This document shows, in pieces, positions 1 through 64,000 of a stretch of DNA of 64,000 nucleotides. Origin of the DNA: Marsupella aquatica (Eukaryota > Plantae > Marchantiophyta). The position numbers and the translations under genes are program-made. Below the pieces are notes generated by a model. That model saw only the letters and a list, made by a program, of their open reading frames with translations, was not told where the DNA came from and did not search any database. The stretch spans positions 11,484,830 to 11,548,829 of the forward strand of contig OZ316896.1 in the NCBI GenBank assembly GCA_973895155.1, written 5' to 3'. Position 1 is the first letter of the stretch. Each line of letters opens with the position of its first letter.

Positions 1-1267
1 TCACGATTGTGTTCTTTCCCCAAGAAGCGTCTAAGGAATCCTTGCACGGTTTGGTCAACCATGTGAGTAGGAGGGGTGGTGACAACACTCCACCAACGAC
101 CAGTAGGAGTGTGTGTGGTGTAGTCCATGGGACTTGATCAAAAGTAGAGAGGCTAGTCGGTAGACTTGATCAAAAATTATACTTCCGGGAGCGGAATCAA
201 ACATACTCATCCTACATGCAATAGAATCCGAATAGCGTCCCTCCACGTTCCCGTCATACGATAACAAACGATTTTAGTAAGAGTAAATACGTATTTGTCG
301 TGTAAATCGTTTGATAAGCAGGTGACAGACCTACTGTAGGGTCTGAAATGTGACACCATAGCCCCAACATTTTGAACTCACTCCTGGGGAAGTACGCTTT
401 TGCATTCTGGAGAGTGAATAGTATGGGGTACCTTACCAAAGCTTGTGAACCACTACTTATTAGGCGTTAAAACACTATCAGGGTGTTTCAAGGTGTTTAA
501 AATCTCTTCTTTCTGCCTCTGCTTGCAGTCAAAGGCAAATTCCCGGACAAAAAATGGCAGACACTAAAAAAATTCAGCCAACTTCAAGGTTTGAGATGCC
601 CTACTACATTAATGTGCAAGAGGCCGGGAGTGTGACAGGTGTAAAATTCTAGTAAGCTCAAAAAAAGCATTCATACAAGAGTAAAGGTTACAAGACACAC
701 AGGTGACACTCAATGGTGAGTGCCCCTCTCTCTATTTCTTTCTATTATTAGGGTGTTATCAAGAGTGGAACTGTACAATAGGGTGTCTCAAAGCTGAAAA
801 TTTGATGGACCTTACCTCCGTAGTAACTTGTTAGGGACACAATAGTTGCAGACTATGGAATTCATAGTCCATGATTTTTTGCCATAAGGATTTGTTGTAT
901 GCCATTACCATTAGTCACTATAGAGGCTAGTGAAAAAAATAACTTTACATGACCTTGTGAAAAAGTTAAGACCATTCCTTTATGGCAGAATGTCATCATC
1001 ATTCTGTAATTTTGAAGGTTTGACACTCCCTAATAAGTTTCTCTTACCTTTGTCCTCTAGAATCGGCTACAGCTAGAATTTGTATAGTGTTAAATTCTGA
1101 ACGTGTAATTAACATTTCATATTCCAATAACTTACAGATTGGGCACAAAAAAGGTGCACAATGACCCCTTCAAGCCCACCCTCGTGGGTAGGGAGGTTCC
1201 CCACCAACAAAGCATTTGTATACAACCTGTGATAATAATATAGTGGTTCCATATTATAGTGTTGGGA

Positions 1268-1300
1268 CTAGCGCAATATATGCCCGTGCATTGTACAGGA
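1268..1300 (-). mobile_element. Helitron-like 3' terminus
   Basis: Minus strand reads CCTGTACAATGCACGGG-CATATATTGCG-CTAG|T: an imperfect GC hairpin ~11 nt before CTAG followed by T, the canonical Helitron end. Confidence 0.5.
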
Positions 1301-4117
1301 CATGTTGAGTTGATGTCAAGGAGAGAACAAATGTGGGGGTGAGTAAAAAGTTTTCAAGGAGAGGAAAAGATATCAAGGTGAGAAAAACATGTTGAGGAGA
1401 GGAATCTAAAAAGGAATCAAGGAACTTTTACTTTGATGGCCTCCATTTGAATAAGAAGCCAGGGCTAACTTTCTAATTCAAAGGGCTTCTCATTGAAAAG
1501 TGAGTTTTGGACTTGGTCACTCTTTGAACACAACACAGGCCTTATTTGAACACAAAACCCACGCCCCTTATCAGACAGGCTATATGTTTCAACAAAAACC
1601 ATTTTTGGATCAAAATGTTCAATTTTTTAGTTTTCTAATACTAGACTCAGGAGTCCACATATTTCTTTGAGTCCATCTGTGTGGCCCAATATTTCAGAAT
1701 TAATTAATTTATTGAGCAAACTAGGATGGCACTACAGTAGACTCAAAATTTAAGGGTGCTGTCAGATTGGCTAGGCTGGTATCTACTTCTTAGAGTAGCC
1801 AAACTAGTAAACTTTGGAAATGTCTTAGAAGAAATGGTCGTCCAGTTTGCATTGGTGAAGCAGATTCACAAGTGCCCCTCTTCAGCTACTATATTTGGAC
1901 AGAGGAATACCAAGGGAACGAGATAAATCTTTTGGTTACTATGGACAATGGATTTCTTACTATGGACAAAGGTCTATCGAAGGAAAGTAAAAAACCATTT
2001 GACCCATTTTGCATGGATTGTGTGGAATTTTACGTGAATTGCATGAAAATATTAGTACCAAGGGAATGTTTTGAAAGGACTTTTACCAAGAATAATCTAC
2101 TCTTTGTTTGCAATGAAAGTGTACTAACCAAGGTACTAACTACCTTAACACCCAGCTTATTCACCATCCTCCATTTAATCTTTCTCATCTCCATAGTCAA
2201 ACCAATATGGAACTCTTCAAAGGGGTACTTGAACTAATTTAAAGTGACTTTATATAGTGATCCACTCGAGTAGATTCCACCTCTTAAAAGTCTTTCACTT
2301 TAATTTGGCAAAAATTAGCTAGTAATTAAGAGTAGGTTTTACACTAGTGTCTTACACTAGCTACCTGTAGTTTTGCCATGGCTAGAGACCCCAGTAGCCA
2401 GAATCTAGTGGTTTTATTTTCAGAGAGAGCCAGCAGACAGAAATTAATCTAGGGAAAACTAGGAAACTTAGATCAGGAACATTCCTGGCTAGCATATTCT
2501 CCTACACACGACATGCCATGCACCACTGTAGCAAAAACCTTAAAAACTATTTTGTTCAGTGGAATTGGTCTTATCTTCAAATTAGCGTTTCTTTGTAATC
2601 AACCTTGGTACCTTAATGTTAGAGTGGGCCTAGCTCAGCAAAAACAGGAATACCAATTATGGGGGGTTTTCTTAATAACACCATTTTGGGTTGCAATTCC
2701 ATGACGGAGACTGATTCCCACTTGTCAAACATACAATTACTGCACCATTGCAATCTTTGCTCTTCTCTCTTGCTCATGATATAAATGCACAATGTGTCTC
2801 CCTTAGTTATTTTGATTGATTTTGCTTTGGGGCCAGGGTACACTCCACATAGTGATATGCGAAAACAAAATGAGCCCTAATTTAAATACATAATCTTGAT
2901 TGAAAACTACTCCCAAAGCCTCAGTATTGTCTAGAGTGAACCCGGCTGCAACCATGGGGGCATAACTGCAGGCGAGGGTGCAGGTGGAACCCCTTCTCTC
3001 TTTTTCATTTGTAGTTTCAGGGCAAGTCCCATCCCCTAACCCCTTTGCCAGCCTGGCCTGGGGGTTCCAAGGTGCATTATCCCCCAACCATCCTCCCCAA
3101 CTCTCACAATTATGTGGAAAAAGAGTCAGGGGTTATGTTGGCTACCCTTGGACAATTATGGGGTCATGGCTGTAACCGCCCCCGCCCCCACCCGAGCTCA
3201 CTGCCCTTGGGAATTAGACCCATTAAGGTCGTCTGGTCTTCAATTCAAGTTCTGGTTCACTCATACCTTGACACATCAGCACTTTTCTCAAGTATTCTAG
3301 CTCATTAGTAACTAACCATATGAATATACGGTCTGCTAGGCTAACATGCTTGCCAGGGCACTAGTTGGATGCTCAGGATGTTTTCAGTACACATGACAAA
3401 GTACGTTTTGTCAATGTTTGACAACCTTAACGTAATGTTAAAGTCGGTCACTCATCCCTTTATGGGATTGATAGTCTCCATATCCGGTCGACTATACATC
3501 CCACGAGGGGATACCTCCCGTCCTTAACCATATACATAAACCCCTCTAGGCCGTGGGTTATCCTATACAACTCTGGTCAAGAGTGTAGATCTCCTCTGGT
3601 GAGTTAGAACGAACCTCATCCACGTGTCGTATACAAAAGTGGGCAGCAGACCAGACTTGGGATTGGGGGTTTTCGCTTCCGGGGTTTATCCCCTTCGTCA
3701 CTTTGAGGTAGTTCACCGGTCCAATCATAGAAACTCTGTCTGCCGTGGGCGTACCCAATTGTTGGATGTCAATCAATGCCAATCAGCATGGTTTGACTGT
3801 GCGCCATTCCCTCTCGGGATTTCGAGCGATGGGTCTCGAGCAGAAATCAAGTCTCAAGATCTTTGGTGAGTTCTAGCTACCGTACTTCGATTTCTTGCTC
3901 GCCTTTAGATTTCGCGAGTTGGTGTTCTGTCTTTTGACGGAGATTAGTCTTTTTGCCTGAATCTCTGTTTGATTTGGATCACGCTTACGAGAATTTGGAT
4001 GATCTTTTGGAATGCTTCTATTGATTATGCCGTGGTTTGCAGAAGAGAGAGAGAGAAGTGAGTATTGATGGTGCCATTCTCTCCGTGGCAGGTCTGATTC
4101 CAGTGAAGGGGTTGGAG

Positions 4118-6763
4118 ATGGAGCAGCAGAGTAGGGCAGGTCGCGATTTAGGGCGACTCGTGGGAGTCGCCCAGCAGCATTTGGAAGGCATTGGGACTAG
4201 GCTAGGGTTGTGCATGGAAGAAGGGAAGGGAAGGATATGGAGCCACATGTCTAAATTGCAGACAAGGAACCCCGAATTTGGAAGGAAGTGCCCTCCTAAA
4301 TTTGAGCAGATTGATAGAGTAGCACAATCATTGTGCACGGGGTTTTTGGGCTGGCAACGTAACCTCCAACAGATGGGAGAAGAAAGAATGGCCGATTTTT
4401 CGCAGGTTTTGATGAGAATTAGCAGACCACAAAGGCTTCAATATGCTTCCCTGTCCATGTCGTCACATGGAATTTTGTCAGAACTAGAAGCACCGAAGCC
4501 TTTGTACCAACTTGCGATGAGCACGGAGCAGGTGTCCAGGAGGCTAGATGGTGTTCCGGTGTACACTGTCAGCAACTCGGCCAACGAGTTCATTTTGATT
4601 TCGGATGTGAACAGCCAAAAGTCTTTGGGCATTTTCTGCTTCAGGCAACAGGACGCAGAATCCTTGCTTTCACAGGTGCACTATCGTTGTTAAAACGGCC
4701 AATCCATTCCGTTTAAGAAAGGGTTTGTGCAATTTTGTATATAAAATTTGAATAGTTCTTTCTGGAGAATTGTAAATTCTTGCCCTGTTAGCCTAGATGC
4801 CGGCAGGCGATAGCATGGGTCCTCTGGACAATCAACAAATTTGAAATTCGTTATGGAGCATTGTAAATTCTTCCCTGTTAGCCTAGATGCCGGCAAGATA
4901 TAGCGTGGGTCCTCTGGACAATCGGAGGTAATATGGCCAATAACCATGTTTCTGTTGAGCAGGTTCGTGACAGAGAGCCTTCGTTAGGGCGTGGGGCAAA
5001 AGTTGTTGCAGTATCACTTGATAAGGTGGAGTGCATTGAACGATCTCAAAGATGAAGATGTTGCAAATGCTTCTCAATGTTAATCACGAGTAACTCACAT
5101 TTCCAGGCTAAACGTATACTGTTGGGGAGGAATGTTAGTAAGATATAGCTTATATATTTGTATCCATTTTTTCTGAATGAAAGGCTCTTGTGGACATCAA
5201 AGATGCGAGAACACGTTTGTGTTAAATAGCTATAATTAGTCTATGAATTACAGCTGCTACCACAAGCTTCCTTCTGGGGACTCGTAATCATACTGTCGGA
5301 CTGATACTTCCTTCGATCTTTAGCTTGCCCTTGACAGTGTAGGCTTGAATCTTCGGGTGGTCCACCTGAAGACGGGTTTCCTGGCAACTAATCGGGTTAC
5401 TTGCTAAAGTTTGGGTTTGAATGCGACCTCTTACAGGTATATCAGCTCAGTACAGAAGGCATTGCGTTTAGATTCTTACCTGATCCTCGGCAGGTGAAGA
5501 ATGCCCTTGAGGTAAGTTAGGGTCCTCCTCTTCCCACTGAGTGTTTCAGCTCATATTAGTCTCTGTTTCTTTTCGATGGTCCTGGAGAGTGGACTTACTG
5601 GTGCGCCTTCTCAAAGAGATTACCTCTCTATTTTCTAAGATTAAACAAATCCAACGGGTCTGTTGTTTGGGATGCTCATCCGAAGTTGTTTTAACGTGTT
5701 GGCAGTCGAAACTAAAATCTGGGGAGACTCGAAAAGCGTTTGATGGGGTACCTGTTTTCCAGGTGCGCCAGTTGCTCATTTGTGTCAATTACTCGATCTG
5801 CAGCCAGAGAAGCTGATGATTGTCATATTTGAATAAGCTGATTATTAACAGAGCAGATAACCTTCGTTTTGTTACTCATTCAGTCAGATAACTTGATTTT
5901 AAGGAGCAATAATCGTCGCTTCTGTCCCATTTTTTTCTGCAAGGTAATACCTTTACAGAACTTCTGATCTGACCAAGTTGATTGTTGTGACAAATGACTT
6001 GATTGTGTTCTTGATCTCTTATTTCTTTATTTTTAATATGCTCTCTACTTCCAGATGTACTGCTTATGGGTTCATTTGATTCATGCAACAGGAAGATCTG
6101 GATAGGGCTCTGAGTAGAGCATTCAAGCAGCAGCAAAGAGTGAATCCAGCTTTAAAAGTAAACTCAGATATTCAGGTCAGCCACATTGACTGCCGATGTT
6201 GTTCTGGCTCAGAAGTAGGACTCTTCTAGTCTGCAGCATTAGTTGCCGCCCACATCCCCATTTGTCTTAATTTGTGCGTTCTAATTTTATCAGTTTTTCA
6301 AGGGTTGTGTGTTATTGGGAAAAGTTAGTAGGTATTGGAGTCTGAATGCCGAGTATTATGTCGGTTAGTCTAACGACATCGTACTCGAGAGGTCATTTCT
6401 CATTTATTCATTAATTGAGTCCAAGGATTGTCCTTTGTTGTTTTAATTTCAGGTGGGTAGTTTCGAGGATGTTTTAAAAAGAATGGAGGTAAGTCCTCCT
6501 CTACCAAACGCATTTGGTGTCGGTTCAGGATGTTGTCAATTTGTCCATCATGTTCACAGATATAGGAAGCCTCTCCTGGAGTTGGATGAAGTGGAGTGTA
6601 CTATGTCCAGCCGTGACTGACATGGTTTGTATTTCTTTGTCAGGGCAATGAGGAGGATACCGGATGGGGTGATATTGTGTTCATCCCTCCTGGTATAGAT
6701 GCTTTCAGTCATCTTGGAAAGGGAATTGCTCAAGGGTCAGGAAGAGAGACTGTGGTGGCCTAG
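4118..6763 (+). CDS. TIC22: Tic22-like chloroplast intermembrane-space import chaperone, 8 exons, ~350 aa
   Basis: Exons 4118-4675, 4963-5025, 5437-5511, 5706-5762, 5884-5943, 6092-6175, 6453-6488, 6644-6763. All introns are GT-AG and the total is 1053 nt in frame. Tic22 motifs: LDGVPVYTVSNSANEF, VYQLSTEGIAFRFLPDPRQVKNALE, FDGVPVFQ, WGDIVFIPPG. Likely 5'UTR intron at ~3866-4091. Confidence 0.92.
4770..4923. repeat. Two-copy ~63-bp direct repeat (period ~90) in Tic22 intron 1
   Basis: attgtaaattct(g)ccctgttagcctagatgccggca...gggtcctctggacaatc occurs at ~4770 and ~4860. Confidence 0.85.
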
Positions 6764-7704
6764 ACGGACATAGTGGATGGGAAGGTAGGTAATTTTTAAG
6801 ACACCCATGGAGACGTTCACAACAGAGACATTTGTGGTGATCATGTGAACTAGACTAATGCCCAGTCCACCGAGAGCAATTTTGTGTTGTTGATTGAAGC
6901 GCTCTGGACATGCCACGTCCGGCAGCAAAAAGTTGTTACAAGTGGATAAGAGCTGACATCATGAATTGCCTTTTGTCTGTCTAGAGAAAGTCATAGAAAC
7001 ACAGTTTTTGATCTCTAACAAACACAGCTCCAAGTCAGTTCCTAAGAGAGTGAAGTGTAGTGGCCAGCACCAAGGTGTTGTCAAAGTGTGTTTCGTTGTA
7101 AATCCAGGGTTGCTATCGTGTAGTTGCTTGTATGCTACCAGGCTGAGGTTTTATCACCTTACATTGTTCATGAAGGATCCAAGACCGTCCCATGATTTCC
7201 AGTTTCTTGTGAAACCAATCTGGGCTATCGTCACTGCTATGACTTATCTTGCCTCTTTCAAGGGTATCTTAAATATTTTCTAGAGGATGCATATCTGCGG
7301 CACCCAGGCCAAGCATAACTTCCCCGTACACAGTCGGAAAAGTTGTGTACGTGAGGTCATCGAGCCTTGCAACATCCTTTTCTAGAAGGGATGACAATTT
7401 CCTTTTCCGTTGGATCTGTAAAGTTTACAGCAACCGCTACGTTCTTGACAACCAGTTCTTCGTTTGCATCATAATGTGTTGCACTGCACTGATCTTCAGG
7501 ACCAAATTAGACAATTTGCTCGTTGTCTGGAAGAGCCGTGTCTGGAGAATGTAATATGAGTTCCTTCAATTCACATCTTTAAATAGATAAATTAGGGACC
7601 GTCTCAAGCTGCTGCTAAGTTTAGATGTGTTCTTCACTCCCACGAATGGGAGGGTCCCAGGGATCCGGTGAAGGCAGATTTATACCAGCTTCTGGATGGG
7701 CGTA

Positions 7705-8113
7705 AGCAGGAGGGGGATGTGTAGAGAGAAATTTGACCTGTGAAAGGATGGAGTAATATGCGCTTTTGTGGAATCAAATCATTTCCTCTTCGTTGGGAGC
7801 CACGAAAATTCTACACGTGAACAGGCGTAGACGACCGAGATTGGATGATGGGAGTCCAGAATAACTGTTACCAAGAGGCAACTTATGAGAAGTAAAAACG
7901 TCAAAAAAGCCAAGACAATCAATCAAAGAGATTCAAATCCCAAGGTCGGGAGGAGAATACTAAAGACTACCTGAAGACGACAAGACCCAATAAAGAAGTC
8001 CAAGATCACCTGAGACTAAGAGGAGATTGTGGGAGGAGATTACAATATCGTTGACTATAATTTCTCATCGTGCATGGAAAGCACGTGTAAAGTGTCAGTG
8101 TGTGTATACAACA
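7705..8113 (+). mobile_element. Possible LTR remnant preceded by a polypurine tract
   Basis: AGCAGGAGGGGGA is followed directly by TGTGTAGAG; the ~400-bp segment ends ...TATACAACA (TG..CA). No partner LTR or clear pol sequence seen. Confidence 0.3.
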
Positions 8114-8559
8114 TAGTCACAAAATTGTAGCCACTCATTTCACGTAAGATTCTGGCAAACAGCGGCTGAGGGGAATGTATATCATGCTTGAATTCAACGA
8201 ATCTATACTACGCTTGAATGCAGTCTTGAAAAACAACCCTGCAGCATTCCAATTCAAACCCATAGCTTTGGGTTGCATCCTTGTCAAACACTTAAATCGT
8301 AATAGCACAATGGGTGAATGAGTAGGGTAAAAGACATACCGGTAGTGACTCTCAAAAGCTTGGACACGAACCCCCAGCAGAAGATCGTTCTGCCCAATTC
8401 GCCAGCTGCTCAGGACCTCCTCCGTGGAAGAAGCATCGGCCCTTGGAAGGGATTGGTGATTCCCACAGAGCCACCCTCGTCCGAATATCCCCAATGATTT
8501 CTCGTATTTTTGGCATTGCCACCACAGGACTCATCTAGACACCCACAGATCAATGACGG

Positions 8560-9618
8560 AGGCGACTTGCGCATAAGTCATCCTCGCCATCTGTCAAGGG
8601 GGGTTCGTTTTATGCTTGAATCTTCAATTACAAATCTAATCGTATCGCCATCCAGGAAATGGAAAGGTGGAGTGGCTTCAGATCAACCTGATGCAACGTG
8701 ATTGAAAGCAGTGCTGTTAAGAGAATTGTTCTGTATTTCGAAAGAGTATCCCTCATGGAACTGGAATTAGGTGTTTAAATTTCGAAGGAGAAAGGCGTGC
8801 GGATTGGGCGAACTCCAGAAGGCGTAATCGGTTACCTCGTCGTGCCCCTTGGACTGATGGACTGATGCCGTAATTGAGTTCATTTGAGCTCGATTTGCAA
8901 CCGAGGCTTGGAGTTTTTTTCGCTTTTCATTGCATCAATGTGACGACACAATGGCCGCGATTAGTATACATGCTTTAGGCGCTGGAACTTTGGGAGCTGC
9001 GAGAAGCCTCGTACCTCATTTTCAGCCTGTGGCTCCTCCGTCTAGATCGAGCAGTACTGGAACTGAGGTTTCGTCGGTTTGTTTACTTGCGCTAGCGCCT
9101 GAATCCCGGCGTCGATTCATCAGGTACGTGTGTAAGGTCTCCAGCAATGAGAACTAAACTCATCATTTTCCACGAGTTTGTTGGAAGGAATTATGTGTCC
9201 TTCGGGAAAGACCTAATTAATATCTGAGTAGTTCACAATCAGCTCGTTTTGAGTTTCATGTGTGTAAGATTCTCAGCAACTAGAAGTAAACTCACCATCT
9301 TTCGCAAGTTTGTTGGAAAGAATTAGTTACCTTTTCGGGAAACACTGAAGTAAAATCTGAGCAGTTCGCAATCAGCTCGTTTTCAGGTTTCCCCATGAAC
9401 TCATATTCTGCTTGTTGGGCTCATACAGTGTGAACGTAAATAGTCAGAACAATGAAGTGGCGACGGCATCCATCCGGAGCGTCCCAGACCAGGTTGCACG
9501 CGAGCTTCTCAATGCTGGACACCGTTGTCCTGATGTTCGGTAAGCTTCACCTTCCGGATCTGCTTTGCGTCATGTTTCATTTCTCAAAAGCTTCATCTCG
9601 ATGAGCAGGCAAAATGAT
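8560..9618 (+). repeat. Diverged inverted copy of the rhodanese promoter, exon 1, intron 1, exon 2 and start of intron 2 (source ~36140-35160, minus strand)
   Basis: Shared MAA(I/V)SIHAL...LAPESRRRFI and NNEVATASIRSVP.QVARELLNAGHR..DVR, shared upstream ggaaaggtggagtggcttc, and shared intron start gtaagcttc..ccggatct. Similarity stops at ~9618. Confidence 0.95.
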
Positions 9619-12532
9619 AGTTTTATCCTACAACCATTTCATGTAGGTACTTGCCCGGGAACGAAACTCGCCCTCTTGGAGGTCTCTCTATGACATCACT
9701 AGCAACGCATTCCTGGGGAAAGAATGCAGGGAGTATAAGTAAGCCCACTGAGCAGCGACCAACTCTGACGAAAAGTAAGGCAACCGCTAGGGGAAGCAGC
9801 TTTGGATCAATGGATGACTTGGAGGACGATCGGCTTCAGGAACAGAGGAGGAGATCTTTGGAAGAAGACCAGCAACAGAATCTCAGGAGAGACTTACCTA
9901 GTAGTAGTAGAGCTGGCCAACCCTGGGATGGAAAATACCAGCCTGGTGCACCTGGTACAGAAGTTCTTAGAGAGGAAAAACTAATGTATGTTGATGAGGA
10001 CTCTTCCACTGCTGCAGAAGATTATAGGCGAGTTGAAGCCGACGTTAGAGTCTCGCAGGTGTTGAGAGTAGATAGAGACTTGGAGGAGACGAAGAATACT
10101 CCGCTTGTTGATATGGAAAGGAGATCTGATGAAGGAATGCCACAACCGAGATATAGGACCGATTCAAGTGGAGATTTAGTGTATCCGCCGTCTGTTGGAC
10201 GCAAGGCAAATCCTCCTGGAAGAACAAGTAGTACAAGGAGCCCAAACAGTGGCCCTTCCTCATCACGAGAAGGAGAAGGACGTTGGAGGACACAGTCAAT
10301 CAATGATTCCAGGATTGCCGATGAGGGGAGTTATCGTGGATCAAAAAATGTACGGCAATTGCTTCCGAATCCTGAGGGAGTAGTGTCCAGACGGCAAGAA
10401 AGTCGCCCAGGGAATGGAAAAGGCACGCCAGACTCCTTAGCATATACTACAACTCAACCAGAGGTGATAGAAAGTAGCTTTGCATTGGAGCAATCTAAAC
10501 AAGCTCAAACTATAAAGTTTCAGAATTACCTTGATGAAGCACAGGCTCTTCTGGAACAAGGAATGAAGGGTCTAGAGGGTAGAATAGAGGTTGCAATAGC
10601 AGAGCGCATGCTTTATGAGGCAGCAGATCTTTTGGGGAAGGCTTGTCAAATTTACCCAGCAGATTTGATTGCCGTTGGGCAGTTGGGAAATACATTGCTA
10701 GTCCATGGACAGTTGAAGCTGGAACTTAGCCAGCAACTACGCAGCATGCTTCCGTCCCCTGAAGCGAATTATCCTGTGATGAAGGGGGAGTCAGCACTAG
10801 CAAGTCGTGAGCAAGAGTCGATGGAGCTGACATTGCAGGAAGTTTGTGAAGAATGTGAGGAGCTGCTGGTGGATGCCGGCAGAAAGTTCCGCACAGCCCT
10901 GAGTTTAGACAAGAATGATGTTAGAGCACTTTATAATTGGGGGTTGGCTCTTTGTTACCGAGGACAGCTTATTGCCGAGGAGGGTGGCGAGGTTAGTGTC
11001 CTGACCGTGCTCGTTCTCTTATTGATGTCGCATACAGGGTAGCCAACGGAGATATCCAATGGTCATTCTGTCCCTGCTTGGGTACTGCTGTTTGATGTTT
11101 AGGAAGTCTTTTTCTGGCCTGGAAGTCCATACTCACACTATTTATGTTGAGTGTTTGCACGGCATACGTGGTTCTTCCAGTTGTGTTGCTACTAGTTTCA
11201 TACTTTGTCCAAGTTCTATCCATCCAGGGTTTGGGGTCTACAGCCAAGAAGCTGTCCTGTACCGTGAGGACTCTCTTAGTTACCTCTTAGAGAAGATCTG
11301 ATAGGCAGAGGTTCTTGTGTATGCAGAGGGCAAAGCAGGATGCGGACAAAGTGTACCTGGCAGCCATTGACAAATTTGAAGCCATGCTGGGCATCAGTCA
11401 GGACTACGTCTCTGGAGGTGCGTTTTCTTTGATTGTGTTTCACTGATCTTAGTGCCATGTCCTTCATAGATCCGGTTGGATTTTCTTTCAAGGATAGGTG
11501 ACTATCTTCTGTTCATTAGTGTAGTAATTCAAACGCATCAATGCAAAGTGTATCCATTTTATGCTCTGTAATTGTAATGTCTTCAGTTCAGCATCAAGTA
11601 TTTGCTGAGTGCCAATTCACAATAACACTTAGTTCTTGCCTCATTGAAAACTTGAGATGCGATCAGAGTTCATTGTCATCACCTGTCGGATAGGGAAAGT
11701 AGTTTGAAGTGGGTTTCATCATTTGATAACAACTTCATTTGATATTGAAACATAGTGGGCATTCAGTCCTAAAGATTCGATTACATTCAATGTATATCAT
11801 CGATCCCCTTTACCTAAGTTGAATGTCTTAAACAAAAATATCATATTTCCATTTAGTCAGCTGTGACAGCTACATGGATATTTGCTTTTCGTGTGCATGC
11901 CATTCACTGCCCTTTGGAAACTATGTCGATAAATCAATTTTCTTGCACCCGGAGCTTTTCCCATCCCAGCTTGTGAGATCCCAGCTTGTGTGATCCCAGC
12001 TTGTTTACAGCTTGTGAGAGACTGAGTACTGATGGGCCCACAGTCAGTCACTTAGATTCATGTGAGGTTATCAGCTGCTTCTTTCTGGTTGTTTTGATTG
12101 ATGAAGTAGAGTGAGAAGTGACAGAAGGCTTTGCCACTATAAGTGGGGTATGATGCTTCAGTGAATTATGTCGGTCCTTTCTGTTCCTTACTCTCTATAT
12201 AGTAGTATGATCATTGCATTTCTCGAAATGTTTAACAATTCTAACCAGGGCGTGGTTATTGGTGACTTACTGCAGCCCTTTTAAACTGGGGACTCGCAAT
12301 GCGAGACCGGGCTCGCCTTCGGGATATGGGAGACAAAGATCGAGTGCAGCTTTTGCTACAAGCAAAAGAACTTTTCCAGGATGCCGTGCGTTTGGATCAA
12401 AGTAATGGGCAGGCTAGAGGCGCATTGGCAGTGTGTTCTGCAGAACTGAAAGAGCTGCAGGCCTTTGATTCTCTTCAGAGAGAGGACACCAAGGAAAAAC
12501 CCAAACAAAACTGGTGGCAAAGAAGAGGCTAG
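8951..12532 (+). CDS. Chimeric TPR-repeat protein with rhodanese-derived N-terminus/transit peptide, ~658 aa
   Basis: Exons 8951-9123, 9429-9539, 9647-10991, 11327-11417, 12276-12532 total 1977 nt in frame with GT-AG junctions. C-terminal TPR-like helices: AVGQLGNTLLVHG, CEECEELLVDAGRKF, DVRALYNWGLAL, DADKVYLAAIDKF, ALLNWGLAMRDR. Confidence 0.8.
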
Positions 12533-15500
12533 ATGTTGACTCGATATTTGTATCTGTTTTGCTATTGCTAGGTTCCGGGTGAAATTCATTCTATGAGAGC
12601 ATATAGCATTGGGGATTCATACCCAAATTTATTGGGAGATAGGTTTCGGCAGCCCTGAAGCGGTTGTGTAAGTGTAAAATGAAGTTCATCCTTTCTTGGA
12701 ATATAGTCGGAAATGGTGAAGCCGTGACTATGACTTGGTCCGACTCATTTTTAGGCAGTATGTGACTTTCAGAACAGGAAAATGTCGATGAGAGTGCCTC
12801 TATAAAAGCATAATTTTGGAAATCTACTACCTAGGTTTGCTATCAACCCTCAACAGATTTACTGCCATGAACTCGGAGCTTTCCTGGACAGACCGCCAAA
12901 CGAAACTCAGAGGTTCCATTAATTCAATCGTTTCGTAAAACACTCATTGGAGGCCGTTGGGCTTGTTAAGGGCTGTCCAAAAATCATAGCTCCAACAATC
13001 CTGTAAGCTGGGCCCTGGGTGGTGGTGATGGCTCCAAAACAGGGGTGAAGGGAGGGGTATTTTTAATTTTAGTTTTTTTGTTGTTTCGGGGGTGGGGGTG
13101 GTGGTAAGGATTTTGAGTGCCCTGGCTATCAAAACGCCTCCTGGACGAAAGATGGAGACCCCTGTGTTATTCTCATGGGCGCCAACTCTGTCCCTAAGGA
13201 ATATGATTCAGCAGTCGTGCAAAAGCGTGACTGTCTACCAAGACACCAGAGGCCTTGAGCCAATCACTTTTGGTTGCAGGAATGTACCCCCTCCCCCCAC
13301 CTCCCCGTGGTCCATCCGGGATCTCTACTTAACCTTTAGATGCAACTTTAGATGGGATCCCAAAATTGCTCTATGTGAGACTCTTTATTCTAACTTCATG
13401 TTTTTGTAGTTAAACCATTCATTTTTGTAGATCTCATGCAAACTTAGGGGGCTTTACAGAAATCCAGCCTAGTGGAGATAACACTTTTTCCTCACCTTTC
13501 CAGAGAGAAACAACTGATTACCAAATCAAGAATTAGAAAAGAGAATCAAGAGCTAAAAGTATTCTTGAGCAAAGTGAGGGTAGATCATAGACAACAGTGT
13601 CGTCTGTCTGATTGTCATTATGCAGGAGAAACAAAGGGTGACAAAGAAAAGGGCTGGGCAAAAACTGTCCAAATGAAAATAGACATTTTGTATCAAAACA
13701 ACAAACAAGGGTACACTTTTCAACCAGCCTTGCTGCTATTAACATTGGTAGTGAGTGTCACAACCCAAGTCAGAAATATTTCTAATCAATGTGGAGTAAT
13801 GTAGTCCCTATTGATTTCCTAGAGTACCTCAAGAAGTGGTCCATCCTGAAGGCCAACTAGGATCCTTAATCTCCAAAACATGTTGTTGTACAAAAAAGGA
13901 CTACTGCGATTACATGTAAAACCTCCCTTAGAAAATTAAATTGGATACTAATGATACAACAAAATAGAATGACTTGGTCATGTAACGCTTCCTTTTGAAA
14001 CTCTATCTCATGAAAAGCTTGGGAAAGAGATTGCACTGGAGCTTACATCTCCCAAGGTCAAAAGCAGTCCATGCAAGCCTAAGCTTTATAGAAAGGAGTA
14101 CATGTTAGCCTAAGCTTTCATAAAGTGGAGGACATCATTAATCTGACAGTTCCCATCACCATTGGAGTAGCCTACCATGAGGGTAGAGGACGGCACTCAA
14201 ATAGGGAGGTGAGGGTGGAACCTGCTCTAAGGGCACAACCCTCCCCTAGCACACCAGTAGTGGGCGTGTGAGAATCCAGTTTGAGGGCAATGGACACTTT
14301 TGGATTATAGCATGCTCATCTTGGAACATGCTTTATTTTTTGTCTTGTAGTGATCTGAAAATAAATAAAATGTGAGAGCATAGAAGTACTGTTATATAAG
14401 TAAAGTGTCTGCCAAGAAAAGCACAGTGACCAAGAAAAGGTACAATCAAAGGATGCTAAGATGTGTGCACTTAAGAGGCTTTGCATTCATGTTCTTCAGC
14501 ATCATTTCTCTCACTCGTGGTGGTGGAGCCTTTGGTTTCATCTCTAAGAAAACACCTACTGTGAAAGGGGGCTGCCAAAATAAATTCAAACACTCCAGAA
14601 TACCTAAAACTAAAGGGGTCTAAAAATTAATTAAAAATATATAGAATACAAAGGCTGCCCCTTGATAAAGCAGATTGAAATGAAAGTACATGACAAGAAA
14701 ATCTGAATAAGACAAAATCTGAAATGTGCATTCACCATATAGGAGCCATGGATTATTTTTTGTATTTACAAATATGCCAAATTGGTCTATAAAGACAACA
14801 AGTCCAACAAAGTAACCAAGGTGTAAAGCATACAAATACCGTGACATATTTATAATGCAATAAAAACAAGACCAGTTTTGTAAATTAACACATCTTTAAT
14901 GGCCGTTAAAAGCTGAAAGTATACGATAACTAAATGGTCCTCTTGTACTTTTACTGAGCGACTCTATCAATCAATTGAATATGAAATAAACGTCCTGATG
15001 ACTCTTCTTGACTTCTTGACTTCTTGACAGAGTCGCTAGAGCTTTTCGGACGGCGTCTTTCTGTCATGACTGTTTCCTCAGCTCACAATTCATGTTCTCA
15101 ATTCCGATCCAGGGATGGTGGTGCTGGTGGTGCTGGTGGTCCAGCCGGGGGAGGGCGGAACGGCAGAAAGAAACTGTTCGATGGCATCCCTCAACACACG
15201 CGATTCGCTCCCGGATGCGTCTTCTAAAGCTCCCCTTCTCTCCGTCCTTTCTTCATCTTTCCGGGAGCGGACCGTTCTTCATCGAAAGGAACGAAGAAAA
15301 AGGTGAGGGAAAGGATCTTTCCTGATTATACGAGATTGCCGAGATTTCTCATGCGTTTCACGGAGGATTTTAGTGATGTACTGTAGTTCTTCTTCTTAAA
15401 TTACGTGCTTCATGAGTTCTTTTGGAGTCCGCATTTTGCCCTATCTGGACCTCTTTTCGTGTTCTTTTTTTTTTTGCCTTGAAACCGAAAGCTGACCAAT

Positions 15501-17577
15501 CCAACAGAGGATAGACCATCAACTCCGGAGCATGCACCTCTGTAGGGTAGCCCACAAGGGGGGTCATACCCAGGACCAGGAGGGAGAGAGGGTTGGACCA
15601 GAGCCCAAAGCGGACCAGCCAGGGCTCGTGTTCTCTTTTTGTGTTTTCTTTGTTTGGCCTTTTTTCAGGTAAATTCTTTCGTTCCTCGCTTCTTTCATCA
15701 GTCTAGAGGAAAGAAAGAAAGGAGAGGATGACCAGGACACTGCAATTATCACGAATTGCGAACGAGAAATGGATCATGGGGAGAGAGGAACTGCGTGTGG
15801 ATTGCGCGGCAACAGTGTAATTGTTGTTGTAATTGTTGCCGAATGGCAGTAAGACTAAAAATGCAGCAGCAGCAGACAACGGATTGGCCTTGGGAGAGCC
15901 GCGGCCACTTTCCTTTCCTAGGAGTGTTGACATTGATTCATTTACCATCATCAATTCGAAGGGCTGTCATACGGAGCTGACTTTGGATCATTGAATGACC
16001 GCTGAATTCGGTGGTGGAGTAATGTAGCAACTAGTTTTTAGCATCAGATTTGGACAAGAGTTCCCAATCTTCTTTTGCAATTACTCGTACGTTTTTGTGC
16101 TAGACTTCGACCGGATTTCCATTCCTCGATAGATAGCAATTGCTTCTTACAATTATGCCACATCATGTGTTCTTCTTGTCCGGCGGGGTCGTCTGTTTTA
16201 GTATTGGACTTCGATCCGACTTCCCATTTTTCGATCTCATGCCCTCGGAGATGTGACATTGGCTCTCGGACGGAAGAAGGAGAAACTAATGCGGAGGGCG
16301 AGCTTGAGGACGACACGGTAGGGGTCGTTATGGGAAACTAGATAATCTTTTCTGCACTGGCCAGAGGCTCTGTGTGACGGAGAGAGCGTAAAGAGATTAA
16401 TCTTCTCCTCTCTGGGATTCTTAATCGGAAGGAGCGGGGCCGGTTTCTATCAAGCATGGAGTCGGATCCGTTGACTGCCGGCCAGGTGCTTCCTCTCTTC
16501 TTATCTCAGTGCATCTCATCCGGGATGCACATTGTCGGTCTGGTCTGGATGTTGGAAATTGTGGCCACAGTTCGCCTCGTTCGAACCCCTTAGCTTTTTC
16601 GGGGAGCGTAGGACCTTCTGTTGACGTGATCACTGCCAGAGTGGTGTCGGTGCCGTCCTTCTCTGTGGATTAAGCGTGTTATCCTACAAAATGGACTTGT
16701 GTACGGTAAAGTGTATTGTTCGAAAGGAAATGGCTATGAGCAAACCTTCGCGATTAGGTAGGCATGGTTATAGACATGGTAAAGGCAACATTTTTGTATC
16801 CGATTTCAGATGTGGCACATGAGATCCTGGTACTACGGACTCTGTCTCACCGGGCTTTCCCCTGATGAAGTCCGTTACATGATCAGGATCCTAGATCTCT
16901 ATCGTCCCCTGGAGCTACAGGTTTATGTACCAGTGGTTCTTCCGGCATTGTGAACTCTCAGTGACGAGCTTTCTCAAACAGATTCTGAGATCTTGGGTGC
17001 ACCGAGTAGTAGGACAGTTAACCGGAGCTGCTTATATTGCATATCATTGAAATTTCATTGAGTTCGATGCTATTTGTGGAGGGCGTCAATATCCTGTGAA
17101 AGTAAACTGCAAAGTGCAATTTACGTTACCTGCCCACTCTCTCATAGATTGGGACAGCATGATATGGATCTCTGGTGTAGGGGGATTAGCAGGTAAAATG
17201 AGGGTCTCAAGGATCTATTTCTGTACGCGCAATTCTGCTTGAAGTGGTGGTCAGTTTTGTTCTGAAAATCCCTTAGTTGTTTGAACTGTCAAAGTTGGGG
17301 GCAGAATCTTTGACTCCTCCACAACCACAACAAGTCTGATATCTCCAGCAGAATCTTTGACTATTGTCTCTGGGGAAAATAGTCAAGAGTCTTTACGGTC
17401 CTAATATCATAATATCACCGTTGCTTCTTAATCTCTTACAATGCAGTCACATTTGATATTCAGAGGGCCCTTTTCTCAATTTGACAGGTCCTCTGATTCA
17501 TTTCTCACCGAATTGAATATCCATGTTGGTCTTGTCTCCTTTTATCGATAATTTGTCATCCTTGGGTTGGTGCACAG

Positions 17578-20500
17578 GTGGCGTTTTTTCTTGGTGTAAC
17601 GCCAGTATTAACAGCATGGATTTACTCCGAGATTCTTCAAAGACGACACCCAATTCTCGTCAAACAGTAAGTAACACTATCGTCTTGATCCACTTCGGAA
17701 CTTTTTTGCCACCACTCTCCTTGTCTGACGCACGGGGCTTGTATAGTCTACTCAAATCAAATTGATCTCAGTGAGGATAAAACGACAGAGCTTTTGCTGG
17801 AAAATGAGGACAAGTGAACACCAGTGCGGAGACGTGCGCATCTGGGTGTTACGTGCAGTTATTGTCCAACATAATTATGATGTCATCGAAATTTCATCCT
17901 TTCCGTTGGGAAGAAGACCAAATGACTATTATGAGTTTAGGACCCTGTTCATTGGAGCAGATCAGACTTTCCGAGGCTTCACTAAATGGTAGAAAAATTA
18001 TCCACACTTTGGAATATGTCGCGCTGCATGATGTGCTGGAGGGCTGTTTGAAATCACTTTGAAATAGCACCGTAACATAGATTTTACCTTAGTCATCCAA
18101 GGTATCTACCTGCTTGCCATGAAGACGTGTTCATTCTCGTTGAACAATACACAAACGAAGCTATTTCATCCCTCTAGTCATCGACAGACTAGAAGTCCCT
18201 ACTATGCTTGCTAGCACACCTTGCACAGACAGCCGTACTCCTCGGCCAACGTCTTGAGACTGGGGTTTTATGATTGAAAGCAATCAGGGGCCTAACATGA
18301 GAACAGCTTCATCTGTTCGTGCTTATTAAAATTGTCACAAATGCACCTCTTATTCATTGATAGTTAACCTTGTCCATCTCAAATTCTATGGAAGACGTAC
18401 GTTTCAGACCGCTGCAAATAGTTATAGTTCAAGCACACAGCAGTTATGGGTTGCATCGATGTGCTGCACGCTGATTTGTATTGTTTTGGTGATAAAGTCG
18501 AATAATTTCCCAAGAACCCTATCAGATGATGTAACCCTGCACCCATTGCATGGCTTTCGAGCAGGATACCAATCTAAATTTTGAATGGTTTGAAACTGCA
18601 TTTTCTTGTCTGGGGATTATCTCGGAATTTGAACGTTCTGATCTCCTGACTGGACTTCTTCGAATCATTGTCATTCTCAAGCGTGCCTTCTGAATTCCAG
18701 GCATTCAGGTGGAGGCGCCGAAGATAGGGAGATGGAAGTGCTGTTGGACACGGGCTTCGCAGGCAGTAAAACCGCTGTCCCTTCTGTGAAGACACAATTA
18801 TGGAAGTACGTCAACGCTTCCTCTTTGATGTCTTCGGTGCATTTCGCAGCATCATAGTGGAGAATAGAGGAGACCCAATTGGTTTTCATGAGGGCCCCAA
18901 TAGCTACTTTTGCTTGTTTATATCCATAAATTGAATAATATCTTACGTTGCTGAAATGTTTGTGAGTTTGCAGGTTTCTGACTATGAATGAGACATTCAT
19001 GATGGAAAATTGTGGCACTCTGAGAGCCATGTAAGTGCGCAGAACAAAGGTGTTATCCAGATTCTGTCATCAAGAATTTTCTTTGCAAGAATCTTTTGAT
19101 TGCGCCATGAAATTAAGCACTTGTTTCTGTGTAAATGCAGTGCGGAATGTGTTGGCATTCTTTTCTTCTTCTTCCTTTGTGATAGGACAAGTTTGCTGGG
19201 GGAGTCAAAGAAGGTAAAATGTTTTTCACATTTTTGATTACTATCTCCTCCGCGTTCCAAGACAATTTTGTGGAACTGGTCTACTCTGTTATATTGCTGT
19301 TTGGTAGGACCTATTAATACGAGTGAAAAGAAGGCTGGGCCATCATCTTGTCATGCATCGTTTGAACGTTTACAAAACTGGATTCATTATGCAGATTTTT
19401 TTCTAGGGTTGCATCTGACCAGTTCTAGACCTCCTTTCGGCCGAGTGTGGCGAGAACAGCAATCGGTCGCGTCTTGCTCTTCTAACCTACTCCTTCTGTC
19501 TGCAGTCGTACAGCCGGGATCTATTTGTGTTCCTCTACTTCTTACTTATTATAGCTTCAGCATTTACATCTTTAAAAAAGCATGCCAAGGAGTCGGCCCT
19601 TTCAGTTCCGTCCATTCTCTATCTGAATAGACATCAGACAGAAGAGTGGAGAGGGTGGATGCAGGTATATTCTGAAACATTATGGCAAAGATTTGGTATT
19701 TTCTTCGGACAAATTTCCACCCTGAACTTTCCATCGTTTAACCTTGAAGTGAAACTCTGAGTTGTGTGAGTTTATGACGCAGTTAGAGGTTTGAGATCTT
19801 GATGACACTGTAAATGGTCCCAACCCCTGCCTCAGGTGCTGTTCTTGATGTATCACTACTTCGATGCTCGTGAAATTTATAATTCCATTCGAGTATTTAT
19901 TGCTGCTTATGTCTGGATGACTGGATTCGGCAACTTTTCGTATTACTATGTCCGTAAAGATTTCAGCCTTGGTCGCTTTGCTCAGGTAAGTGAATTGCAC
20001 ACCCGGTCCTCCTTGGGTTCATCTCTTCAGAGCGTCATCCATATTTGCTTGAAGAGGCATCTGGCTCTCAATCTCTTCTAGAATTTCTTTCCTTTTTGGT
20101 ATATTTTTGCGACTTGCATCATGACATAGCTAGCTGGCTAGTTTGCTGCAGTGCAACCAGCTGACAGGACTTCCCAGGGATTTGAAATTTCTTTTTCTCT
20201 TGGACAGATGATGTGGCGATTAAATTTCTTCGTGTTCTTCGTTTGCGTATTGCTCAACAATGACTATGTCCTGTACTACATTTGCCCGATGCACACTTTC
20301 TTTACACTCCTGGTGTTTGGCGTGCTCGCAATTGGGCACAAGTACAATGAAGTTCCATCGGTCATGGCAATGAAATTTGGTGCAGCCTTTGCCATTATTG
20401 CTATCATGTTTGAGATTCCACGGGTGTTTGAATTTATTTGGACGCCATTTACCTTCTTGATAGGTAAGTCTCTATTTTGTAGATTGCTTTCTCAGTTGGC

Positions 20501-22617
20501 TTTGTCTACTGGTTATTCTCTAGATAGAGCTTCATATCAATAGACGTTATTATCTTTCTTTCTTTTTCTCTAGGGCTGGCTGATTGTTTCTATTGCAAAT
20601 AGTTTTAGAAACTTCTTGTGACTCTCATCTCTAAAGTATTCAGGCTTTCGAAGTACATTATTGCCGATTTATTTGTGTTGTCCATATATACTGCTGTCAT
20701 CACATTATCATTGCTCATCGTCGTCGCACAGGCTTTCAAGATCCAAATCGGGTGGACGATAAAACGTCTCGACTGCATGAATGGCATTTCCGATCAGGGC
20801 TTGATCGGTATATCTGGATAATTGGAATGGTGTATGCCTATTTTCACCCAACGGTATAGTTCTATTTCTTCGCTTAAAGCTTTAACTGCATCGTCATTAT
20901 GTGTACTTGACCTTTCCATGTAAAGCGTAGGTCCTAGAAAACCACACGTCGGGTAACAACAGTGTAGTTGATCAGTTCTGTTAAAAGTGTGATGTTTCTA
21001 TCGGCTGTGTGGCTTGTTTTTAAAGCATGATTGTAAAATGGCTTGTTATTTCCCTGTACTCGTCAGGTTGAGAGGTGGTTGGAAAAGGTGGACAAGCTGG
21101 AATACCGACTTCGACTTGCTGTTAAGGCTTGCATTTTAACCATCACATTGGCCGTAAGTGTATCTTGAAGTTCATAATTGCTGTGGCACTGCTGGAGTTG
21201 GATGACTGAGAAATTGTAGGTATTCTCTGTCGAAAAATGATTAATCTATTCTGGACAGTGTTTGAATCTTCTAGCCTCTGAAGTTCTGGGCACTGTCGAA
21301 ATGCAGGTTGGATATGTCTGGTATGAGCATGTGTACAAGTTGGACAAGTTCTCCTACAACCGGGTGCACCCATTTACTTCCTGGATACCAATCACGTAAG
21401 GGTTTACTGATTTCTGCCTCCACTGTCTACCGTTCAAGGCTTTCTGAAACGTATTTGGATTTATGTGTCTTCTACATTGTTATATGTACTGACGAAATGC
21501 CTTGGGGTCTGACAGAGTGTTTATCGTACTCCGAAACTTCAGTCAAACTCTTCGGAATTGGTCCGTCACCCTGTTTGCGTACGTACCGGCAGATCTTCCC
21601 CGTCTCAAGTACATAGCATATATATGTCAAGCCAGGTTTTGCTTTTAAAGGTGTTTTAGTTTCAGTCGTAGGGTTTGTGTGTTAGGTGTTTTTCAGCACA
21701 TGTACTTTGAGCCTGACCACGCTTTATCTTTTGTTTCTAGATGGCTCGGCAAGATTACCCTTGAAACTTACATCGCTCAATTTCACATTTGGCTCAGGTA
21801 TGTTCCTACCGTGATTGAGGTCTTCCTATCTCGTGTCTTGAGATCAGCTTGTAGTGCTGTCATCATTCGTTGGTCAGCTGAGTTAAAGAGTCGTATCTCA
21901 TCACTGTTCTTGTGGATCTTTATATTTCAGGACAGGGGTACCGAATGGAGCTCCTAAGATGCTGTTATCCATCATTCCAGATTATCCTCTACTTAATTTC
22001 ATGTTGACGACTGCAATATATGTGCTGGTACAGATGACCTACATTAACCAAACATATGTCTGACATTGACTCAACTTTTGACGGGATGGATTACCTGGCA
22101 TCGCTGCTCAGACTCAAGAATATTTCATTGCCAGTAGTCTATTGAGTTTGAGTACTAAAACGTTTTTCAGTATTGTAGGAAATTGCCTAGAGCTACTCGT
22201 GAAGCTGGGTCATGGTGAAAGTACACCATGTTCCAAAAGCGATTCTAACATTCCTAGCCCCTTGGTTGTTCTCTTTTGCAGATCTCTTATCGCCTTTTCA
22301 TTCTCACGAATACATTAAAATTAGTATTTGTACCCCACAATGACAATCAGCGACTGGGACATATATTCTTGTCAGGATTAATCGTTTGTGCATCACTCTT
22401 CGTGGTTTCCAACCTTTTTGTGATGGTGTCAAGGATTTTGGTGCGTCATCTTAGCTCCTTTGTCCATTTGTAATTCCTAAAGCATGTACAAAATAGCTAG
22501 CATCCGATTCGTTCACGGATTTTTCGTCGACCAATCATTTTTTTGAGTATTTTGAACACTGAAGGTAGGAACATCCTTCATCGTTTGGCCCTGTCTTTGC
22601 AGACTTTCCACACGTAG
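17578..22617 (+). CDS. RWA: REDUCED WALL ACETYLATION (CAS1-domain O-acetyltransferase), multi-exon; first exon upstream and uncertain (candidate 16879-16920)
   Basis: Exonic peptides [116 protein letters not shown]. Last exon 22603-22617 ends in TAG. Confidence 0.93.
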
Positions 22618-22899
22618 CGCGTCGAATCTGCAAGAATAGATTATCTCTACAAACGGCAATATGGAGCTCATGTTCTTAATGTCAAAGAACTACTTTATTT
22701 GGTTTTCAGCCAAATCACATCCATGGTAGATTGGATCTGAACTGTGATGATTCTGCATTGATGTCTCATGGTGCGCTCATGGTGCAACCATGGAGATTTG
22801 ACTTTAGGCAGAATGCATTCTTTAGACCTTATCTCCAACGAGAATCCTGGATAGGTGAAGGAAAGAGCAAAGCAAAGTCTTGATAGGGAAGGCCTGGGT

Positions 22900-23703
22900 A
22901 CCACGAGAGCCAGAAGGCTCTATTCAAATATTTGGAAGGGGATGCAGCTTCACTTTTACTCACAGGAATCGAATTCACCATGGCCGCAGATCTCGAGGAG
23001 ATAACTACAGAACTTCTATGGAAGGACATGCATCATGTTTTCATGGTTGCAAGGAGAAAATGAAATCATCGCTTGCGCTTTCGTTTGGAAGCCCTGTTAT
23101 TCAGTTGTTCTTTCCACACGGGTAACATGGACGTTGGGAGTTCTGATTCCAGTTCCTGCTACTAAGAGCAGGAAAAGAAGTACACTTTTCAAACACAAAT
23201 TGAAGTAAGAAGACTCCAAATTGGAGCAGAGAGGGAAGTAATCTGAATTGAAGCCAAAACATCCACCAGCTTAAACAACAGATTGGAAAGGAGGAGAGGT
23301 AGGGTTCAAGACTTAATAATGAGGGAAAGATCGGCTGGACATCTCGATACAATGAGCCCACTTTGACAGGATGCACGGTGAGTTGCTGAAGACATCAAAA
23401 CTGATGTGTTCCAGAGAAGACTGGAAGTAGAACTTTGCCAGTCTATCTCAAGGAAGCACATATTTCCTGGTCCGGTGGATGACGGACCGCAAGTTGGTAT
23501 TCTGACATAACTGAAGAAAGTAGTTGAAAGGATGAAAGAAAAGGTCTCTGGAAATACCAAAGGGAACCCAAGTTGGATTACAATAATGATATTTGGCAGG
23601 GAAACTCCAATTCTCTGGCATAGTGGTGATAAGAGCATCTTTTAGGAAGCAAAAGGCATTTCAACGAATTTGTCAAAGAGGGGAGAAAAGCTCTTGTTCA
23701 TAT
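22900..23703 (+). pseudogene. Possible decayed coding sequence of unknown origin (TE or gene)
   Basis: From ~23225 one frame reads as a plausible charged protein interrupted by TGA/TAA/TAG stops, consistent with C-to-T decay of CGA/CAA/CAG. No family recognised. Confidence 0.25.
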
Positions 23704-23972
23704 AGAATAGAATGCATGTATATGACAGCGAAGACCAGATATGGTGAAGATAGTTATCCACAAAGCTAGTGCTCTCGTGACTGATTCAACGGGCATCTAC
23801 TTATATGATTTAGCCCAATTGATACTCAGCTGGGGGAGCTGTTACCTGACTACCTGAATGGTTGTAATTCATTTGGGACTCAAAGTTCCTCGTGTAGATT
23901 AACAAAGTCGAGGCGAGAAAGGAAAGAGGTGTTATTGTTATCTTGGGGAGGCTCCATCTGAAATGAGCACTG

Positions 23973-24185
23973 GAACAAGTTTGTGTGTGTGCCCAAAGCA
24001 TGGGGTCTAGCGTGGCTGTACTTCTAATCATTGACTCAGTCCAGATTAGTATGGATCTAGTGTCAGTTATTCTAATATGAAATGAGCAGATGAACAAGTT
24101 TGTGTGTATGCCCATAGTATGGTGTCTAGCATGGCTGTACTTCTAATCATTGACGCAGTCCAGATAAGTATGGATCTAGTGTAAT
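23973..24185. repeat. Two-copy ~90-bp direct repeat (period ~119)
   Basis: gaacaagtttgtgtgt..gccc...tctagc.tggctgtacttctaatcattgac.cagtccagat.agtatggatctagtgt occurs twice. Confidence 0.85.
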
Positions 24186-24429
24186 AGTAATTCTAGTCAT
24201 TTGATATCAATACATAGTACCACTTTATGACATTAGCCTAATTGCTCCTAATTGCTCATTCCTTGATCTTAAATAGAGGTGAGGACAAAAAGGACCTTGG
24301 AAGAAACAGATTCAATATTCAAATGGTTTCTAATGACTTGCCCCCGATTGCTTCTTTTTCCACCTGTACGTCACCTTGGTTTCCTATGACCAATCCCTCC
24401 CTTTTTTCCACTTGTACTGTCACCTTCAG

Positions 24430-24528
24430 TTATGCCCTAGAGTCGTGGTCTAGAGGCCTCACTCTAGACCACGACTCTAGGCATAATAGGCCATGGGAGC
24501 AGCTTTCAGTTGTAATTATATAGATAGA
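24430..24528 (-). mobile_element. Helitron-like 5' end with subterminal perfect hairpin
   Basis: Minus strand A|TCTATCTATATAAT begins at 24528. A 20-bp perfect stem CCTAGAGTCGTGGTCTAGAG-gcctca-CTCTAGACCACGACTCTAGG lies at 24436-24481. A related motif occurs in the opposite orientation at ~25213-25270. Confidence 0.55.
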
Positions 24529-27500
24529 TTTTTAAACGATTCTCAACTTTACACAAGTTTTGTAACTATTTAAATGTGCGTGGGCTTCCACTACGTCAGG
24601 GGTTCTTGCATTCATATGGAATCCAAGAACTGGTAAGGTGGTGGTCTTATAAGGTGGTCTGATATTTGAACAGGTCTTATAAAGTGGTCTTATATTTAAA
24701 CAATAATTACCATCTGTAAGGAGTTACCAAATCAATCATACTAAACTCCATCCTAATGACAGTTTACTCTACACTCTTGACCGTAATTTGTATCATAATT
24801 TTTTTCTCCCTGCCTAAATAGCCTTACACACTAGTAAGGGTGTGACTACAAATCAAAAATATATATATATAGTGCATTTCTTTCCTGGATGGATTGAGGC
24901 CCTTAGCCCAGACTGGGTGAACCAGATTTTCCTATGTTGTTGTCAATTGTATTGTTTTACACTGGTTCCTTGTCATGTTGTGCTGAGCAATATTATCTCA
25001 ACAAAAAGAACAATAAGCCGATCCTTCGAGATGTAGGTAAGGATTTTCCCAATAATGTAAATATGAAGGTGACAACCGGAGGACTCCCAACCCCTAAGCA
25101 AGCACTTGAGAACATGTGTGAAAACAAGGAAGAAAGTAGGGAAGAGAACGAGGAGATCCCTAGGGTCCAGTACATTTAAAAAAAAAGTGACCGAAGCTAG
25201 GATAAGGGCTCAGGGTCTAGAGTGCAACCTCTGTAGACTATGACTTTTAGGGCAAAGACTGTTGAGGGTGAAACTGGAACTGGGCATGATGGTACTATTT
25301 GTGAGCAAGGCCTAGCATTCAAGCAAGTCAGCATGAATATTCATGTCTAAATGAGTATCTCGAGTCCCTTTTTCCCAATCTCCAATGCATCCCATGGAGA
25401 GCCCCATGGATGCCCATGATTGAATAGCCACTAATATCTGCAGCCACTTCTCTCCCAACCAAATAAACAAAGGAAATAGCCACAACTGCTCCAATCAGGG
25501 ACTCTAGCCTTCTCCCTCCCTAGATGACAGCTTCCCCATATATAACTTTTTCCAAAATGATGTGCTGTACACGAGCATTTCCACCAAACAGTCTTATCAG
25601 ATATGGTCTCCCAAAGTTACCGCCTGAACTTTCCTGCTTATTTTATTGATGGGTACTTTTCAAGAATAATTTTCGTTAGTAGGAGAGATTCGATTTGGGA
25701 TCAAATAAAAATGATAAACCATGCATAAATTCTTGAAAGTTTGGTAGAGGACCACAAGTCAGACTTTTCTGTTTCTGAGGGAATCTTCCAGGAGCAAGTT
25801 GCACAGCTACGCAAATGTAAAATAACTCTAGTTTCATTATTTATGATTTAATTTTATCTGGATACCAGTTGGTTTATGGCATCTGACAATTGTTTCAGTC
25901 ACAGGATGTGATCATTTTTGTATTCCCAGGGAACTTTCATTGCAAGAGAAACAAAGTAAAGCCGAGCAGAGAATGAAAACATCTACTCCAACACTGAAAA
26001 CTGTACAAATATGTATCTGAATATGTATCTGAAAAGATATGGCACACCGCCAAATAACATAAAGTGTCAAGGGGGAGATAATATCTCAAAGAGAGGATAC
26101 CCAACAAAGGAGAGAAAACAAAGGAAAACCTCAAGGAAACCAATGAGCCAAAAACAAAGTCCCACGTAATTGGGAAGTAACTAAGCCCATTCTCTGCAGT
26201 AAAATGCAAAGCCCAGCAAAGCTCAAAACCTAGCCGCGTAAGAGTTTAATGAAGCGGAATTCATGTATAAGCCCTAAAACCAAAAGCCTCCATCCTCAGC
26301 ATAATAGTGTGTGAATGCTCTGTAGTGCAACAGCCACTCACTCTCTAAAAAAGGCATGGGATGAATCTGGTATGATGCGGTAAGTGTACATTTGAAATTC
26401 TTTTTTATTTTTCTCTCTGTAATTTTCAGGGCCTTTTTAAAAAAGAATACACAATTAAGATTTGATGAACTCATTATAAATTTTCTCATATACTTCCATA
26501 GTATATTAAAAAATATTAAAAAGAAAATGCTTAGCATTATGGATACTAACAGGTTACATTATACACAAAATGCCCTCTAACAGGACTTCACTACACACAA
26601 AACAGCCCCCACGACTTGTGGGGTCTTACTGTGTCCTACTTTCACCGAACCTACACTAGCATTTGTGGCATTTGTGAGTCAAGTGGGAAATCTCCGTAAA
26701 TCGTGCACAAGCAAATGGGCAAGTTGACGTTATAGGAAAGTTATAAATCTAGACCGTCCGATGCACCCAACGGCCAGCGTTCACGGCCGAGATCATCCGA
26801 GAAACCACCCCGTTTTCTCGTCTAGCCCAGTAGGTACAGAGTACAAAAAGTACGGGTCGGCAGAAGACTTCGCACCAAAGTCTTCGCGGTCACATGCAGA
26901 ATGTCGACCGTTCGATACGTTCCCAAATCGAATCTTGTCCCTATCGTCAATGAGCGGACCATAGCGAAGCCGTGCGCACGGTTCAACGAAACTGCGCGGT
27001 TCCGTTTTTTTGTCTCACAGTGCAGTCGTGTGTCTATAAGTGGCCGCTCGATAAATGCAAACCCTGGAGTCCCGTTTTTTCCCTTTTCTCCCCCTTTTTT
27101 GGGACCATTTTTAAATTTTTTCTGCACTTTCCGTGAGTGCAAAGACTGCTCCGCTACCCCACAAATACATAAGTGAAAACCCTCTATAAGAGTGCGTGCC
27201 CACTTGTGGATATTGCACCATTGCTTTGACTTACTTAGAGTAAACTATGCACTTCCGAGGGAGGGGATCCCATTATACAGGGAAATCCAATATAGGAGAG
27301 AAGTCACAAGAAAGCCAAGTAACAAAGGGCCCTTGTATGTCCAAGCACTCAAAGCGTCCCTACCCATCTCAAAGAATGCCCCGGCCAATAGCAACTTTAG
27401 CGAGAGCTGCTCACTAAAGCTCTTTGCCTCAACAAGACCTGGACCCTTGAAAATTTAAACCCGGACTCCATGCCTGCTAGAGGGCCAAACCAGGCCGACT

Positions 27501-28969
27501 CGGGGAATGGAGTAGTGGCCCCATCTAGTCTTGCCAAAGTGTGTGGTGTCAACACTGATTGTCCAATCTTTGCAGCAACGAGATCTTTGCCAAAAATTCA
27601 CTGGTTGCAGTGTCCCTCTCACTCACTTCATTCATCGCGAATAATGGGGATCAAGTCCAGGTTTATTATCCAAGAAAACCCCAATTGCCAGCAGCTTGGC
27701 TTCACCATTGATTGGCCATGAACAGCTCACCCCATGGAAATCCCCTTGTGACATAGTGCAACCCTAGCTTAGTGCACAGCAGACTCTTCGCCCGGGGAGT
27801 GTGCACTTACATGACTGCTTGCGGTTCCCCACATAGTTTACGCGCTTGCTTGCTTGCTTGCGTCGTTTTCTACGTGCAAGTACAAAAGGGGCTTCGGCAC
27901 TGAAAGCGGTGGGGCTGCGGCGTACAAGAACAGTCGGACGCGGAGAGTTATCCCTAAAGTGCGGCATGCCGTTCGTCATTTGAGAGTAATGATTTGTTTT
28001 TCAATTTTTTTTGATCCCCTTCGGATTTGGCGTTTGTACTGAGAGATACTCTTTTTGCAATAATTCTCAACGGGAATCGCAAACGCCAAATCCGACACTT
28101 TGTCGCAATTGTTCTAAACCGACGGAATACAACTACAGTAGGTCCCACTAAATCGGACTAAATCCAACTTTTGTGATACTTTCGGAGTATCTAATATCTG
28201 TATCTATTTCTACTGAGTATCTACGACTGTATCTATAGTTTGAACAACTATATAGTAAGGAGTACTTTACAAGAAGTTAGGGGCACTCGGGAGTTTTTTT
28301 CATCAAAACCAATTGGAGTGCTTTGTACACACTAAATATAGAGTCAGGTGGCTAAAAGTATTTTGGAATCATTTTATGGCCCCCAAGGTCTTGTGAAGTC
28401 AAGTGCAACTAGTGATGCTAGATTAATTTGAGAGAATAGAGATTGAGGACCCACTTCATCTGAATGTCATGTATTCTTTGGCCAAAGTCTTTGTGGGTCT
28501 AGTTTTAATACAAATGACTTAAAATAAGAATTGACCAGGGGGCCTGAAGAAGAGACCTCCAAGAGAGATGATCTAAAATCTAAGACAAAAGAGTGCTCCA
28601 CATAAGCAAAAAAATGGGCCCCACTCCATTCCATGTAGGATTGGTCACAGTTTGGTTGAAAGTGCCCCCAACATTTTGTAAAGTGAACAGCAGTAGTTTG
28701 TCCCAAATGGATGGCTCTGATCAGATCTTGGAGACAAAAAAAGAGCCCCCAATATCTTGTAAAAGCCACCCTAAGCTAAAGGTTCTTTGACAGTTAGTTA
28801 CTTCCATGCTCTGTAACCACTTAAGAGTTACATGTCAGCTGGCAAAAGCACCAACATGAAAAACACAACCCTCTACCTCGTGATATGAAAGTTCTGTTAG
28901 CCCTAGGTAGATGGCTACTGCGTTGATGCATTTCTTGCAGATTACTTTGCTGATGGATGATCGATGACC

Positions 28970-30175
28970 AGGATGACACTACCATAGTTTTGGGGGCAGT
29001 GAAGTGATTTCAAACCAGTTAATTTGGGGGATCGGACACTAAGAAACTATTTCGAGATTTGCTTTTGTCCAACTTGGTCCGTGGAGTGCTCCTGGTATTG
29101 TGATGACTGTGGTGGTGGCACGGAGACTGAGCTATCGCTTTGATGCAGTTATTGCATGTCCACCTTGGTGATTCAACATAGACGACTGGGATGACCCTAC
29201 CATAGTTTTGGGGCACTTTAGTGATTTCAAACGAATTAATTTGGGGGATAGGACACTACGAATTACGGTTTCGAGAATAACTGTTCTCCAAATTGGTCCG
29301 TGGAGTACTTCTGGTATTGTGATGACTGTGGTGGTGGCACGGAGAGCTACCACATTGATGTAGTTATTGATGTGGTTACCTCAATGATTCAACATAGACT
29401 AATGGATGACACTATCATAGTTTGGGGGGCAGTTTAGTGATTTCAAACCAGTTAATTTGGGGGATAGGACACTAAGAAATGGTTTCAAGATTTTTCTTTT
29501 TGTCCAACTTGGTCTGTGGAGTGCTCCTGGTATTGTGATGACTGTGGTGGTGGCACGGAGAGCTACCACATTGATGCAGTTACTGCACGTGGTTACCTAC
29601 ATAATTCAACATAGACGACTGGGATGACACTACCATAGTTCTGGGGGCAGTTTAGTGATTTTAAACCAATAAATTTGGGGGATAGGACACTGCAAAACGG
29701 TTTCGAGAATTGTTTTGTCCAACTTGGTCCGTGGAGTGCTCCTGGTATTGTGATGACTGTGGTGGTGGCATGGAGAGTTACCGCTTTGATGTGGTTACCT
29801 CGGGTTCAACATAGACTAATGGGATGACACTACCATATATTTTGGGGACCCTTTGGTGATTTCAAACCAGATAATTTGGGCCATAGGGCAGTGAAAAACG
29901 CTCGTCCAACTGGGTCCGTGGAGTGCGCCTGGTATTGCGATGACTGTGGTGGTGGCACGGAGAGCTACTGTACCTTTATTGCATGTGGTTACCTCGACGA
30001 TTCAACATAGACTAATGTGATGACACTACCATATATTTTGGGGACCGTTTGGTGATTTCAAACCAGATAATTTGGGGCATAGGAAAGTGAAAAAACGCTC
30101 GTCCAACTGGGTCCGTGGAGTGCGCCCGGTATAGTGATGACTGTGGTGGTGGCGTGGTGACGACGGATAGCTACC
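28970..30175. repeat. Tandem array of ~6 x 196-218 bp units upstream of the tetraspanin gene
   Basis: gatgac(a/c)cta(c/t)cata occurs at ~28972, 29190, 29405, 29623, 29823 and 30019. Each unit contains ggtccgtggagtgc...tgatgactgtggtggtggc. Confidence 0.95.
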
Positions 30176-30803
30176 GCGTTAAAAGGCATATGGCGTGTAG
30201 GTACGTCGGCGTCGACGACCTTTGTACCGAGTTTGTTGCTCTGGAGTTGAAGGAAGAGACCGGGAAGGCGATGCCATCTCCAGACGACTCGATTGTCTAA
30301 ACGAGTCGCTTGAGCTGGATCCCACTGCCCACTTTCCCCTGCATAGAATAATCCTCAAAAGCTGCGGCTGCTCCTCTCGTCGTCGGTCTTTCGCTCTGCA
30401 TTGCGGCTGACAAGCGAACGCTTCCACTCTTCCAGGGTACGGCGCGCTCAGGCTCAATCACTCCCGCATTCTGCAGCGCAGCAGCGCAGAGCGAGACCAG
30501 GGGACCTCCCTCGGCGTGGTGCAGATATTGGGTTTTGAGTTCTAGTTTCTGCTTTCGATTTCAGGACATTGATTGAGTGAGTGGTGTCGCTTTGGTTGGC
30601 GATCGTTCTGCGGTAGAGTGCTGTGTTTTCTTTGCCCACGCTCTTGAAGTGTAGCTCTTCGCCGAACAGACAGGGACGACTTCGTTCTGCCGAATGCTGG
30701 GAGAAGAACGAGTGATTGAGGTGCCGTAGAGGTTTAGCTGCGGTGTTGTTGTACTCTTATCGGTGGGGGAAGGATTTCATTGTGCTGAAGGGAGGGAGCG
30801 AAA

Positions 30804-31885
30804 ATGGGGTTGAGCAACAATTTGGTGGGGTTATGGAACATAGTGACGTTGGTGTTGTCCTTGCCGATCATAGGAGCTGGAATTTGGTTGGCGACTAAGC
30901 ACTCGAGTACTTGCATCCGATTCTTGCAATGGCCCGTCATTATTCTCGGGGTGTTCTTACTGGTTGTTTCGATTCTTGGCTTCGTTGGCTCGTGCTGGCG
31001 CGTATCCTGCCTTCTCTGGGTTTACCTTGCGGTCATGTTTCTTCTCATTCTGCTCCTCATCGTGTTCACGATCTTCGCCTTCGTGGTCACCAACAAGGGC
31101 GCCGGTCAGGCGTTGTCTGGAAAAGGGTTCAAAGATTACAGGCTTGGTGACTACAGCACCTGGCTGCAGAGGCAGGTGGATAGGAACAGCACTTGGAGCA
31201 AAATCCAGAGCTGCATGAGCGATGCCAAGGTCTGCAACGACCTGAATAGCGAGTATCCTACCGTGCAGCAATTCAATGCAGCGAAGCTCACTCCTATGGA
31301 GGTAACTAACTCTGCACTACCGTCTTCACTCCTCTCCATCTTGCGTCTCCAGGATAGACTGGAATGTTCTTCGTGTGGAGGACCTCATGATGTACTTCTC
31401 TATGGGTCATTTTAGATGGGTCTGATCTTTAGCTTGCTTGCTACTTCTTCACAAGTCCCCAGTCAACGTGGACATTTGAAGAGCATACATTGCCCTTGCC
31501 TCCTATTACTGCAGGTCCTTGACGTCAATGTTGCCCTATCCTGACCGTTTGTTTGTTTATCACTTGGCAGTCTGGTTGCTGCAAACCGCCTACGTCCTGT
31601 GGCTTCACTTTCGTAAATGCGACTCAGTGGGATGCCAGCAGAGTTAAAGGGACCGATTCGGATTGCAACACATGGAGCAATGATCCCAAGGCGCTCTGCT
31701 TCAATTGCAATTCTTGCAAGGCAGGAGTGTTACAAAATATCAAAAAAGATTGGCGGATTGTGGGGATAGTATTGATTTGTACTCTTGTTTTCCTCATTGC
31801 GGTGTACTCCGTTGGCTGCTGCGCCTTCAGGAATGCGCGCAGATCCGGACCCTACCGAGGCTATCAGAAGAATGGCTACGCTTAA
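30804..31885 (+). CDS. TET: Plant tetraspanin, 2 exons, 270 aa
   Basis: Exons 30804-31301 and 31571-31885 (813 nt). Four TM segments, plant-type SGCCKPP motif, CFNCNSCKAGVL, YSVGCCAFRN. Confidence 0.96.
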
Positions 31886-34009
31886 GCTGAAGTTGAACCA
31901 GGTATTCAATGGGAGCTGCGGAATTGTTTATACTGTAGATAGTGTAGCCGGTTCACTGATCGTGAGCCACATAACAAATGGGTCACGGATATTAAACTAT
32001 ACTCTTGAACAATAGATTGCATTTGTATTTCAGCGTGGCATTAGATGTCGGAGGCCAAGGATGTGAGGATTTCATCTCGAATTTGAAATGTCTCCTCTGG
32101 AAAAGATGTAAAGAAAAAAGGTTCTGCAGATGTACGAGAATTCGTCTTTCTTGCCATATAGTTCACTGCCATCAATGTTTGCATTTCTTGTTGTCTTCTG
32201 CATCCTTCCTCCCGACGTGAGTCCTCGAAGACTTGGGGTCGTAAAGTGCTTGATGGTTCTCTTGATCCTTTAGTCTGGCTTCGTGTCCCCTTTCAAGATG
32301 TCAGGCAATCTATGTTTAGGGTGTCAGGACTGGGCTTTGTTGGACACAGACTGCTCATGCAAGGGCTTGAGACTTTATCAGCCACGGCTAGGTTGATAGC
32401 CGTACTTCTCGGAGGCCATTGTTCTGGGCACAACGCTGACGCATTGACGACAACAATCTTAAAATAGAACATATGCGAGTGAGAACTACGAAATCCGTTG
32501 TCAGGATTAGAAGACCATTAAACTTACGCGTACTTGAGACTAGTCATGTGTTTTTAAGGATAGAAAGTTTATGGCAGGAGCTCCGCTTTATTGCTTCACC
32601 TGAATCCAAACAAATCTGGCAGATTTCGTCAAAAACGGTCGACGTAGTCGGTTGCCAGAAACTGACCTATTAACTGGGACAAAGGAGGTTACCCGATTGG
32701 AACGATTTACGGCCCTCTTGTGGTTTCTGAGCAGTGGGAGAATGGGATGGCACTCACAATGCAGTTCATTTTCCACTGGGCATCCACTTTAAATCTGCCT
32801 CCCCCGAAACACCCAGCCTACCTTCAGATTTCTTTTCGCACTCTTTGGTCCTCGAGTTTCTACACTTTAAAAAGTCCGAATGCTGGCTCTCGCATGGACA
32901 CTTGTTTGATCAGATCATCACAAGCAAAGAATTCGGCCATGTCTGGACTGGGAGTCGAGGAGGTTTTTAGCGAGAGTTATGTGCAGGTGAGTTGAGAAGC
33001 AAATGTTCAGAAATCAACAAGGTATAAAGTATAGTGCAGGTAAAATCTCTCAAGAAGCTTTGGCCAGATGGAACTCCAATAATAATTCAAGAGCCCAACA
33101 GCAACTACACATGGAGGAATGCAAGACACCGACGAAAGTACAGGAGAAAAAGTCAGGAAACGGTGGTACTTCGTTTCAAATATTAAATTTTCCACTTAAC
33201 GAGTAGACCTGGGAGACATCACCAAGAGAATAAGAAATACAAAGAATTGTGGCCAAAAGTAACCGGGTTCGGAACTGTGTGTAAATGTCACACTAACCAC
33301 CGGATGACGAAAATTGATGTGATGACTCAAAGGCGATTGCTATGGAAGCTCGAGACCAGCTACAGCTTATCAAACAAAAGAAAAGCAGAAGTGAGACAGG
33401 GGCCAAGAATACAGGGTTAGGTGAACGATGACACTCTCGAATATTGGTGAGTTAGCTTTGATTATGTGCATGGTGTGACATTGCTTCGCTTCCACATCAC
33501 GTGCTCTCAAGGCACACATAGTGCTGCCCACGGAATTGTTTAATTAAACAGAGACTTTCCGTCGAAGGAAGCTTTGCTGTGTGCAGAACAGTCCCAGACA
33601 CAAAGCATATCCACCCAAACTACGGTGACAATGTGTCTGGAAAAGTAGCCAAGGGCAATCCAACTGAAGACTTCATTTGGACAGCCAGTGTGCTGTCAAA
33701 TATACTTGGTTAGCATTCAGCAGTTGTCACAAGTCTGCCTCGCTGTGTGAAGACTCATACAAAATAGCCGCTTTACTCGTTGAAACTAATTTACAAAAAC
33801 GAATTGCTCTAGTCTGTACAAGGGCACCCAACCAAGTACGCGAGGTGCATCAGCAGTAATTACATTCTACGATAATTACAAATAGGAGATCTTGGAAGGA
33901 TTCCCGAATCTGGGTCCATTGATTCTACTATTCCCTTGTTTCCGTTGCCGACTTTTCGATAAAATTCAAGGATAGCTCAAGGTGAAGGGCTATACAGCTC
34001 TAGTGCAGA

Positions 34010-35762
34010 TCAAGACTTCGAAATGGAAAGCCCGCTTTCGACCCAGGCCTTGTAGCCACCCACCATATCGGTTATGTTTGAAAACTCCTGTTGCACGCAC
34101 CATAACAATTACACTGTTAGATGTAGATCGACAATATGAATATCAAGTACTCCCATCACTAAATTGGCAAGGACAACGCTGATTTGCATTAAGACCTACA
34201 CAGATTTCCACTTTGAAGCCGTTCCAAGTAAATGGTCCAATTGCTGCTCATGAAATCTAGTGCCACCCTCTGGCGATGTGAAATCAGGAATAATAAGCCT
34301 AGGGGCTTACTGCAGCTTGGAGCTCGGCGGCTGCCATTAACGACCGGCGTCCACTTAGGCAACCCTGTAAGCCACGGCCCAACGAACGATCATTAAGCTT
34401 TGTGTCACAAATTACGATCTGACTTATGATCATGACAATGTAGCAAATCAACAACAATTCCTCGACGTAACTCTAAGAAAATAAAGCTGTCGCAAGGGCT
34501 AAAACCTTGAATTACTACCGGATCTTCAAAACGGATTTCATAGTGCATATAGGATAAATTTCAGAAATGGATAAGATTTAAAAAAACTTTGGGTATGCAG
34601 TTCGAAGCCTCAAGGTGCATGAAGACCCCGGTTGTGAGGAAAAAGATGAATCTACTACAGAAAACTGTGTTAAGATGCATGGAACAAGGTTCATCTCGAT
34701 AAACTCACTTTATAACCTCAATTCGAGAGCAACGCATCATCAGAAAGGAAAAACCGGCAGACTGCAATCGACACAATTTCTCACTTACCACGACCACCTC
34801 ATCATCCTTATCGAAGACTCGAGATATCTCCTCCAAGAAGTGCAAATTCTTAGTCATACCTGTTACGATTTCACAGACTAAATCATTCGTCACCCATTTT
34901 GCGAAGCTTGTGAGAATGGTTGAAAATTCTACAGTCCATTCTAACCTTGCCCGAAAGGAATCAAAACCACCCCAGAGCAGTACGGAAGATTTTTGAACGG
35001 ATGAGTGATGCCAGGGATTTTGAGGAAGTACCTCCGCCGGCATTTTTCAAGTATGGGACATTCACAGCTCCCTCAACATGCCCAGCGGCGAACTCCTCCG
35101 TAGTCCTGAACACATCCAAGATTGGTAAGAGCTCTTCCTGGCTAAGTACAAACATAGAATCATTTCGCCTACTCATGCCCATCAAGACGAAGCGTTGGCG
35201 AATTGAAGACATGATGCACAGTAGATCCGGATGGAGAAGCTTACCGAACATCAAGATAGCGGTGTCCAGCATTGAGGAGCTCGCGTGCAACCTGCACTGG
35301 GACGCTCCGGATGGATGCCGTCGCCACTTCATTGTTCTGCGTATTTACCTGCACACTGTAAGAGTCCGACAAGCCGAAGATGAGTCCATGCGGAAAACTC
35401 AAACCGAGCTGATTGTAAACTGCTCGGATCTTCATTGTGTTCACCGAAAGGACAATACGACGAGAGCTCGTCCGAGGAAAATCCTTCCACAACCCGCGGA
35501 AAAGATGAGTTTATTTCTCGTTGCTGAGAATCTTAGACATATACCTGATGAATCGACGGCGGGACTCAGGTGCTAGCCCAAGTAAAGAAACTGGCGAAAA
35601 TTTAGTCTCAGTGCAAGTCGATCTAGACGGAGTAGCCAGCGGCTGAAAATGCGGTACCAGGTTTCGCACAGCGCACAAACTGCCCCCGGCATTCATTCTG
35701 GAGGCCAGCAACGAAGCTCGCAATGATCCAGCGCTCAAAGCATGAATACTAACGGCGGCCAT
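34010..35762 (-). CDS. Single-domain rhodanese/sulfurtransferase (STR15/16-like) with plastid transit peptide, 201 aa
   Basis: Exons 35762-35545, 35355-35245, 35105-35032, 34859-34789, 34364-34311, 34087-34010 total 606 nt in frame. Motifs: YLDVRTTEEFAAGH, active-site loop GCLSGRRS, GGYKAWVESGL. Confidence 0.93.
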
Positions 35763-36154
35763 AATGTCGTCAAATTGATGCCACGAAAAACGAAAAAGGC
35801 TCCCAACCCTCAATTATTCCAGACCGAGCTCAGACGAACCCAATTACAGCACCAGTCGATCGCAAGGGGCGCGATGAGCTAATCGACCAACAAAGCTACG
35901 CCTTCTGGAGTTCGCCCGATCTCTCCCACTTTCCCCTTCGAAATGTCAATACCTAACCGAGATATATCAATTCTATCAACAGCAGAGCTTTCAATCACGT
36001 TGCATCAGGTTGATCAGAGCTCAGAAGCCACTCCACCTTTCCATCTCCCGGATGGCGATCCGATCAGATTTATAATTGCAGATTGAAGCAAGCCCGGACC
36101 GAATTCCCCCCTTGACAGATAGCGATGATCACCGCTGCGCAAGACGCCGAATCC

Positions 36155-36705
36155 AGCAAGGCGAAACGCAACGCGTGACAGGTAATCACAAACGGTACCC
36201 CAGAGGCAAAGATTTCGTGGGTGTGCAGTCTTTTTTCTGTCTCTCACACACGCGTCACTACTGGTCGACAGGAAGCAGAAGAATCGATGATCTCAATGCC
36301 CAAATCGAGCTTCATAACATTCTCAAAAGCTGGCGAAACGCAACGAGCGACAGGTAATCACAAACGGTATCGCACAGGGGAAGATTTTGTGGTTGTGCAG
36401 TCTTTTTCCCTTCTCTCAGGTCGCACAAGTGACAACTGCGATTGCGGGTGGACAAGAAGGAGAACAATCGATGACACCAATGCTCAAAAATCGAGATTCA
36501 CCACATTATAAAAAGCTGGCAAAACGCTTCGAGTGACTAAGAGATCACAAACGGTACCCCACAGAGAAAGATCTTGTGGGTGTGCAATCTTCTTCCCGTA
36601 TCTCAGACACGAGTCGCGTCTGCGATTGTGGTGGACATGAAGCAGAAGAATGAATCGATGATCTCAATGCTCAATCGAGCTTCACCACATTATATCAAAG
36701 CTGTT
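36155..36705. repeat. Three ~175-185 bp tandem units upstream of the rhodanese gene
   Basis: ggc(g/a)aaacgc...atcacaaacggta occurs at ~36160, 36332 and 36518, each followed by aatcgatga...aatg. Confidence 0.85.
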
Positions 36706-36961
36706 CTTCTGCTTCTCTTCCTTTCGCACTCCTTCACCAAATTTCTTTCCTCCAGAGGTTTGCTTCTTCTTTCGGGCTTCTGCCCGCGGTCAGCGGTCTC
36801 GATGACACTATTCTGTCATTTTCTCTCTTATCCATGTTTACGTCAGCTAATGTCCGAACCACGTGGGTTGTAGGGCCCACCACTTTTCTCTGCCCGACTG
36901 CCCGTGGCAGGAGGTGGGTGCATTCTCGAACGGGCAGAACTCATCACTGTGGCACAGAGCA

Positions 36962-37190
36962 ATCTAACGGCCCATGGGGTGCCCTCGGGTTTAGTGGGTG
37001 AGATCTCAGCCTTACATTACAGGATTAATCGTTTCTGACAGGAGGATTAGTTATTTGTGACATGAAATGCGTCAACAACGAGGCCGTTGGAGCAGGGCTT
37101 GAAGATCTAACGGGCCATGGGGTGCGCTCGGTTAGTGGGTGAGATCTCAGCCTTACATTACAGGATTACTCATTTCCGACATGAAAGGTC
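36962..37190. repeat. Two-copy ~80-bp direct repeat (period ~143)
   Basis: atctaacgg.ccatggggtg...tagtgggtgagatctcagccttacattacaggatta occurs twice. Confidence 0.85.
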
Positions 37191-37241
37191 AACAAGGAGG
37201 ATGAACAGTCCAAAGTAAGTCATACAGATTCATAGATTGGC

Positions 37242-38030
37242 ATCCAAATGTGTATATCAAAGTGCCAAAAAGCAAAAAGGCCATTGTGTATATCAAAGTG
37301 CCAAAAAGCAAAAAAGGCCAAACAGGAGAGGGTCCCAAAGACAAAGTAACCCAGTAAAGGGGAAGAAAGGGAAGAGGGGAGGGCCCCAAGAAGAGCCAAG
37401 AGGCCAAGCAAGGCCAGGAGTCCCCCCTCACAACCTAGGAACAACCACAAAAACCAAGAGCCCTCAAAGGAACAAGGAAGATTAAAACCCTAGTGTGCGG
37501 AGAACTGAAAAGTCTGGTAGAGCTCCAGAGTAAACCACATAGGAGGGTTACGAAGTGGAATCTATATGGAGGCCCTAATACCAACCTTCTCGGCCCTACA
37601 AAGGATAGTGAAAGCCTGAGCCCTCTCAAGAGCCATGGATACCCTCTGTCTAAAGAAGGCGATAAGGACTGGGGGAAAAGGCCTCCACTCAATACAATAA
37701 CCGCACAAGCCCCGAGGAACTGGTCTAAGGTGGGGTGGAGAGCACCAAAAATCTCTAGAGCAAAAAGGAAGAAAAGATCTCCAGGGTAGCCTACATCATA
37801 TGCCTCCTCCTTAATGGAAGGCTGAGCCAGCATGCCCCCCAAAGCAAAGAGAGTAGAGGAGGGTTGGCTGCTTGCACACTGGGTGTGTCCTTGAGGGATC
37901 TTCAGCCCGGGTTCTTGACGCACCCGGGCTAAAATGATGCCAGAGCCTCACAACCCACTACGACCCCCTCTGCCTCCACCTCCGCCTCCGCGATTCTCCA
38001 ACTCCACCTCTGCCAAGTCTCATAGATTGA
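37242..38030 (-). mobile_element. 5'-truncated non-LTR retrotransposon (CRE/RLE-type C-terminus) with 21-bp target-site duplication
   Basis: catacagattcatagattggc flanks both ends (37221-37241, 38031-38051). Frameshifted peptides PGDLFFLFALEIFGALHPTLDQFL and FFRQRVSMALERAQA are present. The 3' tail is a duplicated ~34-bp unit. Confidence 0.75.
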
Positions 38031-38088
38031 CATACAGATTCATAGATTGGCTGTTTGTGGTTGCCCTTCTGCAGCGTGATTTAGATTA

Positions 38089-38508
38089 CTAGCACCGACT
38101 ACCCGTTCTTTGAACGTGAATAGTGGAGAGGACAATAAAAGAATTATCAAAATATATTTTCTATTGAATAGCAAAAAGAACAATAAAAAATCAAAATATA
38201 TTCTCTATTCATATTCTTTGAAGGGTAATGACATGATAAAAAAATTCATTATTTTTATAGTCATATATAATAGATCATTCTCTTTTATGTGCATATCAGT
38301 CTTTTTGTATCTACATCCATCTTCTATGCACATATGTTGTGGTGGAGCCATAGTGCCTATATTTTTTGAATGTAAATATTTAGAAATTATCACAAAAAAA
38401 TGACATGTACATGCATCATAGTCATGTCATGAGTGTTTCCCATGTACATGATGACCATAGAGTTACGGTCTAGAGGCTTCACTCTAGACCTAGCCTCTTA
38501 AAAGTAGA
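38089..38508 (-). mobile_element. Non-autonomous Helitron-like element (~420 bp)
   Basis: Minus strand starts TCTACTTTTAAGAG, carries the TCTAGAG-n6-CTCTAGA palindrome, and ends CACGTTC-AAA-GAACGGG-TAGTCGGTG-CTAG|T. AT-rich body. A second copy lies at ~50370. Confidence 0.7.
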
Positions 38509-40112
38509 CTTCACTTGGCGCTTTTATAATAAGATAATGTTTATTGTTGTTTCCATTTGGAGCTGGGATGGAGTATTCTCAAGAGGAGATTCTATTAATG
38601 AAAACTCAAGATATTAGATATGTGCGCAACAAGGCACAACCAGAGCAGAAGGTTTGTCTTTAAATCTTATCTGTTTGCCGTCTTGCTTGTTAACTAGGTA
38701 TAGATTGATTTTATTATTATAGCAGCCTAACGGGGTCCCTAAAGAAAAATCCTCATGGTGAAGTTAACCTACATTGGGTTGGTGTTTATCCATGTGGTCT
38801 TCTCCTGCTCCAGAATGGAGAATGAAGATGGGCATATGTGGAGAGGTTATGTGCAGAAGTTACTTCCAAACACAAAAACACCCTCATGGTGAAATTAATC
38901 TACAGTGCCATGACCTAAAGGTGTGGGTAATTAGATGAAGCTTCGTGATCTTGGGTCCTTAGTATAAAGTGCACTATCACTGTACAAATCACATGTAAAA
39001 CCACATGTAAGTGCAAATACCTGCCTTCTCCCCTTCCCATAGTGTGAGCTCAGGCAGAGCTGACTATCACATTTAGAAGTACAAAGTCTGCAATCTGCAG
39101 TTATCTCAATCTGAATACCACATGTAAGTGCAATCTTGGGTTTCTTCTGGGAGTGTGAGTGCAAACCACATGTAAGTGCAAAATCCTGGCTTCTTCTGGG
39201 AGTGTGCACTTAGGCAGAGCCAACTGACATCCTTAAGTACAAAGTATGAAAATGTGAACTCATAGCATAGTGAAAACCACGTGTAACTGCAATTCATGGC
39301 TTAATCCAGCAATGTGCACTTAAAGCCAACTTGCATGTAGCAGCCCTAAGTGATGCAGCCCTCAACACATATGAAACGGTTGGGAAAAAGCAAATCTGGT
39401 TTGACAACAGTATCTGCTTCCTTGCTTCCCAACAACGGCACAGTTGACAACAAGAATACACTGTTTTTCATTTTATTTTCAAGGCAGAGTTCACGACTTC
39501 AAGGGCTGAAAAGTTTCCATGACATGAGTTATTTTGATGGCCACAAAACACATGCGAGTTGGTTACTAGGCAGAGCCTATTAGGGCGTGTCAAAGCTTGG
39601 CCTTAACAAGATAAAGCCCTCCCATAACTCAAGTATTATGAGAACTCCCGTAAAAGTTATGGGAGCCAATGTTAGGCTAGTGTAAGGAAAGCTCGCAGGC
39701 TCAACACTTAACGTGTAACTTTCTTGCGACTGTAGGCACGAATCCAAAACTCTGGAAAGTCGCGATTGAAAGCACGTGGGATTTTCTCATGACGTGGTGA
39801 TCGTTGCTACATTTCAAGTGACCGCTAATTAAGAATGGAGGAAAAAAATATATATGCTATGAGAGAGGTGAGGCACTAACTCCTCCCTTATCACTGAATC
39901 AATGCTACCTCCCCCATTTTAACATTTCTATAACGGGGTCCCATAACCTGGATATACCACAAATCCTTTAACTTTCGCGCTTTGAGAGGCACTATTGTAT
40001 GCTGGGATGTGGGTGTAATGTGGATGTAACGTCGTGTAACCGCCTTATCTGCTCAAACCCAAACACAAACACAGGACACAAACGAAGCAGTTTTGCAGAA
40101 GGGATTGAGAGC

Positions 40113-40500
40113 ATGGCTATGGCGGCAGCAGCGCAGGCTCTTGTTTGCGCGGCGTCGTCGTGCAGCAGCAGCAGGAGCCACAATGGAGTCATCTCGCCAT
40201 CCTCCTCACGCACAGCACGAGGAGAGGAGAGGACTAGTATGAGCTCAAGATCGGACTTCCTAGGAGCCAAAAATGGCTGCGTCATCTCGCTGCCTCGGAG
40301 ATCTAAGACCACCGGTTGCGAGTCTATGGCTGTCGAGGCCGCGCTGAGCCGGGAGAAAAAGGCCACGGTCGAGAAAGCGAGGCAGCAGCTGGAAGGAGCG
40401 CAACTTGTAGCCGGAATCAAGTATAGCGGTCTCACAGTGACCCTATTGCAGACATTAAGGAAATCTCTGCCTGAAACTCAGACTCTTATCGAGAAAGCAG
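40113..40500 (+). CDS. RPL10: Truncated plastid ribosomal protein L10 fragment (transit peptide plus first ~50 aa); candidate first exon of Psb27-H2
   Basis: Ser/Ala-rich cTP, then ALSREKKATVEKARQQLEGAQLVAGIKYSGLTVTLLQTLRKSLPET (L10 N-terminus). It stops before the conserved KNTL motif; donor CAG|GTTAAG at 40500. Confidence 0.8.
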
Positions 40501-40599
40501 GTTAAGCGCCTCAATAATACACTCCGCCTCACAGCTTTCTGCATTTTGCAAGTGTTCAATTTGAGTAAACAATGATGGGAACCGCCAATTGTCAACCAT

Positions 40600-40830
40600 T
40601 CTTACAATGGACTGTAGAATTGTCAACCATTCTTACAAGCTTCGCATTGTGGGTGACTAATCATTTAATCTGTGGAACCTTAACAGGTATGACCAAGAAT
40701 TTGCACTTCTTGGAGGAGGTAGCGCGAGTCTTCGATGATGAAGTGGTCGTGGTAAGTGAGAAAATGTGTCGCTTGCAGTCTGCGGGTTTTTCCGCTCTGA
40801 TGATGCGATGTTCTCGAAATTGAGGTTTTA
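40600..40830 (+). repeat. Inverted copy of rhodanese exon 4 with flanking intron sequence (source ~34940-34710, minus strand)
   Basis: taacag|GTATGAC(C/T)AAGAATTTGCACTTCTTGGAGGAG...GTGGTCGTG|gtaagtgag is present in both copies; exon length 65 nt here versus 71 nt in the source. Confidence 0.93.
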
Positions 40831-41488
40831 ATGTATCTATGTGCTATTGTTTCAAGATTTTGTTCAATCTCCGGTTTTTGGTGTCCTCTTGCTTCAACCT
40901 CAAATAGTAACAGATGCTTTCACTTTGAGTTGCTCAATGTGGAATTTACCATTAGAGGAGGGTAGTTCACAGGCTGGAAGACAGGTTTTTGTGCTGGTTG
41001 TAACTTCCACACTAACGCCTTCGACTTTAAGCTTGCCAAGCACTCACTTTCTTTTCCGTACATGAAATCGTTACTTGAGCTGATCCAATTTCTTCATTGT
41101 GACCCTGTACTTATTAATTGGTACTTAGTTGTCCATCGCTTTAGTTTACACAGAAAGGTTAGGAAACTCGTTCTTGAAGTTCTATCTCCTGAAGGAAAGA
41201 GAGGTCAATCATCTCAGCTGGGACCCATGCTCTACTGAACTTTCTACATGCTTGCCCAATATTTGGTATGATGCTTCCTTATGAGGAATTACACTTCAGT
41301 CGCGGATGGAGGGACGCTAGACTCGTAGGGCAATTTCTTTCTAAAAGTTGCTGTAAACACTGTAGGTGGAAAATAGGGTGACAAGCCTCTGTGATGATCT
41401 CCTGAAAATTAGAATTAATCACATCCTTCTCTTCCGTCAGGCTGATAAATAAGGTGATGAATTGATGGTATTGAATGTTCTGCAGTAG

Positions 41489-42274
41489 CAGATTCAGCAG
41501 CAGGAAAGACAAATCGGACGTCGCCAAGCTTTGGCCACAATGTTGGTGCTCTGCAGTGTCCCCATCGTGCTTACACAGATGCCAGGCAACCTCTTAGCAG
41601 CTGAAGAAGCCAAGAAGGAAGCTGAGAACAATGACCAGAGCGTCTTGGGGGGCCTTCTCTCGTTATTCGATCCCAACGAGACAACCAAGCAGGGGAAGAA
41701 ATTGCCAAAGGCCTATTTGAAGAGTGCAAGGGATGTGGTGCAAACTCTACGAGCATCCTTCTCTGAGGACTCTCAAAATGATGCTAAGTTCCGTAGGAAT
41801 GCTGACTCTGCGAAGGGAGCAATTCGGGAGTACATATCCAATTGGAGGGGGACCAAGCTTGTTGATGCTGAGGTGAGCTTTGAACATTTTCCAACCTGTG
41901 ACATGCTTTTCTAAAATTGTTTTTACATCGGATGGGGTGAAGAGTCAAATAATAACCATACCATCCAGTGTAATAATGTTACGCTTTGGTCCTCCTGGAT
42001 TGAATATTGGATACGCTCATCCACTGGTATTTAACAATGGCACCAATTCAAGCCATAGTGCTGCGCAAGATTTGTGAAGTACAAGGATTCTATGATGATG
42101 TACGTTTTCAGCTGACCATTTCTTCTGAATGACCAGGACTCGTACGAAGCTTTGGAGAGAGTTTTGCGTGGTTTGAGTGAATTTTATTCAAAAAAGGGCC
42201 CGAGCGCAGTGCTTCCTGAGGATGTGCGGGCTCGTATTCTCGAGGATCTCCAGAAAGCTGATGATGCTCTGTGA
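41489..42274 (+). CDS. PSB27-H2: Psb27-H2 / LPA19 photosystem II D1-processing factor (Tat signal plus mature domain)
   Basis: Exons ~41489-41872 and 42137-42274. Twin-Arg GRRQAL plus hydrophobic stretch, SLFDPNETTKQGKKLPKAYLKSARDVV, KFRRNADSAK.AIREYISNWRG, FYSKKGPSAVLPEDV. Upstream exons predicted at 40113-40500 and 40687-40751. Confidence 0.92.
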
Positions 42275-43948
42275 CTGAAAAACCAAGTTCCTGCGTCTGA
42301 CAGCTACCTGGCCTGTACATCACAATGTTTGGAGATGCGCAAGGATAAAGAGAATCTGCAAATGCAAGAGAGAATGAGCTCTAACCTTTCTGGTATACTT
42401 TAAGAAGTTTCAGAGTCTTAAAAGAAAACTGGTAGCCGCACTTCAAAGCGCATGCAGTTGGGGTGCCCCTGAACAGGTTTAGAATTTCTAGTTTAGATCG
42501 CTCTTGTGCAGCCTATCAGGACTTCAGATGGTGTTTTCCTACGACACCTTGGCAATTTGAGCGATAATCACAAAGCTGATGTAGAATCGTATCCCATTGG
42601 ATGTAGATTTCTTCGAAATCAATGTAAGGTTTCTTTAGTGGACGCGTTGGTGCCCGGACATCTTTGTGGATTGTCTTTGTATCAATTCTTTCATCAGGAA
42701 GCATTTGCTGTACTTGTTACCTGGAGAGTGTGTTTACATAGTAATTCAATCCAGGAGGGGAGACGCAAATCAGATGAGTTGTAATTCCTATGGCTGTAAT
42801 TTGTATGTCAATGCCTAGACTACGGATCTTACAAGCCTAGAAGAAAGTTCAGGTTGGTTAAAGTTCTTACGTGCATGAAGCCTAGACGAAGGTCTCACCA
42901 AACCCACCCCAAGTCCGCTCCACTCATTCCCCCAATTTAATAGATACTCGGTAGAGACATCTAGGTCTAAACCAAATCCAGCAAAAAACCATTCCCACAT
43001 GTCTACGAACTCATGGTGTGTTTCAAACGATAATTGCCTGCGCAAATTTTTCTTATCTTTCGAATAAGGACCAAATTTTGCAAAAGAACTCTCACATGGA
43101 CCCCACATCACAGGGAGGTGCATTTCGGGTTGCATGTATGTTGAGCCTAGAAGTCAACAGGACTAAGAGTAAGATGGAAGCGATTCACCGGCATCCCACC
43201 AGCTCATAGCACTCGAGTAGCAATAGTGCCCCAACCATTAGGTCACTTTCCAAGTCAGCAAAAAGATCCTCAATCTCTCCGTAGTTTCAAAGGGGATCAC
43301 CCAACTTTGTAATCCGGATTTGCCTTTCCCCGATAGATTAATTACCAATGGAGCTAAATCCACCGTCGGGCAACAACCAAGCCTTTCGTTGAACGACAAC
43401 TATTTACCTGCGTTTTCCTAGAATTTACATGAAACTAGTAGCTACATGATTGTACGAATACGCATGCACACACTGGAGCTTTACACGTGCGTACCATGCA
43501 CAACTAGAAAAAATTATTCACTTGCTTGTAACCTCCTCCTACATCTCCTCTTCGTGTCACAGGTGTTCTTGGATTCCTTAATTTGATATTTTCCGGGTGA
43601 GGTGGTAGTCCTGAGTACATGCTCCTGCCGGCTCTGGGATTTGGGGCTTGTTACTCATTATCAGTTTTCTTTTTCTTTTTTGGGGGCAACTGAGAGGCTG
43701 CTATAATTAGAAACTCTCTGCAAACTCTTCATAAGTTGTCTTTTCTTTACTTCTCATAAGTTGACTCTTGCTTCCGGGCGTTTCTGAATTTCTTTAGCTC
43801 CCAGAGAAGAGCAAGTGATTGATAGAACAAAAGCGCATCTTACTTCATCGTTTCCCAGATCAGACTACTCTCTATACATCCCACCTTGGCCCCATTGAGA
43901 AGCTCGTATCATGTATAATAAATCGACCTTAAGCAGATGCAAGGACAT

Positions 43949-44115
43949 AGCGCTTCCATCAACAACACAATTCCTCTCAATGGAGTGCGCAATAGTTCAC
44001 ATGATCACTAAAATTTGTCACTTGTGAACCTACATTGGTGTCTTAATACCTTTCCCTGCGCCATGTAACTCGAGGACACCAGCATCTCTCTTCCTGACCC
44101 TTCAGCAATTCCCTT
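43949..44115 (-). repeat. Diverged inverted copy of the Tic22 last-exon end and 3'UTR (source 6719-6903)
   Basis: Minus strand aagggaattgctgaagggtcaggaagagag...taagacacc...gtgatcatgtgaacta...tgtgttgttgatggaagcgct is collinear with 6719-6903. Confidence 0.88.
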
Positions 44116-44489
44116 CTTCCTACTAAATGGAGCACTCTAATGTTTGCAAAACAAACCTGTTGAACCAGAGTTCAAGAGGAGAAATATGAATTGTAGCCCT
44201 TTTAACACGGGCCAAAATTTGTCGTCTTCAGTATACAAAATTTACAGAAGAGAGGAGATTACTTCCTTCAACTTTCCTACTATTTCTTTCTGCATCACAT
44301 GATAGTGGGCTATGGCATGTCCTGCTCGACTCTTAACGAGCTTGCACATTACTTCCATCACCCTCTGGTCAACATAACAAGGTGTCAATAACTGTACAAA
44401 CTCTTAGATCATTTATCAGAAAAGATTAGCAAGAGTACAGTACATAGAATAAGTTGTTGACGACTGGGCAATGATTAAAACGCATCATC

Positions 44490-47400
44490 TCACTGGCCTA
44501 TTCTCCAACCATCATGCGTCCCGGAGTGACTTTTGGAGATACCTTCCATGGTCGCTGCTTGTCTGATGAAGATACCATCATCATCACGGACCCACAAGAC
44601 ATGATCATGTATAAATGAAGTGAGCTCGGCTTCTGACTGACTGGAAGCTGAGCCCTCAACTTCCCTGGCTCCTGGTTTTGCGTTGACACCTTCCGGACTA
44701 TCTTTCTGTTTCACCTGTTCATAGAAGTCGAACTTTCTTGATGACCTTTTCACCCAGTCACCATCTACTGGCTTTTGACCTTCCATCGGCATATGCCCTG
44801 ACGAACTCATCCCGCCTGTGCCTGCAGAATATAGATCCCCTATAGGAGAGGTTCCCCTTCGATGATCACGATTTTTACCCTTCCAAGAATCAACGATGGC
44901 ACTCTTTGACATCGTACTCACGTAGCTACCGTCACTTGTGCTCACTTCCTCCTGATCCCTTTGTTCACCTGTATTCCTACCCTCTGGATTTCTCCAGTCA
45001 TCTTGGAATGGCCTTTGGGCCCCTCTTTGACGCGGCTGATAACCAGCAGCCTGCAGCTCAGAGCTCTTACTGTCCACACTGTTCAGTGATACCCAGGATG
45101 GATACAGGGATGCCCTTCGACCCCTGGGAGTTTCATCTCGACCCCGATGGCCTTGAAATTGATTCATCTCCGAATTGATCAGATCATTCGTATCGTATCT
45201 ACTTCCTACAGAACTTGTCGAATCGCTTTTCGTCCCATTCTTTGATAGGTGTGAAAGGATATTCAGATCTTGCCTGCTATCCCCTGGAACCAAATGGCCA
45301 GATAACTGATTGTTGCCTCGATTGCTACCTGAAGTTTGTTTTGTTTCGGACAAAACATCGTCTTCCAAGGGGGTCCTCCACCACTTTCCGTTTTCTGGCG
45401 GATAACTCTCTCTGCTCGATTGTCCTTCCTCAGGCGAGACGCCGGCCTCATAGTTTCCTTTCCTTTCGCTAGAATCTGCTACCTTCTTATCTTTGGACAC
45501 AAATTCCTTCAGTCCAGACATCCTTGCATTGACAGAGTCCCGGAAGGAGTCAAAACTTTCAGACAGAGTTGGAGCCCCTCGTTTCATGTCTCCCCTGGAC
45601 CTTATATCAGATGAAACAATGGGAGGATCTCGATTGGGAGCTTTACTCGCGGGCCTGTCTTTCCTTGAAGAAACCCGGGCCCTTCCTAGACGGTAGGCCA
45701 CGAACATGAAGAAAGACCAGATGGTGAAAACACCTATCGCCCGCTGTAAGCCAGTGAATGCAGCTACTTTCTTGATAATGTCTTGTGCAAATTCCACAAA
45801 ATTTAAAGGGCTGGATGGTTGAGGTTCTTCCACGATTTGACCACCGACTCTCTGACTCCATTCTGCCCAAAGTAGGCTCGTTAAATCTTCTTCTTCTCGA
45901 GATCCTTCTTTCACAATTTCATCTGCAGCACTTTTACCGCTAATATCAGACGAATCCGACTTGCTTTGCACAGGCATATCCCCAGCAGTATTTCCTGTTG
46001 TCGGTGGAACCGTGGATGGTGAATTCCCACCTCTCAATCTTTCTTGGGATTCAAACAATTGGGTATCACTTGATATCTTCCCCTCATTTCCTTTTTCTAT
46101 TGACAAGTCTTTACCCTGTTGCTGCTGATCGTTTGCCGTCTCAGAGAGCTTCTGGGTTTCCTTCTCATCCACTTGCCCATTTTTTGTTGCCTGAGGAAGG
46201 GTGAGCCCGCCACCAGTCCCCTCACGAGCCTCACCTTGAACATTAGCTCGCTGTGATTCAGAAGCCATGTTTCTTTCCTTGGCCTCTTTTCTAGAGTTAG
46301 TATCAAGTTCTTGAGTGGCAGGAACCTTCTGCTCACTAGTCCTCTCAGCAGCCTTCGTCTCAATCTGCCTCTTCTCGTTTTGAATGACCAAATCCTTTGG
46401 ACGAACTGCTTCATTGACGACACCATTTTGAGGACTGAGAGACGACCCGCTAGCTTTGAGAAGCTGCTGAAGAATATCAACGAGTTCCTCATCAGTCATC
46501 TCCCTGAATCTGCAGGCAGCCCGAAACGCGAACATAGAACATATGGACTTCAGAACAGGATTGGTTTACTCATGGCAAGCCATGTTCATTTTTGGTCCTT
46601 GTCCTACTTAGCCCAGCTGGAGTACACATTCTATATCAAGCGTTGGTGTCTATTTCTCTCGTCACAAGTGCAAGTAAAAATTACAACTGAGATAGGCACC
46701 AGAGTATTGGAGTGAATATGTAGTCTGCATGGCCCAAGGACGACATGAACCACTATGGCTTGCCATGATCAGATATCTACATCAAATTTCAATACTGTAC
46801 AGATTCACACTCGGTCACTTCGAGGTCCCAAGTTACTGCGTTCTTTAGAATTACCCCAGAGATGATCCAATGGGAGGCCTACCAAAGATGAATCTGAAGG
46901 TAGCCTTTCAGGGTCAAACCTCGGAATCAACATCTGCCCATGGACTAATTTGATGAAAATTCCAGTGACGTTCCATGCTGAATACTGCTGGTCCACTAAG
47001 TGTTTTTCTAGATAACACCTTAGAAGTTATCCCACCATCAGTCCATGCCCTTGCTGACCCAGTAATTTTGTTCTAATGCATCAATCTAAGAACCTTGGAG
47101 CTTTCCATACTACTCCCGTATGGCAGACCAGGGTGAGCTGCTCTAATTCCAAGATAGAAGTTCACAAAGAGGTCTGCCGATGACATCTCTAGCAATGCAT
47201 TAATGAACCTTGCTGTCCGTTAGACTCTAGTTTGTTACTCTGAACTACTCAGATCTCTGGTTCATATGAGGGCCACGTTCGAAAGATTACTATAGCAACA
47301 TGGGAGACGGAGCAGTGCAATGTGTATAGTTTGCACACCCGCGCTATCGTTGCCACAACTGTTCATAGTTGGCAGAACAAACAAAAGCAAAGAAGAAGAT

Positions 47401-48521
47401 CTATCCTAACAGAAATATGAGAGAGTTTATACCTACGAGCAAGCTGCTTAGCAAGGATGGCTTCCACGGAAGGTGCACTGTCCACAGCCACCTCCATCTG
47501 GACACCAACTTCTGATAGCGCATTTTGTGGTACTTCTGCATATGCTGGTTGACCACCAAACACAGCACTCAACGAAAGCGCTACTGCTGCAACACTAACA
47601 ATCAACCCATGTCAGCCAAATTCAATCTTACCTGGAAAACAGCTTTCAGTACCAAATGTCAAGCATTTCCTCACATGGTGTAGCACAGAATCAATCATGT
47701 GAATTCATAAAGAGGTGTCTTGAAACGATATCAATTGACCTAGAGTTCTGATCTATGACAATGAAACACAACCATCATTTGGCCTTGTCCGCACCCTGTA
47801 TTCGTATCAATCTGGTAAATTTGTACCTGCTGTCTTTGTTACGTATTTTATTGCAGAAATGGGTTTTCCCAGTGCTTTTGTAAGTCTGTGAACAGCGTCC
47901 TTGATATAGAAACTATGACACGCCTTGGAAGCCCAGAGGTAAAACTCAGGTCCTGTGTATATTGCGGTGGAGGTGTCCACGCATAATGAGGACTGCTTCA
48001 CTTGAGAGTTGACGATCTAAAAGCCACTGGGTGGATAGCATGTTAGTGCTACTCCGTGGTTTCCCAAGAAGCGAGAGCAACTTATGTGGTGTGGGTTGCT
48101 TTAGTCGTATCGTGGCGTTTGGGTCGATAGATTTCCAGTTGGTCGGAGTTCCTGGGCTCTAATCTCTGGAGTGTATCATTGCAACTATGCAGGAGCCGAG
48201 GGGTCCTTTATTTTCCCTTTGTCAGTTATTTCGTCCGAATTGATTGACTATCTGATCCATAAATTCTAGATCAAGCATCATTCTCTCGCAGACCACAGGG
48301 GAAAGCTCCTGTTGCACGACCACTTCTACTGCAGTAAACACGAATTCCGGAAACCCACCTGAAATGGACAAAATGGGGGAACGGCACCGGACAGTACTCG
48401 AATCTCTCAAAGAGCAGTCGCTATGGCCTCCGATCGAGACGCACACCTGGGTTGCAGCCGTCTGCCGCGCAGCGACGGGTCCGAGAGCAGCACGGACGAT
48501 CGTAGCTGAAACCGCGGCCAT
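44490..48521 (-). CDS. ~812-aa protein: cTP-like N-terminus, one TM region, long disordered charged tail, no recognisable C-terminal domain
   Basis: Predicted exons 48521-48447, 48016-47827, 47586-47433, 46509-44490 total 2439 nt in frame with GT-AG junctions. The last exon is a 2-kb open frame; TM segment AIGVFTIWSFFMFVAYRLG. Confidence 0.72.
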
Positions 48522-48669
48522 CTCCAACAACAACTCCAGCGAATTGAGAAGTCCCAGCCCCTGCTCCGCTGTTGTTGGCCGAATGCAAAGCCTCCTCGCT
48601 CGGCTGATTCGCTTTCTACTACAGTCGTAGTGTGCGCGCACACATTTCGCAACTTTTCCTCTCGTGCAG

Positions 48670-49210
48670 CTACCGAGGTTACCGAGGTGCTCTGCGATTA
48701 CAGTGTACTAGCCTGATTACCCGTTAATGAACGTAAACCGAGATTACCGAAGTGCTCTGCAATTAGAGTGTACTAGCCTGACTTCCCGTTCACGAACGTA
48801 AACCGAGGTTACCGAGGTGCTCTGCGATTACAGTGTACTAGCCTGACTACCCGTTCAGGAACGTAAACTGCAGTTACTGAGGTGCTCTGCCGTTACAGAC
48901 CGAGGTACTCCGCCATTACAGCATACTAGCCTGATTACCCGTTAATGAAAGTAAACCGAGGTTACCGAGGTGCTCTGAGATTACAGTGTACTAGCCTGAT
49001 TACCCATTCATGAACGTAAAAATAGAGAAGAGAAAATTATAGTGTACTAGCCTGATGAGCGTAAATAGAGAAAAGACAAAGTGATGTAAATAGTGTGATT
49101 ACCCGACATAAGACCAAAGTACCAGTTTCCTGCCTGGTTACCTGCTCATGAACATATATAGAGATAAGATAAAATTACTTCGTACTAGCCTAATTACCCC
49201 TTCATGAACA
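48670..49210. repeat. Tandem array of ~65-bp units, degenerating to the right
   Basis: accgaggttaccgaggtgctctgcgattacagtgtactagcctgattacccgttaatgaacgtaa starts at ~48672, 48737, 48802, 48867 and 48956, followed by partial units. Confidence 0.93.
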
Positions 49211-50369
49211 TAAATAGAGATGAGGCAAAAAAAGCCTTTGCAAAAGAATTTATGTTTTTCTCTTTTGTCTTTTGCCTCATCCCAGTTTTTGGTATGCACT
49301 TCATTTCAATTTTTTCTTTATTAGTGTATTTTTTCCTTGTATTAGTTTTGTAATTATCTAGAGGGTTCACTCTAGAAGTTTATCATGGATGAAGGCAGGA
49401 CAGGACAATAGTAACAGGTAGACCTGTATTTTGAGCTTTCCTGTCATTAGATATCAAAATGGGAGAATGTAATGTGTACTATGTCATTCCATGGCATGCT
49501 AAATTCAATTATTTTTATTTAAATCAATGAATTTTATTCTAAATTTGTATTCTCATGTCCTTCCAAATCTTAATTGTGCATTCTTCTCCATAAATGCACT
49601 GAGAACTACAAAGAGAAAAATCACGAGGGCAGTAAGATATAATTCTATATTTTCTCCAGAGAAAGTAGAAAATAAGCCCAAATGGACTGGTGGGTTGGTT
49701 TTGAGGCCTGAATGGACTTGCAAAGCTCGCATGGGCTAGCACAGAATGGCTAAAAGACTTGGGTAACACCGTTTACAGTTTTTGGTGAGATGTGACTTGT
49801 AGCAGTCTCCTGGGTGTTTAAGTCAGTTTTAGGTAGTTTAAGCGGTGGTAATGCATTGCTCATGCCCAATCTACTCACGAAGTCCTTTACAAAAGTGGTT
49901 ATTTGGTGCTCATGCCTAAACTACTCAAGGCATCCCTCATAAAAGTGAAACATCAGTTTTTAGTTGATTATAATATTTGACCATCCTTGTGCTCATCATA
50001 AATAGAGAAAGTGATTCAGAAAAATCAAACTTTGTCACATAATAGACTGGACATCAAAAAACATGTTGGCAAAATTTGAGTTTATAAAGGGAGACCACAA
50101 GTTGTCCAAATAAATGCACAAGTCTATGAAAAACCAGCCTTTTACATTGGTTCGGATGAGTGAAAAAGCTACTCATGGGACTCCTTCACAAAGGTTGAGC
50201 CATTCTAACATAAAGCAAGTGGCCATTTTTTTCCAATATAAATTGGCTAGTGACTTTTCGCAATCCATGGGGATGGGCACGAACCCTATCTTGGTTGGTC
50301 CCAATCCATCCCAACTTGTTTTCCCATAAAAGCACAAAAAGGGAAAGTTGCAAAGTGTCTTAAGATATC

Positions 50370-50750
50370 CTAGCCCTGACTACCGTTCTTGAACATGAAT
50401 AACGTGGAGTCAATAAAAATGTCACCAAAATATATTCCTTATTCACATTTTTTGAATGTTGACGAAATGATTAAAAAATATATCATGCATATCATCATTT
50501 TAATAATCATACACAACATACCATATTCTTGCTATACACATCCTTCTTTCTATGCACATATGTTATGGTGGGGCCACATAGCTCATTCTTTAATGTAAAT
50601 AAAAATCATGACAAAAAGCATATATCATTATCATTTGATATATATATCATAGTCATGAGTTTTTCATCCACATGATGCACATGTAATTAAGTACTTTACT
50701 CTATAAACCTAGACCCCAACTCTAGCTTGTAGTTGGCTCTTTATAAGTAA
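50370..50750 (-). mobile_element. Second, more degenerate copy of the 38089-38508 Helitron-like element
   Basis: Shares ctag...gactaccgttcttgaac, ctatgcacatatgtt.tggtgg.gcca and catagtcatg with the first copy. Another A|TCTATCTATCTAC 5'-type end occurs at ~50999. Confidence 0.6.
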
Positions 50751-51384
50751 AATGAGCCCTATGCTCATGCATTGCACGAGGCAAGGAGGGCCGGTCCATA
50801 GGGAATCAGGCTGGGTCATTTATGGGGCAACATGGAGAAACACGTATGAGCTAGGGGTGCCTATTTCTTCTATCAATGGTCAAGGAAAATAGCAAATTGA
50901 ATCCAATGGCTGTGGATCTTTTCCACCCATGAGCTTTTTTGTATTGGGACTAAAGAAAAAAAGAGGCTAAATGCCTTATTATAGTTGTAGATAGATAGAT
51001 ATTTTTCTCTAGATATATATCACAGTGCCCAAGGGCAAAAATGTCGAACTGGGAAACAAAATCCCAAAGGCAAAGGGGAGGAAAAGAGGGGAAAGGGTAA
51101 TTGAGTTCATTGAATCACCAGAAGGGTCGGTAGGTCCCACCTGCCACACTTGCTGTACATGTAAGCAAACCGCGTTTCCAGTGTAAGCGTTGAAAGTTTC
51201 CGAAGCAAGTTTCCGAAGCAAGTTTCAGAGGAAGGATCGCGTATTGGCGTTGCGTTCGGGAACCTTCGCAAACCAACTCATCACGCGCACCTCTCGACTT
51301 CTCGAGAGCCAATTCGTCACAATCACCAGACAAACTTCGATGCTCTCGGCGAAATGTGCTTGCTCGCAATCACCATATATATAC

Positions 51385-51935
51385 TAAGTCGGTGCTCTAA
51401 ACGGAATGTGCTTGCTGCCAATTCGACGCAATCTTCATAAAATGTAAACTCTGTGCTAGACGGAACTTGCTTGCTGCCAATTCGACACAATCATCATACA
51501 AATACAAACGCGGTGCTCTAGACGGAACTTGCTTGCTGCCAATTCGACACAATCGTCATACAAATACAAACTCGGTGCTCTAGACGGAACTTGCTTGCTG
51601 CCAATTCGACACAATCGTCATACAGATACAAACGCGGTGCTCTAGACGGAACTTGCTTGCTGCCAATTCGACATAATCATCATACAAATACAAACGGAAC
51701 TTGCTTGCTAGCAATTCGACACAATCATCATACAAATACAAACGTGGTGCTCTAGACTTAATGTGCTCGCTACCGATTCAACACAATCATCATACATTTA
51801 AAAACGCGGTGCTCTAGGCGTTGCTGCCAAAAATTCGACACAATCAGTATACAATTACAGACGCGGGGGGAATGTGCTTGCTGCCAATTCGACACAAGCA
51901 TCATACAAATAGAAACGCGCTGCTCTAGGCGGAAT
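51385..51935. repeat. Tandem array of ~9 x ~61-bp units
   Basis: cggtgctctagacggaacttgcttgctgccaattcgacacaatc(a/g)tcatacaaatacaaa repeats head-to-tail with no unique spacers. Confidence 0.95.
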
Positions 51936-51959
51936 GTGATTGCTGGGGCTGAGATTGGC

Positions 51960-52290
51960 GTACACAACAGTAGTAGCAAGAGAATCAGTCGAGCGACGAG
52001 GCTTTGCATTCGGCCTAGAAGAGCTGAGCAGAGCAGAGCAGGGTCGCGACTCTATTATCATTGCGTTGGAGCTGTTGTTTTTGGAGAAATGGGCGTGGAT
52101 TCAGCTACAATCGTTGGTGCTGTTGCGGTGAGGATGTCGATCGGAGGCGATAGCGAGTGCTCTTTGAGAGATTTGAGGACTGTTCGTTGCCGTTCCCCCG
52201 TTTCTCCTATGTCAGGTGGGTGTCCGGTGTTCGTATGTACGGTAGTAGAAGTGGTCATTCAAGAGAAACTTTTCTGTGGTTTGCGTGACA
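51960..52290 (+). repeat. Inverted copy of the 5'UTR/first exon/intron start of the minus-strand gene (~48635-48280)
   Basis: Parallel translations KRISRA(R/T)RLCIRP, SATIV, SIGG.S.CSLRD..TVRCRSP, SGG.P.FV.T.VEVV.Q in both copies. Confidence 0.92.
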
Positions 52291-53613
52291 ATTATGTTTG
52301 ATGTTGATGTGTATGGCGTTGTCATCTGTTGGAGTCTAGGGGTTTTTCCAACATAAAGATATATTTTTTCCTACCTGTCTGCAATCTGTGTTGGCTGTAC
52401 GTAGTGCATCGTAGAAATTGGTTGTCCGGGTGCTTTTTCTAAGTCCTTATTTTATTTTACTTTGTTATGTACAGAAGGCACTTTCTTCAAGAAATCCTTG
52501 CGGAACAAAAATATGAGGAAGAGAGCAACGGAAGACACAGATGCAGAGGATTCTAACAGCAGAGTCGCAGTTGTACAAAAGAAGGCTGCCAAGAAGAACG
52601 ACGGGAGGCTAGAGTTTTCGTCTGGTGCCACCCTATCTAAACCAACGCAGTCAGAGGAGGAACAGGAAGGTGGGAGGACCTTCTTTTACAAGTCGTCTAG
52701 GGTTATCCAAACAGATACAGACCAAAGGGCGACAGCCACTCTTGAGACAGAGACTGCATTTGATAGAGATGCTCGGGCGATTAGGGAAAGAGTTTTAAGG
52801 CAGGCAGATGAGGCACTGAAGGGCAACAACGCTGACGGTAGTAAGGTTTACAAGGGCATTAACGGATACACGGATCACAAGGCCGGGTTCAGGAGGGAAC
52901 ACACCATTGCTGGAGAGAAAGCAGGGGGTGGTCATGGGCCTCTGCGAGCCTCAGCTCATATCAGGTGGTCAGCGAGGTTTGACTACCAGCCAGATGTTTG
53001 CAAGGATTACAAGGAGACAGGTTATTGCGGGTATGGGGATTCTTGTAAGTTCCTTCACGACAGAGGCGATTATAAAGCTGGATGGCAAATGGAAAAGGAG
53101 TGGGATGAGGCTCAGAAACAGAAAAAGGATAGGGCCGTTCAAGGGCTACCGGAGGGTGAAGAGACCACACCCAACAACGACGATGAGGATGAGCTGCCGT
53201 TTGCATGTTTCATTTGCCGAGAGCCATTTCGTGACCCAGTAGTCACACACTGCAAGCATTACTTTTGTGAGCATTGCGCTTTGAAGGTAACGTCATCTCC
53301 CTGTCGCAGTCATCCTCCATTTGGTCTGCCTGCTATTATTGATTCAATGTTGGCTTTGTGCAACGTTTGTCCCTGTGAAAGTTACTTACATCCATTCACT
53401 TGATGACATAGCAGTTAGTTCATCTTCTGTTGTCAGAATTTTCTAACTTGATTCATTCTTTGGATTGTCGTTGTTCTGCAGCAACATTTGAGAAACAAGT
53501 TTTGTGTCGTGTGCAACAAGCCTACGAATGGAGTTTTCAATACTGCACACGAGATTATCAAGAGGCAGAAGGAAGCTAAACCAAACGAACCGCAAGGGGG
53601 CGTAGAAGAATAA
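52089..53613 (+). CDS. RNF113A: CCCH zinc finger + RING spliceosomal protein (RNF113A/CWC24 family), ~356 aa
   Basis: Exons 52089-52215 (uncertain), 52475-53286, 53482-53613. Motifs: [84 protein letters not shown]. Confidence 0.93.
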
Positions 53614-56600
53614 GAAATGTTGCCGTGGTTGGTAGACTTATTTTATACCCGAATTCCGGCAATTAAAAAACTCGGAGCCTTTGTGAAGCGCTGACGAGTT
53701 CTACTGCGGCAGCTTATCTTCTCGGCCAAGCCAGTGGGTTTGCTTATAATTCTAAACTCAATACCGTTATACAAATCGATTCCATTATTTCGATCCAGAG
53801 ATCTCAGTTCGTCTGAGGAAGGCTTTGTACTCCTCCATGAATCCACCGATACTCATAAAACGTTTCATTTAGTGGAAAACAACAGGCGATTCATGTTATA
53901 TTAGGCGGTGAGTTAGTTTTTCAAGTACTCGGGCGGCAAGTACACGATGAAATTCGTTTTTCGTCCTCCCGTAGTGCCCAGGGCTAAGTCACTCTGTACC
54001 AGAGCAAATGACGAACTTCTGGGCAAGAGCGGGAGGGGGTACCATCACTGAGCAAGAGCGAAGGGAAAGGTGAGCACTGCAGAGCATCGGCCATCGATTC
54101 AATACGAGGATAGGAGGCCCAAGAGAGGACAGAGATGTGCAGTCTGCAGAGGTGTGTATTACTGGGCACGCGGATAGAAGGGCCGACAAGATCTGCAGCG
54201 GGAAGGTGTGACCGGGGTTTGACAGATTCAGCCCATCCTACACGTACTCACCAGGAGCTCTTTGAGCTAAGCCGTTGATAGCCTGCATTTGGGGTAACCC
54301 ACCTTCCTGCTTAACCCAGGTTCTCACCCATTTCTCACCCACTTCATTTACGAAGAACTCTGTTGGATAGACTTGTTGACAGTGTTATCATCGAGCGTTC
54401 CACGAAGTCATTTCGCATCAGTGGTTCTGTACGACAAGTGACATGACGAGAAACTGACAGCAGTGATATGTTTTGATAGATAGTTACGATGTTATCATCG
54501 AGCATTCCACGAAGTCGTTTCTCATGAGTGTCTATAAGACAACTGAGATGACTAGAAAACTGACAGGAGTGATATGTTTGAATGGAGATACTCTACTGGA
54601 ACGTGTCTCACATTTAGCTTTGACACTTCAACTGCCGTCATAAATGAGGAACAATGGTAAGATGACCCACACGACATAACAGTGTGAAGTATTTCGAGAT
54701 CAAAATTCTTCTCGAATCTCCAATGTGTAAATGCGCACTCTGTACGGGGCGAAATACTTCTCCTTCAATGTCTGTCTAGGTTGTTTCGAGCTGCTGGAGT
54801 TGTGCTCTCCCCTATAAGCTGTGCTCTTCTCATTGGAAATTGGAATGTGGTTTCGTGAATGCCTTCTGCATATCAGGGCTAGGGACATTTACGATATTTT
54901 CTTTAGTTGGCAATAGGAAAACATAGGAAAATGATGGTGGATATGTGCTCCTATGTCGTAATTGTTTTTGTTTAGCTATAAAATAATGTTCTGGACATAA
55001 TTCCGACTTTCTATCCAGTTGACTGGGTTTTGACGATGCTACTGCCTTGGTGGTGCATAAAGTTCAACGCAATAAACTACCTTCTGCTACACTTTAGTTC
55101 CTGGCCATATCATGATCGTTTATTAAGATTAATGGAGTCCCTTACCATGTGAGAAAATCAGTCGGTGCTTTCATCCACAAGATTCAGCGGTCTGTGTTTC
55201 TGAGGTGTTGTCAACACTCTACTGCCATAGCAGCCCACTTATTATCCAAGGTTTCAGATTTCAAGCTGCCTGATTTAGGGATCAGTCCTCATTGTGAATA
55301 AGAGCCTCGACGTTTCAGATTAGGTCGGTCATGGTCTGCAGAATGCGGTGTAAACTAAGTCTCTCCTCGTCTGTAACGTTTGTAATCTGAGTTGAAGCAT
55401 AATTACTGGAACTCGGTCACTGGCCAATTTCAGAACAACCTTTGGTGGGCGACTTCTTGCAGAATTATTGCACAGAGTCTGAATCTGCTCTTCATTGAAA
55501 TTAAGATGTGGGTACGAAAAAAGACGGATGCTCCAAGACGATTCTTGCCTCAGCTCCTTGAAACAGATGATATTGCAGGCTTGTGAGTAAGTACGAAATA
55601 GTTTGAATGAATATCTACTACTCCCCTAATTCGTTTATAATGGAGGAGGTACTGCATTCCACTGAGAAGTGTTGATGAATACCGGTTATCACTGCGCTTG
55701 AATAAATGCCCAGTCCCAACGGCAAGGTTTATTATTATCAGATATTGTTGGCCTCGGTAAAATCACTAACCTTCCCACATTGCGAAGAGAAGATGAGTAA
55801 ATTTTATCCTATTTCATTACAGTGTAAACTGAGAAACTTCAAGGCAGAAGAGAGGAGAAGCTGCGGGAAAGATTAAGATGATTTGTCGAAAATGTAATAA
55901 ATTACAGCCAGAATCCAAAGTAAAGGAAGAGCTCATGTTTCCGACAGTAATGACGACAACGAGCGAAAACATGACACATTATGATTTTACAATTTCTCCG
56001 GGTTTGACCTCTAACTTTTCGGCATCTTTGGATCAGCCTGATGAGACTTTCTGATAGTTCTTTTGGCCGATATATTACTCTTTTAATTAACGAGATTCGA
56101 CGTGCTCAAGCGTCACTCCTGGATATGTGGCCACAGGAAGGTGCCGGCCATTTGAAGCGTTGGTTTTGAAGAGAGCCCAACCCTTTTGGACCACCTACTA
56201 TAGCAGCCTGTGTCGCTGAGTATGATAAAGCATCTTTGACTAACATTTCCCTGCGAGCGCATCACTTTATTCGATAATATACGACTGTACATGGAGGACT
56301 TCGTATACAATAATGACCCAAGGTCTCTACCTCGAGGCACCGGCTATGGAAGTCCAGGTTTTGAAGTCTTTGCTCGAGAGCAGAGCCCGATGCCTTCGGG
56401 ACCACTCAAGCGCCTTTCCTGTGGTCGTACACGGGGGTCTTCAGTAGGAAAGCACACAGATTTCACGGAGAAGGGAGTGGATTTGAAGGGGAAGGCAGGA
56501 ATTCGATCTTCACCCGGGGATTGGCAACTGGTTGGGCTTGCCTGGCGTGGCAAAAACACTGGGTTTGTGGAAACTTGCCCCGGCCCACTCCATTGAAGAG

Positions 56601-56772
56601 AGCCTTATAGTCGTCACTTTGATCACTGTGCGCTTGAAGTGGGAGGAAGAAGCTTTGGTCAATGCCCTCTTGTGCCCAAACAAATTAGATCTTGTACATT
56701 TTCTCTCTAGGGGACGCGTTTGGAATTCGAAAGAGAGGCGTTGTCTCCAGATTTTGCGTTGGGCCGGGGAGA

Positions 56773-57804
56773 ATGGGAGCCTCGCGCCCGAGACGAGGTT
56801 CATCTCCCTTCCTTTCTCGGCGGCAACAACTGCAGTTCGTTGTTTTTCTCCTCCTCGTTTCGTGCTTCCTGGGTTTCCATTTTCTAAGAATTGTTGACAG
56901 GAACCCCGTCAGCTTGAAAACCACTGACGCAATCATCGATCCTGTGGACGGGGTGGGTAGTGTGAACGGTGTGATCAATGACTTCTATTTGAGTGCTGTA
57001 CTTTTCAACAGAGTGTTTCCACAGGATCTGTTCAACATCACGGCCTACGAGTGCAGGCAGTGGATTGAATACATGCTCTACGCCGGCGTGCAGCATATAT
57101 ACTGGTACGACACCGCACACAGCGATCACGAATCACAGGAGGCATATTTGCAGGAGTATGTGGAGAAGGGGTTGCTGACGTACCACCGCTTCCATCACTT
57201 GTATCCGGGCAAAGTGGATTCCGGGTACCATTTCGAGCAGGATCACTCTTATGAGCATTTTCTCGAGAACTATGGCACAGAATTGACCTGGGTGGTGGAG
57301 ATGGACGTCGATGAGTACCCCTTCATGCGGTCCGATACGTATAAGCTGTTCCTGAGGCGGTACGTGGAATTCCTCGCCAAGACGAGGCCCGATGTGAGCC
57401 AGATTTTGATGCCGTGTATGATTTTCGGTGGAAATCCTCAAGGGGACTTGGAGAACGGGTGGGTGATCGAGCGGTACCAGCGGCGGAAGCGAGTCACGGA
57501 GGGGGAAGCTGGATTGTCAGCAAGGACGAAGCCAATCTTTCAGCCGAAGAATGTGACGGGAGTTGGCTTCCGGGATCCGCATTGGTTTCCCATGGCGAGC
57601 GGGGCCACTCTTTTGATGGATCCTGAGAGGTTGCGCATGAATCATTACTGGGGACCGAGGCTGTCCGATTTCGGGCCTGACACTGCCGCTGTGATAGCGC
57701 AACTGGTGCCCGATGCCAGTGCGCAACCGATCGCCACAGTGCTCAAGGCGAGCACGGGATTGACGGATAAGACAACCTACCTGCAGGACCGCCGGCCGTC
57801 GTAA
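56773..57804 (+). CDS. Intronless type-II membrane GT-A glycosyltransferase (GT92/DUF23-like), copy 1
   Basis: N-terminal TM, WIEYMLYAGVQHIYWYD motif, DxD motif in WVVEMDVDEY, RMNHYW. ATG aligned with copy 2. Confidence 0.8.
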   Translation: MGASRPRRGSSPFLSRRQQLQFVVFLLLVSCFLGFHFLRIVDRNPVSLKTTDAIIDPVDGVGSVNGVINDFYLSAVLFNRVFPQDLFNITAYECRQWIEYMLYAGVQHIYWYDTAHSDHESQEAYLQEYVEKGLLTYHRFHHLYPGKVDSGYHFEQDHSYEHFLENYGTELTWVVEMDVDEYPFMRSDTYKLFLRRYVEFLAKTRPDVSQILMPCMIFGGNPQGDLENGWVIERYQRRKRVTEGEAGLSARTKPIFQPKNVTGVGFRDPHWFPMASGATLLMDPERLRMNHYWGPRLSDFGPDTAAVIAQLVPDASAQPIATVLKASTGLTDKTTYLQDRRPS

Positions 57805-57854
57805 GAGATTGAATTTGCAACCGTAGCGGAGCTCGTTTTCTCCTTATCTATCTC

Positions 57855-58400
57855 GGAGGAAGTTCACTGTGGATGATGTCCTCCGATGTTGCCTCTTTTG
57901 TTGGGGAAGCTGACAAGCAGGATGCTGAAAATTATGAAAGGGATCCGGGAATTTATGCTTTCTCCAGGGACAGCTCAACCAGGAGGGCTGGCTTGAGGAG
58001 GCAGGGGAAGTGGAGTGTCTCACCGTGTCCAACAAGCTTACCAACAAACTCACACACAGGATCAACAGTCTCGACAGGGGTTTGATGTGAACAGGTCTAC
58101 TGCTCAGCTGCAGTAACAGTTCCCTATTGTCTGTTACTCTGTTCCCGAGAGAAAGCTCACTGCGGATGATGTCCTTTGATGCCTCATTTGTAGAGGAAAC
58201 TGAGATGCTGTCTGCTAAAATTTCCGAAAGAGATCCTGGGATTTATGATTTTTCCAGGAACCAGGAGGGCAGGCTGGTTCGACGAGGCAGGGGCAGTGTA
58301 GTGCCTCACCGTGTCCAACAAGCTTGTCAACAAATTCACGTACATGTTCAACATAGTCTCAACAGAGGTTTAATGGAGGCTACTGCTCACCTGCAGTGAC
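57855..58400. repeat. Two diverged ~280-bp tandem units downstream of GT copy 1
   Basis: tcactg.ggatgatgtcct, ctcaccgtgtccaacaagctt and ctactgctca.ctgcagt each occur twice, ~290 bp apart. Confidence 0.75.
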
Positions 58401-59629
58401 GGTTCTTTATATTTATTTATAATCACCTGTCATAGCGATGAAAAATAAAATCAGGAGATGTTGATTTCTACGACTCACCTGCCAAGCTATACCATAGCTG
58501 TTGGAAGACCAAGTACACAAGCTACCAAATAAATGTGAATGGCTGTCACCACTGGCTGATCCTGTGGGAGGTGGCTACTGGCCATTACCGTCATTCGCAT
58601 CCTCCTCCCCGGGCTATCCCTATGCTTCCCGACCAGGTCATAACAAATTTCCAAGTGTACAACTCCTGTACATTGAATGGCCGACAGACTCCACACTGTG
58701 AATTTGTGGTATGCAATCACAATGGTTTGATGAGCAGACATATGACAGAAATATGCAACTAATTATAGTTCACAAATAAAGGTAGAATGCCTGAAACCAG
58801 TCAGCTTTCAGGAAGAGGGATTCACATAGACGCGGTGGCCTTCTCAAATGTTCGTGATCCTCAAATACAGATTGCGTCAAAGATGGTACCCTTGTACAAC
58901 GGTGAATATTTTTATGGCTCGATTGTGAAAGAATGGGTTGTGCCTACGCCTACAGCAAGAGGACCATCAGTGAGTACCCTTCATCAGGACCGAATCGAGA
59001 GAGTGTCCTGTATTCTAGACTCCAAGACTTTTCTTGAAGGGCAGGTCTTTCCCAACAAAGGATAGGACTACAATCCAGTGCATGTAATAATCCCGACTCT
59101 TGCCACAGACTCATGATGCAAAGTGGGGATCATCAATGCTACCACCCGTCGTCTTAGTGTCCGTCACTCAAAAGCCTGACAACGAGAGAGTTTTTGTTTT
59201 ATGCTTCGCAGGGAAAAGCTGAACACGAACGACACAAATGGATGAGATTGTCGCCGTCACCAGAGACTCCTATGCGTACAGGAGCACACCGAGGCACCTT
59301 GTACTGACGGCTCAGGAATCTCCTCATCAATTTCCGCAACGTCTCATCTGGTCCCTTTCCTGGGTTTCAAAGCAAACCTGACCTCTCGCTCCAACGCCGG
59401 TTTATTGTGGCACAGTTCAGGGTTTGCTGTTTTCCTCTCGCCCATCGCTTCGTCTGGATACCTCTCCCTCCCCCGGCCTCTTCGGCTGAATCTGAAAGCT
59501 ATTGTGATACAAGTGGATAGATGTTGCCCATTTCTGGTGGCTCATTGCTCTATTTTACTAGCTTAAGATTCCACCTGAGACATGACAGTACTCATGAAGG
59601 TATGACGCGTGGATGCAGACAGGGAGGCT

Positions 59630-59657
59630 CTGGCTGGCTGGCTGGCTGGCTGGCTGG
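59630..59657. repeat. (TGGC)n microsatellite
   Basis: About 6 perfect TGGC units. Confidence 0.9.
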
Positions 59658-60309
59658 ACGGCTGTACATCGAATGCTGGTCGTTCATCAAGTGCGGCTCT
59701 TGACGAAGATTTGCACCAGATACGGAACCCAATCCTTCATTTCGCTTGCGGACCTACCACCTACGGGGTGTTTGCAGTAGTGTCCAAAGATTGCAGTGTT
59801 TCAATGGCACGTAGAGAACAGGCGTACCCACCAAAAGTGGACGACGCTGTGGTACAGTACATCATTCTATCCACAGTTCTCGACGTAATTATCTGGTAAG
59901 GGTGCGCTAAATTGGGACGACGCACCTATCGAATTGTACGTCATTTGGCCTGGCGATCACGCTATGTGAGGACTTCATAGAATGATGTGGTAGACTCTCT
60001 CTCACCGAGACGCTTCCTTTCATCGCTGGCGTCTACAGGGACGCGTGCAAGGCATGGTTGACACCTACCGCGATTAAAGGCGGCTGAGGCCAGCGTGTTG
60101 CGGCGTAATGCTTGATGACCCTATTTATGTTTCTCGTGAATGTCCCTTTGCTCGAGCAAATTTCTCTCGTTAGCTCTTGACAGGACAGACGACTTTTGGA
60201 GCGCGTCTCCGGTAAGCAGCGTTAGATCTGCTAGCGAGGGCCTAAAGATTTAATCTTTGAATAGGGGAAAAGAGGCATTGTCTCGAGGTTTCTGCCTTAG
60301 CAGGCAAGC

Positions 60310-61401
60310 ATGGGAGCATTGCGGCCGAGACGAGGTTCATCTCCGTCCCTGTCTCCATGGCAACAGCAGCAGCAGCAAGCGTCGCTTCAAGAGTTAGCCG
60401 TCTCATCCTGCCGAACGATATGCGTTCTCGTTCTGTCGTGCTTTCTCGGTTTCTGTCTCCTCAGGGTGGTGGCGAGGATCCCCTCTCTCGACGCGGAAAG
60501 CACTGATGCGATCAATGTTCTCGTGGACGGCGTGGGCCATGTGATCAACGTAGAGGAGGGCAGGAACAAGGAGAAAGCTTATTTGGGTGCTGTAATTTTC
60601 AACAGAGTGTTCCCTCAGGATTTGTTCAATATCACGGCTTACGAATGCAGGCAGTGGATTGAATACATGCTCTTCGCCGGCGTGCAGCATATCTACTGGT
60701 ACGACACCGCGCACAGCGATGACGAATCGCAGAAGGCGTATCTGCAGGAGTTTGTGGAGAAGGGGCTGTTGACGTACCATCGCTTCCATCACTTGTATCC
60801 GGGGAACTTGGATTCCGGGTACCATTTCGAGCAGGATCACTCTTATGAGCATTTTCTCGAGAACTATGGCACAGAATTGACCTGGGCGGTGGAGATGGAC
60901 GTCGATGAGTACCCTTTCATGCTCTCCGATACGAAGAAGCTGTTCCTGAGACGGTACGTGGAATATCTTGGAAAGTCGAGGCCCGATGTGAGCCAGATTC
61001 TGATGCCGTGTATGATTTTCGGCGGGAATCCGAAAGGAGATGTGGCGAACGGGTGGGTGATCGAGCGGTACCAGCGGCGGAAGCGAGTCACGGAGGGCGT
61101 GCGAGCTGGATTTACATCGAGGACAAAGCCAATCTTTCAGCCCAAGCTTGCGAAAGGAGTGGGCTTTCTCGATCCGCATCAGTTTCCGATGGCGAATGGG
61201 GATACTCTTGTGGCCGATCCGGAGAAGCTGCGTATGAATCATTACTGGGGCCCGAGGCTGTCCGATTTTGGGCCTGATACTGCGGCAGTGTTATCCCTTC
61301 TGGTGCCAGATGCCAGTGCGCAGCCGATCGCCACAGAGCTCAAGGCGACCACGGGGTTGACAAATAAAAAAGCTTGCCTTGAGCACCGCCGCCCGTCATA
61401 G
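60310..61401 (+). CDS. Intronless GT92/DUF23-like glycosyltransferase, copy 2 (tandem paralog)
   Basis: 363-aa ORF collinear with copy 1, with the same motifs (WIEYMLFAGVQHIYWYD, EMDVDEY). Confidence 0.8.
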   Translation: MGALRPRRGSSPSLSPWQQQQQQASLQELAVSSCRTICVLVLSCFLGFCLLRVVARIPSLDAESTDAINVLVDGVGHVINVEEGRNKEKAYLGAVIFNRVFPQDLFNITAYECRQWIEYMLFAGVQHIYWYDTAHSDDESQKAYLQEFVEKGLLTYHRFHHLYPGNLDSGYHFEQDHSYEHFLENYGTELTWAVEMDVDEYPFMLSDTKKLFLRRYVEYLGKSRPDVSQILMPCMIFGGNPKGDVANGWVIERYQRRKRVTEGVRAGFTSRTKPIFQPKLAKGVGFLDPHQFPMANGDTLVADPEKLRMNHYWGPRLSDFGPDTAAVLSLLVPDASAQPIATELKATTGLTNKKACLEHRRPS

Positions 61402-62745
61402 GAGCTTGAACTTGGAACTGCATTGCAAGGCAGCTCCTTCTCTCCAGTTTCCCATTCCAAGGCGTTCTGTCGCCTTTTTCGGTGATGCCCCGTGCCTACA
61501 GACTGGGAAGCAGGCAAGATGCTGAAATTCAGGGGATCGGCACTGCGCGGGGCCCAATATCAAGCTATGGAGGACTGATTTGTCGAAACATTCCTGGTCC
61601 TCTGGTCGTTGTGAAACATCTGGATCGCAGGCCGGCCAGCAGAAGTGGGGTCCTAGCTGCCAGTTGCTTCTTGTTCCAACGCATCGTCCTCGTCGACGGC
61701 TCCATTCTGACTCACATAAGTTCTCAGCCCGAGCGTGTCTGTATCTTGAAAGATCAGTGAGCTAGACCAGCTTCGTGGTAGGTATACTACTATTTATCAA
61801 TTTTGTCATTCGGAGGGCAGGAAAGAACGCCACGTTCCCCCTCGAGAGACTTGAAAACTTTGTCGATCTACATCAAACCTCTTCGAAAAGCCGCGGAGAT
61901 AAATCCTAGGGTTTAGGGAGGGCGTCCGGCGGCGTACACGTCGTTGCAGATGCCATCTTTGTCGGCTGAATCGAATCACTTTCCACACGGCGTGGATAGG
62001 TGGACCCTATGCCGAAAGAAAAACCAAACCTCGGTACTTTAGCTGTTTCGCACGGACCTTTTTCTAACTAGTTTCTCCAGCTTGGTAGTTGCATCCTTTG
62101 CATTATGGCAATTGTACTTTAGTGATTCATTATGGTAGGAACTCCCAAACAAGCTCATCGAAACGGGACTTCATCTTAGAACAGCAAGACTCCATCTTCT
62201 ACGGGGAACATATTTTAGGTTCCCACTTAGTCTTCGATGGCCTACAAATAGTCTGTGATTTGGCATCAATTCTTGGCCAAATCACCCACTCTTTGTTGTT
62301 AGCGCAAAGAAGTAGGACGTAGTGTAGTGGTAAGGAGGCTGGCAAATTGTCCTCAGGGGAATTCTCTCTCCTCCCTACTGTGAATTTTGAAGGTGGAATT
62401 CTAAAGGTATCCTTGACCTGTGAACCACAATGTTCAATCCGACCAACAGGTCGATTAGTCATCTTGCTTTCCCCGAGATTTGTGTGAGCCATGCATGCGG
62501 TGGCGATATAGATCGACAGTATGAGATCTGAATGACAATGGGCCGGTCTGCTCCGATTCTCATGCGGCACCCTGCCCACGGTAACGAATAGGTACTCCAT
62601 CAACAAAACAGAGGCAGACTCTTGACGACACATTGCGCTTCAGCTGATTTCTGCTTAATTCAGTTCTTCGAGGCCCAGTCGACAAATGGTAGTTGTTTTC
62701 ATTCTTCCACTATATTTGGGGCCTGGTTGATTCTTTGATTAGTAG

Positions 62746-62962
62746 GAGACGATGTCGTTCGAAGCAGCCGGGCCCGAGCATTTTGACCGGGTAGTGAAGA
62801 GTATCACACATGTCGAAGTCCTTGCAGGCACCCTCACGGAAGTGATGGAGCAGCGCCTTCTGGCGATTGAGCATTGCTTCAGTGGAATCTTTGGAGGGTT
62901 GAACGGGCTTCAGCAGAATGTCGAAGACGTTAAAGCAAATGTCCACGAAGCCGCCAAGGAAT
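62746..62962 (+). CDS. Putative internal exon of an unidentified coiled-coil protein gene running toward the window end
   Basis: AG acceptor, an amphipathic-helix-like frame (EVMEQRLLAIEHCFSGIFGGLNGLQQNVEDVKANVHEAAKE) and a possible GTACGA donor. Further exon-like pieces lie at ~63387-63493 and 63549-63601; a telo-box-like ctagggttt lies at ~61906. Confidence 0.3.
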
Positions 62963-64000
62963 GTACGAATGCTTCAAATTGCAATCATTCGTCAATGAGT
63001 CGTTGTTTGGATTGAACGAAGGAAGCCGTAGTTTCGAACTAGGAATAATGTTCTATATGTCAAAAAGAGTCTAAAGCCGACAATAAAGGGAGGAGCAGAA
63101 CAGAAAAGACCTTGTGAATTAATTTTACGACGTTTCAGCAAGAACAGTACAATCTTCTGTCTGCTTTTTCTCTGACAATACGCCGAAAGCATCATACCCG
63201 CTACCCAATGTTTCACAATCACTGACAGCCGAATCGTCAAAAGTCAAATTGCAGACCTTCATTGCCGCAGGTAATGGATCCGATGGCGACATGATTAATT
63301 ACGAGACTGCATGTGCAGATAAGATGTAATTTTAAGTGCAAGTAAATCGGCTCATGTGATTGACACTTACCTGGACAATGCACCAGGTAGAGTCGGTGAA
63401 AAGAAGCGAAAAAGGCTTTCAGTCCTCAAAAGCAACGAAGGAGGCTGTTAGCCACGAAACAGGAAAGCTCACTATGGATGAGCGATCCGTCGGGTATTGG
63501 ACTTGAGAGCGAAGAAATGGAATCACATGAATCACATGCAGTGTGCAGTTCGAGCCCGCTTTCAAACATTCCAGAGCCCAAAGATTGATGGAGAACTCAA
63601 GGTCTAGGGGTAAGGGTTTAGTTTGGAAGTCATTATTTATGGGCGAGGTTTTCAATTGTTCAGTGCCATGGAACTCATTTCTTTCCCACCTGAAGCGCAT
63701 GTTATTCCGAACACAGCTGAATTGGAGTTGCCTATTGTGCTGATCATAAGGAGGCCATCCATGTAACGCATTTGCGAGCATCAAGAGCGAAAGAGATACG
63801 AAGAGCATTTGTTTATTATGCACTCGGGGGCAAATCTCCGACCGCCTCGCAATTCTATTACTGCAATTACCATTAATGGGAAGCCAGCAGCTCACTTCCA
63901 TTAAGAATTATGTGGGAAGCTTCTGCGAGAGCTTGGCCTGTTCATCAGTGACAGATGAACCTGGAAAGCTGCTTGCGGGGGCAGGGGACGTCTAGGACCT

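Follow-up and report, generated by a model that had tools for sequence, protein, structure and literature searches.

The DNA analysed here, referred to as the window, is a stretch of 64,000 nucleotides of the leafy liverwort Marsupella aquatica (assembly GCA_973895155.1, contig OZ316896.1, forward-strand positions 11,484,830 to 11,548,829), in which four of ten neighbouring genes, those for a TPR-like protein, Psb27-H2, the uncharacterised protein G and RNF113A, are without a normal start or end (Table 1). Within 46 kb are gathered a Tic22 end, two rhodanese pieces, an L10 fragment, a RING-like fragment, the D family and a piece at 8402-8439, which has further copies outside the stretch. The nearest annotated relative is Calypogeia fissa, whose proteins, with N-termini that are automatic gene models, served as orthologue reference for the truncation calls. 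Contigs were compared from the runs of two studies (X1 and X2; X3 and X4 from the second), none of them recorded as RNA; the assembly itself may derive from X1 or X2. X3 and X4 contigs differ from the window by about 1 base in 100, and the arrangement is common to all genotypes seen.

Table 1. Genes, gene fragments and duplicate pairs of the window
Feature	Position	Strand	Description
Tic22 gene	4025..6763	+	intact, native-type C-terminal tail; Pfam Tic22
A	6719..8216	+	Tic22 last 14 codons, 3' UTR and downstream DNA; source of A'
B	8561..9683	+	copied rhodanese promoter region, exon 1 (8951-9123), intron 1, exon 2 (9429-9539), intron 2
TPR-like gene body	9647..12532	+	C-terminal half only; exons 9647-10991, 11327-11417, 12276-12532
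Rhodanese (sulfurtransferase) gene	34010..36148	-	intact; six coding exons from ATG 35762; Pfam Rhodanese and gene model; donates B (B' 36148-35112) and C (C' 34944-34679; exon 4, 34859-34789)
Plastid uL10c 5' fragment	40113..40500	+	transit-peptide-like start and first half of L10 domain; phase-1 donor
C	40602..40868	+	copied rhodanese exon 4 (40687-40751) with intron flanks (self-blastn, local alignment)
RING-H2-like fragment	41282..41479	-	degenerate; directly upstream of first Psb27-H2 exon; weak family evidence
Psb27-H2/LPA19 body	41489..42274	+	exons 41489-41872, 42137-42274; Pfam PSII_Pbs27; twin-arginine lumen signal
A'	43378..44115	-	inverted Tic22 3'-end copy behind broken end of gene G
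Gene G body	44243..47599	-	uncharacterised liverwort protein, predicted plastid; residues 122-798 of 889-aa C. fissa orthologue
D' and its intron	47897..48670	-	promoter-like region, 54-codon phase-1 exon (48521-48359)
D	51919..52316	+	inverted relative of D'; 42-codon phase-1 exon (52089-52215)
Short repeat-family piece	52342..52445	+	between D and RNF113A body; direct match to 47827-47886
RNF113A body	52471..53613	+	Cwc24-like CCCH/RING; from residue 14 of C. fissa protein
Pair A	6719-6906/44115-43946	inverted	self-blastn, E 7e-28; full span about 6719-8216/44115-43378
Pair B	8561-9607/36148-35176	inverted	self-blastn, two pieces, E 2e-97 and 4e-81; local alignment to 9683/35112
Pair C	34707-34944/40834-40602	inverted	self-blastn, 86%, E 1e-75; local alignment to 40868/34679
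Pair D	48270-48628/52302-51964	inverted	self-blastn, E 9e-46; local alignment 51919-52316/48670-48257

Four inverted duplicate pairs had been claimed in a sequence-only reading of this DNA, and self-blastn of the window recovers all four in inverted orientation, pair A comprising two more collinear blocks (7682-7811/43909-43786 and 7934-8159/43643-43414) which that reading had missed. All four dispersed gene-derived pairs are inverted, with lengths of 0.27-1.5 kb; A, B and C are non-repetitive duplications of less than about 2 kb, of which no further copies are seen by contig comparison, while D is repetitive. Outside exons, where about 18 bases in 100 differ, the copies have identities of 0.75-0.89, and inside exons of 0.82-0.92. 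The length differences of the copied exons, given earlier as 45, 0, 6 and 36 nt, are confirmed, the last being the sum of 30 and 6 nt, and the splice sites are kept as proposed, with GT..AG at 9539>9647, 40500>40687, 40751>41489 and 52215>52475; the three chains across these junctions (9539>9647, 40500>40687>40751>41489 and 52215>52475) stay open for 658, 324 and 356 codons until the stop. That every copy lies where a neighbour lacks a start or an end also holds for D' (48257-48670), which had been taken for a donor.

Homology of the TPR body begins at 9714, equivalent to residue 639, and of the 1181-aa C. fissa protein only the part from 639 to 1181 is matched, residues 1-638 being missing; in Marchantia and Riccia the orthologues have 1152-1229 aa. 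From the sequence, B is predicted to provide a new start and transit peptide, and heads resembling B are found on none of the C. fissa, Marchantia and Riccia proteins compared. The rhodanese transit peptide would thereby lead to plastid import of a shortened TPR protein without membrane anchor, a form made plausible by the 740 aa form of Sphagnum, which is devoid of hydrophobic segments. An in-frame methionine at 9690 could start the TPR protein without borrowed codons.

No start codon precedes the Psb27-H2 body in frame, the loss of its start being judged from the missing ATG and the foreign upstream sequence. The L10 fragment, which covers positions 4-46 of the 100 of Pfam L10 and residues 47-103 of the 232 of spinach uL10c and has copies outside the stretch (variant contigs at 40289-40359), is the predicted first exon of Psb27-H2. 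Exon C converts phase 1 to phase 0, the frame shifts if it is skipped, and the chain from L10 through C to Psb27-H2 is open only when C is included. Import of Psb27-H2 would rely on the L10 transit peptide, with the rhodanese exon correcting the frame, and the borrowed part would be cut off entirely at the lumen signal to leave a normal mature protein. The RING-like fragment (Pfam zf-RING_2, E 0.0011 with 196 stretches scanned; Atlas 0.88, a lead only) also has copies elsewhere, with variant contigs at 41027-41217 and 41402-41415. Between 40752 and 41488 there are 17 ATG-to-GT phase-0 candidates, none of them transit-peptide-like by eye.

Gene G matches residues 122-829 of its C. fissa orthologue, with residues 1-121 and approximately 830-889 missing; its last exon (residues 793-829, with a stop) is decayed at 44362-44243, and the gene model extends over 48521-44490 with a predicted stop at 44490. 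As its first exon the D' exon is predicted, which shows no likeness to the N-termini of gene G orthologues, while A' would give the gene a Tic22-type 3' end. The Tic22 exons are collinear with moss-like metagenome loci whose proteins share the tail type; when compared with the tail of moss, the 4757 stop-terminated 4-mers in the window include 3 that score as well, the Tic22 tail itself being one. Variants of D' occur on 12-35 distinct contigs per run (at 48474-48494), which makes D and D' members of a dispersed family, and two headless genes arranged head to head would obtain promoter, start codon and donor from them.

The second of these, RNF113A, misses a head of 14 residues relative to the C. 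fissa orthologue, and the D exon is its predicted first exon, a D-like head being present on none of 121 RNF113A matches. The short piece between D and the body reaches an alignment score of 51, where 100 shuffles give 30 at most, with 10-24 variant contigs at 52342. RNF113A has a second, very similar genomic copy (two contigs at 52931 in X1), so that the copy in the window may be dispensable. A plastid-type first exon is awkward for a nuclear splicing factor, and an in-frame methionine at 52513 could start the protein without borrowed codons. Read on the plus strand, positions 44063-44110 of A' are similar to the N-terminus of C. fissa RNF113A, with a stop inside; this is the best six-frame match of the window, equalled by 4 of 3069 shuffles anywhere and by 0 of 3069 near a junction. 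The RNF113A head, at A', is the only missing gene part with a trace, and later deletion could explain the other absences. RNF113A may thus have been re-headed twice, first by the inverted Tic22 3' copy, which C. fissa would still use, and later by D. Gene G and RNF113A lie on one C. fissa scaffold, four accession numbers apart, which argues for an old locus.

An artefact of assembly is barely conceivable. The copies are visibly diverged, as had been argued before, and unbroken contigs span most junctions: 8561 is bridged by an X1 contig, 9683 in X1, X2, X3 and X4, 43378 in X1 and X2 (absent from the listed pieces of the second study), 44115 in X1, X3 and X4, and 51919-51964 in X2. While the junctions of C (40602 and 40868) are bridged in X1 alone and no bridging contig is among the listed pieces for 52316-52471, divergence outside exons and the bridging of 9683 and 44115 in second-study runs with other genotypes contradict an artefact.

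The indel phase of the copied exons, a check proposed together with the earlier claims, comes out as frame-preserving throughout and beyond neutral expectation. Frame-breaking indels amount to none of four in copied exons compared with 37 of 49 outside exons, and all four copied exons stayed intact in 18 of 20000 neutral simulations, whose indel rate was taken from gap-friendly alignments so that decay is possibly overstated. Pooled copied exons give pN 0.115 and pS 0.276; the parent lineage by itself would bring the pairwise dN/dS down, and its value below 1 is therefore no proof that the copies are constrained. That the chimeras are silent or dispensable debris, with working genes elsewhere, would agree with the additional copies of RNF113A and L10, the decayed last exon of gene G and the short life reported for most fragments in a Drosophila hotspot (10.1101/2025.10.28.685065), but appears very unlikely given four bodies with long open frames and the rarity of intact exons in the simulations. 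In X1 the TPR gene lies on one contig with flat depth and no second copy at 85% likeness, and gene G (on a contig of 5638 bases) and Psb27-H2 each on a single contig with flat depth and no second copy at 90%, calls made from filtered contigs at cut-offs (85-90%) which older paralogues could escape; loss of Psb27-H2 in Arabidopsis lowers photosystem II activity (PMC4754418). If these three are only copies, as seems probable, the patch would have replaced the old start and no gene would have been added.

Of the earlier proposal that genes were broken here and patched by their neighbours, the truncation of TPR, RNF113A and gene G and the kept frame of the copied exons stand, whereas repeated staggered-break inversions as the cause are not supported in the form proposed. 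In such a series each pair would be the two ends of one inversion and bluntly cut genes would adopt the duplicated piece. The uniform inverted orientation, sizes inside the range of 46 bp-1.9 kb reported for Drosophila (PMC1885836), the nesting of A and B, and the order of A', opposite-strand gene G and RNF113A, which fits an inversion splitting RNF113A after codon 13-14 and cutting the end of G, all speak for it. It is nevertheless unlikely: C' is flanked by exons 3 and 5 of the intact rhodanese gene and so keeps both native neighbours, where an inversion copy would have one (A and B are compatible with one each); the missing gene halves are neither at partner breakpoints nor elsewhere in the window, TPR residues 1-638 and G residues 1-121 and 830-889 not rising above shuffled controls; D' is not the own first exon of gene G, D is native to neither host, and L10 and RING-like fragments of outside origin form part of the Psb27-H2 junction.

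Capture of promoters and exons by transposons of Pack-MULE, CACTA or Helitron type, with D', the interval and D perhaps forming one outward-reading element, would account for the many D' variants, and high-copy AT-rich repeats at 38088-38490 and 50411-50750 (contig comparison) and tandem arrays immediately upstream of B', D' and D could be seen in its favour; such capture of gene pieces is known from plants (PMC3445842). It is distinctly unlikely, however, as a Pfam scan of 196 intergenic open stretches of at least 62 aa gave no match to transposase, helicase or reverse-transcriptase families, the array next to D is not related to that next to D', the outer piece 52379-52445 matches 47827-47886 directly and not inverted, and many dispersed copies are a property of D only.

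Probable on balance is that four conserved genes, truncated or startless, were patched in frame by copy-and-paste break repair and kept as spliced chimeras. Copy-and-paste is favoured since C' retains both native neighbours and since L10, the RING-like fragment, 8402-8439 and D are copied outside as well. Repeated breaks would have been repaired by copying from nearby and distant templates, through strand invasion or template switching, whether or not the intervening DNA was inverted as well; this mechanism is argued by exclusion, the junctions being too old for visible microhomology. The patched genes were likely retained by selection as working chimeras, whose transcription and translation we infer.

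The transfer of rpl32 reportedly involved fusion to the transit peptide of another gene. Acquisition of transit peptides by exon shuffling or borrowing similarly reuses the targeting exon of one gene in another, but in the cases described gives a new address, while at this locus proteins with a start of their own apparently had it exchanged, on three or four occasions inside 45 kb (PMC7456531). A close likeness exists to the 'tinkering loci' of Drosophila affinis, exon-shuffling hotspots where, in the portion of the report considered, a small region accumulates and rearranges pieces of several genes, each with intron or intergenic DNA of its parent, and gives rise to composite open frames (10.1101/2025.10.28.685065); dense multi-gene fragments and predicted composite frames, without B- or D-like heads in C. 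fissa, Marchantia and Riccia, are found here too. The fly copies described there are 90-99% identical and the composites are new genes with long-read transcripts, whereas the liverwort copies are older (about 18% apart) with mostly local inverted donors, and the predicted composites seem to be sole copies of conserved genes. Staggered-break inversion duplications of Drosophila share short diverged inverted genic copies of similar sizes and breakpoint reuse, but several of those copies are described as decayed while the liverwort copies are in-frame exons, and a parent with both neighbours, missing reciprocal halves and one dispersed-repeat pair set the present locus apart (PMC1885836). In plant filler-DNA movement by synthesis-dependent strand annealing, break repair likewise copies genic DNA and the donor stays intact; the cereal cases described are whole genes and pseudogenes, here resident genes are repeatedly re-capped in frame (PMC3445842). 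The D family could act like the primate core duplicon LCR16a/NPIP, a dispersed transcribed core with mosaic duplication blocks and gene fusions, although D is under 1 kb and its driving role hypothetical (PMC7419210).

No comparable liverwort case was found in the literature, where most subscription papers fell outside the search. It is possible, though doubtful, that the lineage routinely re-caps broken single-copy genes without duplicating the host gene, with the D family, a dispersed cassette of promoter and first exon in probably tens of copies, being reused as gene head genome-wide and RNF113A re-headed by the antisense Tic22 copy and then D; promoters and targeting exons of conserved genes would then be exchanged here as a matter of course. 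The common view is that spare copies are the material for gene fusion. Of the four patched genes, three are without visible second copy, and the main generation of the plant is haploid, and for these reasons the patches would have needed immediate function. The locus may be regarded as a plant counterpart of the fly exon-shuffling hotspots, with the public C. fissa genome as outgroup, and, if transcripts confirm the chimeras, would be a compact test of promoter, transit-peptide and 3'-end exchange among conserved genes, in which Psb27-H2 would test how a seam is hidden by a frame-adaptor exon and cleavage after import.

The window is plant nuclear DNA rich in genes, of which ten were counted: Tic22, a TPR-like gene, an O-acetyltransferase-like gene (presumably the identity of the gene at ~16.4-22.6 kb), tetraspanin, rhodanese, Psb27-H2, the uncharacterised gene G, RNF113A and two tandem GT92-family glycosyltransferases of 79% identity with one long open frame each. 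The best named match of RNF113A is that of Calypogeia fissa, the closest annotated relative (89% identity), followed by Marchantia (73%) and Riccia (71-72%), which places the window in a leafy liverwort. On the C. fissa assembly, G and RNF113A share one scaffold at accessions four apart, CAM6096337 and CAM6096341, and TPR lies on scaffolds other than that one.

Four duplicate pairs, all inverted as described by a sequence-only reading, were confirmed with E-values of 7e-28 to 2e-97, and the proposed length differences of the copied exons (45, 0, 6 and 36 nt) and splice junctions were reproduced, the spliced models of the chimeras being open. Most junctions are bridged by contigs from four sequencing runs (X1 to X4) of two studies, those at 9683 and 44115 also in the second study (X3 and X4) with genotypes ~1% off the window; the C junctions are bridged in X1 only and the D-to-RNF113A junction is absent among the contig pieces listed. 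Over 9625-12916 run X3 matches the window exactly on three contigs, yet it departs from it by ~1% at Tic22 and B; X4, unlike X3, differs over this interval; the genotypes look recombinant, so that the two organism labels may stand for one species or close kin.

Duplicate pairs and further features of the locus (window positions)
Feature	Position	Orientation	Remark
Pair A, Tic22 3' end (A' at gene G)	6719-8216/44115-43378	inverted	longer than in the sequence-only reading
Pair B, copied rhodanese start at TPR (B' in rhodanese)	8561-9683/36148-35112	inverted	sequence comparison
Pair C, copied rhodanese exon before Psb27-H2 (C' in rhodanese)	40602-40868/34944-34679	inverted	sequence comparison
Pair D, predicted RNF113A head (D' predicted first exon of G)	51919-52316/48670-48257	inverted	sequence comparison
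Tandem array just upstream of tetraspanin start	28914-30161		216 bp unit
Tandem array just upstream of rhodanese start	36160-36703		172 bp unit
Tandem array just upstream of D' start	48672-49020		65 bp unit
Tandem array just upstream of D start	51367-51938		62 bp unit
GT92 genes	56731-57821, 60268-61418	direct tandem	
AT-rich dispersed repeat	38088-38535, 50411-50753		hairpin also at 24430-24486
Short AT-rich match	26407-26560/49621-49460	inverted	probably a repeat remnant
Exon-like open stretch between A and B	8138-8560	minus strand	donor ~8336

The TPR gene covers residues 639-1181 of the 1181-aa C. fissa protein at 72-94% (orthologues of 1228-1229 aa in Marchantia and 1152-1192 aa in Riccia), with no match for the upstream part and a truncation point within an exon. 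The missing half comprises the hydrophobic segments as well as the native start; a Sphagnum orthologue likewise lacks such segments. Copy B would supply promoter, start and transit peptide to the remaining soluble half, a new acceptor at 9646 having arisen inside the copied rhodanese intron. Intron 1 of copy B (9128-9389) carries a 132-base internal tandem duplication that the rhodanese parent lacks.

Gene G retrieved three hits among 1.84 billion representatives, the best an 889-aa C. fissa protein, of which the window holds residues 122-798 followed by a decayed exon (793-829) containing a stop; nothing was found in the window for residues 1-121 and 830-889. Motifs within the missing last part are shared by all three liverwort hits, and neither Pfam nor an Atlas search gave a usable match. 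A weak tblastn match of the native N-terminus at 32635-32820 was rejected (15 of 40 shuffles equalled it), as was one for the C-terminus 830-889 (10/40 as good). The patches would here be D', giving a transit-peptide-like start, and A', which lies behind G in Tic22 sense and could terminate its transcript.

Psb27-H2 starts after a stop, its twin-arginine signal without a preceding in-frame ATG, and the only convincing predicted chain leads from an L10 fragment (phase 1), matching residues 47-103 of 232 of spinach uL10c, to the copied exon C (phase 1 to 0), without which the reading frame breaks. Together, L10 and C would provide an import signal and the frame; this fusion would be cheap, because cleavage at the lumen signal would strip every borrowed residue. 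Loss of Psb27-H2 is described to lower PSII activity in Arabidopsis (PMC4754418). An antisense RING-like fragment, weakly recognized (E 0.0011 among 196 stretches) and with copies elsewhere, lies directly upstream.

Copy number was taken from counts of distinct contigs, not from summed contig depth. In run X1, Psb27-H2 and gene G are each found on one contig with none other at 90% likeness, and TPR, with the run read whole, on one with none other at 85%; these three of the four patched genes appear to be single-copy, in filtered contigs from which the absence of further copies is not provable. Further copies exist of L10, and a second one of RNF113A, which collapses into one contig around 52931 in X3. 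The two RNF113A copies (52475-53500) resemble each other far more than D and D' do, which either a recent duplication or a conversion would explain.

RNF113A matches the C. fissa protein from residue 14 on. Its predicted head D is 12 residues shorter than D' and has four acidic residues versus two, a difference that may make plastid targeting weaker; translation could alternatively start at a methionine further downstream (52513). The best six-frame match of the C. fissa 14-residue head in the whole window is at 44063-44110, five bases from the A' end and sharing the strand of the RNF113A body, which follows after 8.4 kb. Noticed after the fact among the weak hits listed, it is equalled by 4 of 3069 shuffles anywhere and by none near a junction (0/3069), and eight other plant orthologues have heads without a match at this place; coincidence, judged less likely than not, is the main rival explanation. 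The same bases in A, on the opposite strand, are the Tic22 tail, the score of which is equalled by 3 of 4757 stop-terminated 4-mers of the window, itself included. That A was the old 5' end of RNF113A, Tic22 having borrowed its tail, is weakened by the similar Tic22 ends of moss-like metagenome loci (last exon reached in 4/7) and is unlikely. Both identities can hold if an inverted copy of the Tic22 end became the RNF113A head, and we tentatively give nearly even chances to such an acquisition before the Calypogeia split; this head would have died once gene G came between.

The copied exons kept their frame. In non-exon sequence, 278 of 1538 aligned bases differ between the copies and 37 of 49 indels have lengths not divisible by three, as against 0/4 frame-breaking ones in the four copied exons, in line with the earlier proposal. 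Neutral simulation retained frame, ATG and splice signals in all four in 18 of 20000 runs, the copy branch being given half of the non-exon divergence, with an indel rate that may be overstated. A pooled pN of 0.115 versus a pS of 0.276 is significant yet not decisive. From these comparisons the patches look selected. Per-exon dS (0.12-0.46) is comparable in magnitude to the Ks of 0.35 reported for C. fissa versus Solenostoma, dated to ~70 million years (10.1101/2025.04.01.646537), and the copying events would therefore be roughly tens of millions of years old.

While truncated hosts and frame-keeping exons stand, the staggered-break inversions suggested as their cause find no support in the form proposed. 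In that model (PMC1885836), as we read it, a copy retains one of its old neighbours and a cut gene has its other half at the partner breakpoint. C', however, forms exon 4 of the intact rhodanese gene and retains the neighbours on both sides, hence C was copied out, and the TPR and G halves do not rise above shuffled controls in the window (2, 7, 5 and 5 of 12 shuffles equalled four pieces of the TPR N-half). Gene G as the lost TPR half was rejected, as it does not match that half and has an orthologue of its own. D' is unlike the N-terminus of each of three orthologues of G (47-278 of 300 shuffles scored equally well) and has variants at 48474-48494 on 12-35 different contigs per run; judged by sequence, D and D' thus both belong to a dispersed family, capping two headless genes that face each other. 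A small D-family piece in direct orientation lies between D and RNF113A, and relatives of the L10, RING-like and 8402-8439 pieces occur beyond the window stretches compared. Repair from a template, described in plants under the name of filler-DNA copying (PMC3445842), would account for the copied-out C, the missing halves, the dispersed D and the outside pieces, and inversions may have accompanied some copying events.

Among 196 intergenic open stretches of at least 62 aa, none matched a transposon protein family and two had a Pfam match, one being the RING-like fragment and the other a DUF3258 hit below threshold, regarded as chance. The open stretch at 8138-8560, of which 8402-8439 has a diverged copy elsewhere, is likely one more gene fragment, with no Pfam match for 8138-8530 and no PDB match under E 0.2 for 8339-8452. 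The four tandem arrays are unrelated, and copy B has none; the high-copy AT-rich repeat, with a short terminal hairpin and as many as 51 variant contigs at a single site, is a non-autonomous element.

In the literature searched, no liverwort case of such gene-end patching was found. The nearest published counterpart is the exon-shuffling hotspot in Drosophila affinis (10.1101/2025.10.28.685065), with partial parallels in borrowed transit peptides (PMC7456531) and core duplicons (PMC7419210). What sets the Marsupella aquatica locus apart is its density, four of ten genes being patched, and that three of the patched genes apparently exist as single copies.
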